Positions 1 to 64,000 of a stretch of DNA of 64,000 nucleotides are shown in pieces. The notes beneath the pieces were generated by a model. The model was not told the DNA's origin. It worked only from the letters and a program-made list of their open reading frames with translations, and ran no database searches. The position numbers and the translations under genes are program-made. Positions within the stretch are counted from its first letter, which is position 1. Every line of letters begins with the position of its first letter. Source of the DNA: Escherichia coli (GTDB lineage Bacteria; Pseudomonadota; Gammaproteobacteria; Enterobacterales; Enterobacteriaceae). The stretch is from NCBI GenBank assembly GCA_009729775.1, contig GCA_009729775.1_4081.1. One strand, given 5' to 3'.

Positions 1-586
1 AAACATCAAACTCGGCACTTACACTAGTTACATTATCACTGACAATTTTAAAAATTGATTTGATGCGTTCATGTAGTGGCACTTTTGATTCATTTTCAAC
101 TTCAATATATGCTTGCATTGCTGCAATAGCATGATATGTTCCGCTACCTACGGCGGTGATTCGTGTTTTCGGTTGAAGAACTGAAAAATCTTCTTGAACT
201 TCATAAATTGTATGATTGTGAAGAATGATGAACTGTCCACCACCTACTTCTTGTGAAGGATCACGAGAACCCCATTCCTCTTTGAACATTTGACGAATAA
301 TAGGAATAACTTTCAGTACTAAGTACTGTGGAAACGTCTCATTTGCATCTTGCTGTGGTAGATTCAAACTGTAAGTAAGAAGTTGACCCATACGGAATGA
401 TGTGGTGTAACCAATCGCCATAATTTCTTTTGTACGGGTCAAACCAGCATCATCATTGATTTTAATGAATTCTTTCTCAAATACTTTAGGCTCAGTTTGA
501 ACGGACTTTGTGAACCCGTTACTTCCCAGTTTGTCCCCTGCAATAAAAGAAGTTACACCATCAGTGTGTGCAATGATACATGTCAT
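1..586 (-). CDS. HslV/proteasome-type Ntn-hydrolase peptidase (3' end outside window)
   Basis: Minus ORF open from ATG at 586 to window edge (absent from track, no stop in window); translation MTCIIAHTDGVTSFIAGDKLGS...AIGY...AVGSGTYHAIAAMQA resembles HslV (Thr2 nucleophile, GSG motif); GGAG 8 nt upstream. Confidence 0.6.
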   Translation of the reverse strand, partial: MTCIIAHTDGVTSFIAGDKLGSNGFTKSVQTEPKVFEKEFIKINDDAGLTRTKEIMAIGYTTSFRMGQLLTYSLNLPQQDANETFPQYLVLKVIPIIRQMFKEEWGSRDPSQEVGGGQFIILHNHTIYEVQEDFSVLQPKTRITAVGSGTYHAIAAMQAYIEVENESKVPLHERIKSIFKIVSDNVTSVSAEFDV

Positions 587-843
587 AAAATAGCTCCAAT
601 TGCAAATAAAGTTGTATATAAAATATAAATCAATGTACCTAATAACATTAGACACACCAAATATGATGTTGCCAGAACATAATAAATTATTGCTTCAAAC
701 TTTGAATTGAACTTCATTGTTGTGTTATCAATAAAGCCATTTTTGTAATCTTTGTAAATGAAAACTGTTAGGAAAAGTACAGTAATATACATCACTACTG
801 TAGCATAAAAAATAATAGATGTCAAATTTTGGATGTTTGTCAT
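583..843 (-). CDS. small hydrophobic membrane protein
   Basis: 86 aa ORF, two predicted TM helices; ATGA-type overlap with downstream gene. Confidence 0.45.
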   Translation of the reverse strand: MTNIQNLTSIIFYATVVMYITVLFLTVFIYKDYKNGFIDNTTMKFNSKFEAIIYYVLATSYLVCLMLLGTLIYILYTTLFAIGAIL

Positions 844-913
844 AGTTATATAATCTCAATATAATTAATAACAAAGGAAGTACATCATAATCATCCTGTT
901 ATTTTAATTATTT

Positions 914-1522
914 TTATTGTTTGACTGAACCGTAAAAAACCAGTTCTGGTTTTGTTAATATTACAACATCTTCACCACGCGAACGGCTAACTTTATATAG
1001 AACGTCTGGTGGAATTCCATTTGCAGAATATAGTGTAAATAGAAAACCTACTTTAGTTGCCATTTCTTCAGTAAAAGTTGATAGCTGCCTAACTGATACA
1101 AAAGAATTATCACCGTCTTTAACATTACTTTTAATAGAAATGTTATGAAGTCCCAGTACTGAGCGATTTATCATGTATCGCTTTTCAAAAGCTACACTGA
1201 AGAATACCACAGTACATGCTGAGTTGCAATACCTAGAAACAATTAAATTTATACCATTGTCTCTAACGAAGTTTGCCATTTTAATCCCAGCATCAAAATC
1301 ACCACCTGGCGATGTGATGGTAATGGTATCATAGTGTTCTTTATCATACAACTCCATCATACGCTTTAGTGACCCATCCGTAATATCTGAGATGAAATAT
1401 ACATTACGTGTTTCAGGATTGTACTTTATCACATTTTTACTTTCAACACCAGCACTGGCTGGAAAATTTATCAACATCAGAAGCATTACTGCTTGTACTA
1501 CCTCAAGCCATAGTCTTTTCAT
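914..1522 (-). CDS. ClpP/S14-like serine peptidase with N-terminal signal/TM segment
   Basis: 202 aa; hydrophobic N-terminus (AVMLLMLINFPASAG), then ITITSPGGDFDAG...NSAC...LGLHN resembling ClpP SPGG / Ser / His motifs. Confidence 0.6.
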   Translation of the reverse strand: MKRLWLEVVQAVMLLMLINFPASAGVESKNVIKYNPETRNVYFISDITDGSLKRMMELYDKEHYDTITITSPGGDFDAGIKMANFVRDNGINLIVSRYCNSACTVVFFSVAFEKRYMINRSVLGLHNISIKSNVKDGDNSFVSVRQLSTFTEEMATKVGFLFTLYSANGIPPDVLYKVSRSRGEDVVILTKPELVFYGSVKQ

Positions 1523-1555
1523 AACAAATCCTTAATTTTGGTTAGGAAGATATAA

Positions 1556-1584
1556 ATAATATAGTACTTAAACACTTAAGTCAA
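1556..1584 (-). promoter_or_regulatory. sigma70-like promoter (TTGACT-17-TATTAT) upstream of 914..1522
   Basis: Reverse complement reads TTGACTtaagtgtttaagtactaTATTAT, then AAGGAT RBS before the ATG at 1522. Confidence 0.35.
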
Positions 1585-1831
1585 ACTTTTTCTGTACTTA
1601 ACTCAAATTTCCCTCATCTGATAATCCCCTTAGTACAATCACTGTGAAGATTCTATCACAAACCCATACCAAATGTAAAGCTTTTTTATAAGGAGTGCCC
1701 TTAATGGGGGAACCAATCGCAGGACAAGACCAATTTCCATTCACTTTAGGTGGATATTTAGTTGACGGTGTAAATATAAAAGGTACAACAATCTGTAAAA
1801 GTAGTTGTTTATTAATAAGAGGAAATAAAAT

Positions 1832-2209
1832 ATGAAAGCTATAGCAGCACAAGGTAAATTACCATTCAATATCGGCGGCTTTTGTGTAACCGCCGCTAAT
1901 ATAAACGGTGAATTGAAATATAACTTGAACATCTTTAATCAACGTTCTAGTTGTGTTTACGATCTTATCGACACTGATTTTAATGTTTATCGTTTTGTAA
2001 CTATAACAAGTTTTGATAAAGATAAAATCAGATTAGATGCAACTAAAACTGCACTAGAGATTGCACCAACTTTAGCAAAAAATACTTTTTGTATTAAGAT
2101 TGATGATAGTGCATTTGCCGAATCATTCCAGTTTCATAAAATTAAATTGAGTACTGGAGAAATGAAATATCACCCTTGGGATTTGTATTATTGTAACATC
2201 CCTGGTTAA
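1832..2209 (+). CDS. hypothetical protein (only convincing plus-strand gene)
   Basis: 125 aa ORF; GAGGA RBS 7 nt upstream of ATG; followed by hairpin terminator. Confidence 0.55.
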   Translation: MKAIAAQGKLPFNIGGFCVTAANINGELKYNLNIFNQRSSCVYDLIDTDFNVYRFVTITSFDKDKIRLDATKTALEIAPTLAKNTFCIKIDDSAFAESFQFHKIKLSTGEMKYHPWDLYYCNIPG

Positions 2210-2210
2210 C

Positions 2211-2240
2211 AAAAAAGGAGCCTTCTGGCTCCTTTTTTTA
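2211..2240. terminator. bidirectional rho-independent terminator between convergent genes
   Basis: A6-GGAGCC-ttct-GGCTCC-T7; usable on both strands. Confidence 0.7.
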
Positions 2241-2492
2241 TTCTACAGTATTAAGCTTCTGACAAATCATGTCAGCTTCTACTCGGTCTTTATAATAAAT
2301 GGTAAATCCAAATCTACTTGTTACCCTTTTCTCACTACGGTGTATACAGTTTACAATATAGTACTTATTATTTTGTGCAGAAAAACGCACTTCATAGTTT
2401 CGTTGAGAAATGTCATTATCATCAATAACAAACATTACTGTTATAAAAAATAATACTAATATTGATAGTAATCCAACAATCATAAATGTCAT
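2238..2492 (-). CDS. small membrane protein
   Basis: 84 aa, N-terminal TM helix (MIVGLLSILVLFFITVMFVI). Confidence 0.45.
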   Translation of the reverse strand: MTFMIVGLLSILVLFFITVMFVIDDNDISQRNYEVRFSAQNNKYYIVNCIHRSEKRVTSRFGFTIYYKDRVEADMICQKLNTVE

Positions 2493-2980
2493 TGATTCAT
2501 ACCCTTGTCATAAATGCAGTTAACAATAATCCCAGCATCTTCCAGTACTTTAATCGCTTCAGGTGGTGTTCGTGGATAACTTTTGTGATAAATTACACGG
2601 GTAATCCCACTACCTGCGATTAACTTAGAACAAGTATAGCATGGTTGTAGAGTTGTGTAAAGAGTTGCTCCTTGGCGTTCAGTAGGAGAACTATACAGTA
2701 AAGCGTTCATCTCTGCATGGATCTCATGAATATTACTCCACTCATGATGTTCATGTTTTGCTGCATCATCAACCCAGTCTTGAAAACGACCATCGTTCAC
2801 TAAATGTTGATTTACATCACAACAGTTTGGCTGCTTAGATGGCGTTCCATTGTATCCAGTACTCAATACTCTATTATTTTTAACAATAACACAACCAACT
2901 TTTTGTGAAATACATTTACTTTCCTCAGCAACTACTTCTGCTATCTTCAACCAAGTCGTATGTTTCATTATAAGCTCCAA
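2489..2980 (-). CDS. cd: deoxycytidylate (dCMP) deaminase
   Basis: 163 aa; HAEMNAL and PCYTCSKLI zinc-binding motifs typical of dCMP/cytidine deaminase fold; T4 cd-like. Confidence 0.85.
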   Translation of the reverse strand: MELIMKHTTWLKIAEVVAEESKCISQKVGCVIVKNNRVLSTGYNGTPSKQPNCCDVNQHLVNDGRFQDWVDDAAKHEHHEWSNIHEIHAEMNALLYSSPTERQGATLYTTLQPCYTCSKLIAGSGITRVIYHKSYPRTPPEAIKVLEDAGIIVNCIYDKGMNQ

Positions 2981-3449
2981 TACTTAACAATGCGTTTTTA
3001 CACAAATCATGAATTTTCATAACTCGAATATAGTTTAACACATCTGTTTCATTAATTTCAAATGGTTTATCTGCATATGTAGACCATGTTTGATTTAATT
3101 CAATCACAAATGTAATTTTGTCTGTATCCATAATATTATCACAAAATCTACGAAAATCTTGCTCTTCATCGGAAAGTCTGAAATTTAAATCATTTTTTAA
3201 ACCATTAACAGTGAAGCAAATACCAGTACTGTAACCGATGCAAATATCTTCAATATCATATAATCCATAAATTAATTTAGAGATAAAAGTGCTATATTTG
3301 TTTCTATGATAATAGTTTAATATTTCTTGTTTAATATTAATTTCAATATCAGTAGTTTTTTGTAATGTAAGTTTAATTAATTCTAATGTCTTGATTATGT
3401 TATCTAACCAGATATTAGTATCATCTATACTTAGGTGTGTGTATTTCAT
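2925..3449 (-). CDS. hypothetical protein
   Basis: 174 aa ORF; true start may be internal (overlaps upstream gene end). Confidence 0.45.
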   Translation of the reverse strand: MKYTHLSIDDTNIWLDNIIKTLELIKLTLQKTTDIEINIKQEILNYYHRNKYSTFISKLIYGLYDIEDICIGYSTGICFTVNGLKNDLNFRLSDEEQDFRRFCDNIMDTDKITFVIELNQTWSTYADKPFEINETDVLNYIRVMKIHDLCKNALLSIGAYNETYDLVEDSRSSC

Positions 3450-3975
3450 TATGTCCCTCTAGATTCCAATCATCAACGAGTTTAGAACAAACTTCCATAT
3501 GATTATAGTACTTTTCATTCAATACATAAGGTTTATTATGATATTGACGTACATCAGTGAATATATCATAATTTCTATATATGAATGACATATTTTTGTG
3601 CATGAATTCTATAGTTTTCCAAATCTTTTCTATATCATATAAAATTGTTTTTAATGATAAACCTGTAAGCTTTGAAATTCTTTCAACTTTAAAACCGGAT
3701 AATATCATAGTATTATTGTGTTTAGTCAAATAACTATATCCAATTGAACTATGTATCATTTCTACACTATCAACTTGTGTTATTGTTTTTAAAAATGACT
3801 TTAAATTTCTATTAAACCAATACCACTTTTTGTTTTTATTATAACATGAATACCATTTCTTCAATATATCAATTGCTTCAGAATTAATTTTCAAAGCAAA
3901 CTCATCAATTAAAAACATATGATGATAAAAAATATCACTTTGTTCTTCAGTTAAATTATATTGCTGCATATTCAC
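3421..3975 (-). CDS. hypothetical protein
   Basis: 184 aa ORF. Confidence 0.5.
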   Translation of the reverse strand: MNMQQYNLTEEQSDIFYHHMFLIDEFALKINSEAIDILKKWYSCYNKNKKWYWFNRNLKSFLKTITQVDSVEMIHSSIGYSYLTKHNNTMILSGFKVERISKLTGLSLKTILYDIEKIWKTIEFMHKNMSFIYRNYDIFTDVRQYHNKPYVLNEKYYNHMEVCSKLVDDWNLEGHNEIHTPKYR

Positions 3976-4054
3976 CTACCCTAGTAACAATGATTCCTTG
4001 GGTATTTAGCTTATATAGATCATTTTTTGATCGATGAAAATTGATATACAGCAA

Positions 4055-4086
4055 TAAAAAGAGGAATCCAGTACTGGATTCCTATT
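4055..4086 (-). terminator. rho-independent terminator
   Basis: Perfect palindrome AGGAATCCAGTACTGGATTCCT followed on minus strand by CTTTTTATT. Confidence 0.65.
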
Positions 4087-4093
4087 TGTAATA

Positions 4094-4540
4094 TTATTTT
4101 TGATATGGGGTGTACTGATATTTTTCACAATCAGAAACAGTTAGGACACCTTCGTCATAACCATATTGAAGAACGAGGTCGAAAGCTTTATCAACCATAG
4201 CCACAACATCTTTATAACGAACAATTTTATGCGATTGATTCTCAACAGCTTTCATAATACCCATTAGTAGCCAACGTCCTTCATCTGTATGAAGTTTAGC
4301 AAAACGAGGTCGTTTAGTAGCTGCCATAATATCAGTCCATTCAGCTTTAAAAATGTGTGGACGTTTTGGAATATCATATAGTGTAGTAGGGAAAGTTACA
4401 TTATTTTTCTTCATTGCTTCTGCTTGGGCTGCACGATAACCCTGACGATATAATGGATGCTGCATTTTTAGTTGTTCAGCACTTAGAACTACTTTTGCTT
4501 TGTATGCGTCATAACCATCTTTATATTGTGCATTAGACAT
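4094..4540 (-). CDS. hypothetical protein
   Basis: 148 aa ORF. Confidence 0.5.
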   Translation of the reverse strand: MSNAQYKDGYDAYKAKVVLSAEQLKMQHPLYRQGYRAAQAEAMKKNNVTFPTTLYDIPKRPHIFKAEWTDIMAATKRPRFAKLHTDEGRWLLMGIMKAVENQSHKIVRYKDVVAMVDKAFDLVLQYGYDEGVLTVSDCEKYQYTPYQK

Positions 4541-4541
4541 A

Positions 4542-4859
4542 TTATTCTTTTACCTCATCAGTTTGAATGTATTTTTTATCAGAGAATGTACCGTGTTCTT
4601 TACGCATAGCTTCTGCATGTTGAACCGCATCAACTGGATTAATGTTCTTTTTAATTAGTACTTCTTTCATTAATTCAAGTACAATTGCAAAACCATTCAG
4701 TACACGCTCAGATTCATCCACGTTTTTTAATTCAAGTGCTACTGCACTAATTTGATCGAACGCAACATTAATAAAATCGGAATCTTCTAATACATTTGCA
4801 ACTTCAGTATTATTACGCACTAGTACTTTCATATAATCTCCACAAAGATGATGCCCCAT
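4542..4859 (-). CDS. hypothetical protein
   Basis: 105 aa ORF; start may be internal Met (MKVLVRNN) with GGAG RBS. Confidence 0.5.
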   Translation of the reverse strand: MGHHLCGDYMKVLVRNNTEVANVLEDSDFINVAFDQISAVALELKNVDESERVLNGFAIVLELMKEVLIKKNINPVDAVQHAEAMRKEHGTFSDKKYIQTDEVKE

Positions 4860-4880
4860 ATTGAGGCATCAAAAACCATC

Positions 4881-5576
4881 TTACACCCACTCTTCCACGC
4901 CACCGCGACGCTTAACTAAGTACTTACCTTCTTCATTGCGTGGCCCAAGAATAATACCATCGATGAAACCATGTTCACCATATTCAAGAGCTTCTTCTGC
5001 ATTTAGCCACAAATCACGGTCTGCATCTTTAAGTAGTTGTTCGTGTGTTACACCAACTGCTTCTGCAATTTCTTTAGTCAATAGAGTGTTTAGGGCATCA
5101 GAATGTTTAAGTGAAATCTTCTGGTCAGTAATTAGACCTTGTGTACCAGAACTTACTTGGTGACACATGAAATAAGAACGCTTACCACCTAAACGGAAAC
5201 CTTTAGTGCCAATTACAGATTGTGTATAGCAACCCATTGATGCTGCATAGCCCATTACTACTGTGCGAATTGGCGAAATACAAGACTTGGCAACATCTGC
5301 AATACCCAAACCTGCGTGTACTGAACCACCAGGAGAACTAATGTAAAATGTAATAGGGGAATCACCTTGTGAATCTAGCCAAACCAATTGTTGTTTGATG
5401 ATATGTGCCATTTGATCATTAAAGTCAGTATCAAGGAAAATGATACGGTCTTGCATCATTCGAGATGCTAGATCATATGTACGCTCTGACCCATTAACTT
5501 TTTCAACTACATAAGGAATAGAAATGTTACGTACTTCACCACCAGCATAACCACCAAAATTGAATTGTTCAACCAT
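4881..5576 (-). CDS. clpP: ATP-dependent Clp protease proteolytic subunit ClpP
   Basis: 231 aa; IPYVVE..ERTYDL..SRMMQDRIIFL..YISSPGGSV.AGL..AASMG..MCHQ motifs match ClpP; AGAGGA RBS. Confidence 0.85.
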   Translation of the reverse strand: MVEQFNFGGYAGGEVRNISIPYVVEKVNGSERTYDLASRMMQDRIIFLDTDFNDQMAHIIKQQLVWLDSQGDSPITFYISSPGGSVHAGLGIADVAKSCISPIRTVVMGYAASMGCYTQSVIGTKGFRLGGKRSYFMCHQVSSGTQGLITDQKISLKHSDALNTLLTKEIAEAVGVTHEQLLKDADRDLWLNAEEALEYGEHGFIDGIILGPRNEEGKYLVKRRGGVEEWV

Positions 5577-5610
5577 TATTAATTTCCTCTATTGTTTCAA
5601 TGTTGTGAGT

Positions 5611-5639
5611 ATTATATCACTAAGATTTAAAATGTCCAA
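5611..5639 (-). promoter_or_regulatory. sigma70-like promoter (TTGGAC-17-TATAAT) upstream of clpP
   Basis: Reverse complement reads TTGGACattttaaatcttagtgaTATAAT about 35 nt before the clpP ATG. Confidence 0.4.
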
Positions 5640-5640
5640 A

Positions 5641-6081
5641 CTATTTTACTGGAATATTTGAAAAGAAATCAGTCATCCAATACGCCGTCTCTTTGTTGAA
5701 TAATACTGGATCAAACTTAAGTAACTCAACATGACTTGTATCATACACGCTTGTATCGGTAATGTCAAACAAAGTTTTAGTACTGAATAGTGGATTACTC
5801 ACTAGAAAGTAGTAATCAGCAGTAGTGCTAATGTCATCATAAAACACACCGTCATACCATCCATCATCATATACATAAACAGAATCGTCATGAAGATAGT
5901 AAACTTCTATATGTAAACTCAAGTTCTTCATGGTTTCAATCATTTTTGCCGTATGAGGATTTAACTTATTGACATTTTCAAACACATAAGAGTGTTTTTT
6001 ATTCATATCAACAAATGAAAATATTCGTACTGAACGTATATTCATATTACTCCAAATAAACAAGTGAATTAATGAAATCAT
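5641..6081 (-). CDS. hypothetical protein
   Basis: 146 aa ORF. Confidence 0.5.
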   Translation of the reverse strand: MISLIHLFIWSNMNIRSVRIFSFVDMNKKHSYVFENVNKLNPHTAKMIETMKNLSLHIEVYYLHDDSVYVYDDGWYDGVFYDDISTTADYYFLVSNPLFSTKTLFDITDTSVYDTSHVELLKFDPVLFNKETAYWMTDFFSNIPVK

Positions 6082-6430
6082 ATTTCAATTTATCATCAAC
6101 ATAATTCAAATCAACTTTAATCATCGGAGCATGGGAACGTATAGACAGTGTTTCCATAAAGTACTGATTAAGTTTGTATGTATGGAAAAGATGAATATCT
6201 CGTTTCAACACCACCATTACTTCCCCGAACAGATCACAGAGTTCAACTTCAGTGTTAGTAGGGTCAAACCCATAACGATTCTTTAATGTACGTGGTTCTT
6301 TATTTCGATAATAATGCACAGCTTTATTACTATTCACTAACAAGTGATGATATGCATTACTATAAACTGAGCAAATAACTCGGCTTGGATAATTGGTATA
6401 TTCTGGTAGTTCAAAATAAATTAATGACAC
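6047..6430 (-). CDS. hypothetical protein
   Basis: 127 aa ORF. Confidence 0.5.
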   Translation of the reverse strand: MSLIYFELPEYTNYPSRVICSVYSNAYHHLLVNSNKAVHYYRNKEPRTLKNRYGFDPTNTEVELCDLFGEVMVVLKRDIHLFHTYKLNQYFMETLSIRSHAPMIKVDLNYVDDKLKYDFINSLVYLE

Positions 6431-6442
6431 AATATCCTCTCA

Positions 6443-7234
6443 TTAAATTTCAAATACAAATTTAGGATTGTAATCAAAATTCTCACAAGCTCCACTGTAT
6501 GATTCATAGCCTCGTGGATTACAAATGATACGTGTCTTACCAATGTGGTAGTCAAAGCTACTATGAACATGACCATGAATCCAAACATCAGCACCCAAAT
6601 CTTCAATGTACTGATCCATATCGGAACAGTAACAACCATTCAGTGAATCATTTTTATATTTTGGTGAAACACTTTGATAACTTGGTGCGTGATGGGTAAC
6701 CACGATGACCTTGAAATCATTATCATGCATAAAGCGAACTGTGTCAATAGAATTTTTGATAAATTGTTTATCTTTGTGATGCATAAACTCAGTATCATCT
6801 GGTGTCAGTTTCTTACGCCAAGGCTCTGATGTTGTTCCATGACGGATATGTTTGTAATCGTTCATCTTCAGACGAGCATCAAACTTCGTTAAAGAATTAC
6901 CTTTATCGAAGTCTGTCCACAGAGTACTACCAACAAGCAGTACTCCATCCAGCCATACAAATTTGTTTTGCAAAAAGATGAAATTTGGAATCTCATCTTG
7001 CATATCAGACAGTACTTTATGCGTTTTGTGGATATTGGAACCATAGTATTCGTGATTACCGGGAACCAGTACTACATTCTTAAACTGCTTACATAGTGAT
7101 TCGATGCCAGTACGGTAACGACTGCGTTTAACTTCATCGAAGTCCCCAGCAATAATCAGTACTACATCACTGTAATCACCGCTATGGAGGTAATCAGTTC
7201 CACCGTGTACGTCAGATGTTACAACAAATTTCAT
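6443..7234 (-). CDS. calcineurin-like metallophosphoesterase
   Basis: MKFVVTSDVHGG..GDFDE..GNHEY..HGHVH motifs; start trimmed to MKFVV. Confidence 0.75.
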   Translation of the reverse strand: MKFVVTSDVHGGTDYLHSGDYSDVVLIIAGDFDEVKRSRYRTGIESLCKQFKNVVLVPGNHEYYGSNIHKTHKVLSDMQDEIPNFIFLQNKFVWLDGVLLVGSTLWTDFDKGNSLTKFDARLKMNDYKHIRHGTTSEPWRKKLTPDDTEFMHHKDKQFIKNSIDTVRFMHDNDFKVIVVTHHAPSYQSVSPKYKNDSLNGCYCSDMDQYIEDLGADVWIHGHVHSSFDYHIGKTRIICNPRGYESYSGACENFDYNPKFVFEI

Positions 7235-7253
7235 AATTACCCCCAATAAATGG

Positions 7254-8672
7254 TTAACCTAATGCGTCAATAATACTGTTTGAGAATACTTCAACTGCAC
7301 TCTCACGAATTTCTAAGATACGAGTATAATCATCACAAGTGTTTTTGTCAAATCTAAATTCAATAAACACTGGTAAGAACAGTGATGGCTCACCAGTACG
7401 CTTGTCGAATACAATGTCATTACACTCAACTGTAACCACTTTACCAATAAGTTCTTGCATTCTTTCCCAAATGGTTTTAAATGTCCATTCAGCATCTTTC
7501 TCTTTGATACCAGTACCCACATTAACTTTCAATGAACCACAAGCACTTTCCAGTTGTAAAGAACCTAGGCTTCCTTTACGTTTACCTTCACCTTCATTGA
7601 AACCAACAATACGTAAGTCCAGTTGCATTTTCAATTTCATTTTCAACTGCTTCGGAGAAGTGTGAGATTTCCAGATGCCATCTTCACATTTCAGTACTGA
7701 ACCCTCTTCACCTTCGTTCATTAGTTCACTATTGTACTCAAATGCTTCTTTGATGTTTAGAACTTTACGGAATCCAACCATACGAACAAAATCACTATTG
7801 AGTTCGTTAATTGCATCTACTAAGATCTCGCGACGTTCTTTACGTTTTACATCCCATACGCCTTCACAAAATGCATCATATGGAACAACATCCCATAGAA
7901 CGAATACAGTACGCATTGCTTCATTCTGACTGATGCTATCTTTTCCAGCTTTCTGAATTATACCGTTGCCAGTAGTGCGTGGGAGAATTGTTTCCCCATC
8001 ATTGTCCAGTACTACACCTTCACCCATAAAGACTACACCACTACTAAAACGTTCATCTTTACTTTGGATGATGTGAGCAAGACCTGCCATCTCACCATCT
8101 CGACAACCCAGGAAGTCGTATAGTTTACCATTACGGGATGTAGAAGTTAATGAACCATTAATGACAACGTGGTTCAAGTACTGACCATCCATTTTCACTT
8201 CTGATATAGCATAACCATAATCTTTGAAGTTAATGTTCTTTGCAGTCTTTTTGTCAATCAAAGAACAACGCATATATGGTTCGTCTTTGATGAATCCTTT
8301 ACCAAACACATCATTGCAGTTTTTCTCCTGAATACCACAATCAAGGTTCTTCGTGAGCATTTTACGAAGAACTTCCTGGTCATCTTCTGATACAGAACCC
8401 AGTACTGAAGCAATGAAATCACGCCCAGCATTTCCTGTCACGCCACGCTTGTAAATGCATTCTAGCTTATCAATTGCTTCATCTAACGTCATATGTTGAT
8501 ATACGTCATCAGCGTCAGGGAGCTTCTTATAGCCACTTACGATAGAAGGGTCTAGAGTATATTTCAGTACTTTTTGTAAAGTTACATTATCTTTATTTTG
8601 TTCAAGAATAGCTTTTTTGCCTAGTGTACTGCTAGTATTTTTAATGCTTTCAAGAATTGCTAAAATGCTCAT
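7254..8672 (-). CDS. ATP-dependent DNA ligase (T4 gp30-like)
   Basis: 472 aa; N-terminus GKKAILEQNKDN resembles T4 ligase; adenylation motif SEVKMDGQ (KxDG); length and layout match T4 DNA ligase. Confidence 0.85.
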   Translation of the reverse strand: MSILAILESIKNTSSTLGKKAILEQNKDNVTLQKVLKYTLDPSIVSGYKKLPDADDVYQHMTLDEAIDKLECIYKRGVTGNAGRDFIASVLGSVSEDDQEVLRKMLTKNLDCGIQEKNCNDVFGKGFIKDEPYMRCSLIDKKTAKNINFKDYGYAISEVKMDGQYLNHVVINGSLTSTSRNGKLYDFLGCRDGEMAGLAHIIQSKDERFSSGVVFMGEGVVLDNDGETILPRTTGNGIIQKAGKDSISQNEAMRTVFVLWDVVPYDAFCEGVWDVKRKERREILVDAINELNSDFVRMVGFRKVLNIKEAFEYNSELMNEGEEGSVLKCEDGIWKSHTSPKQLKMKLKMQLDLRIVGFNEGEGKRKGSLGSLQLESACGSLKVNVGTGIKEKDAEWTFKTIWERMQELIGKVVTVECNDIVFDKRTGEPSLFLPVFIEFRFDKNTCDDYTRILEIRESAVEVFSNSIIDALG

Positions 8673-8683
8673 TGTATATTCCT

Positions 8684-9886
8684 TTATAGATAATACTTTC
8701 CAATATAAAGTGGATTACTAATTGATAGTTGAACGTGACATGGTTTGTCTTGGTAGTAACGAGTGCTTGATGTTTTGCGTTCATTTGGTGGGAAGAATGG
8801 GGAACGATAGCCATTCCATGTACTAAATGATGAGTGTTCATTAATATCAACATCCATTACCATAATCCCATTATCATCAATTTGAACCGGATATGCACTA
8901 AAGCGTTCAAATTTATCATTATAATGGATATTATAATCTCCACTACGCCCATAATAACTACGCGTTGTATTATTACTTACACCAAAAAATACGCGATATG
9001 TTTGTTCATTATCTTTAGTCATAAATGGTACGTTCTCATTGAAACGTCCATTATTCATAAGATCATCAACATTTATTTCTTCGTATTTAATTTTAAGGTC
9101 TTTTGCTTTAAATGATTTATTGTGTACCAGTACTGGAATGTTAGATTCACCTAATGGGTTATGTCTGTTTGTTCTATAGCTTTGCCAAAATTCATTAGCA
9201 AGTTTAATTTCTTCATCTGCCGTAGTCTTCTTATTCAAGAGTGCACGAGGTTCCAGATTGTAATTATCCAAACGTTGATTCAATGCATAAGTTCCACGAG
9301 TACTGTTAAAAAGTAAATGATAAACTGAACTCTTATCGGGATATGCAAATTCCTTAGTTTTCTTTATACAAATTGCATGTACTTTACCGCAGTAATAGTA
9401 ATCTTCTTTAAGATAAGTGAAACCATCACCAACTTTAAGACCTGCTACAGTTTCTTTTTGTTGTTCTTTTTTATTTTCTTTTTCAACTAACTTAGCAAAC
9501 GTTTTTGTTTTACCATTAATTAATTCTAAGTTATTGTTGAAAAACATTGGGTCTACAAAAACACCTTTGATTATATCGTTATTGATAATTAAATCATTCA
9601 TGTTTTTTGCACTAATCATAAATTCAAATCCTTCTGGGTGACGGATTGTGAAATATGTTTCTCGTGCATGAGTTGTTAATTTATCAACTACACAAAATCC
9701 CGTAGTTGGAACGTTGTCAATATATAACGATGGAAGATTGTTCTTCTTTGCCCAGTACTCTGCTCTCTCTTTCTTTGTTTCAAACGCTTTTGTATGTGAT
9801 TTTGTTGCATCGATAATAAAACCATCAACTTGGTTGTGGTTTACATAGGAACGTGCAACAAATAACTTCTCTGGAAAATCCATCAA
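8684..9886 (-). CDS. hypothetical protein
   Basis: 400 aa ORF, no motif recognised. Confidence 0.55.
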   Translation of the reverse strand: MMDFPEKLFVARSYVNHNQVDGFIIDATKSHTKAFETKKERAEYWAKKNNLPSLYIDNVPTTGFCVVDKLTTHARETYFTIRHPEGFEFMISAKNMNDLIINNDIIKGVFVDPMFFNNNLELINGKTKTFAKLVEKENKKEQQKETVAGLKVGDGFTYLKEDYYYCGKVHAICIKKTKEFAYPDKSSVYHLLFNSTRGTYALNQRLDNYNLEPRALLNKKTTADEEIKLANEFWQSYRTNRHNPLGESNIPVLVHNKSFKAKDLKIKYEEINVDDLMNNGRFNENVPFMTKDNEQTYRVFFGVSNNTTRSYYGRSGDYNIHYNDKFERFSAYPVQIDDNGIMVMDVDINEHSSFSTWNGYRSPFFPPNERKTSSTRYYQDKPCHVQLSISNPLYIGKYYL

Positions 9887-10302
9887 ATAGTCCTCATTGT
9901 ACTGATTGCTTTTAATGTGTCAAACAATGCACCATATTTTACTTGCATTAGTTGATCACCAGCAGGAAGATTCATACGCATAACAGCCATGTCTTCAATC
10001 ATTTCAGACGTACACAGTACTGCTACACAGGTAATAGCATCATTCAATCCAGCTTCATTGAATTTGGCAAACGGAACTTTTCCCTGTTTGCTGAGGTTGT
10101 TATAATAAGAATTTAACTTATCATGTCCACCAGCATTTAGTACTACAATAGTTTCGTGTTCATTGTACCATTCATCAATAATAGTACTGAAAGCAGTACC
10201 TTCATATTCTTTAATTAGTTTAACACCAGCATGGAATGCTTGAATACCAGCTTGGACACCCTGGCAGTACATATTGGTTAAGCAATATAATTTCATTTCC
10301 AT
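9883..10302 (-). CDS. hypothetical protein
   Basis: 139 aa ORF, ATGA overlap with neighbour. Confidence 0.5.
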   Translation of the reverse strand: MEMKLYCLTNMYCQGVQAGIQAFHAGVKLIKEYEGTAFSTIIDEWYNEHETIVVLNAGGHDKLNSYYNNLSKQGKVPFAKFNEAGLNDAITCVAVLCTSEMIEDMAVMRMNLPAGDQLMQVKYGALFDTLKAISTMRTI

Positions 10303-10520
10303 ACCTCTTGTTTTTCTACGTAGCCTTTCCCATCACAGTGTGGACAAGCATAAAAGCTGCGGTAATCTTCTGACGGTACTTGTTGTGTTCCATTACATGT
10401 AGGACATACTTTACGTGCACCCGAAATAATACGTTCATGGTGTTCAGCTTGTTTAGCTGAATCAAAAATACGACCATCTTCAGTTTGGTATTTTTCTACC
10501 ATAACTTGAATTACTTTCAT
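10293..10520 (-). CDS. zinc-ribbon protein
   Basis: 75 aa; CPTCNG...CPHCDGKG (CxxC...CxxC). Confidence 0.55.
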   Translation of the reverse strand: MKVIQVMVEKYQTEDGRIFDSAKQAEHHERIISGARKVCPTCNGTQQVPSEDYRSFYACPHCDGKGYVEKQEVWK

Positions 10521-10530
10521 TTCTATTTCC

Positions 10531-10800
10531 TTATAAAAATGTTAAATCTTCAGTACTTAATTGTGATAATTTACCATCATATTCAATTTCAACATATACA
10601 TTTTGGTCATAAACAGCAACTACACGTTTAATAACTCCAACCTTCACGACATTCTTTTTGTAGTTGAACTCAACTGAACAACCAATAAGTTTATTTGATA
10701 GAATCTCACGTATTTGATTTGCATGATCTTTTAGGATAGAATTAATAGATTTTTTCATAATATATCTATCATTCAAATATTTTTTAACTACATCATGCAT
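10531..10800 (-). CDS. small hypothetical protein (family C-like)
   Basis: 89 aa; N-terminal helix then LIGCSV...V.V...YDG beta-rich pattern shared with other small ORFs. Confidence 0.45.
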   Translation of the reverse strand: MHDVVKKYLNDRYIMKKSINSILKDHANQIREILSNKLIGCSVEFNYKKNVVKVGVIKRVVAVYDQNVYVEIEYDGKLSQLSTEDLTFL

Positions 10801-10805
10801 AATTA

Positions 10806-11549
10806 TTACCTTTTGAAACGATTGAATGAGTACTCATCTTTTTCTTTACGTAAGTATCTCATTCCACCACTTTGTGGAGTAGCGAGAGTTAAGTCACCCG
10901 TCAAGAACTGACTATCAATCCATATGCGATTTCCGTAAATGAGTGGGTCTGTAACTGCTGTATGTCCACTAAAGACACAATGCACTCCATCTAACTTAGG
11001 TGCATAATATGTATTATTAGTTCTACAATAATCGAATGTTTTTCTATCCCACAAGCACTTATCAATTATATCAGCACTAAGTGATTTTGTCCCATTGACA
11101 AATCGTTCCCATGTTGTATATTCCAACGGAACTCCAGCATGAACTAACCCAATCTTCAATCCTCGGTGATTGATTTGGATAATCATAGGGAGATCCTTTA
11201 AGTACTGACGAAAGAATTGAATGCCTGTTCCCCCAACTTCATCAAGGAATTTATCACCACCATTACTTATCCAACAGTGATACCAATCTCGAAGTGTTTC
11301 CGAATCAACGCACATCATCTCATGATTACCAGCAATCATGTAACGATTTTCTCCGAACAAAAATTCAAAAAGGAGCTTTGAATTTTGTTCTCCACGGTCG
11401 ATAATATCACCTACACTGAAAACATAATCATTGTGTGTAATACCAAATTCTTTCACTGTAGCATCCCATAGTTTACCATTACCATGCAAATCACCTACAA
11501 TGTATAAATCTTTATCATCAGGTACGGTTACTTCTAAGAAGTGTTTCAT
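10806..11549 (-). CDS. PPP-family Ser/Thr protein phosphatase (lambda-phosphatase-like)
   Basis: GDLHGN, GDIIDRG, GNHE motifs; start trimmed to MKHFLEV with GGAG RBS. Confidence 0.8.
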   Translation of the reverse strand: MKHFLEVTVPDDKDLYIVGDLHGNGKLWDATVKEFGITHNDYVFSVGDIIDRGEQNSKLLFEFLFGENRYMIAGNHEMMCVDSETLRDWYHCWISNGGDKFLDEVGGTGIQFFRQYLKDLPMIIQINHRGLKIGLVHAGVPLEYTTWERFVNGTKSLSADIIDKCLWDRKTFDYCRTNNTYYAPKLDGVHCVFSGHTAVTDPLIYGNRIWIDSQFLTGDLTLATPQSGGMRYLRKEKDEYSFNRFKR

Positions 11550-11551
11550 TA

Positions 11552-11803
11552 TTACTCCAACCATATAATATTAGTGTGTTTAGTAACTTGTGTTCCAGCA
11601 AAAGAACCATCTTTAAGATAAGTATTAATTTTAAAACGCCATTCACCCCCACTAATATACATATCAGTAATAATATACTTTCCATACCCTCTGGAGTTTA
11701 TTAATCGTACTTCTTGACCAATATATTTTGGCTTCAGATCATTTATAAAATCATCAGCCAAAGACATAAGATATCGCAAATGTGATAAGTCGGTGTTGAA
11801 CAT
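11552..11803 (-). CDS. small hypothetical protein (family C-like)
   Basis: 83 aa; KYIGQEVRL...G.W.F.I pattern. Confidence 0.45.
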   Translation of the reverse strand: MFNTDLSHLRYLMSLADDFINDLKPKYIGQEVRLINSRGYGKYIITDMYISGGEWRFKINTYLKDGSFAGTQVTKHTNIIWLE

Positions 11804-12018
11804 TATTTCTTTCTCTTATATTTGTTAATAATATCTTGGGTAAGTGAAATAAAAATATATACTAACGTTACAGGCCAAATAATAGCCATCAGTGCTGCTG
11901 TTTGGAGATTCATGATAATCATGATTTCATCTTTAAAACAACCCCAATTAAGTACTAGAAAGTTGGTTATAAATGTAACAAATGCTACAAAACCATATAT
12001 TGCAAAAAATGTTATCAT
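11803..12018 (-). CDS. small membrane protein
   Basis: 71 aa, two hydrophobic helices. Confidence 0.45.
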   Translation of the reverse strand: MITFFAIYGFVAFVTFITNFLVLNWGCFKDEIMIIMNLQTAALMAIIWPVTLVYIFISLTQDIINKYKRKK

Positions 12019-12020
12019 AA

Positions 12021-12350
12021 TTATTCCTCATCATCCACTAAAACAAGATAATCCAAACTTAACTCGGTATCTATGTAACAATCACAATTCAAGTACTCAA
12101 TTTCAGCACCTATAGTTCTCCCATTCTTAAATATCTCAATGATTTTCATTCTAGTATTGGGATTAATGTGTTCAATGTCGTATTCGTATTCAGGGTCAAT
12201 ATACTCACTTGTCATACGTTTGATGTATTGTTCCGAATATCGTACAGTTTTACCTATAAGATCATTACTCAACGTCTGATAAAAATCATCTTGAATTTTG
12301 AATAATGACCTATAAAAAATATTATGTTGAATTAGTGGTTTCATTGACAT
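12021..12350 (-). CDS. small hypothetical protein (family C-like)
   Basis: 109 aa ORF. Confidence 0.45.
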   Translation of the reverse strand: MSMKPLIQHNIFYRSLFKIQDDFYQTLSNDLIGKTVRYSEQYIKRMTSEYIDPEYEYDIEHINPNTRMKIIEIFKNGRTIGAEIEYLNCDCYIDTELSLDYLVLVDDEE

Positions 12351-12979
12351 TAATCACAACTTCCAGACGATGAACTTGAATCAGAACTAGAGCTATCATA
12401 GGAACAAGAATCAGAGGAAGAACTGCTGTGACGGCTATAATCACTGTAATCATCATTGTTGTAGATTGGTGATGTTACGATTGCTGCTGCGGTCGCTGCC
12501 GTTGCAATTTGTGCAGTATGGTCATGAACACCTAGTTGTGGTTCATCCTTAGATTTACCTTTGTTCTTACCTTTAGTGTAACGAGCTTTCTTTGCAGTTT
12601 TAGTATTTTTCTGTACTTTAGGAGCTTTTGGTTTCACATCTTCAACTACTGGAACTACATTCACTACAACTTTAGGATCAGTTTCTTCAAGTGTATTATA
12701 CACTTTAACTTGCATTTGAACTTCAACTTCTTTAACTTCTTCTTTAACTTCTGGAATAACTGTTTCTGGTGCTGGAGTGATTTTATCAAGTTCTTTAGTA
12801 ATAAAGAAGCTTGTATTTTTCTCACCTAGCATAACAAGAAGACCAATGGCAATCACTGGACTTAGTACTGTACCAAGTACTACATAACCTAGAACACTTC
12901 TGTTATAGTTATATGCAAGCATACCAGAAATAATAATACCGATTACATATGCACTGCTAAGAATAATTGGGGTTAACAT
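12350..12979 (-). CDS. membrane protein with Lys-rich linker and Ser/Asp-rich low-complexity tail
   Basis: 209 aa; two N-terminal TM helices, EVKEEVKEVEV, KGKNKGKSK, C-terminal SSSSSDSCSYDSSSSDSSSSSGSCD. Confidence 0.55.
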   Translation of the reverse strand: MLTPIILSSAYVIGIIISGMLAYNYNRSVLGYVVLGTVLSPVIAIGLLVMLGEKNTSFFITKELDKITPAPETVIPEVKEEVKEVEVQMQVKVYNTLEETDPKVVVNVVPVVEDVKPKAPKVQKNTKTAKKARYTKGKNKGKSKDEPQLGVHDHTAQIATAATAAAIVTSPIYNNDDYSDYSRHSSSSSDSCSYDSSSSDSSSSSGSCD

Positions 12980-13283
12980 ATTCTACTCCTTTGTATATAA
13001 ATTTACTAACTTCTTCGATGTATAAAGACGTTCCTGAACGTTCATTTAGAACTAACCAAGCACCAAAACCACATCGAATCTCGGATATATGAAACTCTTC
13101 TACACTATAATTTGAATACGCGTTAAATGGACATATTTCATCAGATATACTTACCACATAGTTATTATTAATTGAATCTAACACCTGGGTATTGTATAAA
13201 TTATTAGTACTGAAAATCTGCATTAACGAGCTAGAAAGCATCTCGGTTGTCTTTTCTAATATTGTTAAAAACGAACCATTCAC
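12957..13283 (-). CDS. hypothetical protein
   Basis: 108 aa ORF. Confidence 0.45.
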   Translation of the reverse strand: MNGSFLTILEKTTEMLSSSLMQIFSTNNLYNTQVLDSINNNYVVSISDEICPFNAYSNYSVEEFHISEIRCGFGAWLVLNERSGTSLYIEEVSKFIYKGVEYVNPNYS

Positions 13284-13340
13284 TTCAACTTCTCCCTATT
13301 GGTGATGTAATCAAATTATATCACCGAATTCTGATACGTC

Positions 13341-13646
13341 TCATGATATTCGCATTTCATCTATATATAATGAACATGATTCAGAATTATCGTCTAAACT
13401 TAAACCTAAATCGACCATTAAACCACAATGCGTTCCCCAGAATTTTTTTATGTATAGTTTTTTGCTACTATTACCTAAATCATAAACATATTCATTTTTA
13501 AACATACTTTTTAATTCTTCACATATACATTTTACTATCTTCATTAATTGATTATGATATTCGTATGGTATCCCATCAAGTTCGTTAATTATTAATGCAA
13601 AACCATTATCATAGTACTTTAGCTTATTGAATGTTTGTATATCCAT
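13341..13646 (-). CDS. hypothetical protein
   Basis: 101 aa ORF. Confidence 0.45.
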   Translation of the reverse strand: MDIQTFNKLKYYDNGFALIINELDGIPYEYHNQLMKIVKCICEELKSMFKNEYVYDLGNSSKKLYIKKFWGTHCGLMVDLGLSLDDNSESCSLYIDEMRIS

Positions 13647-13943
13647 TTAATATATAATCTCACTAGCTTCTATTGTGTAGACACCATCATCAGTCATTAA
13701 TCTTACTGCAACTTTAATATTACTAGACATTCGTGTAACTATCAATCCAATAATTATACCATTCTTTAAAGTACCATTATGGTATCTAACTTTTACTTCA
13801 GTTTTATTATCAATTAAGTATCTTCTAATTATGTGTATTTCATTTCTGAATAATTCTAAAAAAGCTTCACTATTTTCTTTATCTGACCCGTCTGAACACC
13901 AGTACAATAAATTTACTTGTTCAAATAATTTTTTTATATTCAT
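13647..13943 (-). CDS. small hypothetical protein (family C-like)
   Basis: 98 aa ORF. Confidence 0.45.
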   Translation of the reverse strand: MNIKKLFEQVNLLYWCSDGSDKENSEAFLELFRNEIHIIRRYLIDNKTEVKVRYHNGTLKNGIIIGLIVTRMSSNIKVAVRLMTDDGVYTIEASEIIY

Positions 13944-14299
13944 AAAAATCTCACAGATTTAATATTACTGGTTACATGATTTACCCAAGTGTTATCGAAC
14001 TTGTAAACAATTGTATTAAGTGATTTATGAAAATTAACCTCGCACACTAATGCCTTGGAACCATTGATTGTACAGACCGTGGATGGTAAGTTGTTTGCTA
14101 ATATCTCTTTTTCATCTAAACAAAGTGAACTAATACAATCATAATAGAGAGGTTCAAGAACTTTTTCAGTACTGAGAAATTCAAAAGAAAGATCATCTAT
14201 TAGTTTTATGTAATCGAATAAATTATGATAATATTCATTCATTGTAGATCCTTTTAAATTTAGCATTATTAGAATATGTATATGAATGACCAAAATCAT
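13940..14299 (-). CDS. hypothetical protein
   Basis: 119 aa ORF. Confidence 0.45.
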   Translation of the reverse strand: MILVIHIHILIMLNLKGSTMNEYYHNLFDYIKLIDDLSFEFLSTEKVLEPLYYDCISSLCLDEKEILANNLPSTVCTINGSKALVCEVNFHKSLNTIVYKFDNTWVNHVTSNIKSVRFL

Positions 14300-14489
14300 T
14301 TACACCATGTACATTTAGTACACCGTCACTGAAATAAATTCGATCAATAGTGAGTTCACGTTTATAATCCCAATCATCATACCAGCACAGAACACGAATA
14401 CCTTTGTACTTTGTAGTTAAATCATTTTCTAATATAGTCAAGTAATCAATATGACTTTTGAATATCTCTAAGTCCTGCTCAAACATCAT
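14235..14489 (-). CDS. small hypothetical protein (family C-like)
   Basis: 84 aa; KYKGIRVLCW pattern. Confidence 0.45.
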   Translation of the reverse strand: MMFEQDLEIFKSHIDYLTILENDLTTKYKGIRVLCWYDDWDYKRELTIDRIYFSDGVLNVHGVNDFGHSYTYSNNAKFKRIYNE

Positions 14490-14746
14490 TGTTCCTCGTA
14501 TAATTCTATATCATCAACTCCAACTTGGCGAATTGCAGTACTTCTGTTGAATGTATTTTTTTCAAACAAACATACTGTTAAACGTATTTCACACTTCAAT
14601 GCACTGTAATAAATCATATCAATAACACCATATGTTTCATACATTTCTACGTATACATTTCGACCTAAATACTTTTCTTCTAAATCAGTAATTAGACTAT
14701 TGATAAGATTACCTATCTGTGTTATATCTGTGTGAAATTTATCCAT
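14486..14746 (-). CDS. small hypothetical protein (family C-like)
   Basis: 86 aa; KYLGRNVYVE pattern. Confidence 0.45.
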   Translation of the reverse strand: MDKFHTDITQIGNLINSLITDLEEKYLGRNVYVEMYETYGVIDMIYYSALKCEIRLTVCLFEKNTFNRSTAIRQVGVDDIELYEEQ

Positions 14747-14923
14747 TATAATAAACCTCTCACATAAAACATTGATGAAAATAGATAATCATTAGTACTT
14801 GTGTTTAGTTGTTTAGAAAAGTTATATTTTTTATCTTTATTTTCGTATAAAGACAATCTATAGAACATTTCTATATTTTCTAAGTATTCTTTTTGTAACA
14901 ACATCTGTGTTTTTACATTCATT
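14746..14923 (-). CDS. small hypothetical protein
   Basis: Track ORF 14746..14991 trimmed to internal Met (MNVKTQ) because a hairpin and the PNK 3' end occupy the upstream part. Confidence 0.3.
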
Positions 14924-14940
14924 ATAATATACCTTAAAAG

Positions 14941-14970
14941 AAAAAGGGACCAACATATGATCCCTTTTGT
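14941..14970 (-). terminator. possible weak terminator after pseT
   Basis: A5-GGGA-loop-TCCC-T4; short stem, low confidence. Confidence 0.3.
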
Positions 14971-14971
14971 A

Positions 14972-15904
14972 TTAGAAATTTCCTTCTGCAACTTGCATTA
15001 CTTTCAAGCCAAGTAGCTTACGCCACATGAATACAACTTGATCGCGGTCATCATAAACCTTTTTAACATCGTAATGATCAACCACATTTTTCATGTACAG
15101 GTCGAATTTTACAACATCATCGGGACGTTTATCATCTATGTCTCGCATAAACAATGCATCGTAAGGAATACCCCAATTCTTAAGCCACTGTTCGGTATCA
15201 GCACGACACCCTTCAGTACGCCCACTCATGACGATAATCTTGCGTTTATGAAAAACTGCTTCAGCGATAATAGACAAAATAACTTCTTCATCTGGTGTAT
15301 CCTGAAGAACAGTACTTTCATCGTAAGGATTACGACCCCATTTATGAGCAAGAGTACCGTCAATATCAACGATAACAGCAGCTTCTCGTGAATTACCATA
15401 GTAACCAATGTGCATGGCCTTACTATAATAGTACGTATCTGCCATAGTGTCAATGATATTATCTTGTACTGAACGCTCACGCATGAGGTTACGTTTCTTA
15501 CAAAGTTTTACGAACTCTTTAATCTTAAAGAAAACATGAACATCTGCACCACGATCTTCATTCGGTACAAAATCTTCGTAGAAGTTCTTTTCTTTGTAGT
15601 CGTATTCATTATCTTTAGCCCAACGTTTCCATTCATCACGGAAATGTTGTTTAAGGTTCGTATCGGACACAATGATGTTCCAACCATTCTCTGCTGCTGA
15701 ATTTGCTGCACTGAACTGCATTTTAGTTACGTACTGCTCATTAGCGTCGTTGAATTTGTATGCATCATGTGACCCTGCCATTGATTCTCGAATGTCATCA
15801 CGGTTAATGTTGATAGTCTTCGATTTGGCATTTTTAATTTCTTGAACTGCCCATGTGGTTTTACCACAACCAGGCAACCCAACTGTTAGTGTAATAGTTG
15901 GCAT
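14972..15904 (-). CDS. pseT: polynucleotide 5'-kinase / 3'-phosphatase (T4 PseT-like)
   Basis: 310 aa; P-loop GLPGCGKTTWA, NINRDD, VIVDIDGTLA (HAD DxDGT), KVYDDRDQVV; collinear with T4 Pnk (GCPGSGKSTWA...NINRDD...FDVDGTLA). Confidence 0.9.
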   Translation of the reverse strand: MPTITLTVGLPGCGKTTWAVQEIKNAKSKTININRDDIRESMAGSHDAYKFNDANEQYVTKMQFSAANSAAENGWNIIVSDTNLKQHFRDEWKRWAKDNEYDYKEKNFYEDFVPNEDRGADVHVFFKIKEFVKLCKKRNLMRERSVQDNIIDTMADTYYYSKAMHIGYYGNSREAAVIVDIDGTLAHKWGRNPYDESTVLQDTPDEEVILSIIAEAVFHKRKIIVMSGRTEGCRADTEQWLKNWGIPYDALFMRDIDDKRPDDVVKFDLYMKNVVDHYDVKKVYDDRDQVVFMWRKLLGLKVMQVAEGNF

Positions 15905-15916
15905 TATTACTCCTTG

Positions 15917-16231
15917 TTACTCAATGAATTCTACATCTTCGAGTTTGTGCCATCCTCTTGAAAGGTTTCTTGTTCCGTTATTGTATTCAGTGTATACAAA
16001 GCATTCACCATTTACTAAATTACCAATAGCAGTACGCGATACTTTAACATCAAGAATTATAGTACTGAACCATTCTCTGATTGTATGATCCCAGCATTTA
16101 ACTTTACATCCAATCAATGTTTTCTTAAAATCGAAAACGTAATCTTCGACCATTGATTCGACAGATTCTATTAGTTCCTTTTCAATGTACTTTAACTTTT
16201 CGATCCTCTCAAATGCAAGTTCTTTATTCAT
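15917..16231 (-). CDS. small hypothetical protein (family C-like)
   Basis: 104 aa ORF. Confidence 0.45.
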   Translation of the reverse strand: MNKELAFERIEKLKYIEKELIESVESMVEDYVFDFKKTLIGCKVKCWDHTIREWFSTIILDVKVSRTAIGNLVNGECFVYTEYNNGTRNLSRGWHKLEDVEFIE

Positions 16232-16237
16232 ATGTCC

Positions 16238-16492
16238 TCAATTATCTAGAACATCCACTATCAAACAAGCTTCAATAACGAAACAATCATCTAATTCAAA
16301 GAGTAATTGATAGTCATCAGAAAACTTCACTTTAGTAATGTAAGCACTTTCAATTCCACCACTATGATAAGAACTATATAAAATACATTTACCTGTATAT
16401 TCCTTACGGATACGACTAAATTCTTCATATAAATGAGTAATAAACGTATCCGCAGTTTTGTTGTAGTATTTTAGGTCACTTACTGTGCTCAT
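16238..16492 (-). CDS. small hypothetical protein (family C-like)
   Basis: 84 aa ORF. Confidence 0.45.
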   Translation of the reverse strand: MSTVSDLKYYNKTADTFITHLYEEFSRIRKEYTGKCILYSSYHSGGIESAYITKVKFSDDYQLLFELDDCFVIEACLIVDVLDN

Positions 16493-16706
16493 TAACTTTT
16501 CCTACTCCAAATCGTTTGGAGATTTTCACAAGTACAGATTCATCACAACGAATACTAGCTGTATCATTGGATGAACTGTACTTTAATGGGGTCCACTGTA
16601 ATTGAGATTCTTCTAGGAACTTGATACATCTGAAGTAATCTTTCAGAGAAAGAAATTTAACTACTGACATATCCTGAACAATACTATGCTGAACTTCAAC
16701 TTTCAT
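16476..16706 (-). CDS. small hypothetical protein
   Basis: 76 aa ORF. Confidence 0.4.
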   Translation of the reverse strand: MKVEVQHSIVQDMSVVKFLSLKDYFRCIKFLEESQLQWTPLKYSSSNDTASIRCDESVLVKISKRFGVGKVNEHSK

Positions 16707-16715
16707 ATGAACTCC

Positions 16716-16973
16716 TTATAGTGGATCAAATTTATTTTCACGTTTCGATGTATAGCGAGTTACATCATGTATTCTCGGCTTAACACCTTTTGGTTTCCTT
16801 TTCTTCTTGTATTCAGTACTACTACATCCGAAGGTATTCTCGATTCGTTTCTTACTTATCTTCACACCTTTCATTGAGCGTTTGTGCTGTAATTCATCGA
16901 TTTCTTCTTGTATTTTCCTGAACTCAGTCGGAGAAAGGGAACCGTCATTTTTATACTTAGGTTTAGCCATCAC
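16716..16973 (-). CDS. small basic Lys/Arg-rich protein (possible nucleic-acid binding)
   Basis: 85 aa, KKRKPKGVKPR; AAGGAG RBS. Confidence 0.5.
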   Translation of the reverse strand: MMAKPKYKNDGSLSPTEFRKIQEEIDELQHKRSMKGVKISKKRIENTFGCSSTEYKKKRKPKGVKPRIHDVTRYTSKRENKFDPL

Positions 16974-17000
16974 TTCTCCTTGTGCTTAGGCTAGATAGTA

Positions 17001-18143
17001 CTAAAAATCCTTTAGTACAATTTTCATGTATTTTATAAGAGTCTCTTTGTAATCAACTTTCTTATTGTTATACATTGCAAAGGCCAAGCCCTGACGATTC
17101 AGTTCATTAGTTAAACACTCCTGAACCTTCATTGCGAATTCCTTTCGCTCCAAGTGCTTGTGTTCCTTGACGAAGCTTTCTACTTCATCTTGTAATGCAT
17201 TATAGCACGAAAATACCAATTGTTCCATTCTTAATATCTTTTGCATAGCATATTCATCAGTACTGAACAATTGTTTTAAATCATCACTAGAACCATTTAA
17301 TACTGCTTCATATAAATGAGAATCAATAATAATACTATCTTTTGTAAGATGTAATGAACTGTACCAGTCAGTCTTTATTTTACACATTGTCCCATTATTT
17401 AGGATGCACACAAAACCCTCAATATCAAGCATTTTATGAACTTCCTCCACGCTTTCACGGAAGGTATTTCGTACCGGAAAAGTGTGATGAATATCTTTTC
17501 CAGTCATATTAGTACTGTACTGTGCAAGACATGGAAACTTATCACGTAGTGCTTTACCACATAGCAACTCACCACTCACACGATGACGAACGTTCAGTAC
17601 AAACAGTTGTTCTACCTGATATGGTAATACAATTCGGTACTCTGGGCTTGTATACTCCATATTAACTGTGTAACCTAAACGTTCCGCTTCGTCGATGTAC
17701 TGATACAAATTCTGGTTCTCGTTAATAAGTCGAGTACTGTTAATCGCATGGTCAGAGTACAATGCAGTATGTGATTTACAACGAATCTCACCATCATTAT
17801 CACGGTAAGTACTGATTACTGAACCATCCAACTTAGGCATCACTACTGCAATGTCATTACATGTGGTGTTGGCAGGGAACATTGTAGCAGGATTCTCATA
17901 AGCATTAAAGAACTTTTTCATAGTACGGGCAGCACAACGAATCATTTCACCTTCTTCATCAATTTCCCACATAGATCCACGGGTTTCTAATGCATTGGGT
18001 TGCATGAAATCAGTATATGATGCTAGTCGGTAACTGAATACACGATACGTGCCACCAGCAGGACTTTTATGATCTACATAAAAGAACGCATCGTTTGTAT
18101 TACATAAGTGCATTAAATCTTCATATATTTGCAAAAGGGTCAT
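17001..18143 (-). CDS. rnlA: RNA ligase 1 (T4 Rnl1 / gp63-like)
   Basis: 380 aa; YRVFSYRLASYTDF, ETRGSMWE, nucleotidyl-transfer motif KLDGSV, IEGFVCI, KIKTDWY; collinear with T4 Rnl1 (YRIFSYNYASYSDW...KEDGSL...KIKSDWY). Confidence 0.9.
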   Translation of the reverse strand: MTLLQIYEDLMHLCNTNDAFFYVDHKSPAGGTYRVFSYRLASYTDFMQPNALETRGSMWEIDEEGEMIRCAARTMKKFFNAYENPATMFPANTTCNDIAVVMPKLDGSVISTYRDNDGEIRCKSHTALYSDHAINSTRLINENQNLYQYIDEAERLGYTVNMEYTSPEYRIVLPYQVEQLFVLNVRHRVSGELLCGKALRDKFPCLAQYSTNMTGKDIHHTFPVRNTFRESVEEVHKMLDIEGFVCILNNGTMCKIKTDWYSSLHLTKDSIIIDSHLYEAVLNGSSDDLKQLFSTDEYAMQKILRMEQLVFSCYNALQDEVESFVKEHKHLERKEFAMKVQECLTNELNRQGLAFAMYNNKKVDYKETLIKYMKIVLKDF

Positions 18144-18448
18144 TTTATTACCTCTATATCTACATCAGTTCCATAATATGATATTAATCCATCATCAGAT
18201 TCACACTGAATAGACAACTCAGATTCATAGTATGTTACTTTATTCACTGTTAGTACGTGTTCTTCAATTTTTCCAGAAAAATAATTCATTTCACGCACAC
18301 GAACTTTAGTTCCTTTAGGTAGTTCATCTGAGATTTTTTGAACAAGTTCATAAGCAGCCTGTTCAAGTGTGTACAGTAATTGTAATCTATCTTGAATATT
18401 CATATTATTTCCACCAACTTGTATCACGTCCATTAGACAAAGATTCAT
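18140..18448 (-). CDS. small hypothetical protein (family C-like)
   Basis: 102 aa ORF. Confidence 0.45.
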   Translation of the reverse strand: MNLCLMDVIQVGGNNMNIQDRLQLLYTLEQAAYELVQKISDELPKGTKVRVREMNYFSGKIEEHVLTVNKVTYYESELSIQCESDDGLISYYGTDVDIEVIK

Positions 18449-19094
18449 TGTACTGATGCCTAAAATTAGTTTTTGGATTATTGTTCATAGTACTAATAAA
18501 ATCAAATTTAACATTCTCTTGAATATATTTTTTAACACTATCTTTAAATTTAATAGTACTGAAGTCTAAATCTAGATGTTCATACAATACCGGATGACAA
18601 AACTCATGTGTACGCAACGATGGCATAGTATCCTTAATGTATTGCACAGTGTTAATCATTGCATTGTATTCAGGCATAGCACGCATCATCATTAGCTGAA
18701 AGTGTTCTTCCTCTGACATTGACTCATCCAAATCAATAACGACTTCATCATTTTTAGAGTCATAAACTTTAATGGTACTCTTGGTTGGATCAAGCATCGC
18801 CCACTCTGGATACAGGCATGTTTTCCAAAAAGGATTATTGCACTGAAACATACTAATGAGATTTTGATCTTTATCAAAAATAGCAAATCCAAGATCCGAA
18901 CTTGGTTGTACTTCACATACACAAATATCGTAAGACGAGTCTTCAGTACTGAGTGAACCAACTACATTTGATATATGTGAATATGGAGTTTCTCTTGACT
19001 CCAACTGAAATGTACTTTCAATTCGATTGATTTGTGGATGTAATGTAATTACACCCCTTAGTACATATAAAATTCTATCTAAATCTTTAATCAA
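18405..19094 (-). CDS. family A paralog (outlier)
   Basis: 229 aa; motif SEEEHFQLMMM. Confidence 0.5.
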   Translation of the reverse strand: MIKDLDRILYVLRGVITLHPQINRIESTFQLESRETPYSHISNVVGSLSTEDSSYDICVCEVQPSSDLGFAIFDKDQNLISMFQCNNPFWKTCLYPEWAMLDPTKSTIKVYDSKNDEVVIDLDESMSEEEHFQLMMMRAMPEYNAMINTVQYIKDTMPSLRTHEFCHPVLYEHLDLDFSTIKFKDSVKKYIQENVKFDFISTMNNNPKTNFRHQYNESLSNGRDTSWWK

Positions 19095-19669
19095 AATTCT
19101 ATCCCCGTATCGGTTAATTTCGTTCCGTCCATGTACTTAACAGTTATTTCAATGCGTCGATCAGTACTCAATTTTTGAAGATCATTGTAGTACAATTTAA
19201 ATTCTTCAAAGAACTCAAGTGGTGGAATATCGTATAAAGTACTAATCTGGAAGTGCTCAGGTAATCCAAATTCCAATATATCAATCTTAGGCATAAGTCC
19301 ATCGGCTGCTGCACCTTCTGGAGTACTGCTGTCTGCTACATAAAACATAGAATTACCATGACGCTGGATAACGAATATGCAATCATCTTCACTTACATAA
19401 ATCATATTTCCAAGGTATGGATCGTTATCACACCAATTATCATGGACGAGTTGTTCAACTTGAAGTAAATCTTTTATAATTCCCTGACCACTATCGTCAA
19501 CTAGAATATGTAAACCAGAACAATCTTTGCTCAACCAGCGGTATCTTGCATCACATCCTGATTCCATAAATGGATATTTTGAAAAATCCATATCAGTACC
19601 ATTATAAAACCAATCGTACCACTCGTTACGCATAGTAATCAGCTTAGTACTTAATTCTAATACATTCAT
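19091..19669 (-). CDS. family A paralog (outlier)
   Basis: 192 aa; motif PEHFQISTLYD...FEEF. Confidence 0.55.
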   Translation of the reverse strand: MNVLELSTKLITMRNEWYDWFYNGTDMDFSKYPFMESGCDARYRWLSKDCSGLHILVDDSGQGIIKDLLQVEQLVHDNWCDNDPYLGNMIYVSEDDCIFVIQRHGNSMFYVADSSTPEGAAADGLMPKIDILEFGLPEHFQISTLYDIPPLEFFEEFKLYYNDLQKLSTDRRIEITVKYMDGTKLTDTGIEF

Positions 19670-19676
19670 TTTAGTT

Positions 19677-19979
19677 TTATCCTCTTAATTTAATAGTACT
19701 GGCTGGATATTCTACCAAAGTATTATCAGGTAATCCTATACAGTAATAAGGGAAATACCCCATCTTTATATTAATACCAATTAAAATTCCTGTTTTATAT
19801 GAAGTATTAATTCCATAGTAATCGTCTATATCAACAGCAAGTCCATATAATGATATGTTACAATCCTTGATATATCGGTCAAACATTTTATACATTGCAG
19901 AATATAAAGTTCCATTGGATTGTCTCACCAAATCAGCCAACATTTTGATAGTACTGTTAATTAAATCTATACTGAACAT
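19677..19979 (-). CDS. small hypothetical protein
   Basis: 100 aa ORF. Confidence 0.45.
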   Translation of the reverse strand: MFSIDLINSTIKMLADLVRQSNGTLYSAMYKMFDRYIKDCNISLYGLAVDIDDYYGINTSYKTGILIGINIKMGYFPYYCIGLPDNTLVEYPASTIKLRG

Positions 19980-19992
19980 CTTTGTACCTGCG

Positions 19993-20016
19993 AAAAAAGA
20001 CCAGCAAACGCTGGCC
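19993..20016 (-). terminator. rho-independent terminator
   Basis: Minus strand GGCCAGC-gttt-GCTGGTC followed by TTTTTT. Confidence 0.55.
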
Positions 20017-20023
20017 TAAGAAT

Positions 20024-20305
20024 TTAAATTATTTCATAAAGACAATATACACCATCAACACCAGCATCAGGAAAATCAACATAGAAATTCACACTAACAG
20101 TGTCGTAATCTATATCAGTGATTCGTCCGGTTTTACCTACACTTTTTACAAATATATCAGTACCAAGATACACAAACTCAAATTCGTCAGCATACTCTTT
20201 TATGATATCTGCGAACCAACAACCACACCTAGGTTCTGTGTTAATAATTTCAAGATATAATGTAATATATTGTTCGTATGTCCATGTGTGTAGATAAAAA
20301 TCCAT
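20024..20305 (-). CDS. small hypothetical protein (family C-like)
   Basis: 93 aa ORF. Confidence 0.45.
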   Translation of the reverse strand: MDFYLHTWTYEQYITLYLEIINTEPRCGCWFADIIKEYADEFEFVYLGTDIFVKSVGKTGRITDIDYDTVSVNFYVDFPDAGVDGVYCLYEII

Positions 20306-20315
20306 AGCAGTTTCC

Positions 20316-21053
20316 TTAGAAATATATCATACCCATCAATTCAGAATCGGCGGGGCGAGTATAACCTTGCTTCTTAACTTTAAAATAGAATGATTCATGC
20401 TCTTCTAAATTATAACGTTTTTTCAAGCAACGAGTGTATGTCTGACAATTTGGGTGAACCCATTCATAAATGTGAATGCCATTTTCGTCATAACCATTTA
20501 TACTACAACGATTTCCTTCATGCTTCATAAAGTTTTTACTTTTTTCAGTAAATTCTTTCACTGTAGTTGTATATGGAGATTTGTATTCAAAAGGAACTTC
20601 AGTCATACGAAAATAATAGTATTCTTCGTCTTCATCATATCCCAAGAGCACTGTGTTAGTTTCACGTACATTGTAATGATTCTTACTTTTTAATTCATTT
20701 TCGTATATATCTTTCAGTACTTCTGCAAAAACTTCATCGCTTGATGCATTAGGATTAGATACACCTGATACTCGGCGTTCAATAATAAAATCAGTGAATT
20801 TGCGGTCTTCGGCAATATCTTCGTTCATATAAAGACTAACAAACTTATCCTTATATGTCTTTACACTATATTGCTTACTTTGTACTTCACTATAAACATC
20901 TGCTAACATATTCTCCTGACCACACTGCACACCACTTACAGAATAAGCACATGCATGTTCAGCCATTACTGATGTTAACATTTGGAAATTTGCCATGTTT
21001 AATTCATTCGCCATCTCTGTAGCGAAACGGATACGGTCAAGCATTTCACACAC
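20316..21053 (-). CDS. hypothetical protein
   Basis: 245 aa; AAGGAG RBS. Confidence 0.55.
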   Translation of the reverse strand: MCEMLDRIRFATEMANELNMANFQMLTSVMAEHACAYSVSGVQCGQENMLADVYSEVQSKQYSVKTYKDKFVSLYMNEDIAEDRKFTDFIIERRVSGVSNPNASSDEVFAEVLKDIYENELKSKNHYNVRETNTVLLGYDEDEEYYYFRMTEVPFEYKSPYTTTVKEFTEKSKNFMKHEGNRCSINGYDENGIHIYEWVHPNCQTYTRCLKKRYNLEEHESFYFKVKKQGYTRPADSELMGMIYF

Positions 21054-21084
21054 TCCTTGTGTTAATTATTGTTCCTTACCCATT

Positions 21085-21113
21085 ATTATATCATGAATTA
21101 AACTATTGTCCCT
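21085..21113 (-). promoter_or_regulatory. possible promoter with extended -10 (TGaTATAAT) upstream of 20316..21053
   Basis: Reverse complement contains catgaTATAAT about 30 nt before the ATG; -35 element weak. Confidence 0.3.
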
Positions 21114-21399
21114 GTTTATAGCAATAAAGATTCTCTAATTTAAAGTCCACTAGGTCACATTCAGAACGTACTCGATTCTTGTTCCAGAATAAAATACGAA
21201 TCCTTTCATAATCACGATAAACACTAATAATGCTTCGGTGCTTGGATTTGTAGTACTCCTGTACTATCCCCAGATACACAGTCCTCAATAAAGACTTAGT
21301 TGGATAGGGCATATTCTGTGCTGACGTGATATTGTAAATCATCTTCATTGTTTCAGCAATAAGTACTTCATTTGTTCTCATTGTAATCCTTACATACAC
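21103..21399 (-). CDS. hypothetical protein
   Basis: 98 aa ORF. Confidence 0.45.
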   Translation of the reverse strand: MYVRITMRTNEVLIAETMKMIYNITSAQNMPYPTKSLLRTVYLGIVQEYYKSKHRSIISVYRDYERIRILFWNKNRVRSECDLVDFKLENLYCYKQGQ

Positions 21400-21540
21400 T
21401 ATGCAAAGTAAACCCTAAACCAACACCGACAAATGGAAATAGTAAATTGATATACCAAGTATTAATTGATGAAAGGAAACAAATCCCACATACTGTCAGT
21501 ACTGCCAATGAAAAAAGACTCCAGATAAAAAATACTGTTC

Positions 21541-21831
21541 TCATAAAAATGTTACCTCATCAAATGAAAAGTTTAAGTACGTTGTTGAATCTTGGTCTAA
21601 ACTATGAATAGTAATATGACCATTGAAATAAAAAGAAACATCAACTATTTGAAGTTTTGGGTATTTTCTAGTACTGAAATACCTTCCTACTACTAAGTCA
21701 GAAAACATATTTCTGTATTCTTGTGTTACGTTTTTGTATAGGTTATGTAGAGCACTTTCTTGTGAATCGAAAGTAATGGAATAATCTTTCACCAATATAG
21801 CATATGTTTTCTGCATTAAAATGATATTCAT
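21541..21831 (-). CDS. small hypothetical protein (family C-like)
   Basis: 96 aa ORF. Confidence 0.45.
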   Translation of the reverse strand: MNIILMQKTYAILVKDYSITFDSQESALHNLYKNVTQEYRNMFSDLVVGRYFSTRKYPKLQIVDVSFYFNGHITIHSLDQDSTTYLNFSFDEVTFL

Positions 21832-22088
21832 AAATCTCCTAATACCTCAAAAATTACTGATATTGGGTATAATGGGTTACCAGTTGAAGTAATACATACA
21901 ATTAGTACGTTTTTTCCTGGTCCCACATCCGTTATAGTGAAATTAATATTATTAATATTCAGTGATTTACCAATATAATGCTCTTTCAATAATTCAACAA
22001 AATAATCCAGTACTGGATTATCTGCACTATATGATAACTCAGTACTTGATATCATTTTATATGTATGAACTATTAGTTCAGCTTTAGT
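21828..22088 (-). CDS. hypothetical protein
   Basis: Track ORF 21828..22214 trimmed to Met giving ATGA overlap with the upstream zinc-ribbon gene. Confidence 0.45.
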   Translation of the reverse strand, partial: TKAELIVHTYKMISSTELSYSADNPVLDYFVELLKEHYIGKSLNINNINFTITDVGPGKNVLIVCITSTGNPLYPISVIFEVLGDL

Positions 22089-22284
22089 CATGAACACGCT
22101 CACAATTAAGGCAATAAATGCACTCAATGTCAGGTCGCCATGATTTATCAAAATCTTTGTGCTGTTCTTCGGTGTATTCTGCATCATCATTAATAGGGAA
22201 GAAATCACCAGCACCAGTCGCCCAGTCTGAATCTAAACGGAAACGAGCTAATTGAGTACTGTTACAATATGGACACTTATTCAA
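22084..22284 (-). CDS. zinc-ribbon protein
   Basis: 66 aa; CPYCNS...CIYCLNC. Confidence 0.5.
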   Translation of the reverse strand: MNKCPYCNSTQLARFRLDSDWATGAGDFFPINDDAEYTEEQHKDFDKSWRPDIECIYCLNCERVHD

Positions 22285-22561
22285 AATTTATTCCTTCTAA
22301 CTGATATACGTTTAATGAAAATGACCCACTATTATTATCGCATCTGAAACACAGTGTTAAAGAACCATTAAAACTAACTACATCCGTACAGATACATTTT
22401 TCACCATTGGATATGATAGATTTTCCTATATATAAATCTCTTACTATAGTACGGTAATGTTGCCATAAAAAATAATACACACTTTCATAGTACTCATCTT
22501 TTACATATGATAAGTATAAGAATTTATAAAATACTTGTATTTCCTTTAAGTTGTTTTTCAT
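22277..22561 (-). CDS. family C tandem paralog
   Basis: 94 aa; N-terminus EIQVFYKFLYLSY, then YIGKS...G.L.L. Confidence 0.5.
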   Translation of the reverse strand: MKNNLKEIQVFYKFLYLSYVKDEYYESVYYFLWQHYRTIVRDLYIGKSIISNGEKCICTDVVSFNGSLTLCFRCDNNSGSFSLNVYQLEGINFE

Positions 22562-22835
22562 TCTCCAACTCCAGTAAATTTACACCAATCCAATCAACAT
22601 CACTATCAGTACTTAATTCCAATCGTAGCTTACCGCTATGACTAACAATATCGCGGAATTTGTATATTTTATTATCACGAACTATACACAAATCATGGTA
22701 ATATTCATGTAATTCATCCAAAAACTTTATCCATACCGAACGATAGATTTCACCGTAGAGATATTCTCCAGCATCAACCGTAGCGTATTGGATATACAAA
22801 AATTTATATGTGAATTGTATATCATTTAATAACAT
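22524..22835 (-). CDS. family C tandem paralog
   Basis: 103 aa; N-terminus LLNDIQFTYKFLYIQY. Confidence 0.5.
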   Translation of the reverse strand: MLLNDIQFTYKFLYIQYATVDAGEYLYGEIYRSVWIKFLDELHEYYHDLCIVRDNKIYKFRDIVSHSGKLRLELSTDSDVDWIGVNLLELENEKQLKGNTSIL

Positions 22836-22845
22836 ATGTAACCTC

Positions 22846-23157
22846 TTATAAATTCACCAACTTCACAACTTTAATCTCGATAAATCCCCTATCGGTTATT
22901 TCAAGAAATTCAACATGGATAATCCCATTGTATGATTTAACTCCAGAGAACTCGAATATATCATTTCCGTCGATAAAAGTACTGTAATTCTTTTTTATAT
23001 ATTCACCTACTGAATCTAAGTACTCAATATATAAATCAATAAATGGTTGTTCTTTGTATGGGTTATGTGAACCTATTTTGTTACTAACAAGGTATACATC
23101 ATACAAATCATATAGGATCTTATAAGTGAATTGTATATCATTTAAATTTAATCCCAA
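22846..23157 (-). CDS. family C tandem paralog
   Basis: 103 aa; N-terminus LNLNDIQFTYKILYDLY. Confidence 0.5.
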   Translation of the reverse strand: MGLNLNDIQFTYKILYDLYDVYLVSNKIGSHNPYKEQPFIDLYIEYLDSVGEYIKKNYSTFIDGNDIFEFSGVKSYNGIIHVEFLEITDRGFIEIKVVKLVNL

Positions 23158-23414
23158 GGGAATATCTCCAACGGAATACTGGTAAATCCAAAATCAGTGT
23201 AGTACTGAACCTCAACTTTACCATCACGTCTAATGATTATATCAGAAAATTCTGCATGGTCATCACCAATAATAACAGTACTGAATTTTTTTTTAATCTT
23301 ACCACGAATCGTATGAATCATTTCAGTGCATGTGTCTTCTAGACTAGGGCTATCATTGTCGTGTGCTAAATCTCGAATAATCTTGTATGTTAGTAGGAAA
23401 TCTTTATAATTCAT
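23148..23414 (-). CDS. family C tandem paralog
   Basis: 88 aa; N-terminus MNYKDFLLTYKIIRDL. Confidence 0.5.
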   Translation of the reverse strand: MNYKDFLLTYKIIRDLAHDNDSPSLEDTCTEMIHTIRGKIKKKFSTVIIGDDHAEFSDIIIRRDGKVEVQYYTDFGFTSIPLEIFPWD

Positions 23415-23686
23415 ATGTCCACCAAATCTATACTATATCTTTCATTAGTATTACTATCTATAAATGATAGTACTAATTTACCACCAAAACTATTAACTTG
23501 TTCTATCTTCTGTTTTTTACCACGAATGATTATCTCACTATTAACAAAATATTCACGTATCATTATTAAGTGATTAATCCAGATAGTATGAGTGAATGTG
23601 TTTTCTCGTATTGTATTGAGATATCTTCCATTGTGATGTAAATCAAACAAAACACTGTATGTATATTGTAGAACTTTATAATTCAT
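23411..23686 (-). CDS. family C tandem paralog
   Basis: 91 aa; N-terminus MNYKVLQYTYSVLFDL; AAGGGGA RBS. Confidence 0.5.
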   Translation of the reverse strand: MNYKVLQYTYSVLFDLHHNGRYLNTIRENTFTHTIWINHLIMIREYFVNSEIIIRGKKQKIEQVNSFGGKLVLSFIDSNTNERYSIDLVDI

Positions 23687-23702
23687 ATATCCCCTTACAA
23701 AA

Positions 23703-23727
23703 ATAGCCCGAACTTATGTCGGGCTAT
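23703..23727 (-). terminator. rho-independent terminator
   Basis: ATAGCCCGA-actta-TGTCGGGCTAT; minus strand followed by TTTTTGT. Confidence 0.7.
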
Positions 23728-23732
23728 GTACA

Positions 23733-24419
23733 TTATTCATCGTCGTCATCGTCATCTAGATCGATATAGATACTATCATCACCATCATCAAAGTACTCCA
23801 CAATAACTCCTGGAATATTAAGGGCAGTAAACATTGCATCATATTTCTCATCAGATGGAATCAAAACAAATTCATCAATGTTTTGAACTTCTGGCATTTT
23901 ATCTTCGGGGATACCCATATCAACAAGTGACTGAATAATCTTTTCTTTGAATTCTAAAAACTTCTCTTCAGATTCAAAATCCATAATAAGCTGTGCAACA
24001 TATCCTTCATCGTTACCGAATGAAATTGACATTTGTGCATCAGTGCCGACATAGCACCAAACACGTTTACCTGTGTGCTGCTCAATAAAGTTTTGAATCT
24101 GTAACACAATGTCATGGCGAGAACTGTTAGCAATGTTGTTAAGATTTTCTACACCAGCATTAATTCCAGTACTGTCATTTGTTTCTTCAAATTCACCATA
24201 ATCACCCAATACATACTGTACACCTTCATGATGTAATGCATATGCATAGTCAAGGTCAGCGAGTGAATCGCACTTTCCACGGATCGGACGTAGGGAAAGA
24301 CCTAAGCGAAGATAACGGAAGTATGTATTAGTATTTGTATTTGTCAACGTAATGCTCCTTAACAATATAAAAGTAGTTGCTGTTATTGTCAAAAAAGATA
24401 ACCATCCCTTTATAGACAT
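23733..24419 (-). CDS. hypothetical protein with poly-Asp C-terminus
   Basis: 228 aa as tracked; ends IDLDDDDDDE; N-terminal region overlaps 24328..24627 and a (GTATTT)n simple repeat, so the true start is uncertain. Confidence 0.5.
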   Translation of the reverse strand: MSIKGWLSFLTITATTFILLRSITLTNTNTNTYFRYLRLGLSLRPIRGKCDSLADLDYAYALHHEGVQYVLGDYGEFEETNDSTGINAGVENLNNIANSSRHDIVLQIQNFIEQHTGKRVWCYVGTDAQMSISFGNDEGYVAQLIMDFESEEKFLEFKEKIIQSLVDMGIPEDKMPEVQNIDEFVLIPSDEKYDAMFTALNIPGVIVEYFDDGDDSIYIDLDDDDDDE

Positions 24420-24627
24420 TTACACCAATTTTGATTTCACATATGTTATTTGATTTACTCGCTTCAGTCAATAACATTTTGTGCTCTTTACTGAAAGTGT
24501 GGAACAGTGGTTTGACATGCCACATTTCGATACCATCCAGTACTGAAAATTTTTCACTAAATTTAATCATTGATTCTTGTAAAAAATATCCTGTAAGATT
24601 TATTTCATCACACATGCAAGTTTCCAA
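24328..24627 (-). CDS. hypothetical protein
   Basis: 99 aa ORF; 3' end overlaps 23733..24419 by about 90 nt. Confidence 0.35.
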   Translation of the reverse strand: METCMCDEINLTGYFLQESMIKFSEKFSVLDGIEMWHVKPLFHTFSKEHKMLLTEASKSNNICEIKIGVNVYKGMVIFFDNNSNYFYIVKEHYVDKYKY

Positions 24628-24901
24628 GAAAATTAATCACATCTGCATGTGATAATGTATCATTACCTTCTAGTACATTAATGATAAACGGCACTTGGCG
24701 ATATAGTTCAGCCAAGAATTGTACCTCATCAGATGTGTAAGAATATCCCATAGGAACAACCTGTGCAGTCCAGTTTCCTAGAGTTTTGTTAGCAATAATT
24801 GCAACTACAGTATTACCTTTGTATTCAACATGGATGGAACGAAATCCTGATTGCTCATTTTGATCCCAAAGTACTGGATTGGTTTTGAACAGTACTGACA
24901 T
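24608..24901 (-). CDS. hypothetical protein
   Basis: 97 aa ORF. Confidence 0.45.
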   Translation of the reverse strand: MSVLFKTNPVLWDQNEQSGFRSIHVEYKGNTVVAIIANKTLGNWTAQVVPMGYSYTSDEVQFLAELYRQVPFIINVLEGNDTLSHADVINFLGNLHV

Positions 24902-24903
24902 AA

Positions 24904-25437
24904 TTATTTCCTCATGTATTTTATAACGTCTTCAAATAATTGTATTTTTAAGTCCTCGTCATTTCCAGGTAAAAACTCACGAAAACTAGCAAAATCTTCA
25001 TTTTTTGCGAAGTTACGCATTTGTGTTGAGCTATATTGACTTACATTACGGTCAATACCTGCCTGAATTGCTTTTATACTACAAAAATTATACAACTTAC
25101 CATTGTACATGTCAAGAGTTTTTTGAAAAGAATCAATACGGTCAGAACCACAAATGAAAAGAACATCTAAGTACTTTCCATCCAGTTCTCTCATTATATC
25201 AAATAGATTGTCTTCTGTGTAGATGTTCTCTTGCACTGAAGGATAGAATCCCTCTGTATAATACATTTTTAGTTCAGGTGGGAGTGGGTTTTTTATATTG
25301 TCAGTACTGGTGCTTAGATATATTTTTAAATCAGCATTGTACTGTTCTTGTAATGTTTTGGCCTTTTCAAAAACTAAACCATGTCCACGATGTACAGGAT
25401 TAATACGACCAAACGTTAATACACATGTTTCTTTCAT
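24904..25437 (-). CDS. nucleotidyltransferase (NMNAT/PPAT-like cytidylyltransferase fold)
   Basis: 177 aa; FGRINPVHRGH (HxGH motif) and SSTQMR (ISSTxxR-like). Confidence 0.6.
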   Translation of the reverse strand: MKETCVLTFGRINPVHRGHGLVFEKAKTLQEQYNADLKIYLSTSTDNIKNPLPPELKMYYTEGFYPSVQENIYTEDNLFDIMRELDGKYLDVLFICGSDRIDSFQKTLDMYNGKLYNFCSIKAIQAGIDRNVSQYSSTQMRNFAKNEDFASFREFLPGNDEDLKIQLFEDVIKYMRK

Positions 25438-25955
25438 AAATTCTTCATCACCAACCCAAGAGATTTAAGATAATTGATTTTAGCAGTGGTTAAGTACTTA
25501 TCCAGTACTATCAGACACGAAGGAAATGGTGCTGAATCTGTTTTCTTATCGGGTTCTTCTGGTATACCAAATCGTAATCTTCCCTTAATAAAACAAATAC
25601 AATCACATATTTTAGCAGCATAATCCTGAAAAGCAATTGTGTCGGTTCTTGAGGGTACAAGAATAACTACAGTTGCCCCGTTATTATATGCATCTACTGC
25701 TTTAGATAACCAAGTTTTCAAGTCACTGTATGGTGGATTCAACCAAACTATATTATTTCCCCAATCCTGTGATAGTGAATCATCTTCTGGAGTGAAAAAA
25801 TTATCACACAATGCAGTCTCATCTACACAAGCAGCATCAAGTGTAAATCCCCATAACTCATCCAAATCTTCAAAGAAATCTTTGGGAGTTGTCCAGTTAT
25901 CTTTTCCAGTACTGAAATGTACTGAATGTTTTTTCGAAGCATCCTTCTTCGACAT
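25434..25955 (-). CDS. phage-type DNA N6-adenine methyltransferase
   Basis: 173 aa; NWTTPKDFF...FTLDAAC...VWLNPPYSD (NPPY catalytic motif); ATGA overlap with downstream nucleotidyltransferase; AAGGA RBS. Confidence 0.75.
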   Translation of the reverse strand: MSKKDASKKHSVHFSTGKDNWTTPKDFFEDLDELWGFTLDAACVDETALCDNFFTPEDDSLSQDWGNNIVWLNPPYSDLKTWLSKAVDAYNNGATVVILVPSRTDTIAFQDYAAKICDCICFIKGRLRFGIPEEPDKKTDSAPFPSCLIVLDKYLTTAKINYLKSLGLVMKNL

Positions 25956-25971
25956 TATATAATTCCTTTTG

Positions 25972-26592
25972 TTAGAGACAGTTGTGTACTATCTTATCAA
26001 AAGTACTACTGTCAATGTTATATTCATATAAAAATTTAAAATGTGAACCGTAACGCATCATCAGATTAAACTCTTCTTCAGTATTGAACTTGTAATCATG
26101 AATAGTCTCAGGGGTACATTTTAAACCCAAGAACTCTATAATTTCAGATGTTACATCATATCCTGAATTGAAGTATTTAACCCAAACACATTTTCCTTGT
26201 GGGTTGTATTTTCTATATTCTCCTTCTAGTTCTCCTTTAATAATATGAGCCTTAACACTTATTGAATTATTACTATATCTTTCTTCAAAATAATTACCAT
26301 ACTGGGCTTTTGATATTGTTGGTTTTTGAGTAGGAAGTAATTTAACTGAAGTCACTTCAATTCCATTTTGTAATTCCTTTATATAAGAAATGCATCCTTT
26401 TTCTTTAATAACCACATATCCAGTAAAGATATCTTCGTCTTGTGATTGATTAATGCAATCATCAAAATTCAAAGTTTTATAAGTAACAGTTTTTTCTTTT
26501 CTAATAAATGCCATCATTATTCCTATGGAAACATCAATGAATATACGTGACGTTGATTGCATCAACATCAGTAGAATTATCATGCTACGCAT
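25972..26592 (-). CDS. hypothetical protein
   Basis: 206 aa; hydrophobic N-terminus. Confidence 0.5.
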   Translation of the reverse strand: MRSMIILLMLMQSTSRIFIDVSIGIMMAFIRKEKTVTYKTLNFDDCINQSQDEDIFTGYVVIKEKGCISYIKELQNGIEVTSVKLLPTQKPTISKAQYGNYFEERYSNNSISVKAHIIKGELEGEYRKYNPQGKCVWVKYFNSGYDVTSEIIEFLGLKCTPETIHDYKFNTEEEFNLMMRYGSHFKFLYEYNIDSSTFDKIVHNCL

Positions 26593-27130
26593 GTCTAATT
26601 CTACAAGTACTATTTTCTTTTAATTAATATTGACGGGGTTTGCTTGAGCATATTTCATCCCCCCGCAGGGGAAAGAACAAAAAAATTTGACGCTGGTGGC
26701 CTTCACATAGTTCATATCACGAATTCTCTTACGAGACGAAAGCGGGTTGCTCTGTTTCTCTCTATCGCGGTTCTTGTAGCAACGGTCGTCGGTCTTAAAC
26801 ATCCCGACACATAATACAAATACCATATGACCAGTACTTGTATTTGATTTCACAAAATTTGGACGCAACTATATTGTATAATTCCGACCGCATATTTCTT
26901 ATGAAATCTCCCTTAGATAATTGGTAAGGTGCGATCCTTATATGTCTATCGAGGAACTCTCTTTATCCTATTGGAGTTCTTTATACAGCCGCATTGCCGT
27001 GAGTGGTTCAAACTATGCCATCATCTAACGGGTTTCATCTGCTGTTCGTACTGAAAGGACTACTCATCTACCCTCTACATTTTCGAGTGGATTAGGCTTT
27101 TAATCATTTCCTTATGGGAACCTTTCAGGA
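26593..27130. other. GC-rich non-coding island (candidate structured RNA or degenerate acquired element)
   Basis: About 540 bp with no credible ORF, visibly higher GC than flanks; contains CCCCCCGCAGGGG, GTTGCT...AGCAAC inverted repeats; terminator immediately upstream on minus strand. Confidence 0.3.
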
Positions 27131-27166
27131 TTAAAAAAGGTGACTAACATATTATGTTGTCACCTT
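27131..27166 (-). terminator. rho-independent terminator
   Basis: AAGGTGAC-loop-GTCACCTT followed on minus strand by TTTTTT. Confidence 0.7.
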
Positions 27167-27194
27167 ATATTATATCATTAACTTATCATTTGTC

Positions 27195-28049
27195 TCAGTT
27201 ATATTCGGTTTTTTCTGTGAAATTTGTTAGTATATCAACACTAAAACTTCGAATAACCTCAATCTTGCTTGGCATGAAACGGTGTTTATTTTTAATATAC
27301 AACTCATCATCTTCAATAAAAGATGTAAAAATGAATGCCATATCTTCACGTGGAATTTGTAAAATATCACACATTTCATTTGCCGATGCTACTGGTGAAT
27401 CATTATAGTACTGAGAGTATGCACTAGATTGGCGACCGATTATAATAGAATTTCTGATTAGAAAATTACTACAGTACTGAAAATCTTTGTAGTACTTTTC
27501 AATAATGTACGGCATAAGTGCTTCTTTCACGTCTTCATAACCATTAGTACTATCAATTGCTATACAGTAATCTTCACGTTCTTTTTTCTCATGATGGTAA
27601 TCATAAACATACTCAAAGAATGAATTTTTATTTAATGAATCATTTAAACCAACTGACCCACTATAGTATGATTTTCTATCATTCATTCGATCATCTGGGC
27701 ATGATGCATACATAGAAGTGTCATGTGATGATGTACCAATATAAATTTTCTTAGTAATATGATTATACGCTATGTAATCATAATCTTGAACTCCAGTCAG
27801 CATTAACTGGAACATTAAATCATCAGGAACATCAATTAACGGGTACTCAAACTTCGAATATCTACTGCGGCAGAAGTTCTTTTCAAATGCTCGGTATGCG
27901 ATAAAATCTTTTAGATTTTTACAAGATTCATGTTCATGAGCACTACTGCTACGTACATTGACATTAGTCGATGTGCAATATCCATCCGAATCTTCGGTGA
28001 AGTTACCAGCATAATCCTTATTGTAGTCAACGATTAGATAAAGTTTCAT
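27195..28049 (-). CDS. hypothetical protein (possible family A relative)
   Basis: Start trimmed to MKLYLIV (GGAG RBS; longer form would run through terminator hairpin); contains DDLMFQLMLTG. Confidence 0.5.
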   Translation of the reverse strand: MKLYLIVDYNKDYAGNFTEDSDGYCTSTNVNVRSSSAHEHESCKNLKDFIAYRAFEKNFCRSRYSKFEYPLIDVPDDLMFQLMLTGVQDYDYIAYNHITKKIYIGTSSHDTSMYASCPDDRMNDRKSYYSGSVGLNDSLNKNSFFEYVYDYHHEKKEREDYCIAIDSTNGYEDVKEALMPYIIEKYYKDFQYCSNFLIRNSIIIGRQSSAYSQYYNDSPVASANEMCDILQIPREDMAFIFTSFIEDDELYIKNKHRFMPSKIEVIRSFSVDILTNFTEKTEYN

Positions 28050-28068
28050 ACATCTCCAGACAAAAAAA

Positions 28069-28091
28069 GGACGAGATAACAAATCCCGTCC
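28069..28091 (-). terminator. rho-independent terminator
   Basis: Minus strand GGACG-ggatttgttatct-CGTCC followed by TTTTTTT. Confidence 0.55.
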
Positions 28092-28100
28092 TTTGGTTTA

Positions 28101-28406
28101 TTAGTGACTTGCCCAGCAGTAAACAGGACGTAGATTTTCCATTGGATTTACTTCAGGCTTCAGTACTGTTACACGTACTTCATATGGAGTTCCATCTGCG
28201 TGATGGAATGTTTCATAATGAATACTTTCAATAAATGTTTCGTATTCTTCTTGTGAACGTGAACGTACTGATGATGAATATTTCTTTTTAGAATCTGCTT
28301 TAAGTGTAACACTAACTAGTTCTGATTCCTCACCTTCTTCAAGTTTGTTGAAATCGAACTCTGGTACACCTTCAAACATATCAAATTTCATTCCATTTTC
28401 TTCCAT
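28101..28406 (-). CDS. hypothetical protein
   Basis: 101 aa ORF. Confidence 0.5.
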   Translation of the reverse strand: MEENGMKFDMFEGVPEFDFNKLEEGEESELVSVTLKADSKKKYSSSVRSRSQEEYETFIESIHYETFHHADGTPYEVRVTVLKPEVNPMENLRPVYCWASH

Positions 28407-28455
28407 TTTTAAATTCCTTTTATATAATGTTAATTAGATATTTTTAATAAGCAGA

Positions 28456-28842
28456 TTAGATTGTGTCATACTGTAGTGTTCCGTGACGGAATTTTTCAAG
28501 TCGTGCTAGAACTTCTTTTCGTTCAACAATTTCTGGAACATCTTCTTGTAGTTGATCACAAACTTCAACAATGAAGTCCCAATCACTCTCACAACTTTGT
28601 CGTACCGCCTCAATTGTTTTCCAATCAGTACTGATATCACCATCAGCATTTTGATATACAGGCCAAACTTTTCCATAATCAGCAATGGATTTGTCATTTA
28701 GAATACGAATGGCATTGAAAATCTGACCAGTACTGAAGTGTTTTGTATTCTTCATATCTTCTAAACAGCATAGCTTTGGCTCACCTTTTACTTCAATGAG
28801 TAAAACACCACCAATTGCTTTTAGGACTGAACTTGTATTCAT
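28456..28842 (-). CDS. hypothetical protein
   Basis: 128 aa ORF. Confidence 0.5.
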   Translation of the reverse strand: MNTSSVLKAIGGVLLIEVKGEPKLCCLEDMKNTKHFSTGQIFNAIRILNDKSIADYGKVWPVYQNADGDISTDWKTIEAVRQSCESDWDFIVEVCDQLQEDVPEIVERKEVLARLEKFRHGTLQYDTI

Positions 28843-28913
28843 CTATATCTCCGTTATCAAAAAAAGATGTGAACATTATATCACAAGAATCTAATATGTT
28901 CACATTATTTTCA

Positions 28914-29207
28914 TTAGATTTTAATAATATTGTACCAGTTATCAAAATCCTCAATTGCTAGAATGAACATATTTTCATCATTGAAATCTAAAATATGTTC
29001 ATTGTATAGGTAACTAATGTACTTGTTTTTGCATAGTCTAGCATTCATTAGTAACATTTCTACTGCACGTTCATAAGAACAAGGAACAAGGTATAACTTA
29101 GTACCATCTTGGTGAATAATTTCCTCAGCACCATGTGGTATAAAACGTTCTGCTGTATGTGGAATATACGGCTTAGTTTTAAAAATAATTTTGAATTTAG
29201 TATCCAT
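28914..29207 (-). CDS. hypothetical protein
   Basis: 97 aa ORF. Confidence 0.45.
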   Translation of the reverse strand: MDTKFKIIFKTKPYIPHTAERFIPHGAEEIIHQDGTKLYLVPCSYERAVEMLLMNARLCKNKYISYLYNEHILDFNDENMFILAIEDFDNWYNIIKI

Positions 29208-29223
29208 ACCAAATCCTCCAGAT

Positions 29224-30078
29224 TTATAATGTTTCTTTTATGTTATGTAACATAGTATTAACTATGCACATCTTACCACCTAACTTGTAGTAATATTCTA
29301 ACTTATTAATAATATTACTTTTTAATATATCAAATATTTGATATTCATTTGGATCGAAACTAAGTTCGAATTGGAATGTATATAAATTGTTAAAGAGGTG
29401 AACTAATGATGCATCTGGTGATTCCATTGTAACTGTATATTTTTCACGATAACCAGTACTAATCACTACTTCGGATATATCACCTTTCATGTATATGTCA
29501 ATATTGTACATCATTGGTCTGCCCGTGGCAATATCTTTCATGCGAAAGAATGCAGTACTACGATATACAATGCCTTCTGAAACCTGTTCTTGTATAGTGA
29601 TATTTGAAACTTCACTCTCTTGGAATTTGGACTCGAATGAATGAGTGTAATTTGTTTTTTCATTATCCGTGTGCATAGTACATGTGTATTTTCCAAAATC
29701 ATCTCTAGATGTATATGATTTATCACTGCTAGTTTTATAGAACGAAACACCATTGATATGTTGTTCTTTATACATCATCGTGTCATGGGATTTGTAGTAT
29801 GAACAATTAGGTGTTGAAAGAGATTCAAACTTGTTCACGTCATGACAGTAAGAAATAGAAGAATCGCTATACATTACTACATCACGAATTGCAACTTCTT
29901 TTGTAAAACCTTTTTTGACGGAAATTTGAAAGTCATTGTATGGGAAGATTGTATATCCATCGTATGCATTTGATGTACTGATACCAAATGGTGTAGTAGA
30001 ATTCAGAAATTCGTTGATATGTTCAAGTACTGAATACTTTTTAAAATTAAGAAAATCTGAAATGTCTAACATATACAA
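29224..30078 (-). CDS. hypothetical protein
   Basis: 284 aa ORF. Confidence 0.5.
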   Translation of the reverse strand: MYMLDISDFLNFKKYSVLEHINEFLNSTTPFGISTSNAYDGYTIFPYNDFQISVKKGFTKEVAIRDVVMYSDSSISYCHDVNKFESLSTPNCSYYKSHDTMMYKEQHINGVSFYKTSSDKSYTSRDDFGKYTCTMHTDNEKTNYTHSFESKFQESEVSNITIQEQVSEGIVYRSTAFFRMKDIATGRPMMYNIDIYMKGDISEVVISTGYREKYTVTMESPDASLVHLFNNLYTFQFELSFDPNEYQIFDILKSNIINKLEYYYKLGGKMCIVNTMLHNIKETL

Positions 30079-30092
30079 TCCTCATAAATTTA

Positions 30093-30233
30093 GACAAAAA
30101 ATTAGTCGAGAATAAATCTCGACTTGTGTTTTACTTTACCATTTTTCATTTCTTTTTTACGATCCACATGTGTCTGAGGCTTGTTAAACTCATTCATGTG
30201 TTTCTGTACGAAATTGTTTACTTTCTTAGCCAT
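30093..30233 (-). CDS. small basic protein (46 aa, below track cutoff)
   Basis: MAKKVNNFVQKHMNEFNKPQTHVDRKKEMKNGKVKHKSRFILD; GGAG RBS 5 nt upstream; 3' end overlaps a hairpin plus T-tract. Confidence 0.35.
30095..30124 (-). terminator. rho-independent terminator
   Basis: AGTCGAG-aataaat-CTCGACT with T6 on minus strand. Confidence 0.55.
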
Positions 30234-30235
30234 AC

Positions 30236-30709
30236 TTACTCCAAACTGGGATCTTTAACTGTTAGACTTTCTATGTCACTCGCATAAAGAACTACATTGG
30301 ATTGATTTTCAGACACTTTAAAGTCGTGATAACTGTCTTTGACGATAAAATTATCTAATATAAACCCTTTACTACAGCACATCATAATTTTATCATCTTT
30401 GATTGTGTAGGTGTTTTTCTTTTTACGTACTTCAGATTGTGGCGTAATACTATCGTTATTACGAATAACACAATCAATATATTGTTCATTTGTACTCATA
30501 GGCATACCCATGATAAACGAGTTTTCAGTACTGATTGTTAGTATAAAAACGTTAGTATTTGGGTTGTGAAAAAAATCATGCATTGTCTTGCTACACAAAA
30601 ATAGACATTGAATAATGTCCTTCACATTAAACATTATATCATGAACTTTGAATGCGTCCAACTCTAAAATGTCATCAATTTTCCCATTTTCAACAGTTTT
30701 AATCTCCAT
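30236..30709 (-). CDS. hypothetical protein
   Basis: 157 aa ORF. Confidence 0.5.
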   Translation of the reverse strand: MEIKTVENGKIDDILELDAFKVHDIMFNVKDIIQCLFLCSKTMHDFFHNPNTNVFILTISTENSFIMGMPMSTNEQYIDCVIRNNDSITPQSEVRKKKNTYTIKDDKIMMCCSKGFILDNFIVKDSYHDFKVSENQSNVVLYASDIESLTVKDPSLE

Positions 30710-30751
30710 GATCTATCCTTGATCTTCTAATGCACTCCATGTGCGTTTTTA

Positions 30752-31249
30752 TTAAGTCACTGCATTATACTTCTCTATAGCATTAGTAATATTTAATATA
30801 GCTTCAGGAACCATTTCTTTATTGTATTCACGTTTTAAATTTTCCATTTTCTTAATAATTTCCAAGAAAAATGGCAAAATACATGAAGTATCTGTAAAAT
30901 TACATGAGTACAAAGTACTCATTTGAAATAATTCACCTGAATCAATATTAAGAGATTTGTATTCCTTAACAATGTTTTCGTTTGTATTGAAAATATGAAA
31001 TACTGTTCCCATGTGATGAAGATATACACCATTCTCATTTTGAATATGGCATGGTGTGATTACAATAGCAGTGTTGTCAATATTATTTACTATTGATAAA
31101 CGTAGACTATGTAAACCTAAAATAACAGTACAATCACTTGAACTGCTTTGAATTTGGTCAGCAGTTTGTGTAACACTTGTAATATTTTCCCCATCAAGAC
31201 AACTCTTGATTTTATCAAATGAATTTTTCATTGATTTAGTTAGATACAT
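30752..31249 (-). CDS. family A paralog
   Basis: motif SGELFQMSTLYS. Confidence 0.5.
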   Translation of the reverse strand: MYLTKSMKNSFDKIKSCLDGENITSVTQTADQIQSSSSDCTVILGLHSLRLSIVNNIDNTAIVITPCHIQNENGVYLHHMGTVFHIFNTNENIVKEYKSLNIDSGELFQMSTLYSCNFTDTSCILPFFLEIIKKMENLKREYNKEMVPEAILNITNAIEKYNAVT

Positions 31250-31653
31250 TTATGAACACCTTCGAAATATTTGATTAATGATTTTATCATATCGCTACTA
31301 ATGCCATGTAAGTCAACACCTAAACACTCGTATTGAAAAAAATCAATATCCTCCAGTGTGTTTAGATCAATTTCCACCTTATCATGACCCAACGAATTCA
31401 TAATAACGTTTTTATCATTAATTGTCAAGAAAGTTTTTTTATTTGAACCTAAAAAGATTTTTACATGTTTTTTTGGCATTACATCATAAGATAAAGATTG
31501 TGAACCATAAATGTATATGCCTTCCATTGAACCAATATCTATAAAATATAGACGAATCCCTTTGTGGTATTTTGACTCCTTAGTCATCGCCTCTATTAGT
31601 TCATCTGTGGTTGTTAACCTTGTTTCTTTCTTCTCTAAATTGCTCAAATGCAT
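31240..31653 (-). CDS. family A-like paralog (divergent)
   Basis: motif EDIDFFQYECLG. Confidence 0.45.
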   Translation of the reverse strand: MHLSNLEKKETRLTTTDELIEAMTKESKYHKGIRLYFIDIGSMEGIYIYGSQSLSYDVMPKKHVKIFLGSNKKTFLTINDKNVIMNSLGHDKVEIDLNTLEDIDFFQYECLGVDLHGISSDMIKSLIKYFEGVHKCI

Positions 31654-32074
31654 AAAATAATACCTTGATCATTTGTAATGTTTCTGACATTACATCAGCA
31701 GAAAATTGAACATCAGTGTATTTTACCATAGTACTTTGAGTAAAGAAAGTAGCTTCAATATCTTCAAGGTCAAATGGCTCATCAAATAAATTAGTACTGA
31801 ACATATCAGTTTTTTTCTTATAAGTCAACATAAACTTAGCACTGTATCTCAATACAATTTCATCTTTACTTACTAAAATTCGTGCAATGTTCTGTCTACC
31901 CAGTGTTGTAATGTTAACATTAAACGTATTCTTTCGTGCCTCAACAATATCAACGAAATAACCATCACCTTGGTAAACGTTATGACGAACTTCTAATCCT
32001 TGTTGAACTGTATTGAACAGTGCGTCCTGGATAAAATAATTTGCAGTATCGATGTTTCCTAAAATATCTAACAT
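31601..32074 (-). CDS. family A-like paralog (divergent)
   Basis: motif EATFFTQSTMV. Confidence 0.45.
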   Translation of the reverse strand: MLDILGNIDTANYFIQDALFNTVQQGLEVRHNVYQGDGYFVDIVEARKNTFNVNITTLGRQNIARILVSKDEIVLRYSAKFMLTYKKKTDMFSTNLFDEPFDLEDIEATFFTQSTMVKYTDVQFSADVMSETLQMIKVLFYAFEQFREERNKVNNHR

Positions 32075-32604
32075 AACTTCTCCTTTATAGCTGTCATATT
32101 TAGAAGAAATTCAGTAAGCAATTCCTCCGTAACATGCTCTGTATACCAGAATATCACAATATCTTTTGAAAGTCTAGTATTCATAAAAATATCTACTAAC
32201 TCTTTGTAGTACTCTAGCGTTTCGAGATTTGTGAGAATTAACGAGTACTGAAAGAGTAATTCTTCAGTTAGATTAAATTCTGGATAAAGTAAATCATTGA
32301 ACTCATGTGATGCAGTTTGAACTTGAATTCGGTCAAAGTTATTGGTTATACAACCGGAATAACTATTTCTGTACAACGCTCTGTACAACGCAGCATAATC
32401 TATGAATTTTGCTTTAGGGTTAAAATCAAGAACACTTTCACCTTTATATGACAATCGGTGGAACGCCGAGAACATAGTCACTTCCCACGGTTGCTTAATA
32501 TCTAGCTCAGTGATATCAATATTATTGGACAGAAGAACCGTAAAAATCTCACCAATCTTTAATAGTAATTTTGTACGTGCCAGTGCTACCATCGGATCAG
32601 ACAT
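32068..32604 (-). CDS. family A paralog
   Basis: motif TEELLFQYSLIL. Confidence 0.5.
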   Translation of the reverse strand: MSDPMVALARTKLLLKIGEIFTVLLSNNIDITELDIKQPWEVTMFSAFHRLSYKGESVLDFNPKAKFIDYAALYRALYRNSYSGCITNNFDRIQVQTASHEFNDLLYPEFNLTEELLFQYSLILTNLETLEYYKELVDIFMNTRLSKDIVIFWYTEHVTEELLTEFLLNMTAIKEKLC

Positions 32605-33017
32605 TATACACCTTCATATTCATCAAGAAAATCTTCGATAATCATTTCAGCTTCATCCATATGCATAGCATCAACTTCAATGATGCGAACTTTAGATGCA
32701 TCCCAAATCATATAACTAGGAACATTATCAGGCTCGTAGTCATTTTTGTACTGAACAGCATCATAACCTTGAGCAGTGCAATTCTCAATAAGTGAACGCC
32801 ACTCATCATCACTGCCTAAATCTTCACACAGAAGCACGTTATCAACATCAACTTCTAAGGTATGCAAGTATACTGTACATGCGTCTACTACGTTCAGTGG
32901 GCTTCTCAGCTTGCGTAATGCAGCTTCCAAAGCACTGTGTTTACCTCCCATATGAAGACCACCATACGGGATATAAAAGTTATCAATTTTTACAGTACTC
33001 GCATGATACAGTTTCAT
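32604..33017 (-). CDS. hypothetical protein
   Basis: 137 aa ORF; acidic C-terminus. Confidence 0.5.
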   Translation of the reverse strand: MKLYHASTVKIDNFYIPYGGLHMGGKHSALEAALRKLRSPLNVVDACTVYLHTLEVDVDNVLLCEDLGSDDEWRSLIENCTAQGYDAVQYKNDYEPDNVPSYMIWDASKVRIIEVDAMHMDEAEMIIEDFLDEYEGV

Positions 33018-33026
33018 ATTTCATTC

Positions 33027-33611
33027 CTATTTCAGTACTTTAGTCAATGCTTTCACAGCGGTTTCGAGTTGAGCATAGTCGTTAATTGTAAGGTAATGAA
33101 TACCATGTGCCTTCATTTCAGCATCTATTTTACTATATAAATCAAACATGTCAAGGATATGATTGTATGCATATGAAGTATTTGAAACACACAATTCTTG
33201 GAACAAACGTTCTTCCAAGTCATTCACAACTTCTCCATGAATATCAAGTACTACACCATCTTTGTAAGTGTAGTACTCTTCACTCCACTCTTCAGAAAGT
33301 CGGAACAGTAACGGATTCCCGCCGAACACTTCCATGTCATAGGAATTTATCTCACTAAGTAGTGTTTCACCTGGTTCTGGTGTGAAGTCAAAATATGCGA
33401 GTGTTGTACCATCATAGTCCTTGAGTGATATACCAGTATGATTTAAGGTTACTTCACCATAATTATTATTCTTGAACTTGATTTTGATATTAATCTCAAT
33501 GTATTTTATTGTCTCATCATCACTGAAATTGTAATCAACTTTATACTTTTTCCAAAGAAGTTTGATATCTTTGAAGTACTTTAATTTACTTTCAATTTCT
33601 TTAAAGTCCAT
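33027..33611 (-). CDS. family A paralog
   Basis: motif EERLFQELCVS. Confidence 0.5.
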   Translation of the reverse strand: MDFKEIESKLKYFKDIKLLWKKYKVDYNFSDDETIKYIEINIKIKFKNNNYGEVTLNHTGISLKDYDGTTLAYFDFTPEPGETLLSEINSYDMEVFGGNPLLFRLSEEWSEEYYTYKDGVVLDIHGEVVNDLEERLFQELCVSNTSYAYNHILDMFDLYSKIDAEMKAHGIHYLTINDYAQLETAVKALTKVLK

Positions 33612-34203
33612 CTGGAACCACCATTTCTTGAATGTGCTTACATTTTATATTTGCCATATTGGTATGTAATATAATGCTGTGTTTACGCAATGATTTTACT
33701 TTGTAGCACTCATTGAGTACTGAAATAATTCCCCATAACTCTTCTACACTAATAGTGATAGGTTCACTTGTACTCAGTTGCATCAGTGCTGCTTGAACAT
33801 CATCTTTGTTATTAATAGTGAACTGGATTCCTCTTTTGAGAATTTTAGTTTTTGGATTGTACTCAGCTAATACATCACCTTCTGGATAACCCTCATGAAG
33901 TAATAATGTTGTTTCAAAATCACCGCAGTTGAAGTTAATTTCATCATAATCAGGTACACAAATGTTCCCTTCCCCGTACTCATTAGGTTCAGATTCTAGT
34001 GTTAAAATACGCTGAGTCTCATTGCTCAGGATGATAGAATCATTCCAGTACTGGGTAGTGAATGCTCTACGTTTCTTTTGAAAGCACATACTCGACATTG
34101 AACCATACTTCTTGTATATGGACTTCTTGAACTCAATAGCAGCAGGAGCCACCTTGATAACTTCACGAATTAAGTCAATAGCTTCTTGATAACTTTTTCT
34201 CAT
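33601..34203 (-). CDS. family A paralog (divergent)
   Basis: motif QAALMQLSTSE. Confidence 0.5.
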   Translation of the reverse strand: MRKSYQEAIDLIREVIKVAPAAIEFKKSIYKKYGSMSSMCFQKKRRAFTTQYWNDSIILSNETQRILTLESEPNEYGEGNICVPDYDEINFNCGDFETTLLLHEGYPEGDVLAEYNPKTKILKRGIQFTINNKDDVQAALMQLSTSEPITISVEELWGIISVLNECYKVKSLRKHSIILHTNMANIKCKHIQEMVVPDGL

Positions 34204-34751
34204 TTATCGTATCCATATAAAATATGATCTAGTGTACTTTGTACTTCTTCATGAAAGAATGAAGGGTAAACTTGTATCAATTTATCTTTAAGTTCAAGGG
34301 AATGGCATAGTTCTAATGTTTTGTAACAATCCTCGTACTGTGCCAGATCATGTAATGTACTTAACTGAAAATGTTGTTCTTCGGAGTACAATAAATCATA
34401 AACCATATTATCGGATAAAAGATTAGATTTGATTGAAGGATCAAGTACTGTCTGGTGGTGACCAACCCAAAAGATAGCTTTTGAGTTAATGTTATTACAA
34501 CCCCATCCTTTCCCCATCTTTTGGTGAATAGCAAATACACAGGAATCATACAAATTAATGCTCAGACGTTCTTCGTCTGCATGGATAGTTACACCATCAA
34601 TAGATAGTGTATATTTGAAATCCATAGCCCCCTCACTTCGTGCACGAGAACTAAAGACCAGATATCGATGAATTATGGTATTGATTTTATCTGTCCATCC
34701 ATCAACACATTTGGATGCACATAATGTAAAAAGATCATGATTGTAGTTCAT
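34200..34751 (-). CDS. family A paralog
   Basis: motif EEQHFQLSTLHD. Confidence 0.6.
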   Translation of the reverse strand: MNYNHDLFTLCASKCVDGWTDKINTIIHRYLVFSSRARSEGAMDFKYTLSIDGVTIHADEERLSINLYDSCVFAIHQKMGKGWGCNNINSKAIFWVGHHQTVLDPSIKSNLLSDNMVYDLLYSEEQHFQLSTLHDLAQYEDCYKTLELCHSLELKDKLIQVYPSFFHEEVQSTLDHILYGYDK

Positions 34752-34769
34752 AAAATTCTCCTTTAGGAC

Positions 34770-34798
34770 AATGTATCATACAAAAATACCAGAGTCAA
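34770..34798 (-). promoter_or_regulatory. sigma70-like promoter (TTGACT-17-TACATT, TGn extended -10)
   Basis: Reverse complement reads TTGACTctggtatttttgtatgaTACATT upstream of AAAGGAG RBS and the ATG at 34751. Confidence 0.35.
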
Positions 34799-34812
34799 CC
34801 CCTGGTACGAAT

Positions 34813-35394
34813 TTAATCCATCATAAGTGGGATAATTGCCCATATCTTTTTCATAATCATATCTTCAGTAAAAACAAATGTTTTAGGAGCAGTATATGAT
34901 ATTGACACACCAAATGGAAGTTTGATTGCATCATCAATTATATTATGAATATCAAACCATGTTTTAACATAATCATACGGTGGAAGTTCATGAATTGTAC
35001 TTAACTGAAAGTAATTCTCTTCACCAAAATCACTATATTCAATTTCACAAATTTTAGTGAATTGATGATTCCATTTAGATATAATACTATTTTTATTATT
35101 GTACATAGTAGTTCTATGCATAAAACCATTTTTGCTAGTATGATTTGATATTACGTTTTCTTCAATGTCAGTATCTATTTTAAAATTCATATCAAAGTTG
35201 TAGTACGGACTTGACGATTCTTTGAATTTTAAATGTAAATTGCGATTGTTATTAATTTCAATTTCAATACAAAACACATCTGAATCAAAACGATTAAACT
35301 TGTAATCGTTATCTTCCGGTAGATTCTGTATTTTTTTCATAATACTAAGCATAGGGTGTACTACACTTTTAATAAAATCATTTGTTATTTTCAT
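34813..35394 (-). CDS. family A paralog
   Basis: motif EENYFQLSTIHE. Confidence 0.6.
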   Translation of the reverse strand: MKITNDFIKSVVHPMLSIMKKIQNLPEDNDYKFNRFDSDVFCIEIEINNNRNLHLKFKESSSPYYNFDMNFKIDTDIEENVISNHTSKNGFMHRTTMYNNKNSIISKWNHQFTKICEIEYSDFGEENYFQLSTIHELPPYDYVKTWFDIHNIIDDAIKLPFGVSISYTAPKTFVFTEDMIMKKIWAIIPLMMD

Positions 35395-35887
35395 AGTATT
35401 CCTTTAGAACTTTATATGATTCAACAATACTATCTTGTGTATAATTTGAACTATATACAACAGCACTTGTTTTAGTTGACCATAGATATGACATAAAGGT
35501 TATAACACTACTACATGGACTTAATGTATTGTTTTGAAATTCAATTTCTTCAATGTTATCAGTACTGGTATAGATGAATTGGAAAGTATCCATTGATTTA
35601 TTGGACAGCGATACTATAGTAGAATCCGTACCAGGACTATACATGAATGTCTCATTGCTAATAGTACTATCATTAGTATATGATGGTTTAGGAATATAAA
35701 TCAAACGCATGATATCACGCTCCAGACCTGACTTATTACTTTCCACCAAAGAAATCATATCTATATTTGTTATATGTTCAACACTGACATGGAACTTTTT
35801 GTTTAGAATTACATCTTTTGGTGAATTTTTATATGAAGACAAAATCTCATACAGCTCAACCAATTCTCGTGCATTTAATAAACTCAT
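35378..35887 (-). CDS. family A paralog
   Basis: motif EEIEFQNNTLS. Confidence 0.5.
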   Translation of the reverse strand: MSLLNARELVELYEILSSYKNSPKDVILNKKFHVSVEHITNIDMISLVESNKSGLERDIMRLIYIPKPSYTNDSTISNETFMYSPGTDSTIVSLSNKSMDTFQFIYTSTDNIEEIEFQNNTLSPCSSVITFMSYLWSTKTSAVVYSSNYTQDSIVESYKVLKEYYENNK

Positions 35888-36312
35888 GTTTTGTCTCTTA
35901 ATGAAAGAATATCCTTAGTATAAACTGAAACAGAAATATGATTATATTTCATCATTAATTTATACACATAAGAAGCTAGTACTAAATCGTAAATTAATTT
36001 AGTATTATACAGTACTTGGTATTGTAACGCAAGTGAATCAATATCATCTTTACTTTCAATATCCAGAAATGTACCAAAAATTGTAGTACCGTGTAGATGA
36101 AAAGTGGAATTAATGCAATCAATGCATTCATTGTCCAATAGAGTAGATGATGATGCCCTCGGTGAATCCCAAATAGTCACTGCGTGTATGCCCTCAACGA
36201 ACAAATCTATCCATATTTTGTGTCGTTGTCTTTTTTTTGTTTTATAATTTTCTGGATTTGAAAGTGTAGTTTCAATTATATCCCATATGTACAAACAATC
36301 ATCTCTTGTCAT
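35884..36312 (-). CDS. family A-like paralog (divergent)
   Basis: weak motif DSLALQYQVLYN. Confidence 0.4.
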   Translation of the reverse strand: MTRDDCLYIWDIIETTLSNPENYKTKKRQRHKIWIDLFVEGIHAVTIWDSPRASSSTLLDNECIDCINSTFHLHGTTIFGTFLDIESKDDIDSLALQYQVLYNTKLIYDLVLASYVYKLMMKYNHISVSVYTKDILSLRDKT

Positions 36313-36890
36313 TATAGAACCTTATCCATTGCTGCATTTAATGCTTTTAAACGATCTACATTCAAATTATTGAAGATGTATGTTCCTAACATGTGGAAAT
36401 CGAACTGGTACTTTTTGTATTCATGATAAATTAAACTACAAAAAATAACAGTACTAAGAACCTCTTCAGGTATAACAGTGCTCATCTGGAACAGGTCTTC
36501 TTCAACTGTACTTGATTCTGGATCGATAGCTTTTAACTCATACTCTTCATCACCGAATAGTACTTTAATATTATATAAAACACCAACAGTACTAATATGG
36601 AATGGGTGGTGTGAAAAACTTCCATCATCCTTAATTTGTATATCGGTTCTAATCTCACACTCTTGATTACTTTTATTTTTATTTTTTACAATACAAATAT
36701 TTCTAGCCCCAGAAATAGTAAGAATGCCGTGATCGTAATATTCATTGGACCAACATTTAGATGAAATTGCTACATCACGGATGAGGTATTGTTTTTCAAT
36801 TTCTTTTGAACTACTAACAATTGATAACATTTTTGTACTGATATCATATAATAACTGATGGCGTTCTGTCATATAACTATAAGCGTTCAT
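36312..36890 (-). CDS. family A paralog
   Basis: motif VEEDLFQMSTVI. Confidence 0.6.
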   Translation of the reverse strand: MNAYSYMTERHQLLYDISTKMLSIVSSSKEIEKQYLIRDVAISSKCWSNEYYDHGILTISGARNICIVKNKNKSNQECEIRTDIQIKDDGSFSHHPFHISTVGVLYNIKVLFGDEEYELKAIDPESSTVEEDLFQMSTVIPEEVLSTVIFCSLIYHEYKKYQFDFHMLGTYIFNNLNVDRLKALNAAMDKVL

Positions 36891-37461
36891 ATTTTTCCTT
36901 AACCAATTCTATATTTTGAAGTAGTGTATTCAGAACATCAGTCTTGTAATTGATAAAATCATTGTACATAACTAGTTCACCACAATCAAGAACTTTTGCA
37001 GTATCGTAACAAAGCATTAAGTACTCGAATTCTTTGTAATTGTCCAACAATGATTTCTGGAAAATGAATGCATCTCGAATATCTTCACTTTGGTCTAATT
37101 CTGGTGGAACATCCAACCCAATAAAACCATCATCTTCACTGAAATCAGATTCTACAATTTTATTAATTTTTTCATGTAATGCATTCGCAAATACCATATT
37201 AGAAGAAATAGAACCAATACGTTCACGATTTCTGGATGTGCGAATGTACATAGTAATCGTATCCCATGAACTTTTAATTTTTTTAGAAAATTCATAAGTT
37301 TTATATACATCCAACTGAACTGATCCAAAACGATGTTTGGATTTGTTTTCAATTTTCAATCGATAATCATCAAATTCAACAATTTCTGTAATGTCATGAA
37401 TCTCTGAAAGTTCTGCAATGTCATGCATGAGTCTCAAAATTTTAGTTCTGATATGGTTCAT
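36877..37461 (-). CDS. family A paralog
   Basis: motif RDAFIFQKSLLD. Confidence 0.5.
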   Translation of the reverse strand: MNHIRTKILRLMHDIAELSEIHDITEIVEFDDYRLKIENKSKHRFGSVQLDVYKTYEFSKKIKSSWDTITMYIRTSRNRERIGSISSNMVFANALHEKINKIVESDFSEDDGFIGLDVPPELDQSEDIRDAFIFQKSLLDNYKEFEYLMLCYDTAKVLDCGELVMYNDFINYKTDVLNTLLQNIELVKEKYERL

Positions 37462-38036
37462 TGTGCATCCTCGAATTTAACAGGTACATGTTCATTAATG
37501 AAATTCTTAAGAGCCTGTACTAAATCCTCTAATTCTTTTGTACTGTATTTTAAAATAGTTTTAAAGTGAATCAAATCTTTTCTTTCCATGATCTTTGGAA
37601 TTTTATATGCTAACTCTAAACAGCGTACAGTACTGGCATCATACAAAAGGTTTGCGTTGAACATTAGAACATTGTATTCATCAGATGAAATTTTATAATT
37701 ATATGTATCAATCACTTCATGTGTGTATAAATTCTTATACACAATTTTATTCTCACTGAAGTTTGAGCAAACGCACAGATAATCGTTGTAAAATGAAGAA
37801 CGATAATCTTGTTTACGTTGTACATCTGCTATGATTTGTAATACTGTATATTTTTCTTCAGAATCCAACTCAATGTTAGCATAACTGCTCGCAGTTTCAG
37901 ATACAAGGATATTGATGTTATATTTCTCATTAACTTTAATGTACTGGCGTGAGCCAGTATCAGGAATGAACTTAAAACAATGCTTCAGAAGTAATGTGAC
38001 TTCTTTAATTAATTCAGTACTCATAGATTCCTCCAA
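37458..38036 (-). CDS. family A-like paralog (divergent)
   Basis: weak motif DEYNVLMFNANLLYD; GGAGG RBS. Confidence 0.45.
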   Translation of the reverse strand: MEESMSTELIKEVTLLLKHCFKFIPDTGSRQYIKVNEKYNINILVSETASSYANIELDSEEKYTVLQIIADVQRKQDYRSSFYNDYLCVCSNFSENKIVYKNLYTHEVIDTYNYKISSDEYNVLMFNANLLYDASTVRCLELAYKIPKIMERKDLIHFKTILKYSTKELEDLVQALKNFINEHVPVKFEDAQ

Positions 38037-38051
38037 CTCTAGTTAAAATCA

Positions 38052-38080
38052 AGTATAACACACCTGAATGCTCTTGTAAA
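38052..38080 (-). promoter_or_regulatory. sigma70-like promoter (TTTACA-17-TATACT)
   Basis: Reverse complement reads TTTACAagagcattcaggtgtgtTATACT between a terminator and the gene starting at 38036. Confidence 0.35.
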
Positions 38081-38089
38081 GCCATAAAC

Positions 38090-38112
38090 ACAAAAAGACC
38101 CATACGGGTCTT
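38090..38112 (-). terminator. rho-independent terminator
   Basis: AGACCC-atac-GGGTCT with T5 on minus strand. Confidence 0.6.
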
Positions 38113-38630
38113 TATTTTGGTAAAACACTGTCAATGTACGCTAGAACCTCATCTCGAAGGTACGTTCCATCTATAGTTAGGTAATAGTTCATGGGAATAT
38201 CACTCCCAACCTTCTCATAAATTTTCATACATGATATCACATCTTCATCACAAATGGTACTCAATTGAAAAAGAACTTCATCGGTTAACGGTACGATATC
38301 ATGTTTAGATAGGGGATTTGTATTTTCATTCAACACAATATTAATCAAGTTAGGAGTATTCTTTGACGAAATATAACGATGCTTACTACGAATTACCATT
38401 CTCGATAGTGAAATACTGGAACTCCATCTTGGATCAACATCTTCATATGATAACGATATTAACATCTCGTGAAAATCTTGAAATTTCATTGACGCATAAT
38501 ATGTTTTATCCTCACCGTACATACCAAATGATTTAAATTCAATATCCCCCACTTTGTATGTATCGACATCATTATTTGAGAACTTTATTAAACTATTAAT
38601 TAGTCTAATTAGAATATCATCTTTATCCAT
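38112..38630 (-). CDS. family A paralog
   Basis: motif TDEVLFQLSTICD; start trimmed to MDKDD to remove overlap. Confidence 0.55.
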   Translation of the reverse strand: MDKDDILIRLINSLIKFSNNDVDTYKVGDIEFKSFGMYGEDKTYYASMKFQDFHEMLISLSYEDVDPRWSSSISLSRMVIRSKHRYISSKNTPNLINIVLNENTNPLSKHDIVPLTDEVLFQLSTICDEDVISCMKIYEKVGSDIPMNYYLTIDGTYLRDEVLAYIDSVLPK

Positions 38631-39186
38631 TCTTAAATAACTCCAAGTGCATGTCGTATAAATCTCTGAAGTCTTCATAGAAATCTTTTTCTTCGAGAAT
38701 ATTCTTTAAACTGGGAATCTCTTCCATAATTTCATCTATATCTGATTCTATGAAAAATCCTGATGGATTATCGTAGTTTTGTAACAGATAACTGAAAGTA
38801 ATAATGTAAAGAAGTTCATTAGGATTGTGAATTAAACTTAGCTGGAACATAGCTGATTCTAAATCTGATTCAGTACTAAGATCAACCCAACGTGAATTTC
38901 TATAATCAACTCGTACTTGACTTGTATTTGGATTCCATGTGAAGCAATGTGTACCAATATGACCTATACAACCAACCCTTGTACTGTCTCCGGTATCAAC
39001 ACTGATATCAACAAATAGTTCAATACCGATATCGGTTGATGTTACACGACCTTTTTTCAGAAATAAATCATTATCCTTACGAAATTGTTTGGATGAAAGA
39101 GTGTCAATGATGCACATCAATGTTTTTGCAAATGCAACACAATGACGAAATTCAAGCCTATGAAATTGGTAATCATTGATATTCAT
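38623..39186 (-). CDS. family A paralog
   Basis: motif LESAMFQLSLIHN. Confidence 0.55.
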   Translation of the reverse strand: MNINDYQFHRLEFRHCVAFAKTLMCIIDTLSSKQFRKDNDLFLKKGRVTSTDIGIELFVDISVDTGDSTRVGCIGHIGTHCFTWNPNTSQVRVDYRNSRWVDLSTESDLESAMFQLSLIHNPNELLYIITFSYLLQNYDNPSGFFIESDIDEIMEEIPSLKNILEEKDFYEDFRDLYDMHLELFKNG

Positions 39187-39725
39187 AATTCAACCCTCAA
39201 TATTTTATCAGCAATTGATATAACCTTATCATTGAATACATTACCAATCTCAATCCTTATATACATAGCAGGTGGAATCTTTCCTTGTAGTGAATAATAT
39301 GTTTGTATACCTAAGTACTCATTATCTGATAATGAAAATTTGATTCTCTCCATATCAATGTCTGTTACTGGTAAATCTATCATTTCATAATGGTAGTCAA
39401 CGTTTTCAGTGTATATTTTATCGAAGTAATTTGAATAATCACTACTAATATAGATGCTATCATCACGAATAATCACTTTATAATCAGAAGGTTCAAATTT
39501 ATCTTTAGAAGAAAAGAATGCATCATCTATCTTCTCTTCTCTTATACCGAATAACATTTTACCATCATATTTTACATCAAGAATACTACCTAGTATATTA
39601 ATGGTACAATGCTCATCAATATTATGACGTAAAGAACGAGTCTTGTATTTTGGGTTAATGAAAATTTTCATTAATTTTATACAAATTTCAGTAATGCATT
39701 TTACATTCTCATTTTCTATGTACAT
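39183..39725 (-). CDS. family A-like paralog (divergent)
   Basis: weak motif ERIKFSLSDNEY. Confidence 0.4.
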   Translation of the reverse strand: MYIENENVKCITEICIKLMKIFINPKYKTRSLRHNIDEHCTINILGSILDVKYDGKMLFGIREEKIDDAFFSSKDKFEPSDYKVIIRDDSIYISSDYSNYFDKIYTENVDYHYEMIDLPVTDIDMERIKFSLSDNEYLGIQTYYSLQGKIPPAMYIRIEIGNVFNDKVISIADKILRVEL

Positions 39726-40212
39726 TAAAAGCCCTCTTTAATTCTTTTACATTTTTAATGAATACTTTCATTGCAGAAATCTCAAAAGATAATGTATTAA
39801 ATTTGCAGTACTTTTTAAAGTACGACATAATATATAACATTTTGAGTTCTTTTTCTGTATAAATTAAACTGTTTTGAAAGTAACTTTCTTCGGAAATGTC
39901 CGTAAGAAAAGAATAAAATGTATTTTGCTTGTGCACAATTTTAATACTATCAGACCAAGATTTGTAAGAAACGTAATCAGTACGTGCAAAATCATATAGT
40001 GAATTAGATGTATCTGTGTATGTTTCCGAGAACACAATCTTATATATCTTATCTTGAATTCGAGAACATATGTACCTATGGTCATCTGTCTCACTGATTG
40101 CAATGTATCTATGGAGTAAATCTTTATGAGCATTGATGAACTCAAACACTTCTAAACACTCCCTAGCGAACTTCATAGTTTCTCTGTACTTTCGGTTCAT
40201 TAGTCTCTCCAA
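39709..40212 (-). CDS. family A paralog
   Basis: motif SEESYFQNSLIY. Confidence 0.6.
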   Translation of the reverse strand: MERLMNRKYRETMKFARECLEVFEFINAHKDLLHRYIAISETDDHRYICSRIQDKIYKIVFSETYTDTSNSLYDFARTDYVSYKSWSDSIKIVHKQNTFYSFLTDISEESYFQNSLIYTEKELKMLYIMSYFKKYCKFNTLSFEISAMKVFIKNVKELKRAFNVHRK

Positions 40213-40613
40213 ACTTTACCAGGGAAGTGTTTCTCGTAGTACTCATCATCACTTAACATATAATCAGGAGTTTCTACTTCTATGGTTTTGAAGATTGTTT
40301 CTGGAATGTGTGTGACTTTATTGGGTTGTACTTTATGTTCGCGTAAAACCTTCTGTATCGCTCCTAGACGTTGTAAATCGATACATGTAGGAAAGACTAA
40401 GCTGTACTGAAATAACTCATCAGGGGTCATTATAGACACATCTTTAGCTTGTTTGATTTGATAATTAGTACTAATGAATATATCAAATCCTTGTACAGCA
40501 TTATAGCTTACATAGGTTGTTTTATTTTTGTCAATAGGAGCACTTAAACGATATCCATATATCCCGTGTTGGTCAACAACACATCGTTGCATAATTTTAA
40601 TCATTTCGAACAT
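40200..40613 (-). CDS. family A paralog
   Basis: motif PDELFQYSLVF. Confidence 0.6.
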   Translation of the reverse strand: MFEMIKIMQRCVVDQHGIYGYRLSAPIDKNKTTYVSYNAVQGFDIFISTNYQIKQAKDVSIMTPDELFQYSLVFPTCIDLQRLGAIQKVLREHKVQPNKVTHIPETIFKTIEVETPDYMLSDDEYYEKHFPGKVWRD

Positions 40614-40959
40614 AATTTACCTCGTGTGTGATATAACTCCACGCAGTAAGAATATCTATTTGTATATCCTGTACTTCATGAAAATATTTAAGTACCTTCT
40701 GGTATTCCATTATTTTGTACACATCTTCAGTACTGATAGTGCTCTGCTGAAACAATTCCTCTTCTGATAAAGTACTATAATCAGGGATTTTTATTTCTGA
40801 ATATATATCATTTATCTTTCCATTGTCTTGATAAATCTGGATATAAAATTGATTGTATTCTGGAATATAGGTTACATAATGATTGTGTCTGATTACATAT
40901 CTTGAAACAAAGTATTCAGTACCATCAGTCATGTACTGAATTGTTGTCGTATTTTGCAT
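40597..40959 (-). CDS. family A paralog
   Basis: motif SEEELFQQSTIS. Confidence 0.6.
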   Translation of the reverse strand: MQNTTTIQYMTDGTEYFVSRYVIRHNHYVTYIPEYNQFYIQIYQDNGKINDIYSEIKIPDYSTLSEEELFQQSTISTEDVYKIMEYQKVLKYFHEVQDIQIDILTAWSYITHEVNYVRND

Positions 40960-41419
40960 TCAAATAATCCACGCATTTATAGTATACTACTAAATCTAAA
41001 AAGAATCGTTGTTTGTATTTGTAATGATGAAGTAGTGCACCATAAAATAACATAGCATTAAGTACTTTTACATCATGAATACAAGAACCCTGAAAGTACA
41101 TTTCCTCTGACATGAACACTAAATCATCATACTTAACAAATACTGCTTCTCTATAATTGTCAATATTAATCTTCAAATCAGACCCAGGGCAATATGAAAT
41201 GTATCCGGCTTTGTAATGAAAGTCATTGTCATCAAAGTACTCGGTATAGATTTGATTACCTCTTTCATTAGTAAATGCAAGTCTTCCGTTGGATGAACTA
41301 AACTCATCGTATTCGAACATACCACCAAATGGGTCAGGACTTCTGAACTCCTTTGCAATGCGATAGATATTTTCTGCAAATTCTAAAACACCATCGTAAT
41401 CATATTCTGTAGTAATCAT
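40925..41419 (-). CDS. family A paralog
   Basis: motif SEEMYFQGSCIHD. Confidence 0.6.
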   Translation of the reverse strand: MITTEYDYDGVLEFAENIYRIAKEFRSPDPFGGMFEYDEFSSSNGRLAFTNERGNQIYTEYFDDNDFHYKAGYISYCPGSDLKINIDNYREAVFVKYDDLVFMSEEMYFQGSCIHDVKVLNAMLFYGALLHHYKYKQRFFLDLVVYYKCVDYLNAKYDNNSVHD

Positions 41420-41892
41420 AAACCATTTTTCTCCAGGTACTCAATAATACAATCGAGATTGTTCAGGTCCAAGTAGAAATGATCACTATCTGAATTTAGT
41501 TCATTTTTAAGGGCAGTGTAAATCACTGAACTGAAAACAATCCTCTCTGGATACACAGTACTGTACTGGAAGAACTCTTCTTCAGTGTTAATTTCAGCCG
41601 TATCAAATCCTTCATTTATAAGATGATGATTGTAGTATTTGAAATTATCTGAACTTGGGAAATGGTATGAAATAAAATCACCACTTGGTACTTCATCAAG
41701 CACTCTAATACTACAAGTTGATTCATCTGAACTATAGAGTAACACATCCATAAAGGAAAGGTATCCATTTCGTTTTTTGACTGTATGTTTGCCTACGGAA
41801 AAATCTTCAGTAACATTTGTAAGGAATTTATAAACCCTGATAATGTCTTTTGCTATTTTTTGTGCATTGCTAAATGATAGGTCTTTGGACAT
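41416..41892 (-). CDS. family A paralog
   Basis: motif TEEEFFQYSTVY; N-terminus MSKDLSFSNAQKIAKDI. Confidence 0.6.
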   Translation of the reverse strand: MSKDLSFSNAQKIAKDIIRVYKFLTNVTEDFSVGKHTVKKRNGYLSFMDVLLYSSDESTCSIRVLDEVPSGDFISYHFPSSDNFKYYNHHLINEGFDTAEINTEEEFFQYSTVYPERIVFSSVIYTALKNELNSDSDHFYLDLNNLDCIIEYLEKNGL

Positions 41893-41925
41893 TGTGATAT
41901 AACCCTTTACAATTAATATAAAGAG

Positions 41926-41955
41926 ATTATATCACAAAGAATCGGAGGGTGTCAA
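41926..41955 (-). promoter_or_regulatory. near-consensus sigma70 promoter (TTGACA-18-TGaTATAAT)
   Basis: Reverse complement reads CTTGACAccctccgattctttgtgaTATAAT about 30 nt before the ATG at 41892. Confidence 0.45.
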
Positions 41956-42488
41956 GATGGGTTGCGAAGTTCTACCATTTCTTTCCAAACTAATTGGTAA
42001 TCTTCTAAGTCCAGATAGAAGTCTTCATTCCAGTGCTCATGAAAGTACTTATACATGAATAGAACTCCTAAATCGTATGCAGGAAACAATAATGATAGTT
42101 GAAAGTAGTATTCCTGATTTAAAACTATATCAATAAACTCTAATGTACGTATGCCACCTTTCGATGAACGTATCTCAATGTGTGAGGTATCCTTCATACA
42201 GTAACACATGAAACCACCTCTAAATTCTGGATCATATTCACATTCGAACTGCTCACTGTTGTTATAGAAATCTCTCCCACTTTCTTGATCTTTCGGTCTA
42301 CGTACTGATACATGAATATTTTTATCACGGTACATTGAACGATTTAGTATTTTCAAACATTTGAACTTATCTTCTTTAATGAACTTGATAATATCAATTA
42401 TATCTTGTGCTGTACTGATAGCTGATTCGAATGTATCCAACTTAAGATGATTATATTGGGTTCCAGAGTTCATTTTTTTATCTAACAT
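41952..42488 (-). CDS. family A paralog
   Basis: motif NQEYYFQLSLLF; start trimmed to MLDKK. Confidence 0.55.
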   Translation of the reverse strand: MLDKKMNSGTQYNHLKLDTFESAISTAQDIIDIIKFIKEDKFKCLKILNRSMYRDKNIHVSVRRPKDQESGRDFYNNSEQFECEYDPEFRGGFMCYCMKDTSHIEIRSSKGGIRTLEFIDIVLNQEYYFQLSLLFPAYDLGVLFMYKYFHEHWNEDFYLDLEDYQLVWKEMVELRNPS

Positions 42489-42495
42489 ATAAACC

Positions 42496-42837
42496 TCATA
42501 ATTCATACATTTTTGATTTGAACTGCATATGACCACCTATTTCACATGGATAACAATTCATAATTTTGTTCAATAGAATCTGGTATTTTTTAATAACTTC
42601 TATATCAATTTTTATATTACTATTAAAAACTAATGATTCTTGAAATAATTCCCCCTCGTCAAGTGAAGTAAAATCATTTATCTTCAAGGGTATATTGTTG
42701 CATCGCAAGGAGAATGTATTTTCATCACGAATTAAAGTATAGAAATCATTATGTTTTTTATTATAATCAAATTTAACAAGTAGTAGTTTAATATGAGTAG
42801 CGTACATTACTTTAACTAATTCAGATTCACGTCGCAT
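42496..42837 (-). CDS. family A paralog
   Basis: motif DEGELFQESLVF. Confidence 0.6.
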   Translation of the reverse strand: MRRESELVKVMYATHIKLLLVKFDYNKKHNDFYTLIRDENTFSLRCNNIPLKINDFTSLDEGELFQESLVFNSNIKIDIEVIKKYQILLNKIMNCYPCEIGGHMQFKSKMYEL

Positions 42838-43193
42838 ACCATACCTCTCTTATGATGCAAACATTCTTGCATAATGTGTTGTATTTTTCGTAACAGAAAC
42901 ACATCCAGTTCATTAAAAACAGTACTGTACTGGAACATCTCTTCTTCCCCGTACTCAGTTAAATCATCAATTTCATCTCTAGAAACAGCTACAATATTAA
43001 AACCACGTGTACTACAATAACCCTTAGTAAGATAATATATGTACTTGTACTCTCCGTTGATATCTAAGAGATCTTGTGTGATACAGAAGCTTTTGGGTGA
43101 CAGTTTATCATCAGGAACCATATGCCTTGCTTGTACATAGCAACGGATACCATCACCTATACTATATGTAATAACTTCAAATTCAATCTTCAT
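42816..43193 (-). CDS. family A paralog
   Basis: motif GEEEMFQYSTVF; start trimmed to MKIEFEV. Confidence 0.55.
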   Translation of the reverse strand: MKIEFEVITYSIGDGIRCYVQARHMVPDDKLSPKSFCITQDLLDINGEYKYIYYLTKGYCSTRGFNIVAVSRDEIDDLTEYGEEEMFQYSTVFNELDVFLLRKIQHIMQECLHHKRGMVCDVNLN

Positions 43194-43545
43194 AGGTGAA
43201 TATAATCCTTTTATATTGCTCAGGTGCAGTACTGAAACGTTTGATTGGATAATTATCAAAGATTCTTTTCATTTCTTTCTGGATTAAACATAAGAAATCA
43301 AAGTTACAATCGTACTTATTATCCCATACTAAACTTTCTTGGAATAACTCATCCTCTTGCATTAGTGTAGTGTCAATTACATCTTCACGGACATAGCTAT
43401 ATACTTCATAGCTCTTGAAGCCATCTTCTGATAATTCTAATTCATATGCAGCCATATCAAACATATCATCATGGTTTGTCTTCAAAGATATTAAACAAGT
43501 AACTAATTTTTTAGTTGTATAGTATGTAATACTTAATGTGTTCAT
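43183..43545 (-). CDS. family A paralog
   Basis: motif QEDELFQESLVWD. Confidence 0.6.
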   Translation of the reverse strand: MNTLSITYYTTKKLVTCLISLKTNHDDMFDMAAYELELSEDGFKSYEVYSYVREDVIDTTLMQEDELFQESLVWDNKYDCNFDFLCLIQKEMKRIFDNYPIKRFSTAPEQYKRIIFTYED

Positions 43546-43550
43546 TTGTT

Positions 43551-44153
43551 TTATACCTCAGTATATAGCTTACAATAGCTTTCATCGAAATTACAAACAC
43601 TTCTCAAGTACTGACACAGGTCATTGAAAATATTTACATTTGATATATATACATTATCAAATTCTGTTCGTTGAAAGAATGTATGCATAGAATTTGTAAT
43701 ATATCGCATTGCATCTTCACGTCCCATAGTTATATCATTTGTGAACATTGCATCTTCATCAGTACTGATGTGTTCTATTTTAAATGATTTCATAAATGGA
43801 ATACTCTTTCCTAGGGCATAACCATCACCATATGATGCTTCTACTGCACCTTTAGAATAAAGGAATTGATATAAGTCCGAATCACGATTATAAAAAGTAC
43901 GACATACGGAGGAACATAATTTATTATCTATATGAAATAAAAATCTTTTAGCATTTTTGTCTAATACTATTCGCAATGCATCACTCTCTAGAAATATATC
44001 ACCATCAAGCATAAATGAGAACTGTACTAATGCTTTTTCTAAATCCGCTCGTTTGTGATAAATCATTTCCTGCATATATATAATATCATTTGCTAATTTC
44101 TTAAAAAACAAATGCACATCTGCACTACAACATTTATTTGCATTTATTGACAT
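43551..44153 (-). CDS. family A-like paralog (divergent)
   Basis: weak motif DEDAMFTNDIT. Confidence 0.4.
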   Translation of the reverse strand: MSINANKCCSADVHLFFKKLANDIIYMQEMIYHKRADLEKALVQFSFMLDGDIFLESDALRIVLDKNAKRFLFHIDNKLCSSVCRTFYNRDSDLYQFLYSKGAVEASYGDGYALGKSIPFMKSFKIEHISTDEDAMFTNDITMGREDAMRYITNSMHTFFQRTEFDNVYISNVNIFNDLCQYLRSVCNFDESYCKLYTEV

Positions 44154-44704
44154 AATAGTTCCTTATACATATGATGTACTTTACAAATCTCATTATAGTA
44201 TTTCATATCAATGTCATTTGTATTAAAAACGGAAACAGACAATACTGCTAACTTATCAATTAAGTAATTATTATCGGCGTACTCTTTTAACTTATTGAAC
44301 ATATAGATGCATTTTATGCTTAATTCATCATGCAACACACTGTTCTGAAAAATATTCTCTTCAGTATTAGGAGATAAGTAATCTTCAATTATATACGATA
44401 AACTACTATCGCAATCTTTATAGATTGAAATTGATGGATGTAATGTGTCATACATTACACTAAACAGAACACCGTCATATGTGGATATTAAACTATTATT
44501 GGAAACAGTAGGATGATAATATTTCAGTACTGAAAACTTTGAACAATCAGTGCAGTAAAAATGATCCATCCCTCGACGACTTTCGTATGAGAATAGTTTA
44601 CTTGTATATTCAATCCCTTTGGTGCGACGGATTGTTTCATGCATTTCTGCACATTGCATTAAAATTACCATACGTTCAAACGCAATATCTAAATCATCGT
44701 ACAT
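44144..44704 (-). CDS. family A paralog
   Basis: motif TEENIFQNSVLHD. Confidence 0.6.
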   Translation of the reverse strand: MYDDLDIAFERMVILMQCAEMHETIRRTKGIEYTSKLFSYESRRGMDHFYCTDCSKFSVLKYYHPTVSNNSLISTYDGVLFSVMYDTLHPSISIYKDCDSSLSYIIEDYLSPNTEENIFQNSVLHDELSIKCIYMFNKLKEYADNNYLIDKLAVLSVSVFNTNDIDMKYYNEICKVHHMYKELLCQ

Positions 44705-44885
44705 AACGGATATCCTTCTTCAGCGAATTAATATATTCCAAAATAACTTGTTCCTGATATTGGGTTCCCAAGTACATCAGGACTTTCAACTCTTTGAATT
44801 CAGTACTATATGAGTCTGTTTGCATCATTCTAGTAGAATATATATTGAATAGTTTAGCAATGTCATTTTGGTCTATTATTTTCAT
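44694..44885 (-). CDS. family B paralog (embedded in family A array)
   Basis: 63 aa; motif LMYLGTQYQEQVILEYINSLKK. Confidence 0.5.
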   Translation of the reverse strand: MKIIDQNDIAKLFNIYSTRMMQTDSYSTEFKELKVLMYLGTQYQEQVILEYINSLKKDIRYVR

Positions 44886-45084
44886 ATATTCTCTTCTGGA
44901 TTAGTTCCTGTAAGTGCTGAATATAACCCTTCATTGCAACATCCTGTTTGTTAGAGCCAACGAAGAACAAGAGCTTAAAGTCATGGTAATCCATTTTTGG
45001 TTTAGTAGTGAACCATATGTCCCACACTGCACTCACAGTTCTCATGTATTCAATTCGATTAAATGTTTTTGAATACTTCATCAA
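44863..45084 (-). CDS. family B-like paralog (embedded in family A array)
   Basis: 73 aa; motif FFVGSNKQDVAMKGYIQHLQEL. Confidence 0.45.
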   Translation of the reverse strand: MMKYSKTFNRIEYMRTVSAVWDIWFTTKPKMDYHDFKLLFFVGSNKQDVAMKGYIQHLQELIQKRIYENNRPK

Positions 45085-45595
45085 TGTTAATCGCCAATAA
45101 GTTAATATACAAATTACTGTTAAATGCTATCTGCAATTCCATATAGAACTGAATGATAGCATAGTCAGGGTCAGTACACGATAGTTGAAAACACTGTTCG
45201 TCAAATGCATTGTAATTGTACTTAGGGATGTGAATTTCACGCTTCAAATCAGGTTGACCCCACTTCATCGCATACACACCAATGTTATTGTTCTTTTTCC
45301 TTTTCTTAAATGTTAATTGTTGAATATTTCCAGCGTTGTCTAGGAAAATAGTATTATTCGACACAGGTGCACCAATAGAAAACAATGATGTATCAATTAC
45401 GTGTGTCTCACGCACCTCACACTTCTGGAATGCCCCAGTACCCTGTAATACATAATGAAAATTGTACTTCTCATTAACAACAGTACTAGGATCGATTAAA
45501 CCAGTACTGCATTTTTTGAGTACTGGTACAATGGTGCGAATCTTTTTTGATAAATCTTGTAATGCATCAAAGTCATTGATGTTAACTTTCATCAC
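45059..45595 (-). CDS. family A paralog
   Basis: motif FDEQCFQLSCTD. Confidence 0.55.
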   Translation of the reverse strand: MMKVNINDFDALQDLSKKIRTIVPVLKKCSTGLIDPSTVVNEKYNFHYVLQGTGAFQKCEVRETHVIDTSLFSIGAPVSNNTIFLDNAGNIQQLTFKKRKKNNNIGVYAMKWGQPDLKREIHIPKYNYNAFDEQCFQLSCTDPDYAIIQFYMELQIAFNSNLYINLLAINIDEVFKNI

Positions 45596-46041
45596 TCGAA
45601 TGTAGCCTCTTCAGTAGTAACAAAATTGGTTAGTGTATCCAGTTCAGCAGTGTCAAGATAAAATACATCTAGTACAGATTTCTGATATATTACACTGAAT
45701 GTGCATAGATTGTCAAGTGTCCCTTGTTCATAAACAGTACTACCCTGGAAGTACCCTTCTTCAGTACTCAGGGATAAAATATCTGAAATTTTAAAAGATT
45801 CTTCAGTTGCATGTCTTTCTATATTAACTATATTGCCGTTTCGGTTCAATGAAATATAATCGTATGCTAACTCAATTAGACTATAATTATCCGCATTAGT
45901 GTCAAATAAAGCGACAATTTTTCGTCTCAATCTCTCATCGTGATCATGGTTTTCATCAGCTAAGTATTCAGGATTTTCTTTGAAGAATTTAACGACGCGT
46001 AGAATATCATTTGCTTTCTTGATTGCACTTTCGTAACTCAT
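45592..46041 (-). CDS. family A paralog
   Basis: motif TEEGYFQGSTVY; N-terminus MSYESAIKKANDIL. Confidence 0.6.
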   Translation of the reverse strand: MSYESAIKKANDILRVVKFFKENPEYLADENHDHDERLRRKIVALFDTNADNYSLIELAYDYISLNRNGNIVNIERHATEESFKISDILSLSTEEGYFQGSTVYEQGTLDNLCTFSVIYQKSVLDVFYLDTAELDTLTNFVTTEEATFE

Positions 46042-46346
46042 AATAATTCAACCACTCCATCTCTAAAGTACATATAACTACCACCATTGGATACTGTGAA
46101 TTCTATTGTCCCCAATAATATATTATATTTTTTTATTTCACATGTAGTACTTGTAGTGTAAGGCTCACCATCTCCTAAGTACATTGACATATGACATAGA
46201 ACTTTTCTACCAGCATATTTCTCTTCAAACGATTGTTCAAAACTATGCATAATTTGATTTAAAGCTGAAATGTAATTAATAAAGTCAGGTATTTCTGTTA
46301 ATGAATTATAAACCGTACAAAGTGAATCAAATTCATTTTTAGTCAT
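46038..46346 (-). CDS. small hypothetical protein (family C-like, embedded in family A array)
   Basis: 102 aa; KYAGRKVLCH...GG beta-rich C-terminus. Confidence 0.45.
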   Translation of the reverse strand: MTKNEFDSLCTVYNSLTEIPDFINYISALNQIMHSFEQSFEEKYAGRKVLCHMSMYLGDGEPYTTSTTCEIKKYNILLGTIEFTVSNGGSYMYFRDGVVELL

Positions 46347-46660
46347 TATATTTCTATCTCAATGTAATCCTGTGTGATTAAGTAATTCCAATGATACTTC
46401 ACCTGCTTTTGTAATTCAATTAACGTAAAGAAGTTGATCGATTTATCCCACACGAGCGATTCCTGGAAAATAAATGATTCATGTTCATCGTAATAATCAC
46501 ACTCTAAAAAATCAGGTATATATTCACTATCGTGAATGTATTCAACAAATGAACTAGCTTGGCATTTCTTTACTACTAGTAATAATGAATTATCATGATC
46601 AAACAGATACAATAAACTAATTTCACCAGGGACGTACTGAACACTGAATAAGTTTTTCAT
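46346..46660 (-). CDS. family A paralog
   Basis: motif HESFIFQESLVWD. Confidence 0.6.
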   Translation of the reverse strand: MKNLFSVQYVPGEISLLYLFDHDNSLLLVVKKCQASSFVEYIHDSEYIPDFLECDYYDEHESFIFQESLVWDKSINFFTLIELQKQVKYHWNYLITQDYIEIEI

Positions 46661-47109
46661 TCTATACCTTCTGGATCTTTACGAAGTTCTTCGAAATCCA
46701 AATAAAATCGAGGACAGTTAACACTCTTTAAGTACCACATAATAACTAATGCTTCAAGTACTTCATCATCGTAAACAGTACTGTTTTGGAAGTAATACTC
46801 TTCACTATCCCACGGACCTTCCAGTACTTCATAATTCAAAATTAATGGTTTTTTGCGATTAATAAAACGAATGCTACCATTTTCAACATAACTAATAAAT
46901 TCTGCATCTCTATTGTATTCAGAAAACGATATAGGACTATTGGAATTCAACCCAAGAATAACCCTTACACCAACGGAGTTATTATACATTTCATCCTTGT
47001 AGTAGTTGCCGTTCTCGGCTTTGTACACTTCTTTGAACTTTCCTGCCTTTATATCGTCAAAGTATCCATGTAGTTCTTTTGCTTTTTCAAGAGCACTTTG
47101 TAATGACAT
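46657..47109 (-). CDS. family A paralog (subgroup MSLQSALEKAK)
   Basis: motif VLEGPWDSEEYYFQNSTVYDDEVL...WYLKS...FYLDFEE. Confidence 0.65.
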   Translation of the reverse strand: MSLQSALEKAKELHGYFDDIKAGKFKEVYKAENGNYYKDEMYNNSVGVRVILGLNSNSPISFSEYNRDAEFISYVENGSIRFINRKKPLILNYEVLEGPWDSEEYYFQNSTVYDDEVLEALVIMWYLKSVNCPRFYLDFEELRKDPEGIE

Positions 47110-47575
47110 TACCTTCTCCTACAGTATTCTCTACATATTCATAATCAAAATAGAAACTACTGGAGTCAATACTTTTGAAATACCACATAATTACAATAAC
47201 ATCTAATTCTTCTTCATTGTACAACGTACTATTCTGGAAGTAATATTCTTCACTATCCCACGGTCCTTCCAGTACTGAATAAGGAATGATAGTGTCATCA
47301 GCATCACTATCTGTGTTGTAGATGGTAATATCTTCATTACGACAATAACTAATGTACTGATTGTACATATGATATTCACAGTTATCACTGTCACCAGTAT
47401 CAGTGTGCAGTACTAATGTTTCTGCACATATCTCGGACTCGTCATAATCGTCACGGTCTTTTACAAAAAATTCAGTATCAGATGTTTTATATACACCTGG
47501 TACTGAACCTTCCTGTACCATAATCATGTACTCATGAATCTTCTTTGCTTCTTTCAATGCACTTTGTAATGACAT
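47087..47575 (-). CDS. family A paralog (subgroup MSLQSALKEAK)
   Basis: motif SEEYYFQNSTLYNEEEL...WYFKS. Confidence 0.65.
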   Translation of the reverse strand: MSLQSALKEAKKIHEYMIMVQEGSVPGVYKTSDTEFFVKDRDDYDESEICAETLVLHTDTGDSDNCEYHMYNQYISYCRNEDITIYNTDSDADDTIIPYSVLEGPWDSEEYYFQNSTLYNEEELDVIVIMWYFKSIDSSSFYFDYEYVENTVGEGNVITKCS

Positions 47576-48018
47576 TACAAATCCCCTGTACTTAAATATT
47601 CACATGCTCCCCAGTCAAGAAAGAATGGTTCAAAATTCAATTCCTTAAAGTACCACAACACAACCAAGGAATCAAGAATTTCTTGGTTAAAAATGAGACT
47701 CTGTTGGAAGTAATACTCTTCAGTACCCCACGGGCCATCAAGTACCCCGAAGTCAACAGGTGTATTTGTTGTGTCAAAAGTAATCTTAGTACCTGGAATA
47801 TATACAAAAAAATTAGTATATTGACTACATGAAGAGTACTGTATAGTATTGTCTTTATCCTGTCCCATAAGTAAAATATCATCAGAGTATGTCTTTATAC
47901 CTGATAGATAATACTCATCACCAAATGCACTTACTTTATCACCATAGAAACCACTTTTTATGTTATCGTGGAAGTGATGTATTCTGTGTGCTAGTTCAAG
48001 TGCACTTGCTAAACTCAT
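47575..48018 (-). CDS. family A paralog (subgroup MSLASALELAH)
   Basis: motif TEEYYFQQSLIFNQEIL...WYFKE. Confidence 0.65.
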   Translation of the reverse strand: MSLASALELAHRIHHFHDNIKSGFYGDKVSAFGDEYYLSGIKTYSDDILLMGQDKDNTIQYSSCSQYTNFFVYIPGTKITFDTTNTPVDFGVLDGPWGTEEYYFQQSLIFNQEILDSLVVLWYFKELNFEPFFLDWGACEYLSTGDL

Positions 48019-48485
48019 ATATCCTCTTTAATAACTCGTAGTAGATCCAAGTCCAAATAGAAGCTAGGACAATCTGTATTATTAAAGTACCACAGAATGA
48101 CAAGCTTGTCAAGTACATCTTCCTCGTAGATAGTATTCTGCTGGAAGTAGTACTCTTCACTTCCCCAGTCATTATCCAGTACTGAATACGGAAGATGTTT
48201 CTCTGCTGCACCAGATATAATGTCAGAATCTTGTATTAAAATATCAGCATCACGACAGAAGTACATGTAATTATCTTCCAAATTAACATCACACCCATTG
48301 AGTGTTGTTTCAGAAGAATCTAAGTTTTCTTCATACATGTGAATGTACTCACTACTGTCATCGTATCTCATTCGACAATATGATTTACCTTCCTTGAATA
48401 GATATCCATTAAGACAATTTGCTACAATTTCTTTGCTGCATAAATCAATTAACTTCGCAATCTCTAATGCTCTTTCTAAACTCAT
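48015..48485 (-). CDS. family A paralog (subgroup MSLERALEIAK)
   Basis: motif SEEYYFQQNTIYEEDVL...WYFNN. Confidence 0.65.
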   Translation of the reverse strand: MSLERALEIAKLIDLCSKEIVANCLNGYLFKEGKSYCRMRYDDSSEYIHMYEENLDSSETTLNGCDVNLEDNYMYFCRDADILIQDSDIISGAAEKHLPYSVLDNDWGSEEYYFQQNTIYEEDVLDKLVILWYFNNTDCPSFYLDLDLLRVIKEDI

Positions 48486-48486
48486 T

Positions 48487-48978
48487 TCAACCCCTGTTAA
48501 TACCGTTATCTACAGTTTTCTTTACGTATTTGTAATCGAAATAGAAGTTCCCAGAACCAATACTTTTAAAGTACCACATAATTATAATAACATCAAGTAC
48601 TTCATTATCATATACAGTACTTTGTTGGAAGTAATACTCTTCACTATCCCACGGACCTTCCAGTACTTCACTCGGAATTATAATGTCATTGGAATCGCTG
48701 TCAGTACTGTTGATGGTATCTGTATCATTAATATAGACCATGTACTCATTATGCATATTAATGAAGCATTCATAATCATTAGGGTCGGTATCTAGTATGC
48801 ACGTTTCTGTATCCAGTACGCACGTTTCTGTATCTGAGCAGTCATTATAAAGGAGGTTATCCGGTACATAATATTGAGTACTTGTGTCTTTGAAAACACC
48901 GTAAACTGAACCTTCTTTTGCCATATTCATGTACTCATGAATCTTCTTTGCTTTTTCCAATGAACTCTGTAATGTCAT
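48487..48978 (-). CDS. family A paralog (subgroup MTLQSSLEKAK)
   Basis: motif SEEYYFQQSTVYDNEVL...WYFKS. Confidence 0.65.
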   Translation of the reverse strand: MTLQSSLEKAKKIHEYMNMAKEGSVYGVFKDTSTQYYVPDNLLYNDCSDTETCVLDTETCILDTDPNDYECFINMHNEYMVYINDTDTINSTDSDSNDIIIPSEVLEGPWDSEEYYFQQSTVYDNEVLDVIIIMWYFKSIGSGNFYFDYKYVKKTVDNGINRG

Positions 48979-48987
48979 TTTATAATC

Positions 48988-49347
48988 TCATATATTGAAA
49001 TAATAATTATTCGTTCTTGATGGGGATGGATTAAATACGTTTTCTTTTTCAAATCTCTTCATTTCATTTTGCAAAGAAACCATTTCTTCAAATGTACAGG
49101 AGTACTTATTCTTATCAAACACTAATGCAGCCTGAAATAGTTCACCATCGTCCAGTACTGTATAATCTATAAGACTCTCAGATTCATAGTCATAGTCGTC
49201 ATGTGATACATGAATAAATTTAAAACAAGAATCTTTGTAATGCATATATAAACTCAACTCATGTTCCGAGTCGCCCTTAATAAGATTACAGCACAAGTCC
49301 CATCCTTTAGGTAACTTATAATAGTACATAGAATAATCATATGTCAT
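48988..49347 (-). CDS. family A paralog (subgroup FQxxLVFDKK)
   Basis: motif DDGELFQAALVFDKNKYSCTFEEM. Confidence 0.6.
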   Translation of the reverse strand: MTYDYSMYYYKLPKGWDLCCNLIKGDSEHELSLYMHYKDSCFKFIHVSHDDYDYESESLIDYTVLDDGELFQAALVFDKNKYSCTFEEMVSLQNEMKRFEKENVFNPSPSRTNNYYFNI

Positions 49348-49700
49348 TCTTGAATTCCTAAATTGAATTTGTATTCTTGATTAATACTTGCATTGGGTTT
49401 ATGCAAAGCAGCATACTCTTTCATTTCATTTTGTATTGCAATAACTTCTTCAAATGTACACAAGTACTTCTTATCAAATACTAATGATTCTTGGAATAGT
49501 TCTGCGGTATCCATTAATGTATAGTCCGGCATATCTTGGTGTGGATACTGTAATGAACTGTAATCAATGAATGTAAATTTACCCTGAGTGTAATGAATAT
49601 ACTCATTTGCACTGTGCATTAAATCACCTTTGTTTAAATTACAAAAGTACTGATAACTGTGCTTGAAAGTATGTACTGATATTAAAAAATCAAATTCCAT
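49344..49700 (-). CDS. family A paralog (subgroup FQxxLVFDKK)
   Basis: motif DTAELFQESLVFDKKYLCTFEEV; N-terminal 27 codons duplicated at 50150..50231. Confidence 0.6.
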   Translation of the reverse strand: MEFDFLISVHTFKHSYQYFCNLNKGDLMHSANEYIHYTQGKFTFIDYSSLQYPHQDMPDYTLMDTAELFQESLVFDKKYLCTFEEVIAIQNEMKEYAALHKPNASINQEYKFNLGIQE

Positions 49701-50071
49701 CAGTACTCAACCTCTACATAAATAGATTCAGGAAACTTAGTCATATAATCTTCTGGATAGTTCTGCATTACTTTGATCATTTCTGCCTGTGTAGCACGGA
49801 CGTATTCAATTGGTGCTCCTGGTAAATTCCAGACAGTACTTTCCTGAAAGAATTCCTCTTCTGACAGTACTGTCAGATTTACAAAATCATTACGGTAATT
49901 TTTTGAATCATCATATGTGAAGATTTTAAAAGACCCATTTTCATATAGTACAAGAACAAAATGGGAGAATTTTTGTAATGCACCACCAAGGCTTTCCACG
50001 ACCGCATGATTCAGTGTACAGATGACCTCTTTTTTCCTCATACCGAATTGAATTCTAATTTCTTTTTTCAT
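49700..50071 (-). CDS. family A paralog
   Basis: motif SEEEFFQESTVWN. Confidence 0.6.
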   Translation of the reverse strand: MKKEIRIQFGMRKKEVICTLNHAVVESLGGALQKFSHFVLVLYENGSFKIFTYDDSKNYRNDFVNLTVLSEEEFFQESTVWNLPGAPIEYVRATQAEMIKVMQNYPEDYMTKFPESIYVEVEY

Positions 50072-50229
50072 AAAATCTCCTTCAGATTAGTACTGAATTT
50101 GTACAGAATATTAGAACTGTATACAGCCTCTGTATCTGTATCCATAATCAAATCACCTTTGTTTAAATTACAAAAGTACTGATAACTGTGCTTAAAAGAA
50201 TGTACTGATATTAAAAAATCAAATTCCAT
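50068..50229 (-). pseudogene. chimeric N-terminal fragment of a family A gene (53-codon ORF)
   Basis: First about 27 codons (MEFDFLISVHSFKHSYQYFCNLNKGDL) near-identical to the start of 49344..49700, then unrelated sequence to an early stop; lies inside an 82-bp direct repeat. Confidence 0.45.
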
Positions 50230-50606
50230 CACTCTTCCCCTAGATTGAAATGATTACAAAAATCATCTTCACCAGTACTGCACCAGATGTCTATACATTC
50301 TCTGTGAATACATTTAATTCTACGCTGTAATTCAATCATCTCTTCTAATGTACAGATGTACTTCTTATCAAATACTAATGCCGCCTGAAACAGTGCAGCA
50401 TCATCAAGTACTGTATAGTCCAACATCTCGGTTGCTTTACCCCTAAACCCAGTACTAAAATCCATCAAATAAAAGTCAGCATTCCAGTACTTTAAAATCT
50501 TGTCCCTAGCGTAGTTTAAATCACCCTTGTATAAGTTAGAGTGCGTAACTAACTCACCAGTGTACATCCATGTCCTTGCACAAAATTCATTATATTTTAT
50601 TTCCAT
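50229..50606 (-). CDS. family A paralog (subgroup FQxxLVFDKK)
   Basis: motif DDAALFQAALVFDKKYICTLEEM; start trimmed to MEIKYNEF. Confidence 0.55.
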   Translation of the reverse strand: MEIKYNEFCARTWMYTGELVTHSNLYKGDLNYARDKILKYWNADFYLMDFSTGFRGKATEMLDYTVLDDAALFQAALVFDKKYICTLEEMIELQRRIKCIHRECIDIWCSTGEDDFCNHFNLGEE

Positions 50607-50801
50607 CTTAATCTCTACTATAATTAATAAGGTAAACTCCAATATAAGGAGAACGTTCGGCGGCGGGGTATTTTTTGTTTCAAGAAACATGAACTGTACT
50701 CTGAAAAACACAATATAAAACTTTATATTAAACATATACCTTAGCATGTTTTTCAGCGGAAATTTTTTTGACCCCCTGCGGCCTGTCAAAATGAAACGTC
50801 T

Positions 50802-51026
50802 CTATTTATTCAGCATAGAAAGCTTGATTTCTTCAATCCTTTTCATTGCACAAAGCCTTCGACTCGTCCTCTCGTATATATTCAATACTCGCTGTAATGC
50901 ATTATCTGTATTATCTGGAACTGCAATCTGAACCAAATATGTATCCTTCAAAATAGAATCCATCATGAATTCAAAACCTTTCACACTAAAGCAATATGCC
51001 ACTTCCGGCTCTTCAAACGTAATCAT
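50802..51026 (-). CDS. small hypothetical protein
   Basis: 74 aa ORF. Confidence 0.4.
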   Translation of the reverse strand: MITFEEPEVAYCFSVKGFEFMMDSILKDTYLVQIAVPDNTDNALQRVLNIYERTSRRLCAMKRIEEIKLSMLNK

Positions 51027-51243
51027 AATTCCAATCCCCTATTCCCTCTAACCTTCTAAGATATCTTGCGTAAATTATTTCGAAATATCTGTGCAACGAA
51101 ATTACGGATTGCTCATAATCATCATTCCTGTACATTGTGCATGTCAGAAAATCATTTAACCCAAAATCTAAACTGCACTTGAACTTCTCCTTTGCAATAT
51201 CACTATTACTTGCACTTTTCATAATAAACCCTTTGTACCGCAT
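51013..51243 (-). CDS. small hypothetical protein
   Basis: 76 aa ORF. Confidence 0.4.
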   Translation of the reverse strand: MRYKGFIMKSASNSDIAKEKFKCSLDFGLNDFLTCTMYRNDDYEQSVISLHRYFEIIYARYLRRLEGIGDWNYDYV

Positions 51244-51397
51244 TGGTGTACTGTGAACTCAGCACCACTAATAGGTAATCTATATTGTAAGCACGATTTC
51301 CTCGTTGACTAGCACGGCTGGAATAAAGAATATTATCCACATATGTATTGAACTGATCTTCAAATAACTCTTTCATCAGCATTATCCCATCACATAA

Positions 51398-51940
51398 TCA
51401 TACATTAACAACTTTATCGATGTAATCTTCTAACATATCAATATATCTGGTATTGGTTCTAACTAAAAGGTATGCAAATCCAGAAAACTCCTGTGTATAA
51501 TGCTTTACAGCGTACATACAACGAAGCTTATCATTGTCATACATTGTACTGTACTGAAACAAACTCTCGTCTGATAGCTCTAATAACGCTTGGGCTTCAC
51601 TTCTCGTGAACTTCATAGGGTCATGTACTGCATCACAAAAACAAACCTGTGTCTCGCTATTGAAACCCTGTGATAGATATATACCTTCACACTCTGAACG
51701 CACCGATACTGCATTATAACTATGTGTTGCCCCCATCATATCTGAACTCAAAACTAAAATCAACCCATTTTTATTTTTAATCAACAAATCTGACTTAAGG
51801 GATTTGATCTCCGTATGGGAAATATCACCAAATCTTCCTGGAACTTCAAACTTATCAACGTTGTATACAATCTTTTGTACTTGCTCTTTTAAACGCTTAA
51901 TTGCACTTCTGTCTTTTTCTAATGTATCTAATAAACTCAT
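51398..51940 (-). CDS. family A paralog
   Basis: motif SDESLFQYSTMYD; start trimmed to MSLLDTLEKD. Confidence 0.55.
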   Translation of the reverse strand: MSLLDTLEKDRSAIKRLKEQVQKIVYNVDKFEVPGRFGDISHTEIKSLKSDLLIKNKNGLILVLSSDMMGATHSYNAVSVRSECEGIYLSQGFNSETQVCFCDAVHDPMKFTRSEAQALLELSDESLFQYSTMYDNDKLRCMYAVKHYTQEFSGFAYLLVRTNTRYIDMLEDYIDKVVNV

Positions 51941-51950
51941 TGTACTTTCC

Positions 51951-52295
51951 TTACATATTTGTACCGAACAAAACGGAACTTTGAATGCCATTAATCGACA
52001 CTTCATGTACATATATATTTTGTCTGAATACCTGAAGCAATTGAACTAAACTTTGTTGCATAATAATATGCATATGTACATTATCAAAGGCCGTTTCGTA
52101 TTGGAATCGTGCAGCTTCATCTTCTATGAAATTCGGAACTTGGACTGGATTTTCAAAATTTGTCCTTGTACTGAACTGTACATCATTGTCCTGTACCTTA
52201 ATACCATATGAATTATCATTGTTATCAACTACATCAAATTCAATTAAACTACCATCTTTACTGACGTTTACTATATAAACCGAAAATCGACTCAT
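51951..52295 (-). CDS. family A-like paralog
   Basis: motif EDEAARFQYETAFD. Confidence 0.5.
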   Translation of the reverse strand: MSRFSVYIVNVSKDGSLIEFDVVDNNDNSYGIKVQDNDVQFSTRTNFENPVQVPNFIEDEAARFQYETAFDNVHMHIIMQQSLVQLLQVFRQNIYVHEVSINGIQSSVLFGTNM

Positions 52296-52807
52296 AAACC
52301 TATTTCCTCTAAATCTTTGACAAATGTATCATAATCCGATAATGACAAAAATATGTCTGTACTGATGTTTTGACGTAATGTATTAAACAAATTATGTACC
52401 TGTAATAAATCAGGTGCATAAATCAGGGATTGCTGGAAATACGATTCTTCTGTATCTAATATATCCCTGCACTCTATTTCACGAACTCGTTGGTATATTG
52501 AATTTAATAATACATTTTCATCTTTGAGCATTGGAAGGTATCGGATGTACATGTGCTCCATCATCTCATCCTGGATTGAACCCCTGAACTGCAACACGTA
52601 TTCAAAACACATCACTACATCTTGTAGGTAATTGGCACTGTAATTATTGCTGTAAACAATCTTATGACTTCTGAACTCATCATCATTTCTGAACCAATTG
52701 TCACCTACTTTGGTGTACTTATGACTAAGCTTCCCATCCTCCAACGCTCGAATGAACTTCATAATGTTAATTGCAAAATCATATGAATGATGCTTGTGTT
52801 GATGCAT
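52292..52807 (-). CDS. family A paralog
   Basis: motif TEESYFQQSLIY. Confidence 0.6.
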   Translation of the reverse strand: MHQHKHHSYDFAINIMKFIRALEDGKLSHKYTKVGDNWFRNDDEFRSHKIVYSNNYSANYLQDVVMCFEYVLQFRGSIQDEMMEHMYIRYLPMLKDENVLLNSIYQRVREIECRDILDTEESYFQQSLIYAPDLLQVHNLFNTLRQNISTDIFLSLSDYDTFVKDLEEIGL

Positions 52808-52815
52808 TTTTTACC

Positions 52816-53010
52816 TCAATTCTGTCCGAAAAAATAACCAAAATGTTTAAAGCAAGAAAGCATTACTATGTTCATCACTCTATCATCAAATTCATCTTGT
52901 GTTTCTGCACATAATGTTTCACAGATATTCAAATGTAATAATTCAAGCTGGAAACTGTCGGTGAACCAATCAAACTTACGGTATTTTTGTTTAACATCAA
53001 CTGTAAGCAT
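52816..53010 (-). CDS. small hypothetical protein
   Basis: 64 aa ORF filling the gap between neighbours. Confidence 0.4.
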   Translation of the reverse strand: MLTVDVKQKYRKFDWFTDSFQLELLHLNICETLCAETQDEFDDRVMNIVMLSCFKHFGYFFGQN

Positions 53011-53011
53011 A

Positions 53012-53635
53012 CTATATATCCAACCCTTTTACAACATCTACGAAATGTTCAAACACTTCTTTTGAAAAATAACCACCTTCACAAAAAAGCATACTAAACG
53101 GTGGCAGCATGTCCGATAACTCTTTAGCTAAATTGATTTCTGCTCTTAACTCTTGAACATCAATGATATCATGTACTAAAGATAATTGAAACATGAATGC
53201 ATCTACATCTTCATTCATTTCTGAATTGTAATATAACTCTTCAGGGAATTTGTCGGTTTCGTAATAATAAAAAACTTTATTGTTGAACACACCACTAATA
53301 GGAACATCATTTTCATCTTTCTTTGAAATGTTTGTTTCCCATGACTCTATATTATTAGGAACAAAAAAATCATAGGCTGACTTTGAACCCTGTACTGAAT
53401 CCAACTTTATTCCATAATATTCCGTATCCATGTATTTCTGCTGTAATGTAATACCACGTGTACTGACATTCACTTGGAATATATCATCTTTATCTGGAAC
53501 ACTAAATGGAATACATAACACTGAATTCTCAGGGTATTTGGCAATGAATGCATCCAGCACTTTATTAAGCACCGGAATGGCAATTTTACTGTACTGCATC
53601 AAATCATACATTTTAATTCTGGTCATATCATTCAC
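53012..53635 (-). CDS. family A paralog
   Basis: motif DVDAFMFQLSLVHD. Confidence 0.55.
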   Translation of the reverse strand: MNDMTRIKMYDLMQYSKIAIPVLNKVLDAFIAKYPENSVLCIPFSVPDKDDIFQVNVSTRGITLQQKYMDTEYYGIKLDSVQGSKSAYDFFVPNNIESWETNISKKDENDVPISGVFNNKVFYYYETDKFPEELYYNSEMNEDVDAFMFQLSLVHDIIDVQELRAEINLAKELSDMLPPFSMLFCEGGYFSKEVFEHFVDVVKGLDI

Positions 53636-54167
53636 CTGTGTATGTTTTCACCCTTAGCGATTCAAAATCCCATACATCACTGATTGTACCATTGTGCCTG
53701 TAATCATAATATTCTACTAATACATTATACAATAACTTCAACGATACAAATTCATGATTCCACGGAGCTTTATTCTCATGAACACATTTGGTGATATAAG
53801 GTATAATATATAAACTAAACAACACTAATGGTGAATGTATACATTGCATTTGAAAATATTCTTCTTCTTGCATACAATGTTCAGGAATAATTAGATCATA
53901 ATGTGTCTCAAATAAATGTAAACCTATTGTGGTTTTTTTCGTATCACATGCGTACCATATTGTACTATCCGAAATAAATGGAATGATACCATTATTGTTT
54001 GCAATGTACATCATATGGTAAGAGCGATTTGTCTTGTTAAATATCTCGATACTTTCGATATTACTACAAATCATGTATTCAAGGCAATCAATGATCTTAT
54101 CTTTAAATGTACCAATTTCATTGAATGACATTGCTTTCTGTACTTTTGATACTGTTGTACTGCTCAT
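53628..54167 (-). CDS. family A paralog
   Basis: motif QEEEYFQMQCIH. Confidence 0.55.
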   Translation of the reverse strand: MSSTTVSKVQKAMSFNEIGTFKDKIIDCLEYMICSNIESIEIFNKTNRSYHMMYIANNNGIIPFISDSTIWYACDTKKTTIGLHLFETHYDLIIPEHCMQEEEYFQMQCIHSPLVLFSLYIIPYITKCVHENKAPWNHEFVSLKLLYNVLVEYYDYRHNGTISDVWDFESLRVKTYTGE

Positions 54168-54706
54168 ATGTTATCCTTAAAAAAATCCAAATACTCTTCA
54201 TTGAAAGCATATGTATCATCTTTTTTGTTATGCACCACATAATCATAAAGAGCTATGAATGCAGGGATTATGATCTTACATGATTTATTATTGTATTTGT
54301 GGTACTCCAAATCAACGGTGTTCAATTTAGCAATAAGCATAGCAACAAAGATATCTTCATGGCGATGTACTGTACTGTACTGAAAATACTCATCCTCTCC
54401 AATATCTGGATGATATAACGGTATAACCAAATTATTACGAATTGACATCTTATATTTTTGTAATGCAGCTAAATGTATGAACCACAATCTATCTTCATTG
54501 AAATATGGAAAAATAATTTTGTCTGTGCTAATAAAAATTTCTTCATTTCGATTATTTGTCACAAGAGGTGCATACATTTTAATTTTTGCAGATCTAATAA
54601 TTAAATTAAAAATATAATGAATCTTATGAACTGCACTTGATGCATCTTCGTATGTACTTGGGATTATGAAACTCACTATATGTTCTCCTTTAAAATGATT
54701 ACACAT
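54164..54706 (-). CDS. family A paralog
   Basis: motif GEDEYFQYSTVH; start trimmed to MCNHFKG (uncertain). Confidence 0.5.
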   Translation of the reverse strand: MCNHFKGEHIVSFIIPSTYEDASSAVHKIHYIFNLIIRSAKIKMYAPLVTNNRNEEIFISTDKIIFPYFNEDRLWFIHLAALQKYKMSIRNNLVIPLYHPDIGEDEYFQYSTVHRHEDIFVAMLIAKLNTVDLEYHKYNNKSCKIIIPAFIALYDYVVHNKKDDTYAFNEEYLDFFKDNI

Positions 54707-54758
54707 GATAACAGCTTTGCACTTCTTTGTCAATACCAAAACGAAAAAAGCCCATATC

Positions 54759-55265
54759 TTACGATACAGGCGTGCTGGGAATGTTGATTTGGATTTCATT
54801 GTACAAATCATCAATATATAGACATGAAAAAAACACACTATCTTTTAATATATTGTTGTGATAAAGCATTTTAAATACTACATAAAAAAATAAATCAATA
54901 TCATCGTGGACTAAATTCTGCTGGAACCACCACTCGTCTGTTAAATCTTGTGCATTAAAATCATCAGGAACTTCAATGAACGACATATCACAATCTTCTT
55001 TGTACTCAAACCACATGTCGTCATTCGGATAACGTTCATGCTTCTCTGGGTAACAATTGCTGGGATTAAATGTTAAAATATTAAACCCCGTAGAGCAACG
55101 TTCTTTATTTAAAAATGTATTATTCCATACCTGATATTTTTCACCAACATCAAGCTCTTCTGTTACTGATTTTATTGCACATAATGTACTGTATATTGTT
55201 TCTATCTTGTGAACATATTTAAATGCAGCATCTAAGCTGAACTCTAAATCATACATGTACTGCAT
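54759..55265 (-). CDS. family A paralog
   Basis: motif TDEWWFQQNLVHDD. Confidence 0.55.
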   Translation of the reverse strand: MQYMYDLEFSLDAAFKYVHKIETIYSTLCAIKSVTEELDVGEKYQVWNNTFLNKERCSTGFNILTFNPSNCYPEKHERYPNDDMWFEYKEDCDMSFIEVPDDFNAQDLTDEWWFQQNLVHDDIDLFFYVVFKMLYHNNILKDSVFFSCLYIDDLYNEIQINIPSTPVS

Positions 55266-55585
55266 AAAATTACCTCAACTAAAGCAAGGACTGTATTGAA
55301 TTCCACTATACTTGTAATTCCTTGAAGGTACATGTACTTTGCTACTACATATTTCTGTACTAAATTATAATTTTTAAATTCCTCAAAATTGTAATTCAAA
55401 ATGAAATTTGTACTCAAAAATAACTTATGCATCTCTAATGCACTCTGATAATATTGGTACAACTCTCTGATATCAATACTTTGTAAATCACTTTGTTCAT
55501 ATGTATGATAAGGAATGGCTTCAATTTCAATACGATGAAACCATTCTCTTAACTTATTAATATCAAATGTATTATTCAGCTTCAT
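55244..55585 (-). CDS. hypothetical protein
   Basis: 113 aa ORF. Confidence 0.45.
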   Translation of the reverse strand: MKLNNTFDINKLREWFHRIEIEAIPYHTYEQSDLQSIDIRELYQYYQSALEMHKLFLSTNFILNYNFEEFKNYNLVQKYVVAKYMYLQGITSIVEFNTVLALVEVILCSTCMI

Positions 55586-56138
55586 AACTCAATATCTCCA
55601 TTAAACACTCATAAACACCATCAATCGCATAAGCACAAAAATTGAAATTAATTTTATGATTCTTGTGTAATGGACTATTGTGTACTGTACTAATAAGGAC
55701 ATTATAAAACAACAAACGCACTGGCACAAGCAATGAACCTTGGAAAAATTCTTCCTCTGATTTATATGTATTGTACTCTATTGTTTTGTTCGTTTCTGTA
55801 TCATATTTTACCATTACTAATGGGGAATTTTTATTATACCATGCGTACTCTAAATCATTCTTTCCAATAACAGCACCAGGTGCGAAATCCAAAAGACCAA
55901 TAACACTATGGGCATTTGGTGTATCAGGTGTATTGAATCGTTTATCAAAATGACTCGTGCACGCAATATATGTATTGTACTTCGATGGAATGATACCAAT
56001 ACATTTGTGGATGTGACGCTTGTAATCTTTCTGGGCATTATATAAGGCTGCAACAATACAAGCTAACTTTTGTCCCATAAGGATTGCATTAGCGTAGGTG
56101 TACTGAATTTCATTGCTGGTACGGTACTTCGAGGTCAT
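55572..56138 (-). CDS. family A paralog
   Basis: motif SEEEFFQGSLLV. Confidence 0.6.
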   Translation of the reverse strand: MTSKYRTSNEIQYTYANAILMGQKLACIVAALYNAQKDYKRHIHKCIGIIPSKYNTYIACTSHFDKRFNTPDTPNAHSVIGLLDFAPGAVIGKNDLEYAWYNKNSPLVMVKYDTETNKTIEYNTYKSEEEFFQGSLLVPVRLLFYNVLISTVHNSPLHKNHKINFNFCAYAIDGVYECLMEILSYEAE

Positions 56139-56421
56139 AATATTTCCTTTGCCATATCATGGGCTTAAAATCAATAACAGCTTTCTGTATCTTTTTTAAT
56201 AATAAGACATCATAACCACCCGTATCAATCACTAATTGCTGTTGGAACAATTCTTCATCGGATAATGTATTGAAATCTACAAAATAATCTGTGACTATCG
56301 AATCATTTAAATGTGCCATGTACCAACCTGAACTTCTTGAATAAATCAAATTCCACCCATCGTCATTGTCTTCTAATTCAACATAAATCATATCTGGGGT
56401 ATACATCATTTTATACTTCAT
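56110..56421 (-). CDS. family A paralog
   Basis: motif SDEELFQQQLVID. Confidence 0.6.
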   Translation of the reverse strand: MKYKMMYTPDMIYVELEDNDDGWNLIYSRSSGWYMAHLNDSIVTDYFVDFNTLSDEELFQQQLVIDTGGYDVLLLKKIQKAVIDFKPMIWQRKYYDLEVPYQQ

Positions 56422-56965
56422 AACTATATCCTTGCATTAATAAATCATAAACTACATGGACTAAATTTAATTGAATATAAAATTTTAAACCTTTAATTAA
56501 TGGATTCAAATGCATTGTACTGAATAACATTAGATACATCATCTCATGCGGTTTTGTGATTAATGATTTTTGAAATACTTCAGCTTCATCATAAGGGTCT
56601 ATGAACTGAAATTTGTCTTCATCATAATTTGTATTGGAATGCTGATATATAAAATAATCATCATTGGTATTGTACCACAAATACCCTTCGAATCCTGTAC
56701 TAACACCTTTGGTCAATGGGGATGCTGATACTGGATTTGAACTGATTAATGCACCTACATCAACAATCCCCGTTGTATCATATTCGATTTCAACATCAAT
56801 GTCAATATCAATGTATTTCCTTGCGATATCTGCGTTTATGGACAAATACAAACTACCACCTGTCCTCTGACTCAGGATTCCATCTATCTGCGATATAGGA
56901 TGGTTGTTATTGAGGATAAGCATTATTGTACTTATCTTGTGTGCTAATAACTCTATCTCATTCAT
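56411..56965 (-). CDS. family A paralog
   Basis: motif DEAEVFQKSLIT. Confidence 0.55.
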   Translation of the reverse strand: MNEIELLAHKISTIMLILNNNHPISQIDGILSQRTGGSLYLSINADIARKYIDIDIDVEIEYDTTGIVDVGALISSNPVSASPLTKGVSTGFEGYLWYNTNDDYFIYQHSNTNYDEDKFQFIDPYDEAEVFQKSLITKPHEMMYLMLFSTMHLNPLIKGLKFYIQLNLVHVVYDLLMQGYSYEV

Positions 56966-57298
56966 AATTTACCTTATGGATTCGGGTGCAATAAATGATC
57001 TTGATAACTTAAATGCTCTTGTGATATTGCACTTAAATAATAACTAAAATTTTCAATACCACCCTTTAAATGTATATTGTAATACAACTTAATACTTACT
57101 AATAAAGAATCATTTAAATCATTTATTGCTTTTGTATTAACCACTTTCATTAATGTTCTTCTCTTAAAAATCGTTTGATAGCATAATCTAAATAAAATTC
57201 ATAACACATGCTATCTCTGTTCTTTATCCATATTTTGTAATCGGATTTTATATTACTTAACAAATAATTTGTATTAATTGTGTAATAATCTAATCGCC

Positions 57299-57688
57299 CT
57301 AATCGTGCCATTTAATAGGATACTCCTTTCCTTGTACTACATAAGATATAATCCATCCGTAATGAATAGGACTATTCTTTTCTCCTTTAGGAATAAAATA
57401 TAAAGATGTACTAGGATTATAACTGAATAAATCATTATTGTCAAATGTAAAATGAGATAACGTTATCTTCCTTGTACTTGGACTAATAACATTCTTAACA
57501 CCAAACACGGTATCTTGATATTTCTCTGAAAATTCAAACAATGCATCTGTAATTAAATCATTGAATTCTATACATAATGGTTTAAAAGAACCATCATTAT
57601 CTTTGAATTCCTTATATAAAGAGCTTCTTGTATTCAAAAGAAATATTACTTTTTTAAGATCCTGAACTATTTCTGGATTCATATTCAT
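57299..57688 (-). CDS. hypothetical protein
   Basis: 129 aa ORF. Confidence 0.5.
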   Translation of the reverse strand: MNMNPEIVQDLKKVIFLLNTRSSLYKEFKDNDGSFKPLCIEFNDLITDALFEFSEKYQDTVFGVKNVISPSTRKITLSHFTFDNNDLFSYNPSTSLYFIPKGEKNSPIHYGWIISYVVQGKEYPIKWHD

Positions 57689-57920
57689 TTATCTCATTCT
57701 GTATCTTAAGCATCAAAATTTGCATATTAATTTTTTGTACAAGGTGCTTGATAAATTTCTGTGCCATTTCTTCTTGTTCTTTTGTACCAAGATAAAATAA
57801 CAGATTAAATTCTGATAATCGCAAAGAAAAATCTTCATCACCACCCTTTAAACAAAAATCCCTGTACTTTGTAGCGTACAAATATTGGTTTACCTTTTTA
57901 TAATACCCTGTGTTTTGCAT
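57654..57920 (-). CDS. family B paralog
   Basis: motif LFYLGTKEQEEMAQKFIKHL. Confidence 0.55.
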   Translation of the reverse strand: MQNTGYYKKVNQYLYATKYRDFCLKGGDEDFSLRLSEFNLLFYLGTKEQEEMAQKFIKHLVQKINMQILMLKIQNEINEYESRNSSGS

Positions 57921-58108
57921 ACTATCTCCGTTCGCAACGAATTTATATAATAATGAACAAATTGTTCTTGTGAACGTGTTCCAAGAAAAATAAACATATC
58001 AAACTCTGTTGTTTTTAAATTCAATGCATCTTTTGTAAAATTCCTGTTGAATTCCCTGTACTTTTGGGTCTTCCATTCTTGATTAATTGTCTTGTATATC
58101 GATTTCAA
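57890..58108 (-). CDS. family B paralog
   Basis: motif FIFLGTRSQEQFVHYYINSL. Confidence 0.55.
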   Translation of the reverse strand: MKSIYKTINQEWKTQKYREFNRNFTKDALNLKTTEFDMFIFLGTRSQEQFVHYYINSLRTEIVCKTQGIIKR

Positions 58109-58409
58109 TGATTCTCCCTGACATACCTTGTATTAGCTTATCATACATATCGAGCATCACTTTTTGAATATTAATTAGTACTGGCATCGTGCAAATATCA
58201 ATGTCGTATACTAAGCTGTACTGGAATAATTCATCTTCCTGCATTTGTACTAAATTAGGTAAAGGATAATTGTCTGCCTCTTCATCCTGATACTTGAAAT
58301 GCATAACACCATCCTTTTTGTACAAAAGAATGTCAATATCACCTAACTCTTCTGCATAACCAAAAATACATATACTCGATGTTTTTGCTATATTAAATTT
58401 CATATACAT
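58083..58409 (-). CDS. family A paralog
   Basis: motif QEDELFQYSLVYD. Confidence 0.6.
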   Translation of the reverse strand: MYMKFNIAKTSSICIFGYAEELGDIDILLYKKDGVMHFKYQDEEADNYPLPNLVQMQEDELFQYSLVYDIDICTMPVLINIQKVMLDMYDKLIQGMSGRIIEIDIQDN

Positions 58410-58411
58410 CC

Positions 58412-58753
58412 TTATACATAAATTTGATAGACATTTTGAACAAAATACTTTGGAAGACTACTATATGATATCATCTGCCTTTGTACTTCCTTCATCTCTT
58501 CCAATGTCAATCCCAAAGAATCATCGTGTACTATCATGTACTGAAACTCGTCTTCTTCAGAGATATCAAATAAATTCGGTACTGCAATTATATCAATACC
58601 TACCATCCAAAAAAAAGAATTATTACTTTTTCTGTACTCAAAAAAATTCAAAGAAGAACCACTCTGTAAATCAGATACCATAATGGAACATTCATCGTTA
58701 CGTACAATACAATTGAATTTACGCATTATCTCCACCTCTCTCCGTCTGTACAA
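58412..58753 (-). CDS. family A paralog
   Basis: motif SEEDEFQYMIVHD. Confidence 0.55.
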   Translation of the reverse strand: MYRRREVEIMRKFNCIVRNDECSIMVSDLQSGSSLNFFEYRKSNNSFFWMVGIDIIAVPNLFDISEEDEFQYMIVHDDSLGLTLEEMKEVQRQMISYSSLPKYFVQNVYQIYV

Positions 58754-58971
58754 GAGTACTGGTACGTTGTCGTTAGGGTAGGGACCATGTTTGTAATGGG
58801 CATGTTGTTAACAATAACCGTAACAGGCATAAGAATCGTCTCTTCTCTACTCTGTCCTGTCCTTGTGCAATTCATCTTTTGCATTTCATCTGAATCCATG
58901 AAATACAATACAAATGGTGCAATCCCAAGAACAATACACAAGACGATAAGGAAATTTAAAAAATTTAACAT
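58726..58971 (-). CDS. small membrane protein (start uncertain)
   Basis: 81 aa; hydrophobic N-terminus FLIVLCIVLGIAPFVLYF. Confidence 0.35.
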   Translation of the reverse strand: MLNFLNFLIVLCIVLGIAPFVLYFMDSDEMQKMNCTRTGQSREETILMPVTVIVNNMPITNMVPTLTTTYQYSCTDGERWR

Positions 58972-59030
58972 AATTTTTACCCTATGATTAACGTTAGTGT
59001 ACTATATCAGTAATGAAAAGTACTATCAAG

Positions 59031-59417
59031 CTAGTATTGCACTGTTCTAATGAAAGTGCCTGAACTCATGGATTTAAGCTTATGAACCTCTTCCTGTATA
59101 CCCTTGATTAACCCTAAAGGTATAGGTACATCATGTACTAAGCTGTACTGAAAGTATTCTTCTTCAGATAAAGTACTAACATCTGGAACTCCAATTTTAG
59201 TTAGATAATCTTGATGTGTTGACCAATAAATTATATCTTCAGTAGAATTGTACTCCCCATATACTGAACAATATTGATGAATATCTTTCCTGTACCCTTG
59301 AGCAATAAAGAACTTATCTACTGCATTACCAGCATTAATAGAATTCACTTCGATTGTCACAGTACTTGAGCTTGTATAACTCTTAATACTCAACTGTGTG
59401 TTCTTCATAATCACCAT
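59031..59417 (-). CDS. family A paralog
   Basis: motif SEEEYFQYSLVHD. Confidence 0.6.
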   Translation of the reverse strand: MVIMKNTQLSIKSYTSSSTVTIEVNSINAGNAVDKFFIAQGYRKDIHQYCSVYGEYNSTEDIIYWSTHQDYLTKIGVPDVSTLSEEEYFQYSLVHDVPIPLGLIKGIQEEVHKLKSMSSGTFIRTVQY

Positions 59418-59727
59418 TAGGCTCCTGTTTAGATTCTTTCATTAGTACTATCATCTTATGTACTAATGGCATAGGGAACTCTAAATCCCATACTAATGAT
59501 TCCTGGAAGTATTCCTCTGGTGATAAAGTACTTAAATCTTTAATATCAACGTGCTTGTATATTTTATTTTCGTAATTAACAAATGATATATATAAATCAC
59601 TAACATAAGAATCATAGGTAATTGTGAATGGCTTACCCTTGTAATCCATTACATCTCTACATAGACTACTTTTGATATATGTATGTTCAAATGATTTATA
59701 TACCTTGAGTTGTATATTAGTTTTCAT
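59383..59727 (-). CDS. family A paralog
   Basis: motif SPEEYFQESLVWD. Confidence 0.6.
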   Translation of the reverse strand: MKTNIQLKVYKSFEHTYIKSSLCRDVMDYKGKPFTITYDSYVSDLYISFVNYENKIYKHVDIKDLSTLSPEEYFQESLVWDLEFPMPLVHKMIVLMKESKQEPNGDYEEHTVEY

Positions 59728-59992
59728 ATTTCTCTTTATTAGCTTGTTTGGTTTTATAGTGAATTAAATCTATTAATGTAATCAAGTACAACTTCAAAAA
59801 GTACTCTTGATGGTTCGTACCTAATGATACAAAGAATTTATGCTCATAAATTAAAACCTGTTTCACTTCAAAAGGACACTTAATCCTCTGTATAGGTTTA
59901 AGTAAATGGTAGTACTTGTATAATCTATTATGCATTTCTAATTCAGATAGTACTTTCATATTAAACACATACTCCATTAGCTGTAGCATCAC
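59717..59992 (-). CDS. family B paralog
   Basis: motif FFVSLGTNHQEYFLKLYLITL. Confidence 0.55.
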   Translation of the reverse strand: MMLQLMEYVFNMKVLSELEMHNRLYKYYHLLKPIQRIKCPFEVKQVLIYEHKFFVSLGTNHQEYFLKLYLITLIDLIHYKTKQANKEKYEN

Positions 59993-60182
59993 GTAAAGCT
60001 GTCAAATACTTCTGTACTGCTTGCTCTTGCTTATTTGTACCTAAAAGTATATACATCCATAATTCACTGTAATGTACATCTTGTGTATAAGGGTTGTTGT
60101 AACTTTTTGATAATATAGCATCAAATTCAGATGCATGAACCCTTGTGAACTTAAGCATATCTTGTTGTGTTATGATTCTCAT
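59961..60182 (-). CDS. family B paralog
   Basis: motif YILLGTNKQEQAVQKYLTAL. Confidence 0.6.
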   Translation of the reverse strand: MRIITQQDMLKFTRVHASEFDAILSKSYNNPYTQDVHYSELWMYILLGTNKQEQAVQKYLTALRDATANGVCV

Positions 60183-60394
60183 ATCTTTTCCTGTATAAGC
60201 TTCTTAAGAATCTCAATATATGAATTAACAGTTCTCTCTTGATGCTGTGTTCCTAAGAGTGTCAGTACTATCATATCTGAACGCAAAAGATTTTTTTCAA
60301 GTTCACTTATATCAGTTCTTGAATCAAGTGCCATATATTTGTGATTATTCTTCCTGAATAGTGCCAAGTACTCTTGATTTGATATTTCCTTCAT
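60179..60394 (-). CDS. family B paralog
   Basis: motif VLTLLGTQHQERTVNSYIEIL. Confidence 0.6.
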   Translation of the reverse strand: MKEISNQEYLALFRKNNHKYMALDSRTDISELEKNLLRSDMIVLTLLGTQHQERTVNSYIEILKKLIQEKI

Positions 60395-60618
60395 AGTCTA
60401 TCCTTGATGCCATTTAAAAGTGCTCTAATATGCTCATTGACAAAACGCTCTTGGGAATCTGTGTTTAGAGTGAGAAGCATTCTTAAATCTGAACTTTTTA
60501 TATGATATTCTAAATCATTCTTTGATTCTCGCATAAGTTTCTGAAAGGATGAGAAGTGTAATCCCATGAGTTCAATGTATTCTGCTGTTCCTAGGGGTTT
60601 GTGTATATGTTTGTGCAT
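60391..60618 (-). CDS. family B paralog
   Basis: motif LLTLNTDSQERFVNEHIRAL. Confidence 0.55.
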   Translation of the reverse strand: MHKHIHKPLGTAEYIELMGLHFSSFQKLMRESKNDLEYHIKSSDLRMLLTLNTDSQERFVNEHIRALLNGIKDRL

Positions 60619-60830
60619 TTTAATTGTATTACCCTTTTGAGTGTATTAATGTAATTATACACATTGGCTTCTTGATAGTTAGTTCCTAGAGTAGCTTGAA
60701 CGTAGATTTCATTTAACTTAATGATTTTATCAGTATCTGGTAGTTTTGATGTGTTAATGGCAAATAACTTCAAAAACAGTCCATTTATGATTGTTAGGTA
60801 TTCTTCTTCTGTAATGATTTTCATTTGCAT
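60591..60830 (-). CDS. family B paralog
   Basis: motif VQATLGTNYQEANVYNYINTL. Confidence 0.6.
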   Translation of the reverse strand: MQMKIITEEEYLTIINGLFLKLFAINTSKLPDTDKIIKLNEIYVQATLGTNYQEANVYNYINTLKRVIQLKCTNIYTNP

Positions 60831-61036
60831 TTTCTCAGTACTGATTCTTTAAGTTCATTGATGTAGTCCTCAATGTATTGCTCTTGTAAGTTAGTTCCAA
60901 CATATAAAAGAACTCTTAAATCGGCTCTAAGTACTTCTTTGTCATCATCATCTATATCAGACAGTGTTATGTTTAAGAATTTACTTGCATTCTCTATAAG
61001 TAATATTACTGAATCACCTTCGCTTAAAATTTTCAT
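60821..61036 (-). CDS. family B paralog
   Basis: motif LLYVGTNLQEQYIEDYINEL. Confidence 0.6.
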   Translation of the reverse strand: MKILSEGDSVILLIENASKFLNITLSDIDDDDKEVLRADLRVLLYVGTNLQEQYIEDYINELKESVLRKCK

Positions 61037-61244
61037 AATCTCTTTTTGCTTTCCTCGCCAAAAGGTACATATACGATTCTTCGTATTGTGCTTGATAGTT
61101 TGTGTTTAAGAGTCGAAACAACTTCTGTTCTGCTAGAACGAGTTGCTTATCTTCATAACAACGATAGCGTATCAACTTTTTGTATTCGATGTTGATTACA
61201 TCCATTACTATAAGCCCATGTTCATCATCTGTCAAGTGTTTCAT
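61014..61244 (-). CDS. family B paralog
   Basis: motif FRLLNTNYQAQYEESYMYLL. Confidence 0.55.
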   Translation of the reverse strand: MKHLTDDEHGLIVMDVINIEYKKLIRYRCYEDKQLVLAEQKLFRLLNTNYQAQYEESYMYLLARKAKRDYENFKRR

Positions 61245-61470
61245 GTATCTTTTCCTTAATAGTGATTTTAAGAGATTTAATTATACGTTCAACGTGATAC
61301 TCCTGTCTATCAGTTCCAAGAAGGTATGGTAGTGCTTGGAATAGAGCTTCCGCATTCTTTTCCTCTGGGGTTTGGTTTGGATCATTAGGAAGTTGATTGG
61401 CATATCTCTTGGCACTAACTAATCTCTCGACGTATTCATTATATGTTAAGTATATCATTTCATTTTGCAT
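61225..61470 (-). CDS. family B paralog
   Basis: motif LPYLLGTDRQEYHVERIIKSL; close paralog of the next gene. Confidence 0.6.
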   Translation of the reverse strand: MQNEMIYLTYNEYVERLVSAKRYANQLPNDPNQTPEEKNAEALFQALPYLLGTDRQEYHVERIIKSLKITIKEKIHETLDR

Positions 61471-61696
61471 TTACTTTTTCCTTAATAGTAATTTTAAGAT
61501 ATTTAATTATACGTTCAATGTGATACTCTTGCCTATCAGTTCCAAGAAGGTATGGTAATCTTTGGAATAAAACTTCTGCACTCCTTTCTGCTGGGGTTTG
61601 GTTTGTGTTGTGAGGAAGTTTATTTGTAAGTCTTTTGGATTTATCTAGTCTTTCTGTTAACTCATCATGTGTTAAGTATATCATTTCCTTTTGCAT
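61460..61696 (-). CDS. family B paralog
   Basis: motif LPYLLGTDRQEYHIERIIKYL. Confidence 0.6.
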   Translation of the reverse strand: MQKEMIYLTHDELTERLDKSKRLTNKLPHNTNQTPAERSAEVLFQRLPYLLGTDRQEYHIERIIKYLKITIKEKVNAK

Positions 61697-61923
61697 TTAA
61701 TGTTCCTTACGTAAATTGTCTGGATTAAACAATCAATCCACGTTTGAATATATTGGTTTTGATACTGTGTGCCTAAAAGACTCTGCATTTTAAACTCTGC
61801 TTCAAGTTCATATCTCTTTTCTATAGAAAAGCTTAAATGACCATATTCCCTATCGTATCTTCTATGAGCTTCGCCAAGTCTATCAAATCTTTCTGATAAT
61901 CTGATGTTATTAATTTTATTCAT
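61681..61923 (-). CDS. family B paralog
   Basis: motif MQSLLGTQYQNQYIQTWIDCL. Confidence 0.6.
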   Translation of the reverse strand: MNKINNIRLSERFDRLGEAHRRYDREYGHLSFSIEKRYELEAEFKMQSLLGTQYQNQYIQTWIDCLIQTIYVRNIKCKRK

Positions 61924-62210
61924 CGCTCAGTACACCTTAGTGGACGGGTCATTTGATAAAAGTACAGCTTACCTCTGATTTCCATTAGTAATTCATTTAA
62001 TACGCGTTCTACCTCTTGTTCTTGATAGTTCGTGCCTAACAATGCACCCATCTTTAACTCACGCATCATAATCATCTTCTTACTGTGTTGAATTTCTGGG
62101 TTGTGATAGATTGTATTACGTTTAAGAGTAATTTTTGCCATACGCTCGGTATATTCATCTTTACTTAAATTAATCATTTTCATGTTAATTACCCTTACAT
62201 TTATTTTCAA
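61920..62210 (-). CDS. family B paralog
   Basis: motif MGALLGTNYQEQEVERVLNEL. Confidence 0.6.
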   Translation of the reverse strand: MKINVRVINMKMINLSKDEYTERMAKITLKRNTIYHNPEIQHSKKMIMMRELKMGALLGTNYQEQEVERVLNELLMEIRGKLYFYQMTRPLRCTER

Positions 62211-62415
62211 TACTATTCATGAGTTCTATAAGATAGTTTTCTACCTTACCTTCCTGATAGTTAGTCCCTAGGAAGTTGCACAACACGGCTTCTATAATTT
62301 TGATTTTCCTGATATCCGACTTCAATCTTTTGTTATTGAATATTTGAATCCTTATATCTCTGGATGCATTTAAACGTTTTTGATAGTCATGGTAAGTTAA
62401 ATGAATCATTTTCAT
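62185..62415 (-). CDS. family B paralog
   Basis: motif LCNFLGTNYQEGKVENYLIEL. Confidence 0.6.
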   Translation of the reverse strand: MKMIHLTYHDYQKRLNASRDIRIQIFNNKRLKSDIRKIKIIEAVLCNFLGTNYQEGKVENYLIELMNSIENKCKGN

Positions 62416-62630
62416 TTACGTTTAACCTCTCGCTGGAGGGCATCAATTAACATTAGTACAGCATTCTCTTGATAGTTTGTTCCTAAGACTGAAAGCATCT
62501 TTATCTCATTTACTAAAATCAACTTCTTTGAGGGTTCAATAATGTGACTATCATAAACGGCCTTACGTGCTGGATAAGTTTTCGCCAGTATAACATAAAA
62601 TTCGTCTTTACTTAAATTAATCATTTGCAT
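62412..62630 (-). CDS. family B paralog
   Basis: motif LSVLGTNYQENAVLMLIDAL. Confidence 0.6.
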   Translation of the reverse strand: MQMINLSKDEFYVILAKTYPARKAVYDSHIIEPSKKLILVNEIKMLSVLGTNYQENAVLMLIDALQREVKRK

Positions 62631-62839
62631 TTACTTTTAACCTCTTTCTGTAGAGCGTCAATCCATAGATCTACATACATTTGTTGATAGTTTGTGTCTA
62701 TTAGTGCACCTACATAGAGTTCAGCTACCATTGCGTGCTTTATGTCAATAGGGATGCTCTTATCAGATTGAATCTTTCTCCTTCTGCTTCCACATGTTTT
62801 CAGGAGCCTGATGTATTCAAAACCTTGTAAATTTCTCAT
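62621..62839 (-). CDS. family B paralog
   Basis: motif GALIDTNYQQMYVDLWIDAL. Confidence 0.55.
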   Translation of the reverse strand: MRNLQGFEYIRLLKTCGSRRRKIQSDKSIPIDIKHAMVAELYVGALIDTNYQQMYVDLWIDALQKEVKSKCK

Positions 62840-63051
62840 ATTTTGGATACCACCTTGTTACGTAAGGAACTTAATAATACGTCAGTGTAGATGTTTTGAT
62901 AGTTTGTTCCTACGAATGCACCCAACTTCATTTCAGCTATTATAACACATTTGTCCTCTTGTGCAATAGACTTGTCTAAAGAAATACTAACAACTTTCCC
63001 TCTTATAGTTTGTAACCTCCAATGATACTGATACTCATTAAGGATTATCAT
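62836..63051 (-). CDS. family B paralog
   Basis: motif GAFVGTNYQNIYTDVLLSSL. Confidence 0.6.
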   Translation of the reverse strand: MIILNEYQYHWRLQTIRGKVVSISLDKSIAQEDKCVIIAEMKLGAFVGTNYQNIYTDVLLSSLRNKVVSKI

Positions 63052-63298
63052 TCTCTCGTCTCCAGATTTCGGTTCTCATGTGTTGGCAGTGTGCATCAAT
63101 ATATTGCTCTATCGATCTGGCGATTGCTGTTTTATCAGTGCCTGTCATCAGTACAAGCATCTCTGCCTCACTATGAATTAAACGCATGATATCATAGGGT
63201 AATATTTCAGATACTGTATCATAGTGTTTGTGTGTCAGTGTCTGCAATAGTTTACAATACATTTTGTGATTTAGTCTTTGTCGCATTGTTTCTTCCAT
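63038..63298 (-). CDS. family B-like paralog (divergent)
   Basis: motif LVLMTGTDKTAIARSIEQYIDA. Confidence 0.45.
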   Translation of the reverse strand: MEETMRQRLNHKMYCKLLQTLTHKHYDTVSEILPYDIMRLIHSEAEMLVLMTGTDKTAIARSIEQYIDAHCQHMRTEIWRRENDNP

Positions 63299-63543
63299 TC
63301 TCTTCTGGCTTGACGGGTTTTTTCTGATATTTCGTTTCTCAATGCAGAGATATATCGTAGAGTGAACAGTTCTTGATAGTTAGTCCCTATGAATTTATTA
63401 AGATATACATCAGCGTTGACGATATCAGCTTCACGGGAATTATAAAGTTTATTGTTCGTGCGAAGGGTGTTTAGAAGAGAGAAGAGGGCAGTCTGATACT
63501 CAGTGCTTGATAAAGTTTTCATATTTTTCCACAATTCGTTCAT
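63271..63543 (-). CDS. family B paralog
   Basis: motif NKFIGTNYQELFTLRYISAL. Confidence 0.6.
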   Translation of the reverse strand: MNELWKNMKTLSSTEYQTALFSLLNTLRTNNKLYNSREADIVNADVYLNKFIGTNYQELFTLRYISALRNEISEKTRQARREWKKQCDKD

Positions 63544-63757
63544 TTAGTTTTATCTGTATAAGATCCATTAGTTGTTCAAGATAATCGGTACAATATTTCT
63601 CTTGATATTGGGTTCCCACAAAGTACAGCAACCATAGCTCATGAACTTTAACTTTCATCTCGTTCCATGAAAGTGCATCGTCATCGTAGATTACTCTTGC
63701 TTCTGGGGTGAGCTTTCTAACTCTAATTGAATATTCATCGTCAGTTAAGTGTTTCAT
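63500..63757 (-). CDS. family B paralog
   Basis: motif LLYFVGTQYQEKYCTDYLEQL. Confidence 0.6.
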   Translation of the reverse strand: MKHLTDDEYSIRVRKLTPEARVIYDDDALSWNEMKVKVHELWLLYFVGTQYQEKYCTDYLEQLMDLIQIKLNERIVEKYENFIKH

Positions 63758-63972
63758 TTACATTTATCCCTTATTAGATTTGTGAGGGCAACTATGTGTG
63801 CAACAACATACTCTTCCTGAAAGTTCGTCCCCAGTACAGCCATCATGCGTATATCGGTGGTGTTTATCCTGTGTTCCCTTACACATAAACCTTCTTTGTG
63901 AGGAAGTGTAAAATATTTGTTTATTGCAGCAATGACAATTTTATTCTTCTCGGTGATACTTAAATGTTTCAT
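63754..63972 (-). CDS. family B paralog
   Basis: motif MAVLGTNFQEEYVVAHIVAL. Confidence 0.6.
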   Translation of the reverse strand: MKHLSITEKNKIVIAAINKYFTLPHKEGLCVREHRINTTDIRMMAVLGTNFQEEYVVAHIVALTNLIRDKCK

Positions 63973-64000
63973 AGTTTACTCCTGATATAATTCTGAAGTG

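Follow-up and report, generated by a model that had tools for sequence, protein, structure and literature searches.

AGTACT is the recognition site of ScaI and Eco255I, and its core GTAC is that of RsaI; phages normally avoid restriction sites such as these. HIP1 (GCGATCGC), the cyanobacterial highly iterated palindrome, is a short, hyper-abundant palindrome of bacterial chromosomes with an 8-bp optimum, present about once per gene in coding and non-coding DNA. Its function has been a puzzle for decades. Its conservation exceeds that of control motifs (PMC5861425). USS/DUS and Chi are short motifs that are enriched at least 10-fold, spaced fairly evenly and read by dedicated proteins. They tell own from foreign DNA, some copies lie in terminator hairpins, and they are asymmetric and orientation-dependent. 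The nucleoid-occlusion protein SlmA, a dimeric helix-turn-helix protein, binds the palindromic site GTGAGTACTCAC, whose central hexamer is AGTACT. Within this 12-bp site it strongly needs G, T, A and G at positions 1, 2, 4 and 5 and a purine at position 3 (PMC3020112). Transcripts can also be shaped by missing sites: ACA-less mRNAs survive the sequence-specific RNase MazF because no frame of the sense strand in a defined gene set contains the three-base site (PMC5408214).

The window analyzed here is a 64,000-nucleotide stretch from a 121Q-like Asteriusvirus jumbo phage (121Q/RaK2 group) infecting E. coli. AGTACT was its most frequent 6-mer, with 186 copies, whereas dinucleotide-preserving shuffles gave 17.1 ± 4.4 (maximum 27). 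The 8-mer CAGTACTG occurred 41 times against 0.73 ± 0.78 (maximum 3). In the phage, AGTACT is about 10 times as abundant as chance predicts. A sequence-only reading had counted about 40 of the 8-mer and more than 100 of the hexamer by eye and had guessed expectations of under 1 and about 20. The exact figures agreed with it, and the copies it cited at 1154–1161, 4069–4076 and 7692–7699 are all present, the first being a representative exact match to CAGTACTG.

The motif was concentrated in the early/middle gene region (1–50,559), which held 172 AGTACT and 40 CAGTACTG, about one site every 293 bp, both inside and outside coding sequence. Within the first 50.5 kb, 85 of the 101 genes carried at least one AGTACT. 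The single-copy core gene for DNA ligase (7254–8672, minus strand) had five, including CAGTACTG at 7692–7699 and 8400–8407, RNA ligase 1 had four and PNKP one, indicating that the motif is not limited to paralog arrays, as had been noted. The described copy in a terminator stem was also found. A perfect 20-bp palindrome, GGAATCCAGTACTGGATTCC, lies at 4063–4082, and a run of T comes after it on the minus strand; judged from its sequence, this hairpin looks like a terminator with the motif at its centre. The claim that the motif runs throughout the window was too broad, because it is absent from 50,560–58,176 and from 60,936–64,000. Between these zones (58,177–60,935) the normal motif was back for a short stretch, with 14 AGTACT mixed with 12 TGTACT. 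At 60,936 an array of tiny minus-strand genes (about 70–90 aa) begins, with zero AGTACT and GTAC at 2.7/kb, which is not enriched. By mapping to G17, this array ends about 1.9 kb past the window, where the terminal repeat starts.

Codons were then shuffled synonymously inside each gene, with protein sequence and codon usage preserved. Coding sequence held 170 AGTACT against 49.1 ± 6.1 in this null, and 37 CAGTACTG against 3.6 ± 1.9, so the excess stayed in the codon-shuffled count that the sequence-only reading had called for. A codon-order null gave 23 AGTACT, below the 49 of the synonymous shuffle, and part of the excess therefore sits in the protein sequence. By frame, AGT-ACT was found 75 times, xAG-TAC-Txx 44 times and xxA-GTA-CTx 51 times, whereas 22, 14 and 13 were expected from the null, each frame being about 3.5-fold over. 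The suggestion that only the two stop-free frames, Ser-Thr and Val-Leu, are used was nearly right for the 8-mer (CAG-TAC-TGx 2, GTA-CTG 14, AGT-ACT 21) and wrong for the hexamer. CTG, rightly called atypical for Leu, made up 7.7% of Leu codons, yet GTA-CTG was the most used Val-Leu codon pair (34 of 169). Ser-Thr pairs were written as AGT-ACT in 75 of 143 cases. The density was 4.7/kb in non-coding and 2.4/kb in coding DNA, with a peak immediately 3' of stop codons. Since all frames exceeded the synonymous null to the same degree and non-coding DNA was equally dense or denser, selection acts at the level of nucleic acid and not of protein, in line with the earlier proposal.

The flanks of AGTACT were symmetric, with C preceding 47% of sites (−1) and G following 43% (+1), and almost no information lay beyond ±1. 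A longer extended motif had been described as frequent; in the window, TTCAGTACTGAA had only 2 copies and TCAGTACTGA 10. The motif is graded, with WGTACW as the tolerated form and cAGTACTg as the optimum. A was preferred over T as the 5' base of the hexamer, both were far above C or G, and TGTACA was likewise enriched (1.7-fold). The half-sites were coupled (odds ratio 2.4, p = 2.5e-5). The spacing of AGTACT was more even than random (CV 0.80 vs 0.99 ± 0.07 simulated, p = 0.0004).

Relatives and the host were compared, as had been suggested. Across 350 kb, a related genome contained 918 AGTACT, no 10-kb bin having fewer than 12, and its density maximum (6.4/kb) was the 20,668-bp terminal repeat. 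AGTACT ranked first in genome-wide 6-mer enrichment (z about 51). At 81% identity, 59% of AGTACT sites were retained, compared with 34–36% for control 6-mers of the same composition, and about 30 AGTACT gains per lineage indicated turnover between lineages. Enrichment spanned three genera, including CBB (90 in 25.4 kb) and RaK2 (35 in 15 kb). It was not found in PA5oct and XacN1, nor in T4 (3 vs 4.1 expected). A single 50-kb sample of E. coli DNA had 3 AGTACT vs 11.6 expected, a density per kb about 40 times lower than in the phage.

Among the described systems, HIP1 is close to the phage motif. The excess of AGTACT is genome-wide and lies outside repeats too, survives codon- and protein-aware nulls and is independent of frame. 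The analogy with HIP1 drawn earlier is apt, since hyper-abundance, excess conservation and turnover were all seen. The phage motif is not HIP1 proper, as it is CAGTACTG instead of GCGATCGC and belongs to a phage genome instead of a bacterial chromosome. Moreover, it sits in a palindrome-purged genome and is accompanied by a strand-specific variant zone. With USS/DUS and Chi it shares strong enrichment, fairly even spacing, a reader protein (putative here), a difference between own and foreign DNA, and copies in a terminator-like hairpin. However, AGTACT is a palindrome with symmetric flanks and has no competence or RecBCD link, so it is not a Chi-like polar recombination signal. Separately, the true E. 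coli Chi was enriched in the phage (28 copies vs about 1.9 expected). Restriction-site avoidance does not describe AGTACT either: it was about 8-fold enriched in a genome from which at least 14 other 6-bp palindromes are completely missing. Such enrichment implies either protection or the absence of the threat.

The zone at 50,560–58,176 is an ACT-free island of 7,617 bp with about 17–21 minus-strand genes. Its sense strand had 0 ACT vs 128–144 expected, that is, no AGT on the plus strand. The exclusion concerned one strand only and depended on the triplet: ACT was absent (0 of 144 expected), TCT was partially reduced (0.40), and CCT and GCT were unaffected. GTAC was still present at 8.7/kb, and the motif persisted as sense CAGTACAG (plus strand CTGTACTG). 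This variant, the nearest one allowed, retained a density of 5.2/kb and had gained new copies in individual lineages. A zone with nearly identical edges was present in five relatives; one edge lay at the same alignment column in four of the five genomes (TH47 differs), and the other within about 60 columns. Over 1,474 substitutions, 0 ACT were created in the island vs 61.6 ± 6.8 expected. The island proteins had no Pfam or PADLOC matches, and the flanking proteins had no Pfam matches.

Like an ACA-less transcript, the island lacks a three-base site in every frame of its sense strand, and selection maintains the absence. RNases with related sites include Kid (UUACU) and ChpBK (ACY). MazF and ChpBK are excluded as the cause, because ACA and ACG were not avoided in the island. 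We know of no ACU-specific RNase, and the literature searched described no phage with a comparable natural island spanning several genes and 7.6 kb.

We tentatively favor, at a little below an even chance, that in RaK2-like jumbo phages AGTACT serves as a lineage-specific recognition signal on double-stranded DNA, arrayed for a putative reader that binds as a symmetric dimer. The symmetric, coupled half-sites would be read on duplex DNA, and the about 900 copies, with optimum cAGTACTg and tolerated form WGTACW, would be the sites of this protein, which is most likely phage-encoded. No window gene had a DNA-binding annotation matching a motif reader. Selection would place one site per 150–500 bp where coding constraints permit and then retain it; AGTACT density was indeed higher where constraint is lower, in non-coding DNA and after stop codons. 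The array may mark chemically ordinary phage DNA as "self" for the task of the reader, for example to protect or modify that DNA or to load replication or recombination proteins onto it. From the roughly 40-fold poverty of the sampled E. coli DNA in sites, we infer that telling self from host would be the purpose of the array. Against this reading, the related genome tolerates 918 ScaI-type and 2,425 RsaI-type sites while other palindromes are purged; the sites are therefore probably modified, in which case the reader would be a methyltransferase. That AGTACT ends in the very triplet banned from the island also counts against it.

That the array is a HIP-like methylation target is a possibility we consider unlikely. 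The PF05869 enzyme, or a different one from the phage, would methylate AGTACT or its GTAC core, and this methylation would preserve the sites or raise their number, whether by shielding them from restriction of the ScaI/RsaI type, by methyl-directed timing or by biased repair. The window does encode a DNA N6-adenine methyltransferase of 173 aa (25,434–25,955, minus strand; Pfam PF05869, Dam family), the enzyme named earlier as a candidate. It is conserved, together with an adjoining cytidylyltransferase gene, in CBB and a RaK2-like record, and among the records inspected its homologues at 60% identity or more occurred only in RaK2-like records. HIP1 of cyanobacteria is associated with cognate methyltransferases, which also speaks for methylation, as does the protection implied by so many tolerated restriction-type palindromes. 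Only enzymes insensitive to methylation reportedly cut RaK2 DNA (PMC3622015). On the other side, AGTACT lacks CpG, for which the C5 enzyme is probably specific. Hexamers one base away from AGTACT were only mildly depleted (observed/expected 0.80–0.87), which is no clear signature of very-short-patch repair. To our knowledge, PF05869 members of known specificity target GATC or are relaxed, which also weighs against methylation of AGTACT. GATC itself was depleted in the phage. The graded WGTACW motif and the full density of the one-off variant TGTACT in the island argue against an all-or-none hexamer-specific enzyme, and a strict methylase target would fit the array less well than a dimeric DNA-reading protein.

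Another explanation starts from the fact that ACT is the last triplet of AGTACT, an overlap with a chance of about 4 in 64 and a hint of a process specific to one strand instead of binding to duplex DNA. An enzyme of 5'-WCT-3' specificity would read ACT in single strands; the palindrome would be a strong site on both strands and the island a zone barred to the enzyme on the sense strand. The graded one-strand exclusion in the island agrees with this specificity. Primases read trinucleotides with a pyrimidine centre, a cryptic 3' base and a purine start (T4 GTT/GCT, T7 GTC), and a gp61 homologue is present in the clade, making a gp61-type primase that starts pppGU primers on AGTACT, templating pppGUACU, a candidate; a sequence-preferring single-stranded DNA or RNA endonuclease is the alternative. 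However, a fully symmetric 8-mer would not be expected, and extra strong sites seem needless where ACT occurs every ~50 nt already. Total exclusion means a large cost per site, which suits cleavage better than priming, and CBB is motif-rich yet has no such island in its syntenic part. As an explanation of the motif, this single-strand signal is quite improbable. That array and island are two read-outs of one 5'-WCT-3' strand-reading primase or endonuclease we grade as unlikely. If it were true, the roughly 20 early genes of the conserved 7.6-kb set would be maintained without a single site on the sense strand so that the enzyme is shut out, and the phage genome would contain in this way either a natural counterpart to "ACA-less mRNA" or a zone free of priming.

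The motif might instead be a nicking or cleavage site of a phage endonuclease that seeds recombination-dependent replication and concatemers in a T4-like mode, for which we see a slim chance. The clade has homologues of UvsX, UvsW, gp46/47 and endonuclease VII, the densest sites lie in terminal repeats, where recombination must join genomes, and dispersed initiation points match the even spacing. However, no candidate nuclease is tied to the motif, and cutting both strands at about 900 places would destroy each genome if it were not under tight limits. Shuffling among paralogs, suggested earlier as the role of such a site, is not needed, because the motif is genome-wide and occurs in single-copy core genes and in CBB and RaK2.

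Titration or activation of host SlmA by phage DNA is very improbable, although the SlmA site shares the AGTACT core (PMC3020112) and enrichment was found only in phages of enterobacterial hosts. In phage sites, position 3 was C in 47% and a purine in only about 28%, and positions 1–2 showed no G/T enrichment. The 350 kb held 0 exact SlmA sites, and GAGTACTC occurred 4 times vs 3.4 expected from composition. The flanks that SlmA requires were absent or disfavoured, and this flank test rejected the SlmA reading. Finally, that the excess has no function and arises as a side effect of codon usage, dipeptide content or paralog amplification has practically no chance: paralog arrays are abundant in the window, but this view is refuted by the codon-aware null, the enrichment in all frames and in intergenic DNA, the spread over most genes, the presence in single-copy core genes and three genera, and the excess conservation of sites.

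The palindrome AGTACT was the most frequent 6-mer of the window, which has 33% GC. Dinucleotide-preserving shuffles of the window gave 17.1 ± 4.4 copies of AGTACT and 0.73 ± 0.78 of its 8-bp optimum CAGTACTG, whereas 186 and 41 copies were present, so the overabundance estimated by eye in the sequence-only reading was borne out. That reading had also asked for a codon-shuffled null. Synonymous codons were shuffled inside each gene, retaining protein sequence and codon usage. Against this null, the coding DNA of the window still held an excess of AGTACT (170 observed, 49.1 ± 6.1 expected) and of CAGTACTG (37 observed, 3.6 ± 1.9 expected). A codon-order permutation null predicted 23 AGTACT. The 170 copies lie above both nulls, indicating that codon choice and amino-acid order were both bent to the motif.

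In-gene copies had been said to occupy only the two stop-free frames. This was true of the 8-mer (2, 14, and 21 copies in the three frames) but not of the 6-mer, whose frames held 75, 44, and 51 copies versus 22, 14, and 13. Each frame was enriched ~3.5-fold for AGTACT over the synonymous-codon null. CTG was indeed atypical (7.7% of Leu codons), yet GTA-CTG was the top Val-Leu pair, and 75 of 143 Ser-Thr pairs were encoded AGT-ACT. TTCAGTACTGAA was scarce, with 2 copies in the window. Every frame and the non-coding DNA were enriched, supporting the earlier proposal of selection at the nucleic-acid level. A drive resembling very-short-patch repair was rejected; AGTATT and AATACT stood at 0.87 and 0.82 of expectation, without a clear signature.

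GTAC was the root of the enrichment (530 vs 333 under a maximal-order Markov model), which built outward through AGTAC and CAGTAC. Information around AGTACT was confined to ±1 and was symmetric, with C at 47% at −1 and G at 43% at +1. The 5′ flank of GTAC was A (57%) more often than T (29%), both far above C or G, and TGTACA was enriched 1.7-fold. The half-sites were coupled (odds ratio 2.4, p = 2.5e-5). Binding sites of SlmA, the host nucleoid-occlusion protein, were rejected as an explanation because the flanks of the phage sites do not match. Sites were spaced more evenly than random (CV 0.80 vs 0.99 ± 0.07 simulated, p = 0.0004), and the CV was 0.80–0.85 across four regions. Motif density was level along genes apart from a dip across the start codon and ribosome-binding site, and was maximal within the 30 nt that follow stop codons. 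Genome-wide, it was 4.7/kb in non-coding versus 2.4/kb in coding DNA.

Megablast of window 20,000–28,000 gave 99.5% identity to Escherichia phage 121Q, an Asteriusvirus and RaK2-like jumbo myovirus of ~350 kb, and 97–99% identity to phAPEC6, G17, Sharanji, and others. Region 50500–58100 was only 92.9% identical to 121Q, and its nearest relatives were G17 and Sharanji (96.6%). As the closest relative and the identity differ between the two regions, the genome is a mosaic within the genus. Nearly all window ORFs were on the minus strand; the 142 genes used here were our own greedy ORF calls. The genes previously read as rnlA and pseT encode a T4-type RNA ligase 1 (17001–18143) and a PNKP (14972–15904), and a Dam-family methyltransferase (Pfam PF05869) lies at 25434–25955. 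GATC was strongly depleted in the window despite this encoded enzyme (87 vs 236 by Markov model; 75 vs 154 by the codon-aware null). Rfam gave no match on the window, and no tRNAs were found in adjoining loci.

For genome-wide counts, the relative ECO103 4-12-1, which is unannotated, was assembled over 350 kb. It contained 918 AGTACT, 204 CAGTACTG, and 2,425 GTAC. AGTACT was the top-enriched of all 6-mers (772 vs 221 in coding DNA, z ~51), and each 10-kb bin held at least 12 copies, structural and replication modules included. At least 14 other 6-bp palindromes were at zero copies, each expected 8–32 times; they include AGCGCT, AGGCCT, CCATGG, CGTACG, CTCGAG, CTGCAG, GAGCTC, and GCATGC. CAGCTG occurred once versus 31.7 expected. 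ECO103 shows an extreme purge of restriction-type sites, and the motif enrichment is conspicuous against this background.

The densest ECO103 bins (61–67 per 10 kb) were directly past the window's right end. Position 1 of G17 recurs at 350,150, which revealed a direct terminal repeat of 20,668 bp (G17 350,150–370,817). PhageTerm analysis of Sharanji also gave a terminal repeat of 20,668 bp. By G17 mapping, the window ends ~1.9 kb short of the repeat. The G17 repeat had the highest motif density (132 AGTACT, 6.4/kb) at 38.4% GC, and its GATC was not depleted (79 in 20.7 kb). It is made up of tiny genes on the minus strand, every one of which has its own sigma-70-like promoter and terminator; in its repeated units, a TTGACT-17-TATTAT promoter overlaps the hairpin GGGATTGACTCCGGTCAGTCCC.

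The motif did not run throughout 1–64000 as first claimed, being missing from 50,560–58,176 and 60,936–64,000. The second gap is an array of ~18 tiny genes (~70–90 aa) that continues ~1.9 kb past the window and corresponds to ECO103 296,097–301,096. The array had neither AGTACT nor GTAC enrichment. Its few GTAC sites were the recurring AGTACAGC, probably a codon string kept among paralogs. The repetition of this string in the tiny-gene paralogs explained the mirror asymmetry at 61–64 kb, which was rejected as evidence of an origin.

In the 19 kb compared with the relative TH47 (81% identity), 43 of 73 AGTACT sites were conserved (59%), whereas all 6-mers of the same composition were conserved at 34–36%. 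This excess conservation, the codon-aware null, and the presence of at least one AGTACT in 85 of 101 genes (window 1–50.5 kb) together rejected a codon, dipeptide, or paralogy artefact. About 30 AGTACT sites were private to each lineage, indicating that the total is kept steady by turnover. A comparison with related phages and the host had also been proposed earlier. Pectobacterium phage CBB (Mimasvirus) had 90 AGTACT in 25.4 kb, 10.4-fold over expectation, and Klebsiella phage RaK2 (Alcyoneusvirus) had 35 in 15 kb of core genes. E. coli K-12 had 3 versus 11.6 expected in a single 50-kb sample. Samples of RaK2, XacN1, PA5oct, and T4 were 15–25 kb each. T4 had 3 versus 4.1 expected in 25 kb, and XacN1 (150,001–165,000) and PA5oct (100,001–115,000) had none in 15 kb each. 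Being sustained by selection across three genera on different hosts, the motif pressure belongs to the phage lineage. Separately, PA5oct had 0 AGTACT versus 5.1 expected and 26 GTAC versus 42 expected, and XacN1 had 0 GATC versus 58.6 expected; in these distant relatives there was avoidance, not enrichment.

The first gap, 50,560–58,176, is a 7.6-kb island of minus-strand genes with zero AGT on the plus strand, where 128 were expected from the window AGT rate and 144 from the rest of the sense strand. Its sense strand is thus without ACT, in all frames and in intergenic DNA. ACT made up 0% of Thr codons in the island versus 43% elsewhere. TCT was at 0.40 of expectation, and CCT and GCT were normal. 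The island was the sole trinucleotide desert of its kind in 350 kb (score 160 vs 25 for the runner-up). One ACT-free gene lay outside it, of 204 nt with 4.1 ACT expected, which is within chance. The island edges were sharp, with no gradient of ACT depletion around them.

Island equivalents were found in 121Q (7,511 bp), G17 (7,649 bp), ECO103 (8,213 bp), Ecwhy_1, and TH47 (with one exception); none was found in the 45 kb scanned of the syntenic part of CBB (16–60.6 kb). One edge was at the same alignment column in the window, ECO103, G17, and Ecwhy_1, and the other was within ~60 alignment columns in all five genomes. Island conservation was 79% identity. The 1,474 substitutions between the window and Ecwhy_1 islands would have created 61.6 ± 6.8 AGT if random, and 0 were present. 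GTAC density was kept at 8.7/kb, with the motif changed to sense CAGTACAG (plus strand CTGTACTG). New TGTACN copies arose independently in each lineage, AGTACN never. The island proteins had no Pfam or PADLOC match, and their PHROGs matches were all of unknown function. Proteins flanking the island had no Pfam match, and the IMG/VR relatives of one island protein were 121Q itself only.

With ~140 expected copies and none found, the island is a very clean selection signature. It suggests that an undiscovered activity with three-base specificity acts on ssDNA or RNA during infection, and would single out ~20 genes of unknown function as having to escape it. For the island alone, our best guess is that its mRNAs escape a candidate ACU-cleaving endoribonuclease; to be excluded totally, each site must carry a high cost, and an ACA-less/MazF precedent exists for transcripts escaping an endoribonuclease (PMC5408214). 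MazF and ChpBK were excluded, as ACA and ACG were not avoided. No precedent for a trinucleotide-free island was found in the literature searched.

For the motif, we tentatively favor, with somewhat less than even confidence, an array of sites for a putative DNA-reading protein, probably phage-encoded. The full symmetry of the motif, flanks included, suggests that duplex DNA would be read by a symmetric dimer. The graded preferences, the additive but coupled half-sites, and the nearest allowed variant retained in the island suggest that binding-energy selection may shape the motif, unlike the all-or-none specificity of Type II enzymes. The array may mark phage DNA as self, a role suggested by the even spacing, the ~40-fold contrast with the host (a small sample), and the density peak in the terminal repeat. 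We presume, on the model of T5 and T7, that entry and transcription of the phage DNA begin with this repeat. Self-marking in T4 is chemical, through modified cytosine; the T4 pathway for it is missing from RaK2-like phages. A self-tag role, if real, would reveal how a phage whose DNA is unmodified distinguishes its own DNA from that of the host.

A methyltransferase could be that reader, with the Dam-family enzyme as a candidate; 918 ScaI-type sites would hardly be tolerable without protection in a genome so purged of restriction palindromes. The known C5 enzyme is probably CpG-specific; it was rejected as the reader because none of its homologues is named for a specificity and bisulfite data for RaK2 point to methylated CpG. 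phiKp_21, the closest methyltransferase homologue sought outside the clade, was a RaK2-like fragment and gave no out-of-clade comparison. A strand-specific model, with a primase or single-strand nuclease of WCT specificity, is also conceivable, given that the triplet banned from the island coincides with the last triplet of AGTACT. Nicking at the motif for recombination-dependent replication is possible.

Cyanobacterial chromosomes hold hyper-abundant palindromes whose function is still unexplained. Among these, the HIP1 palindrome (PMC5861425) is the closest known class. The AGTACT array is a variant of the HIP1 class, new in phage and joined to a trinucleotide-free island. A full-text literature search found no paper tying AGTACT to these phages; promoters and methyltransferases are listed in the papers on CBB, RaK2, Sharanji, and G17, none of which gives the motif or the island. 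That a signal of this kind also occurs in an E. coli phage that can be cultured, with relatives infecting Klebsiella and Pectobacterium, opens the question to testing.

Other composition biases were observed. TAAATA and TATTTA were depleted 3–5-fold within genes (window and ECO103 coding DNA), consistent with avoidance of a late-promoter-like motif, ATAAATA, described in CBB and GAP32, and GGAGGT was likewise depleted. In ECO103 165,001–175,000, which carries a gene of 1,841 aa, the plus strand had twice as many ACT as AGT (172–175 vs 86–96 per 5 kb). The Chi sequence GCTGGTGG was enriched ~15-fold in ECO103 (12 + 16 copies vs ~1.9 expected), and nine co-oriented copies lay at 302,327–321,643, within the equivalent of the terminal repeat.

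Follow-up and report, generated by a model that had tools for sequence, protein, structure and literature searches.

Three kinds of peptidase, a ClpP, an exported ClpP-fold protein and an HslV-like protein, encoded within 5.6 kb of an Asteriusvirus genome

Three peptidase genes of different kinds

Three ORFs on the minus strand of the window (the whole stretch of 64,000 nucleotides analysed) encode three separate kinds of protease, which do not form one module and none of which is the prohead protease. They were confirmed to be an HslV-like threonine peptidase, a ClpP-fold serine/histidine peptidase with a signal peptide, and a bona fide ClpP (Table 1). The same identities had been proposed in the original prediction and are borne out by profile, structure and alignment matches; at the level of sequence comparison, the homology signals are strong and chance is ruled out. 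Mapping of the active sites revealed that the catalytic residues are retained in all three proteins. The analysis shows their identities, folds and catalytic residues, the gene content of the whole genome and the phyletic patterns; their partnerships, localization, oligomeric states and substrates are inferred. On the whole, it appears fairly probable that they are real and apparently competent accessory peptidases that do not belong to the virion, and that ClpP belongs to a phage Clp machine, the exported protein is a periplasmic enzyme and the HslV-like protein is an orphan enzyme.

The window shares 96.7% DNA identity with Escherichia phage 121Q, a 348-kb Asteriusvirus (compared over positions 1–8000 of the window), from which it shows no difference of substance, and it can be regarded as a slightly different isolate. 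In the public record of 121Q (NC_025447/KM507819), genes 464, 473 and 475 are named ‘protease (ClpP-like)’, ‘protease (ClpP-like)’ and ‘protease (ClpYQ-like)’, respectively, and the gene order and strand in 121Q and in the orthologous loci of other Asteriusvirus phages (PBECO4, phAPEC6, Sharanji and others) are the same as those in the window. Identity to the closest database relatives is 100% for the exported ClpP-like protein and ∼99% for both ClpP and the HslV-like protein. The trio is already known at the annotation level and is kept in ∼33 Asteriusvirus genomes, and its earlier description as unusual was overstated; the least explored part of the finding is the family of the exported ClpP-fold protein. 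The three genes reside in a conserved block of early/metabolic genes of this 121Q-like jumbo myovirus, which include those for a DNA ligase, a phosphoesterase, a dCMP deaminase, and Sir2, Nudix and PhoH proteins.

Table 1. Features of the three peptidase genes and their surroundings in the window
Feature	Position	Strand	Remarks
HslV-like N-terminal-threonine peptidase (proteasome-type, T1)	1..586	-	195 of 198 codons inside the window; start ATG at 584-586
Catalytic candidates of the HslV-like protein	T2 (581-583), D18 (533-535), K34 (485-487), G147-S148-G149 (140-148)	-	
Small membrane protein, 86 aa (121Q gp474)	583..843	-	At least two hydrophobic segments
Exported ClpP-fold Ser/His peptidase, 202 aa	914..1522	-	
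Predicted signal peptide, residues 1-24	1451-1522	-	Predicted cleavage ASA/G
Oxyanion-region motif S71-P-G73-G74	1301-1312	-	
Nucleophile S101 and H126	1220-1222, 1145-1147	-	
C99 and C103	1226-1228, 1214-1216	-	Flank the nucleophile
AAGGA ribosome-binding site	7 nt before ATG of exported ClpP-like gene	-	
Sigma-70-like promoter match TTGACT-17-TATTAT	1556..1584	-	Upstream of exported ClpP-like gene
Intrinsic-terminator-like hairpin	4849..4871	-	10-bp stem followed by T-rich tail; just past the ClpP stop
Bona fide ClpP (S14), 231 aa	4881..5576	-	Pfam, PDB profile, aligned triad
ClpP triad	S113 (5238-5240), H139 (5160-5162), D188 (5013-5015)	-	Alignment with E. coli ClpP triad
ClpP N-terminus			~19 variable residues, may be a propeptide; axial-loop region from I20 (IPYVVEK...)
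ClpP C-terminal extension			~20 residues
AGAGGA ribosome-binding site	8 nt before ATG of ClpP	-	
Sigma-70-like promoter match with extended -10 (TGGACA-16-TG-TATAAT)	5611..5638	-	11/12; directly upstream of ClpP

ClpP and its phage-encoded partners

The ClpP ORF matched the Pfam CLP_protease profile over its full length (3.8e-41) and solved ClpP structures (4.6e-36). Its product shares 36% identity with E. coli ClpP; the Ser-His-Asp triad can be aligned between the two, as can the loop region at the N-terminus, whereas the extra extensions at both termini are features of the phage protein. It scored 155 bits against the model of cellular ClpP and 51 bits against that of ClpP-related head-maturation proteases. 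Genes for this ClpP are distributed in the whole Rak2-like clade and beyond, and the Clp genes of Rak2-like phages have previously been noted (PMC6102473; PMC7824862).

In 121Q, ClpA-like and ClpS-like genes were identified at sites outside the 64-kb window. The product of the former, gp581, is a ClpA orthologue containing AAA, AAA_lid_9, AAA_2 and ClpB_D2-small domains. In an alignment of 732 residues, it shows 43% identity to E. coli ClpA, with IGM at the site of the ClpP-docking IGL loop. The latter, gp48, matched Pfam ClpS (2e-5) but lacks several canonical N-degron pocket residues (D36P, M40A and H66N) and, compared with bacterial ClpS, carries a 70-residue N-terminal extension. The three counterparts of the bacterial ClpAPS genes are scattered in 121Q, lying at ∼35, 215 and 298 kb. 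Records with ClpP and records with the ClpA-like protein numbered 34 and 33 for Escherichia phages, 10 and 11 for Klebsiella, 8 and 10 for Salmonella, 8 and 8 for Erwinia, and 11 and 11 for Pseudomonas, respectively.

Judging from these sequences, it is most likely that the phage-encoded partners work with ClpP. In a Clp machine encoded by the phage, ClpP would serve as the proteolytic core, most likely forming the usual double heptamer and being fed by the phage ClpA orthologue via the IGM loop, and the divergent ClpS-like adaptor probably modulates it. Such a machine would act in the cytoplasm and, over the long course of infection, break down particular proteins of the host or of the phage. 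In the alignment with E. coli ClpP, several residues of the putative unfoldase-docking pocket are replaced in the phage protein (Y60T, F82S and L114G); because this putative pocket is altered, docking to any ClpA is only putative.

A hijacking of host proteolysis had been raised in the original prediction, and for ClpP this idea needs to be modified because the phage possesses its own ClpA orthologue and ClpS-like adaptor. It is unlikely that ClpP functions mainly with host parts, i.e. by docking to host ClpX or ClpA or by mixing rings with host ClpP and thereby redirecting or poisoning proteolysis, while the HslV-like protein competes for host HslU. This possibility is favoured by the retention of ClpP-like N-terminal loops in ClpP and by the phage gene repertoire, since neither an HslU nor a ClpX homologue was found in the 121Q genome; as far as is known, all hosts of phages with the HslV-like family possess HslUV. 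Host-directed roles of ClpP and ClpS in jumbo phages were also proposed by Iyer et al. (PMC7824862). However, the phage encodes a ClpA orthologue whose loop is of the ClpP-docking type and whose distribution by phage group follows that of ClpP, the residues of the putative docking pocket are unlike those of E. coli ClpP, and the HslV-like protein is so distant from E. coli HslV that a phmmer search with the latter gave no match.

HslV-like peptidase and the adjoining membrane protein gene

Because the 121Q orthologue consists of 198 aa, only the last three codons and the stop codon of the HslV-like gene are removed by the window edge. A Pfam search of this ORF yielded no match, including none to the Proteasome domain. 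The ORF matched PHROG 1040 ‘peptidase HslV family’ (5.7e-23), its 41-sequence family profile matched HslV structures (1.8e-9), and hhalign gave a probability of 96.4% with E. coli HslV. In a Foldseek search with the AF2 model (pLDDT 92.7), the best matches were HslV (ClpQ), BPH and proteasome beta subunits (3e-9; TM 0.6–0.74), which points to an Ntn fold common to these proteins and the phage protein at only ∼15–19% sequence identity. Against the HslV equivalog model, it scored 19 bits (cut-off, 137).

T2, D18, K34 and the G-S-G motif correspond to Thr1, Asp17, Lys33 and the G-S-G motif of proteasome-type peptidases, respectively, and, as in HslV, the threonine directly follows the initiator methionine with no propeptide. 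M1, T2, D18, K34, G147 and G149 are invariant across the family, and GYTTSFRMGQLL is an invariant motif that is special to the phage family compared with HslV. Relatives were found in at least 595 viral contigs and 197 phage records; the family is distributed in jumbo phages (including Asteriusvirus), T5-like phages and many uncultured phages. Only two Klebsiella records contain it, and most genomes of the RaK2/K64-1 group lack it. The protein may represent an orphan Thr1/Asp17/Lys33 peptidase, and because the phage has no HslU, it would act alone or borrow host HslU.

The TGA stop codon of the small membrane protein gene shares nucleotides with the start codon of the HslV-like gene (ATGA), suggesting that the two genes are translationally coupled. 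The membrane protein showed no match in Pfam, PHROG or PADLOC, and its pairing with the HslV-like gene is not general across the HslV-like family. In phage SE_PL, an unrelated small 2-TM ORF is located in the corresponding place.

Exported ClpP-like peptidase

The hydrophobic leader noted earlier for this protein is signal-peptide-like and is followed by the predicted cleavage site, both being called by hydrophobicity and the AXA rule. In Pfam, the protein scores below the ClpP threshold. An exhaustive profile search recovered 2,763 relatives; among the best 150 of these, CxSxC was present in 147, SxGG in 148 and a hydrophobic N-terminus in 121. By these motifs, the protein is assigned to a large uncurated family characterized by SxGG…CxSxC…H. 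D185 aligns with the triad aspartate of ClpP and is not conserved in the family. The gene is present in 49 records, and its synteny with ClpP is kept in K64-1. The closest known extracytoplasmic peptidases with the ClpP fold are SppA (S49) and NfeD/1510-N.

The protein would leave the cytoplasm through the Sec pathway, with cleavage after ASA. The periplasm contains neither ATP nor an unfoldase, and the protein would work there as a Ser101/His126 peptidase independent of ATP; the two invariant cysteines around the nucleophile may form a disulfide. That this protein, the HslV-like protein or both are not proteases, being instead pseudoenzymes or hydrolases of non-protein substrates (such as an amidase or esterase of the Ntn or crotonase/ClpP superfamily), seems quite improbable.

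Candidate transcription units

A unit made up of the exported ClpP-like, membrane protein and HslV-like genes, in this order, may begin at the promoter match in front of the first of them. Both this match and that upstream of ClpP are based on consensus only, and sites of this kind are no more frequent than in shuffled sequences. Terminator-like sites were more numerous than expected (8 versus 2.3), and the hairpin just past ClpP suggests that ClpP forms its own transcription unit.

Relation to head maturation and to the ExxYFQxS proteins

In this phage lineage, head maturation is ascribed to a T4 gp21-like protease (121Q gp601), which is encoded elsewhere in the genome, between genes for the portal, the scaffold and the major capsid protein. 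T4 gp21 (S77) differs from the three ORFs in fold and family and shares no features with them; the earlier remark that T4-like prohead proteases are of another family was right. Because gp601 is present, the head-maturation role once suggested for the three ORFs is unnecessary. The virion proteome of phAPEC6 (62 proteins) contains the gp21-like protease, whereas the three accessory proteases are absent (PMC7247149), which also argues against their proposed involvement in the processing of injected proteins.

Prohead proteases with a ClpP fold are often encoded by other phages, the best PHROG match of ClpP is phrog_94 ‘head maturation protease’ (4.2e-44), and RefSeq records give gene 464 the same label. 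Nevertheless, it is very improbable that ClpP, or all three proteins, serve in capsid or head maturation or in virion protein processing: in addition to the location and virion association of gp601, ClpP scored much higher against the cellular model, is surrounded by ligase, deaminase and phosphoesterase genes, and retains the axial-loop region typical of unfoldase-dependent ClpP. The RefSeq label of gene 464 is not supported by this evidence, and the reading as head-maturation enzymes is largely refuted.

The 11 highly divergent paralogues of family A encoded in the window have ExxYFQxS as their sole invariant motif; in 121Q they are ‘hypothetical proteins’ that do not belong to the virion. 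The motif had been compared with TEV-type cleavage sites, but nothing ties any of the proteases to it; the 3C/NIa enzymes have a different fold and, to our knowledge, none of the three peptidase families reads such an extended (P6–P1′) site. A single processing cascade in which the trio cleaves, among other substrates, these paralogues at E-x-x-Y-F-Q-x-S is suggested by this resemblance and by the location of all three genes on one strand within 5.6 kb, but is scarcely credible, as the genes differ in phyletic distribution, SE_PL has ClpP and the HslV-like protein with no exported ClpP-like gene in its syntenic block, the predicted location is the periplasm for one protein but the cytoplasm for the other two, and ClpP has promoter-like and terminator-like sites of its own.

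Phage identity and the three peptidase genes

The first 8,000 nucleotides of the window (positions 1-8000) align over their full length with the genome of Escherichia phage 121Q (NC_025447), an Asteriusvirus jumbo myovirus of 348.5 kb, at 96.7% identity, and with ~20 further Asteriusvirus genomes, including those of phAPEC6, PBECO4, SP27, and Sharanji, at ~93% identity. The 121Q record is antiparallel to the window, with window position 1 lying at approximately position 219,941 in 121Q. The three ORFs proposed from the sequence to encode peptidases are all present on the minus strand (see the table), and their description as an HslV-like protein, a ClpP-like protein with a hydrophobic leader, and a ClpP proved correct by family matches, catalytic-residue mapping, and fold comparison. 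In the interpretation offered with the original prediction, the protein identities and catalytic signatures stood, whereas a role in head maturation and a link to a TEV-type cleavage site did not.

The possession of these three protease genes is ordinary for the Asteriusvirus-type lineage, and all three have been annotated already. In the 121Q record, genes 475, 473, and 464, which correspond to the HslV-like, exported, and ClpP ORFs, are labelled 'peptidase HslV family / protease (ClpYQ-like)', 'protease (ClpP-like)', and 'head maturation protease / protease (ClpP-like)', respectively. A jumbo-phage specialist would not be surprised, as earlier work has noted both the Clp genes of Rak2-like phages and phage HslV genes that lack HslU. 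What is added here is the exclusion of head maturation, the connection of ClpP with phage ClpA and ClpS, the flagging of a probable mis-annotation, and the placement of the HslV-like and exported ClpP-like proteins in large uncurated families whose catalytic signatures are intact.

Features in the window and in related records. L numbers are handles for stretches of other records.
Feature	Record	Position	Strand	Remarks
HslV-like ORF	window	1..586	minus	
Predicted exported ClpP-like ORF	window	914..1522	minus	
Small Ig-domain ORF	window	1832..2209	plus	orthologue of phAPEC6 gp347
ClpP ORF	window	4881..5576	minus	
Ribosome-binding site	window			AGAGGA; flanks ClpP gene
Sigma-70-like extended -10 promoter match	window			flanks ClpP gene; promoter scan not above chance
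Terminator-like hairpin	window			flanks ClpP gene
Family A, 11 ORFs	window	34813-59438	minus	S-E-E-x-Y-F-Q-x-S motif; e.g. 46657-47118, 40925-41440
gp581, ClpA-like	121Q, L093	22258-24546		762 aa
gp48, ClpS-like	121Q, L089	34461-35006		181 aa
gp476, Sir2-like	121Q, L001	5015-5767		
gp477, Nudix	121Q, L001	4467-5018		
NAD-related genes upstream of HslV-like gene	SE_PL, L099	6081-9263		
HslV-like gene overlapping Gp23-family ORF	uncultured phage lineage, L007	5090-6555		
HslV-like gene overlapping Gp23-family ORF	uncultured phage lineage, L008	3048-4513		
HslV-like gene and 324-aa ORF	120-kb metagenome contig, L005	6001-7542		
Relative of exported protein and RiPP-like cluster	Vibrio aestuarianus chromosome, L096	1-5753		

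A divergent ClpP and its candidate partners

Judged by its sequence, the third ORF encodes a bona fide ClpP (MEROPS S14). It matches Pfam PF00574 at 3.8e-41 (141 bits, cut-off 20.2) over model positions 2-179 of 182 and solved ClpP structures at 4.6e-36 at best. Its score against the NCBIfam equivalog (155 bits) lies below the cut-off of 249, and the protein is thus a divergent ClpP. In an alignment with E. coli ClpP (36% identity), the catalytic triad is kept, with S113, H139, and D188 of the phage protein corresponding to S97, H122, and D171 in the mature E. coli numbering. The axial-loop region, which is involved in gating and unfoldase contact, is also conserved: IPYVVEKVNGSERTYDLASR of the phage protein aligns with the N-terminal stretch of 20 residues of E. 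coli ClpP, and the ~19 residues that precede it are unconserved in the orthologues of GAP32, CBB, and SE_PL. At eight E. coli positions that we take to form the hydrophobic unfoldase-docking pocket, the alignment gives Y60T, Y62Y, F82S, I90V, M92M, F112L, L114G, and L189I. The gene is flanked by a ribosome-binding site, a chance-level promoter match, and a terminator-like hairpin, an arrangement that suggests a separate transcription unit.

Partners were sought by reading the whole 121Q annotation and by searching its ORFs with E. coli ClpX, ClpA, HslU, ClpS, ClpP, and HslV; the ClpA-like and ClpS-like partners are therefore read from the 121Q record and not from the 64-kb window. The product of gp581 contains AAA, AAA_lid_9, AAA_2, and ClpB_D2-small domains and shares 43% identity with E. 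coli ClpA across 732 residues. Its segment 'KRSIGMSGSD' aligns with 'RKSIGLIHQD' of ClpA, placing IGM at the IGL ClpP-docking loop. This protein, which is encoded outside the window, is a ClpA orthologue. The gp48 protein contains a ClpS domain and a 70-residue N-terminal extension and carries the changes D36P, M40A, and H66N at N-degron pocket residues of ClpS. Neither ClpX nor HslU was found in the 121Q genome by annotation reading or by homology search with the E. coli proteins.

In the phage database, ClpP and ClpA-like proteins are carried by the same phage groups, with 34 and 33 records, respectively, in Escherichia phages, 10 and 11 in Klebsiella, 8 and 10 in Salmonella, 8 and 8 in Erwinia, and 11 and 11 in Pseudomonas phages. 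Attai et al. likewise reported that most Rak2-like phages conserve ClpA (PMC6102473). The most economical mechanism would be that the phage encodes an ATP-dependent protease of the ClpAP(S) type, in which the phage ClpP would be fed by the ClpA-like gp581 through its IGM loop. This pairing is a proposal, and the pocket changes Y60T, F82S, and L114G could represent co-adaptation to the phage loop. If this is true, these jumbo phages carry a complete ClpA-ClpP-ClpS-type machine and two orphan peptidases, which goes beyond borrowed host proteolysis; candidate roles would then be host proteome remodelling, destruction of defence proteins, and modification of the cell envelope over a long infection.

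Head maturation

The original prediction had named head maturation as a possible role of the three peptidases, and for ClpP this reading is also embodied in the record label (NF045542 / PHROG 94). In 121Q, however, the head module contains its own T4 gp21-like capsid maturation protease, gp601, which is located between the portal gene gp598 and the scaffold and major capsid genes gp602 and gp603. Mass spectrometry of the phAPEC6 virion identified 62 proteins, including the 'prohead core scaffold and protease' gp227c, and gp345c, gp346c, and gp353c, the orthologues of the three ORFs, are absent from this set (PMC7247149). The presence of gp601 and the missing orthologues together dispose of the proposed role.

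For ClpP itself, the score against NF045542, the model for ClpP-related head maturation proteases, is 51 bits (cut-off 120) versus 155 bits for the cellular ClpP model, and the gene lies among those for a ligase, a phosphoesterase, and a deaminase. According to Iyer et al., the gp21 orthologue processes the head in jumbo phage groups 1 and 2, and ClpP is one of the patchily distributed peptidases that are probably host-directed (PMC7824862). Score, location, absence from the virion, and gp601 all argue against ClpP as a head maturation protease. Together with the conclusions of Iyer et al., they indicate that NC_025447 gene 464 and several other records probably owe their RefSeq/PHROG label 'head maturation protease' to a mis-transfer from phrog_94, which is very broad. 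A wrong label of this kind will spread to other records.

A small Ig-domain protein encoded inside the non-structural block of the window is the orthologue of phAPEC6 gp347, an abundant virion protein detected with 75% sequence coverage; the PhoH-like gp341c of phAPEC6 is virion-associated too (PMC7247149).

The HslV-like protein

Because the 121Q orthologue is 198 aa in length, the first ORF is short of just its last three codons and the stop codon. Single-sequence searches against Pfam and, with phmmer, against PDB gave nothing significant, including no Pfam Proteasome match, and a family profile was thus needed. The protein matches PHROG 1040, and the profile of a 41-member family matched HslV structures at 1.8e-9; hhalign against E. 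coli HslV gave a probability of 96.4%. In the ungapped N-terminal HMMER alignment, T2, D18, and K34 fall on Thr1, Asp17, and Lys33 of E. coli HslV. These three residues are invariant in the family alignment, as are M1, G147, and G149, and position 148 is Ser or Cys. The AF2 model of the single chain (pLDDT 92.7) shows an Ntn alpha-beta-beta-alpha sandwich fold, with which Foldseek retrieved HslV (3e-9), BPH (TM up to 0.74), and proteasome beta subunits. All residues of the proteasome-type (MEROPS T1) catalytic set are in place. Its equivalog scores are 19 bits for NF003964 (cut-off 137) and 18 bits for TIGR03692 (cut-off 158); as these are too low, and as a Pfam Proteasome match and, in 121Q, an HslU homologue are lacking, it should be regarded as HslV-like and not as HslV. 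It may work by itself or with the HslU of the host. Another jumbo phage has also been described as having an HslV gene but no HslU gene (PMC7823757).

The HslV-like family is large and phage-borne, relatives being carried by at least 595 IMG/VR contigs and 197 phage records. The latter include ~33 Asteriusvirus, T5-like Epseptimavirus (EPS7, S132, and others), Aeromonas and Vibrio phages, and Xanthomonas phage XacN1; only two are Klebsiella records, indicating that the gene is missing from most RaK2/K64-1-group genomes. Across 84 viral loci, no recurrent AAA+ neighbour or other partner gene was found. The neighbours are variable: a portal or terminase gene lies 2-3 kb downstream in ~18 of the 84, and HD-domain, LigA, and Thg1 genes, among others, also occur. 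Outside Asteriusvirus, the viral HslV-like loci rarely have a ClpP-like gene within 6 kb.

The start codon of the HslV-like gene overlaps the stop codon of an 86-aa membrane ORF (ATGA), and in SE_PL an unrelated small ORF with two TM segments precedes the gene at the same position. As a family-wide feature, a small upstream membrane ORF was rejected (6 of 78 loci versus a background of 12%).

Several other contexts of the gene were observed. In an uncultured phage lineage, a 304-aa ORF that matches Pfam Gp23, the T4 major capsid protein family, overlaps at its end with the HslV-like gene; this overlap hints at a possible morphogenetic role for some members. On a 120-kb metagenome contig, the ORF directly after the HslV-like gene (324 aa) weakly matches CLP_protease, and PhoH is nearby. 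The surroundings in 121Q are NAD-related, as Sir2-like and Nudix genes (gp476 and gp477) are located immediately downstream of the HslV-like gene. In SE_PL, genes for an NMN adenylyltransferase and a nicotinate phosphoribosyltransferase are found upstream of it, at the slot of the exported ClpP-like gene in Asteriusvirus.

The putatively exported ClpP-like protein

The second ORF matches PF00574 with partial coverage and 16.7 bits, under the cut-off of 20.2; its NCBIfam matches are weak, and phmmer against PDB returned only spurious GFP-like matches. The protein nevertheless has a ClpP fold in which S101 and H126 align with the ClpP nucleophile and base. D185 aligns with the triad Asp, but close relatives have K, R, Q, or T there. 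At the position of the ClpP axial loops, the N-terminus bears a hydrophobic leader with ASA|G; it consists of MKR, VVQAVMLLMLINF, and P-A-S-A|G, with a Kyte-Doolittle value of 2.78, and is on these features a candidate cleavable Sec signal peptide. The below-threshold match, the unconserved Asp, and the leader in place of axial loops point to a ClpP-fold enzyme that is not a strict ClpP.

Within the predicted signal peptide, E7, Q10, F20, and P21 are invariant in ten phage homologues, which is unusual for a signal peptide, and an invariant Glu at position 7 is unusual for the n/h-region. The leader may serve an additional function, or it may be a signal anchor.

Word-based searches detected no more than 14 close relatives, each of which lies on an Asteriusvirus-like contig. 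With tblastn, the protein was found in 49 phage records (Asteriusvirus, RaK2/K64-1, Erwinia phage Hallingskeid, Xanthomonas phage XaC1, and one Vibrio jumbo phage); in K64-1, the gene lies ~4 kb downstream of ClpP, as in the window. An exhaustive profile search yielded 2,763 relatives at E<=1e-3. Among the best 150 of these, C-x-S-x-C is present in 147, S-x-G-G in 148, a hydrophobic N-terminus in 121, and a lipobox-like N-terminus in 19. S71, G73, G74, C99, S101, C103, and H126 are conserved without exception in phage and bacterial members. The family lacks a model in both Pfam and NCBIfam, and scanning of the bacterial relatives gave no curated family.

Because an extracytoplasmic location would exclude an ATP-dependent partner, we infer that the protein is an ATP-independent periplasmic Ser/His peptidase. 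A broader reading is tentative and, in our view, rather doubtful: the 202-aa protein would represent a large, hitherto unrecognised family of ClpP-fold Ser/His peptidases that work outside the cytoplasm and without ATP (SxGG...C-x-S-x-C...H), and Rak2-like jumbo phages would send it into the host periplasm to cut envelope proteins. Such cleavage might aim at superinfection exclusion, receptor removal, or lysis timing. A C99-C103 disulfide is speculative, and the Cys pair beside the nucleophile might act as a disulfide or redox element. Both this CxSxC family and PHROG 1040, the phage HslV-like family, are large and uncharacterised, and biochemical tests of them would be easy.

The neighbourhoods of three distant bacterial relatives have no common theme. 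In the chromosome of Vibrio aestuarianus, the relative adjoins a RiPP-like cluster comprising a 61-aa ORF, a radical SAM enzyme, an HlyD-like protein, and a C39-peptidase ABC transporter; the other two contexts are unrelated to such a cluster.

Gene clustering and the family A motif

The three peptidases probably do not form one module, because their phyletic distributions differ, they are predicted to act in different compartments (periplasm and cytoplasm), and ClpP is apparently transcribed separately. The gene content of SE_PL points in the same direction: ClpP and the HslV-like gene are kept in synteny there, in a block that lacks the exported ClpP-like gene and has NAD-salvage genes in its place. 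The clustering is best explained by the gathering of accessory genes in a conserved early/metabolic block, in which the order is ligase, phosphoesterase, ClpP, dCMP deaminase, Sir2, Nudix, and PhoH. PADLOC defence models gave no match.

The original prediction had also speculated that the ExxYFQxS motif of family A, a group of 11 paralogues in the window, might be a TEV-type site cleaved by these peptidases. Nothing connects the motif with ClpP-type or HslV-type enzymes, and such enzymes are not known to recognise extended P6-P1' motifs. The family A proteins (135-226 aa) have no Pfam match, and their orthologues in 121Q are all labelled 'hypothetical protein', none being flagged as a virion protein. 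Their mutual identity is 15-21%, with no invariant residues besides E, Y, F, Q, and S; the conservation of ExxYFQxS across the family is curious in its own right.

Follow-up and report, generated by a model that had tools for sequence, protein, structure and literature searches.

What are the many small open reading frames (ORFs) that surround the RNA-repair genes of a jumbo phage, and are they relatives of one another? The stretch analysed here (the window, 64,000 nucleotides) is DNA of an Asteriusvirus jumbo coliphage, to which the phage phAPEC6 is 98% identical, and more than 80% of the genes in these 350-kb phages are without assigned function. A sequence-only reading had proposed five tandem genes, with tentative dispersed copies, as a multigene family of small effectors. 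The comparison of the 152 ORFs of the window upholds such a family with tandem and dispersed copies, about 19 members sharing a common architecture and predicted fold. The small-protein family is real and has no record as a single family in the databases searched. It is highly probable that the 19 small proteins (83–109 aa) constitute one lineage-specific superfamily, and that family, membership and fold have been assigned correctly. The explanation as a whole (a single superfamily, local duplication, fast divergence and a role as binding modules) is favoured by a narrower measure of confidence.

Nearly all of the family genes lie within 13 kb around the phage RNA-repair genes. Of the stretch from 10.5 to 23.7 kb the block makes up about 38% by length and about half by gene number, and its genes are interleaved with conserved enzymes, i.e., a Ser/Thr phosphatase, the PseT kinase-phosphatase and the RnlA RNA ligase.

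The tandem genes and their close kin

The five tandem genes at 22277..23686 are exact co-directional minus-strand ORFs:

23411..23686, minus strand: tandem copy 1, 91 aa, phrog_32291, SD AAGGGG
23148..23414, minus strand: tandem copy 2, 88 aa, phrog_35943
22846..23157, minus strand: tandem copy 3, 103 aa, TTG start, phrog_21004
22524..22835, minus strand: tandem copy 4, 103 aa, phrog_21004
22277..22561, minus strand: tandem copy 5, 94 aa, retaining the LYIGKSII junction
23703..23727, minus strand: terminator-like hairpin (9-bp stem and T-run), immediately upstream of tandem copy 1

All five copies are chained by pairwise BLASTP within the 152-ORF set (E 7e-7 to 4e-5, 24–31% identity) and are joined by hhalign with a probability of 99.8–100%, while phrog_21004 matches its two members strongly and the other three more weakly. 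The N-termini described earlier as common do align across the five copies, as MN(Y/L)(K/N)D(I/L)Q(F)TYKxLYDL. The C-terminal pattern fared only in part: the G-K-L-x-L strand stands, both a Tyr and a Gly being invariant in ...G(K)LxL..., and the Y-(I/L)-G-(K/R) element is found in only one of the five copies (22277, LYIGKS); its variants FIGK and FVGK are common in the more distant tandem-type relatives P0070–P0076. A sigma-70 consensus scan gave 83 sites vs 87 expected. Three further ORFs belong with the tandem group, the last of them as a probable member and the weakest of the 19:

21828..22091, minus strand: member, 87 aa from an internal ATG, HYIGKSLNI
21541..21831, minus strand: member, 96 aa, phrog_28826
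21103..21381, minus strand: probable member, 92 aa

Both 21828 (hhalign P ~8e-5 to the tandem profiles; gene calls of 87 aa in A4 and metagenome contigs) and 21541 (tandem HMM E 0.0034; hhalign P 4.8e-5 to 22277) cluster with the tandem group in phmmer, and a Zn-ribbon ORF (22084–22284) stands between 21828 and the tandem five. The ORF at 21103 is linked to the 22846 profile (hhalign P 4e-5), with a leave-out HMM z of 3.4 that was reached by 4/300 shuffles.

The dispersed members

Membership was evaluated by profile-profile comparison (hhalign) and by leave-orthogroup-out HMMs, with reversed, shuffled and out-of-region controls. The following dispersed members were placed in this way (z, leave-out HMM):

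20024..20305, minus strand: member, 93 aa, VYLGTDIFV, hhalign P 3.5e-4 to 4.5e-4, z=8.7
18140..18403, minus strand: member, 87 aa from an internal ATG, z=6.2
16238..16492, minus strand: member, 84 aa, EYTGKCILY, z=8.1
15917..16231, minus strand: member, 104 aa, TLIGCKVKC, z=11.7
14486..14746, minus strand: member, 86 aa, KYLGRNVYV, z=8.7
14235..14489, minus strand: member, 84 aa, KYKGIRVLC, z=4.2
13647..13943, minus strand: member, 98 aa, RaK2 relatives ORF471 and ORF478, z=8.8
12021..12350, minus strand: member, 109 aa, DLIGKTVRY, hhalign probability 89.6% to 11552, z=5.7
11552..11803, minus strand: member and hub of the dispersed subgroup, 83 aa, KYIGQEVRL, z=10.7
10531..10800, minus strand: member, 89 aa, KLIGCSVEF, z=7.9
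46038..46346, minus strand: outlying member, 102 aa, KYAGRKVLC, z=11.1

The ORF at 14486 also finds 11552 and 46038 by BLASTP (E 0.007–0.008) and 11552 by hhalign (probability 87.8%), and 18140, of which RaK2 ORF463 is a detectable ortholog, is joined to 14235 over 81 columns (hhalign P 2.6e-4). The suggestion that many small ORFs of the block are further copies holds for 13 ORFs, but not all small ORFs there can be included: no significant family link was found for 10293, 11803, 12957, 13341, 13940, 14746, 16476, 16716, 21368, 22084, 24608 and 19677, the last of which (19677–19979) is marginal (13.8 bits vs 11.7 for the best decoy) and was left out of the count. The proposed copy at 46038..46346, placed by both tests above the controls, belongs to the family; it sits inside an array of an unrelated family of ~150–200 aa proteins.

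Predicted fold and conserved positions

Each member would consist of one or two N-terminal helices, a [YF]-[IL]-G-[KR]-x-[VI] junction and a 4–5-stranded small β-barrel of the SH3/Tudor-like type, an architecture that was modelled for two representatives and read from the alignment for the remaining 17. In the AF2 model of 22277 (pLDDT 90) helices 5–22 and 28–44 are followed by four strands, and in that of 11552 (pLDDT 74.5), which was built from a heterogeneous alignment and is of moderate confidence only, helix 3–27 is followed by five strands; the order of elements is identical in both models and the motif lies at the junction of helix and strand 1 in each. The proteins are mostly acidic (median pI 5.0; 14/19 net negative). 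No enzyme signature emerged: searches of Pfam and of PDB sequences gave no match, and conservation is limited to a few positions, which hold an aromatic residue and glycines.

The models superpose on several solved SH3, Tudor, KOW and chromo domains, and the predicted small-barrel class is that of the CarD/TRCF RID, the UvrD/PcrA C-terminal Tudor domain, EF-P domain I/KOW, chromo and PWWP domains. However, the window proteins lack a sequence-profile match to the named SH3/Tudor families and carry a long N-terminal helix or helical hairpin in front of the barrel, and neither an aromatic cage nor a KOW signature was identified in the predicted structures. Pfam KOW gave no match, and the likeness to Spt5/NusG KOW is at the level of fold only. 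Foldseek in BFVD pointed to DUF4222 and DUF1653, ~60-aa phage barrels (target-normalised TM 0.63–0.68, E only ~0.02–0.03), which are without the N-terminal helical part and to which the window proteins have no Pfam match.

One family or several?

Among all profile pairs 28/486 passed at P<1e-3, against 0/496 reversed and 0/496 shuffled ones, and within the dispersed set 14/55 pairs passed against none in decoys. Small ORFs from outside the region gave 0 of ~1600 pairs at this threshold, with 46346, of another family, set aside. Dispersed members reached z=4–12 in the leave-orthogroup-out HMM. Decoy-controlled iteration added no further window ORF and gained seven RaK2 and two Erwinia-phage ORFs in a syntenic block. 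In a whole-genome census of a close relative (87–98% identical over the window) 22 ORFs exceeded the best decoy, 19 of which are these genes. The pattern [YFLIVM][LIVYTK]G[KRQCT]x[VIL], drawn up post hoc after the sequences had been inspected, occurs in 10/27 small ORFs inside 10.5–23.7 kb vs 2/60 outside and 1.2 +/- 1.0 (max 5) in shuffles. The sequence-only reading had named chance-level similarity outside the tandem five as its refutation; this was not seen, since the similarities there lie far above chance.

Are the tandem and dispersed subgroups truly homologous? We regard this as likely, and the link between them is moderately supported. The contrary view, that the tandem group (21103–23686) and the dispersed group (10531–20305 and 46038) are unrelated, forming two or more families with a convergent helix-plus-barrel layout and Gly junction, is unlikely. 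It would agree with the merged tandem vs merged dispersed profile comparison (A3 versus A4), which was not significant (P 0.069), with a network that at P<1e-4 falls into exactly these two clusters, and with most tandem copies (22524, 22846 and 23411, as well as 21541) giving no individual score against the dispersed-only HMM; for the first and last of these reasons, the subgroups are tied together by 22277, 21828, five pairwise profile matches and the common predicted architecture. Yet 5/88 tandem-dispersed pairs pass at P<1e-3 and 11/88 at P<3e-3, compared with 0/88 in both decoy sets, 21828 and 22277 reach z=8.2 and z=5.4 against the dispersed-only HMM (for 22277 with its own cluster left out), the motif occupies an equivalent structural position in both models and is widespread among distant tandem-type relatives, and a single 13-kb block holds both groups. 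That only the tandem five are related, the dispersed similarities being chance or composition in an AT-rich genome, can hardly be maintained: single-sequence BLASTP between dispersed members is indeed weak (best E 0.007) and the HMM of the five tandem copies, which is too shallow, barely parts any other window ORF from 10x shuffles (only 21541, borderline), but none of the 992 composition-keeping reversed and column-shuffled pairs passed at P<1e-3, the leave-out z rises to 11.7 and the same fold class comes out of two independent models.

Distribution and turnover

The range of the family is narrow, as an exhaustive HMMER scan of 1.84 billion representatives returned 22 matches, all of them close relatives but for one false positive. 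The latter, P0079, was rejected as a relative, being a 979-aa BspA-like repeat protein matched via a repeated EEVYIGRNI string. In PHROGs v4 the family is spread over ~17 separate unannotated families; searches of Pfam, which holds no model for it, PDB sequences and PHROG gave no annotated relative. KH_KRR1 and SMMA_N were only weak matches of the 10531 group below cutoff, and the link of gp361c to Vibrio phage KVP40 in the phAPEC6 annotation was not borne out, since tblastn at E<=0.01 gives only Asteriusvirus records. The family was not described in the RaK2, CBB, phAPEC6 and fEgEco12 papers or in a jumbo-phage comparative review among the literature searched.

Median identity of the members to their counterparts is 40% in A4 and 37% in Turkey5, compared with 76% and 74% for neighbours (10531: 43% and 34%), and in the accessory blocks alignment is lost at the DNA level. 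Between flanks 97.5–98.7% identical, phAPEC6 carries one 34%-identical member in place of two: it lacks 16238 and has gp373c, 34% identical, in place of 15917. Non-family small ORFs of the same blocks are equally variable, so that fast turnover characterises the blocks in general and is not proof of selection on the family.

Possible origin and role

The family is probably an ordinary accessory-gene expansion. Local duplication, repeated over time, would have enlarged it, and its youngest recognisable array is formed by the five adjacent copies together with 21828 and 21541 just downstream. Quick divergence and cassette exchange between related phages would have followed. In the favoured mechanism the members would act as non-virion intracellular binding modules: the barrel would be the part that binds a host (or phage) protein, while the helix would either lie against the barrel or serve to form dimers. 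Targets or target variants would differ from paralog to paralog, and the outcome would be a repertoire for host takeover or counter-defence under arms-race turnover. SH3-like barrels are functionally promiscuous, and this reading of function rests on genomic context and fold class; a protein-binding takeover or counter-defence function is put forward as a tentative possibility. The phAPEC6 orthologs, gp361c–gp389c, are absent from the 62 virion proteins of Table 1, where mass spectrometry may have missed small proteins (PMC7247149); for the window proteins this is an indirect indication. The earlier name, small effectors, is a reasonable reading of the predicted binding fold, the conservation of structural positions only, the absence from a virion proteome, the hypervariable block adjoining RNA-repair genes and the fast turnover.

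Could the barrels instead bind RNA polymerase (RNAP)? Modelled on CarD, Mfd RID and the UvrD/PcrA C-terminal domains that dock onto the RNAP β subunit, the members might be transcription modulators whose Tudor-like barrel would sit on that subunit and redirect host transcription early; the scanned members gave no match to Pfam CarD_TRCF_RID at E up to 1 or 0.1, and we consider the idea improbable. Still less probable are Sm/Hfq-like RNA-binding rings (an N-terminal helix and a bent five-stranded barrel) that would act on host or phage RNAs, which would suit the position of the genes beside an RNA ligase and a polynucleotide kinase; neither Sm1/Sm2 motifs nor a Pfam LSM/Hfq match was found, and the acidic pI of most members speaks weakly against a ring that binds RNA.

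With the family recognised, ~17 orphan PHROG families would become one structurally defined superfamily (helix and SH3/Tudor-like barrel), which simplifies annotation of the block, and a localised, fast-evolving, non-virion array adjoining RNA-repair (counter-defence) enzymes offers an experimental handle. Should the host targets of the paralogs prove distinct, the family would yield new proteins for host takeover or anti-defence, as well as small scaffolds for binding; otherwise it is one further case of jumbo-phage paralog expansion. A bolder and rather doubtful extension sees in the array a battery of diversified SH3/Tudor-like binders, in which each paralog would neutralise a different host factor or defence system, or a different allelic form of one, and the set would be diversified by the exchange of cassettes among co-circulating jumbo phages. 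If true, this would make available ~19 related scaffolds of differing specificity, a compact set that lends itself to experiment.

Comparison with known systems

In T4-type phages, conserved genes such as rnlA and pseT are surrounded by hyperplastic regions that hold small early accessory ORFs. The window is similar in that conserved enzyme genes are interleaved with one-strand blocks of small, fast-turnover ORFs which differ between close relatives; unlike in T4, a single paralogous family accounts for about half of the small ORFs of these blocks, and homology to T4 ORFs was not detected. The logic of a binder battery would be comparable to that of the multigene families of large eukaryotic DNA viruses. 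Previously described phages likewise have many small co-directional genes without assigned function, in tandem and nearby, confined to one phage clade; in CBB the region is suspected to be early and to take part in host takeover.

Phage identity and genomic setting

Because the interval 10500-24500 is matched by 36 phage records in megablast, 32 of which span 80% of the query or more, with Escherichia phages vB_EcoM_E9.1 and 121Q as best matches (98.5% identity), the window is assigned to an Asteriusvirus (RaK2-like) jumbo coliphage of ~350 kb. The GC content is ~32% and nearly all genes are carried by the minus strand. Family members, all on that strand, are named here by the lower coordinate of the ORF, and their block includes or adjoins several enzyme genes.

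Enzyme genes in and beside the family block
10806-11564, Ser/Thr phosphatase, in the block
14972-15904, PseT polynucleotide kinase-phosphatase, in the block
17001-18143, RnlA RNA ligase, in the block
7254-8672, DNA ligase, just downstream of the block

ORF 9883-10302 is annotated as peptidyl-tRNA hydrolase in phage Turkey5 and as hydrolase in RaK2, and 10293-10520 encodes a mini-protein with a DnaJ-type CxxCxGxG zinc finger. The 209-aa protein of 12350-12979 (-) varies strongly among phages; it begins with two hydrophobic segments, is rich in Lys, Val and Glu in its middle part and ends in a low-complexity tail of mainly Ser and Asp. A separate paralog family occupies 34200-59727 and 18405-19094 (35 ORFs, ~110-225 aa, linked by BLASTP at E<0.01), and profile comparison makes 46346-46660 a short member of it. 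A third family (44694-45084, 57654-58108 and 59717-63972; 21 ORFs, ~63-96 aa) has a [LV]-G-T-[NQ]-[YF]-Q motif common to many of its ORFs.

The five tandem genes

The five tandem genes which the sequence-only reading had placed at 22277..23686 were found exactly there, and their shared N-terminus was recovered by MAFFT as MN-x-x-D-I/L-Q-x-T-Y-K-x-L-Y-D-L, with one invariant Tyr. The C-terminal pattern was borne out in part: the Gly within the ...G-K-L-x-L... strand is invariant, whereas Y-(I/L)-G-(K/R) occurs in one of five copies only (22277, LYIGKS). This string looks ancestral, since it is carried by the majority of the more distant tandem-type relatives that came from a scan of 1.84 billion proteins (FIGK, FVGK). 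Among 152 window ORFs called greedily, the five came out of an all-against-all BLASTP as a separate connected cluster (E 7e-7 to 4e-5, 24-31% identity), and profile-profile probabilities among them are 99.8-100%. Gene 23733-24419 ends shortly before a terminator-like hairpin, 23703-23727 (-), which is immediately upstream of the first tandem gene and is followed by that gene's Shine-Dalgarno sequence and ATG, the former directly. Further such hairpins occur at 19998-20017 (-) and at 14942-14968 (-), the latter just after pseT and within the dubious TTG-start ORF 14746-14991.

Membership of the dispersed copies

Single-sequence BLASTP links among dispersed copies are weak (best E 0.007, for 11552/14486/46038), and an HMM from the tandem five alone set only 21541 apart from shuffles. 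Therefore one profile was built per small ORF (32 ORFs from 10.2-24.7 kb with lengths of 55-135 aa, plus 46038 and 46346), using database homologs and orthologs from syntenic loci of phages A4, Turkey5 and RaK2, Erwinia phage Hallingskeid and Serratia phage BF, and hhalign was run all-against-all. With within-tandem pairs left out, 28 of 486 pairs reached P<1e-3 and nine P<1e-4, compared with 0/496 for reversed and 0/496 for column-shuffled profiles (0/992 together); when the comparison was with 52 small ORFs from other parts of the window, 3 of 1664 pairs did so, each involving 46346. Single linkage at P<1e-3 yielded one component of 19 members, and HMMs leaving out each orthogroup scored dispersed members at z=4-12, each member having been shuffled 300 times for reference. 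A post hoc regular expression for the junction motif, [YFLIVM][LIVYTK]G[KRQCT]x[VIL], matched 10 of the block's 27 small ORFs; outside the block it matched 2 of 60, and shuffled sequences gave 1.2 +/- 1.0 matches. Because of these hhalign, leave-out and motif results against decoys, the membership of the dispersed copies, tentative in the sequence-only reading, stands well above chance; that their similarities are accidental, as the BLASTP values might suggest, is scarcely credible beside the empty decoy sets.

The 979-aa BspA-like leucine-rich-repeat protein P0079, from metagenome/genome data, was rejected as a motif-level false positive: all five of its profile matches come from a recurring 'LEEVYIGRNI' string. 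Taken by itself, the junction motif is therefore not diagnostic.

The tie between tandem and dispersed subgroups seems moderate rather than strong. At P<1e-4 the component splits into a part centred on the tandem five, with 21103, 21541 and 21828 beside them, and a dispersed part (11552, 12021, 14235, 14486, 15917); the merged alignments of the two subgroups matched at P 0.069, which is not significant, although the Gly junction falls in correct register; and once the tandem cluster (52 sequences) was withheld from the HMM, 22524, 22846, 23411 and 21541 gave no score. These results leave some room for unrelated, convergent subfamilies, which we nevertheless regard as unlikely: 21828 and 22277 are still recognised by that HMM (z=8.2 and z=5.4, respectively), and tandem-dispersed pairs reach P<1e-3 in 5 of 88 cases and P<3e-3 in 11, with none in either decoy set.

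Census and range

Iterative, decoy-controlled HMM searching recruited no additional window ORF; at the syntenic loci it recruited 18 ORFs in A4, 12 in Turkey5, 7 in RaK2, 2 in Hallingskeid and 0 in Serratia BF. In ECO103 4-12-1, a complete close relative assembled here (87-98% identical over aligned parts of the window), 22 of 621 ORFs beat the best decoy; 19 are the window's members, and three are marginal (13-14 bits, best decoy 11.7), one of them the counterpart of window 19677-19979. Of the ~19 members, 18 thus fall in a stretch of 13.2 kb and account there for 18 of ~35 genes and ~38% of the DNA. Marginal candidates left out of the member count are window 19677-19979 (-) and ECO103 37306-37596 and 292789-293175.

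No match to members was found in Pfam or among PDB sequences. They fall in separate PHROGs, all of unknown function; phrog_21004 holds two tandem copies and cross-matches the other three weakly. Word-indexed searches of 5.8 billion proteins gave 34 and 35 clusters, in which all named sources are Asteriusvirus-type Escherichia/Salmonella phages or E. coli assemblies and the remainder metagenome sequences. When 1.84 billion representatives were scanned exhaustively with HMMER, 22 matched at E<=1e-3, 21 of them 84-104 aa long and the other the repeat-driven P0079. Gene boundaries were reproduced by independent gene calls on metagenomic contigs. Within reach of sequence methods, the family is restricted to RaK2-like jumbo phages. 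A GenBank note linking phAPEC6 gp361c (L006 32-301, ortholog of 10531-10800) to Vibrio phage KVP40 was not upheld, tblastn at E<=0.01 matching Asteriusvirus only.

Turnover and cassette exchange

The family evolves fast and exchanges cassettes. Median identity to A4/Turkey5 counterparts is 40%/37% for family genes versus 76%/74% for neighbours, and 1 of 18 versus 9 of 21 are recognisable in RaK2. Over the enzymes and the Zn-ribbon ORF 22084-22284 the DNA still aligns with A4 and Turkey5, but in the accessory blocks this alignment is lost; small ORFs outside the family in the same blocks vary equally, which makes turnover a trait of the blocks. In phAPEC6, between flanks 97.5-98.7% identical to the window, 15905-16488 (15917 and 16238) is swapped for a single gene, gp373c (103 aa, L006 5394-5704), which is 34% identical to 15917 and a family member at 20.7 bits. 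The Zn-ribbon ORF (-; 66 aa, CPYC...CLNC) sits inside the family array and is 88% identical at DNA level in A4 and 84% in Turkey5, with flanking family genes replaced; RaK2 ORF454 is syntenic and of the same size.

Predicted structure and possible function

AlphaFold2 modelled 22277, heading a 34-sequence alignment, at pLDDT 90 and pTM 0.79 (helices 5-22 and 28-44, then strands 48-51, 54-64, 67-74 and 80-84), and 11552, heading 38 sequences, at pLDDT 74.5 (helix 3-27, then strands 31-36, 39-51, 54-62, 68-75 and 79-81). In both, the junction motif runs from the last turn of the final helix through the Gly into the beginning of strand 1. Searched in BFVD with Foldseek, the models matched Asteriusvirus proteins only at a significant level; next came weak matches to SH3-like phage DUFs and to two RaK2 proteins. 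On these models and matches, both proteins are predicted to be small barrels of the SH3/Tudor-like class that carry a helical extension at the N-terminus; no closely related solved structure was found. The family is real and localised, its ~19 members having a common predicted helix-plus-small-barrel architecture.

Conservation is confined to a few positions that look structural, namely one aromatic helix residue and glycines, some at the junction and some in a hairpin, and no catalytic signature is apparent. Mass spectrometry identified 62 virion proteins of phAPEC6, and the orthologs gp361c-gp389c are all missing from that set (PMC7247149). For the equivalent block of the related phage CBB, a long run of small genes in one direction, a role as the early host-takeover region is suspected rather than established (PMC5259590). 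We infer that family members may be non-structural binding proteins aimed at host proteins, constituting a host-takeover or counter-defence repertoire, an idea that is testable but unproven. As a special case, the Tudor-like barrels might be RNAP-binding modulators, which we consider improbable. Sm/Hfq-like RNA binding by such barrels is more doubtful still; 14 of 19 members are net acidic (median pI 5.0), which argues weakly against general nucleic-acid binding.

Relation to known systems

No record of the family as a superfamily, uniting many orphan PHROGs by one architecture, was found in the databases and papers searched, and the literature searched on RaK2-like jumbo phages mentions paralogs in general terms only. 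The definition of the family is a solid and useful annotation result, set among jumbo phages in which the expansion of small accessory-gene paralogs is already known, as is the fold class.
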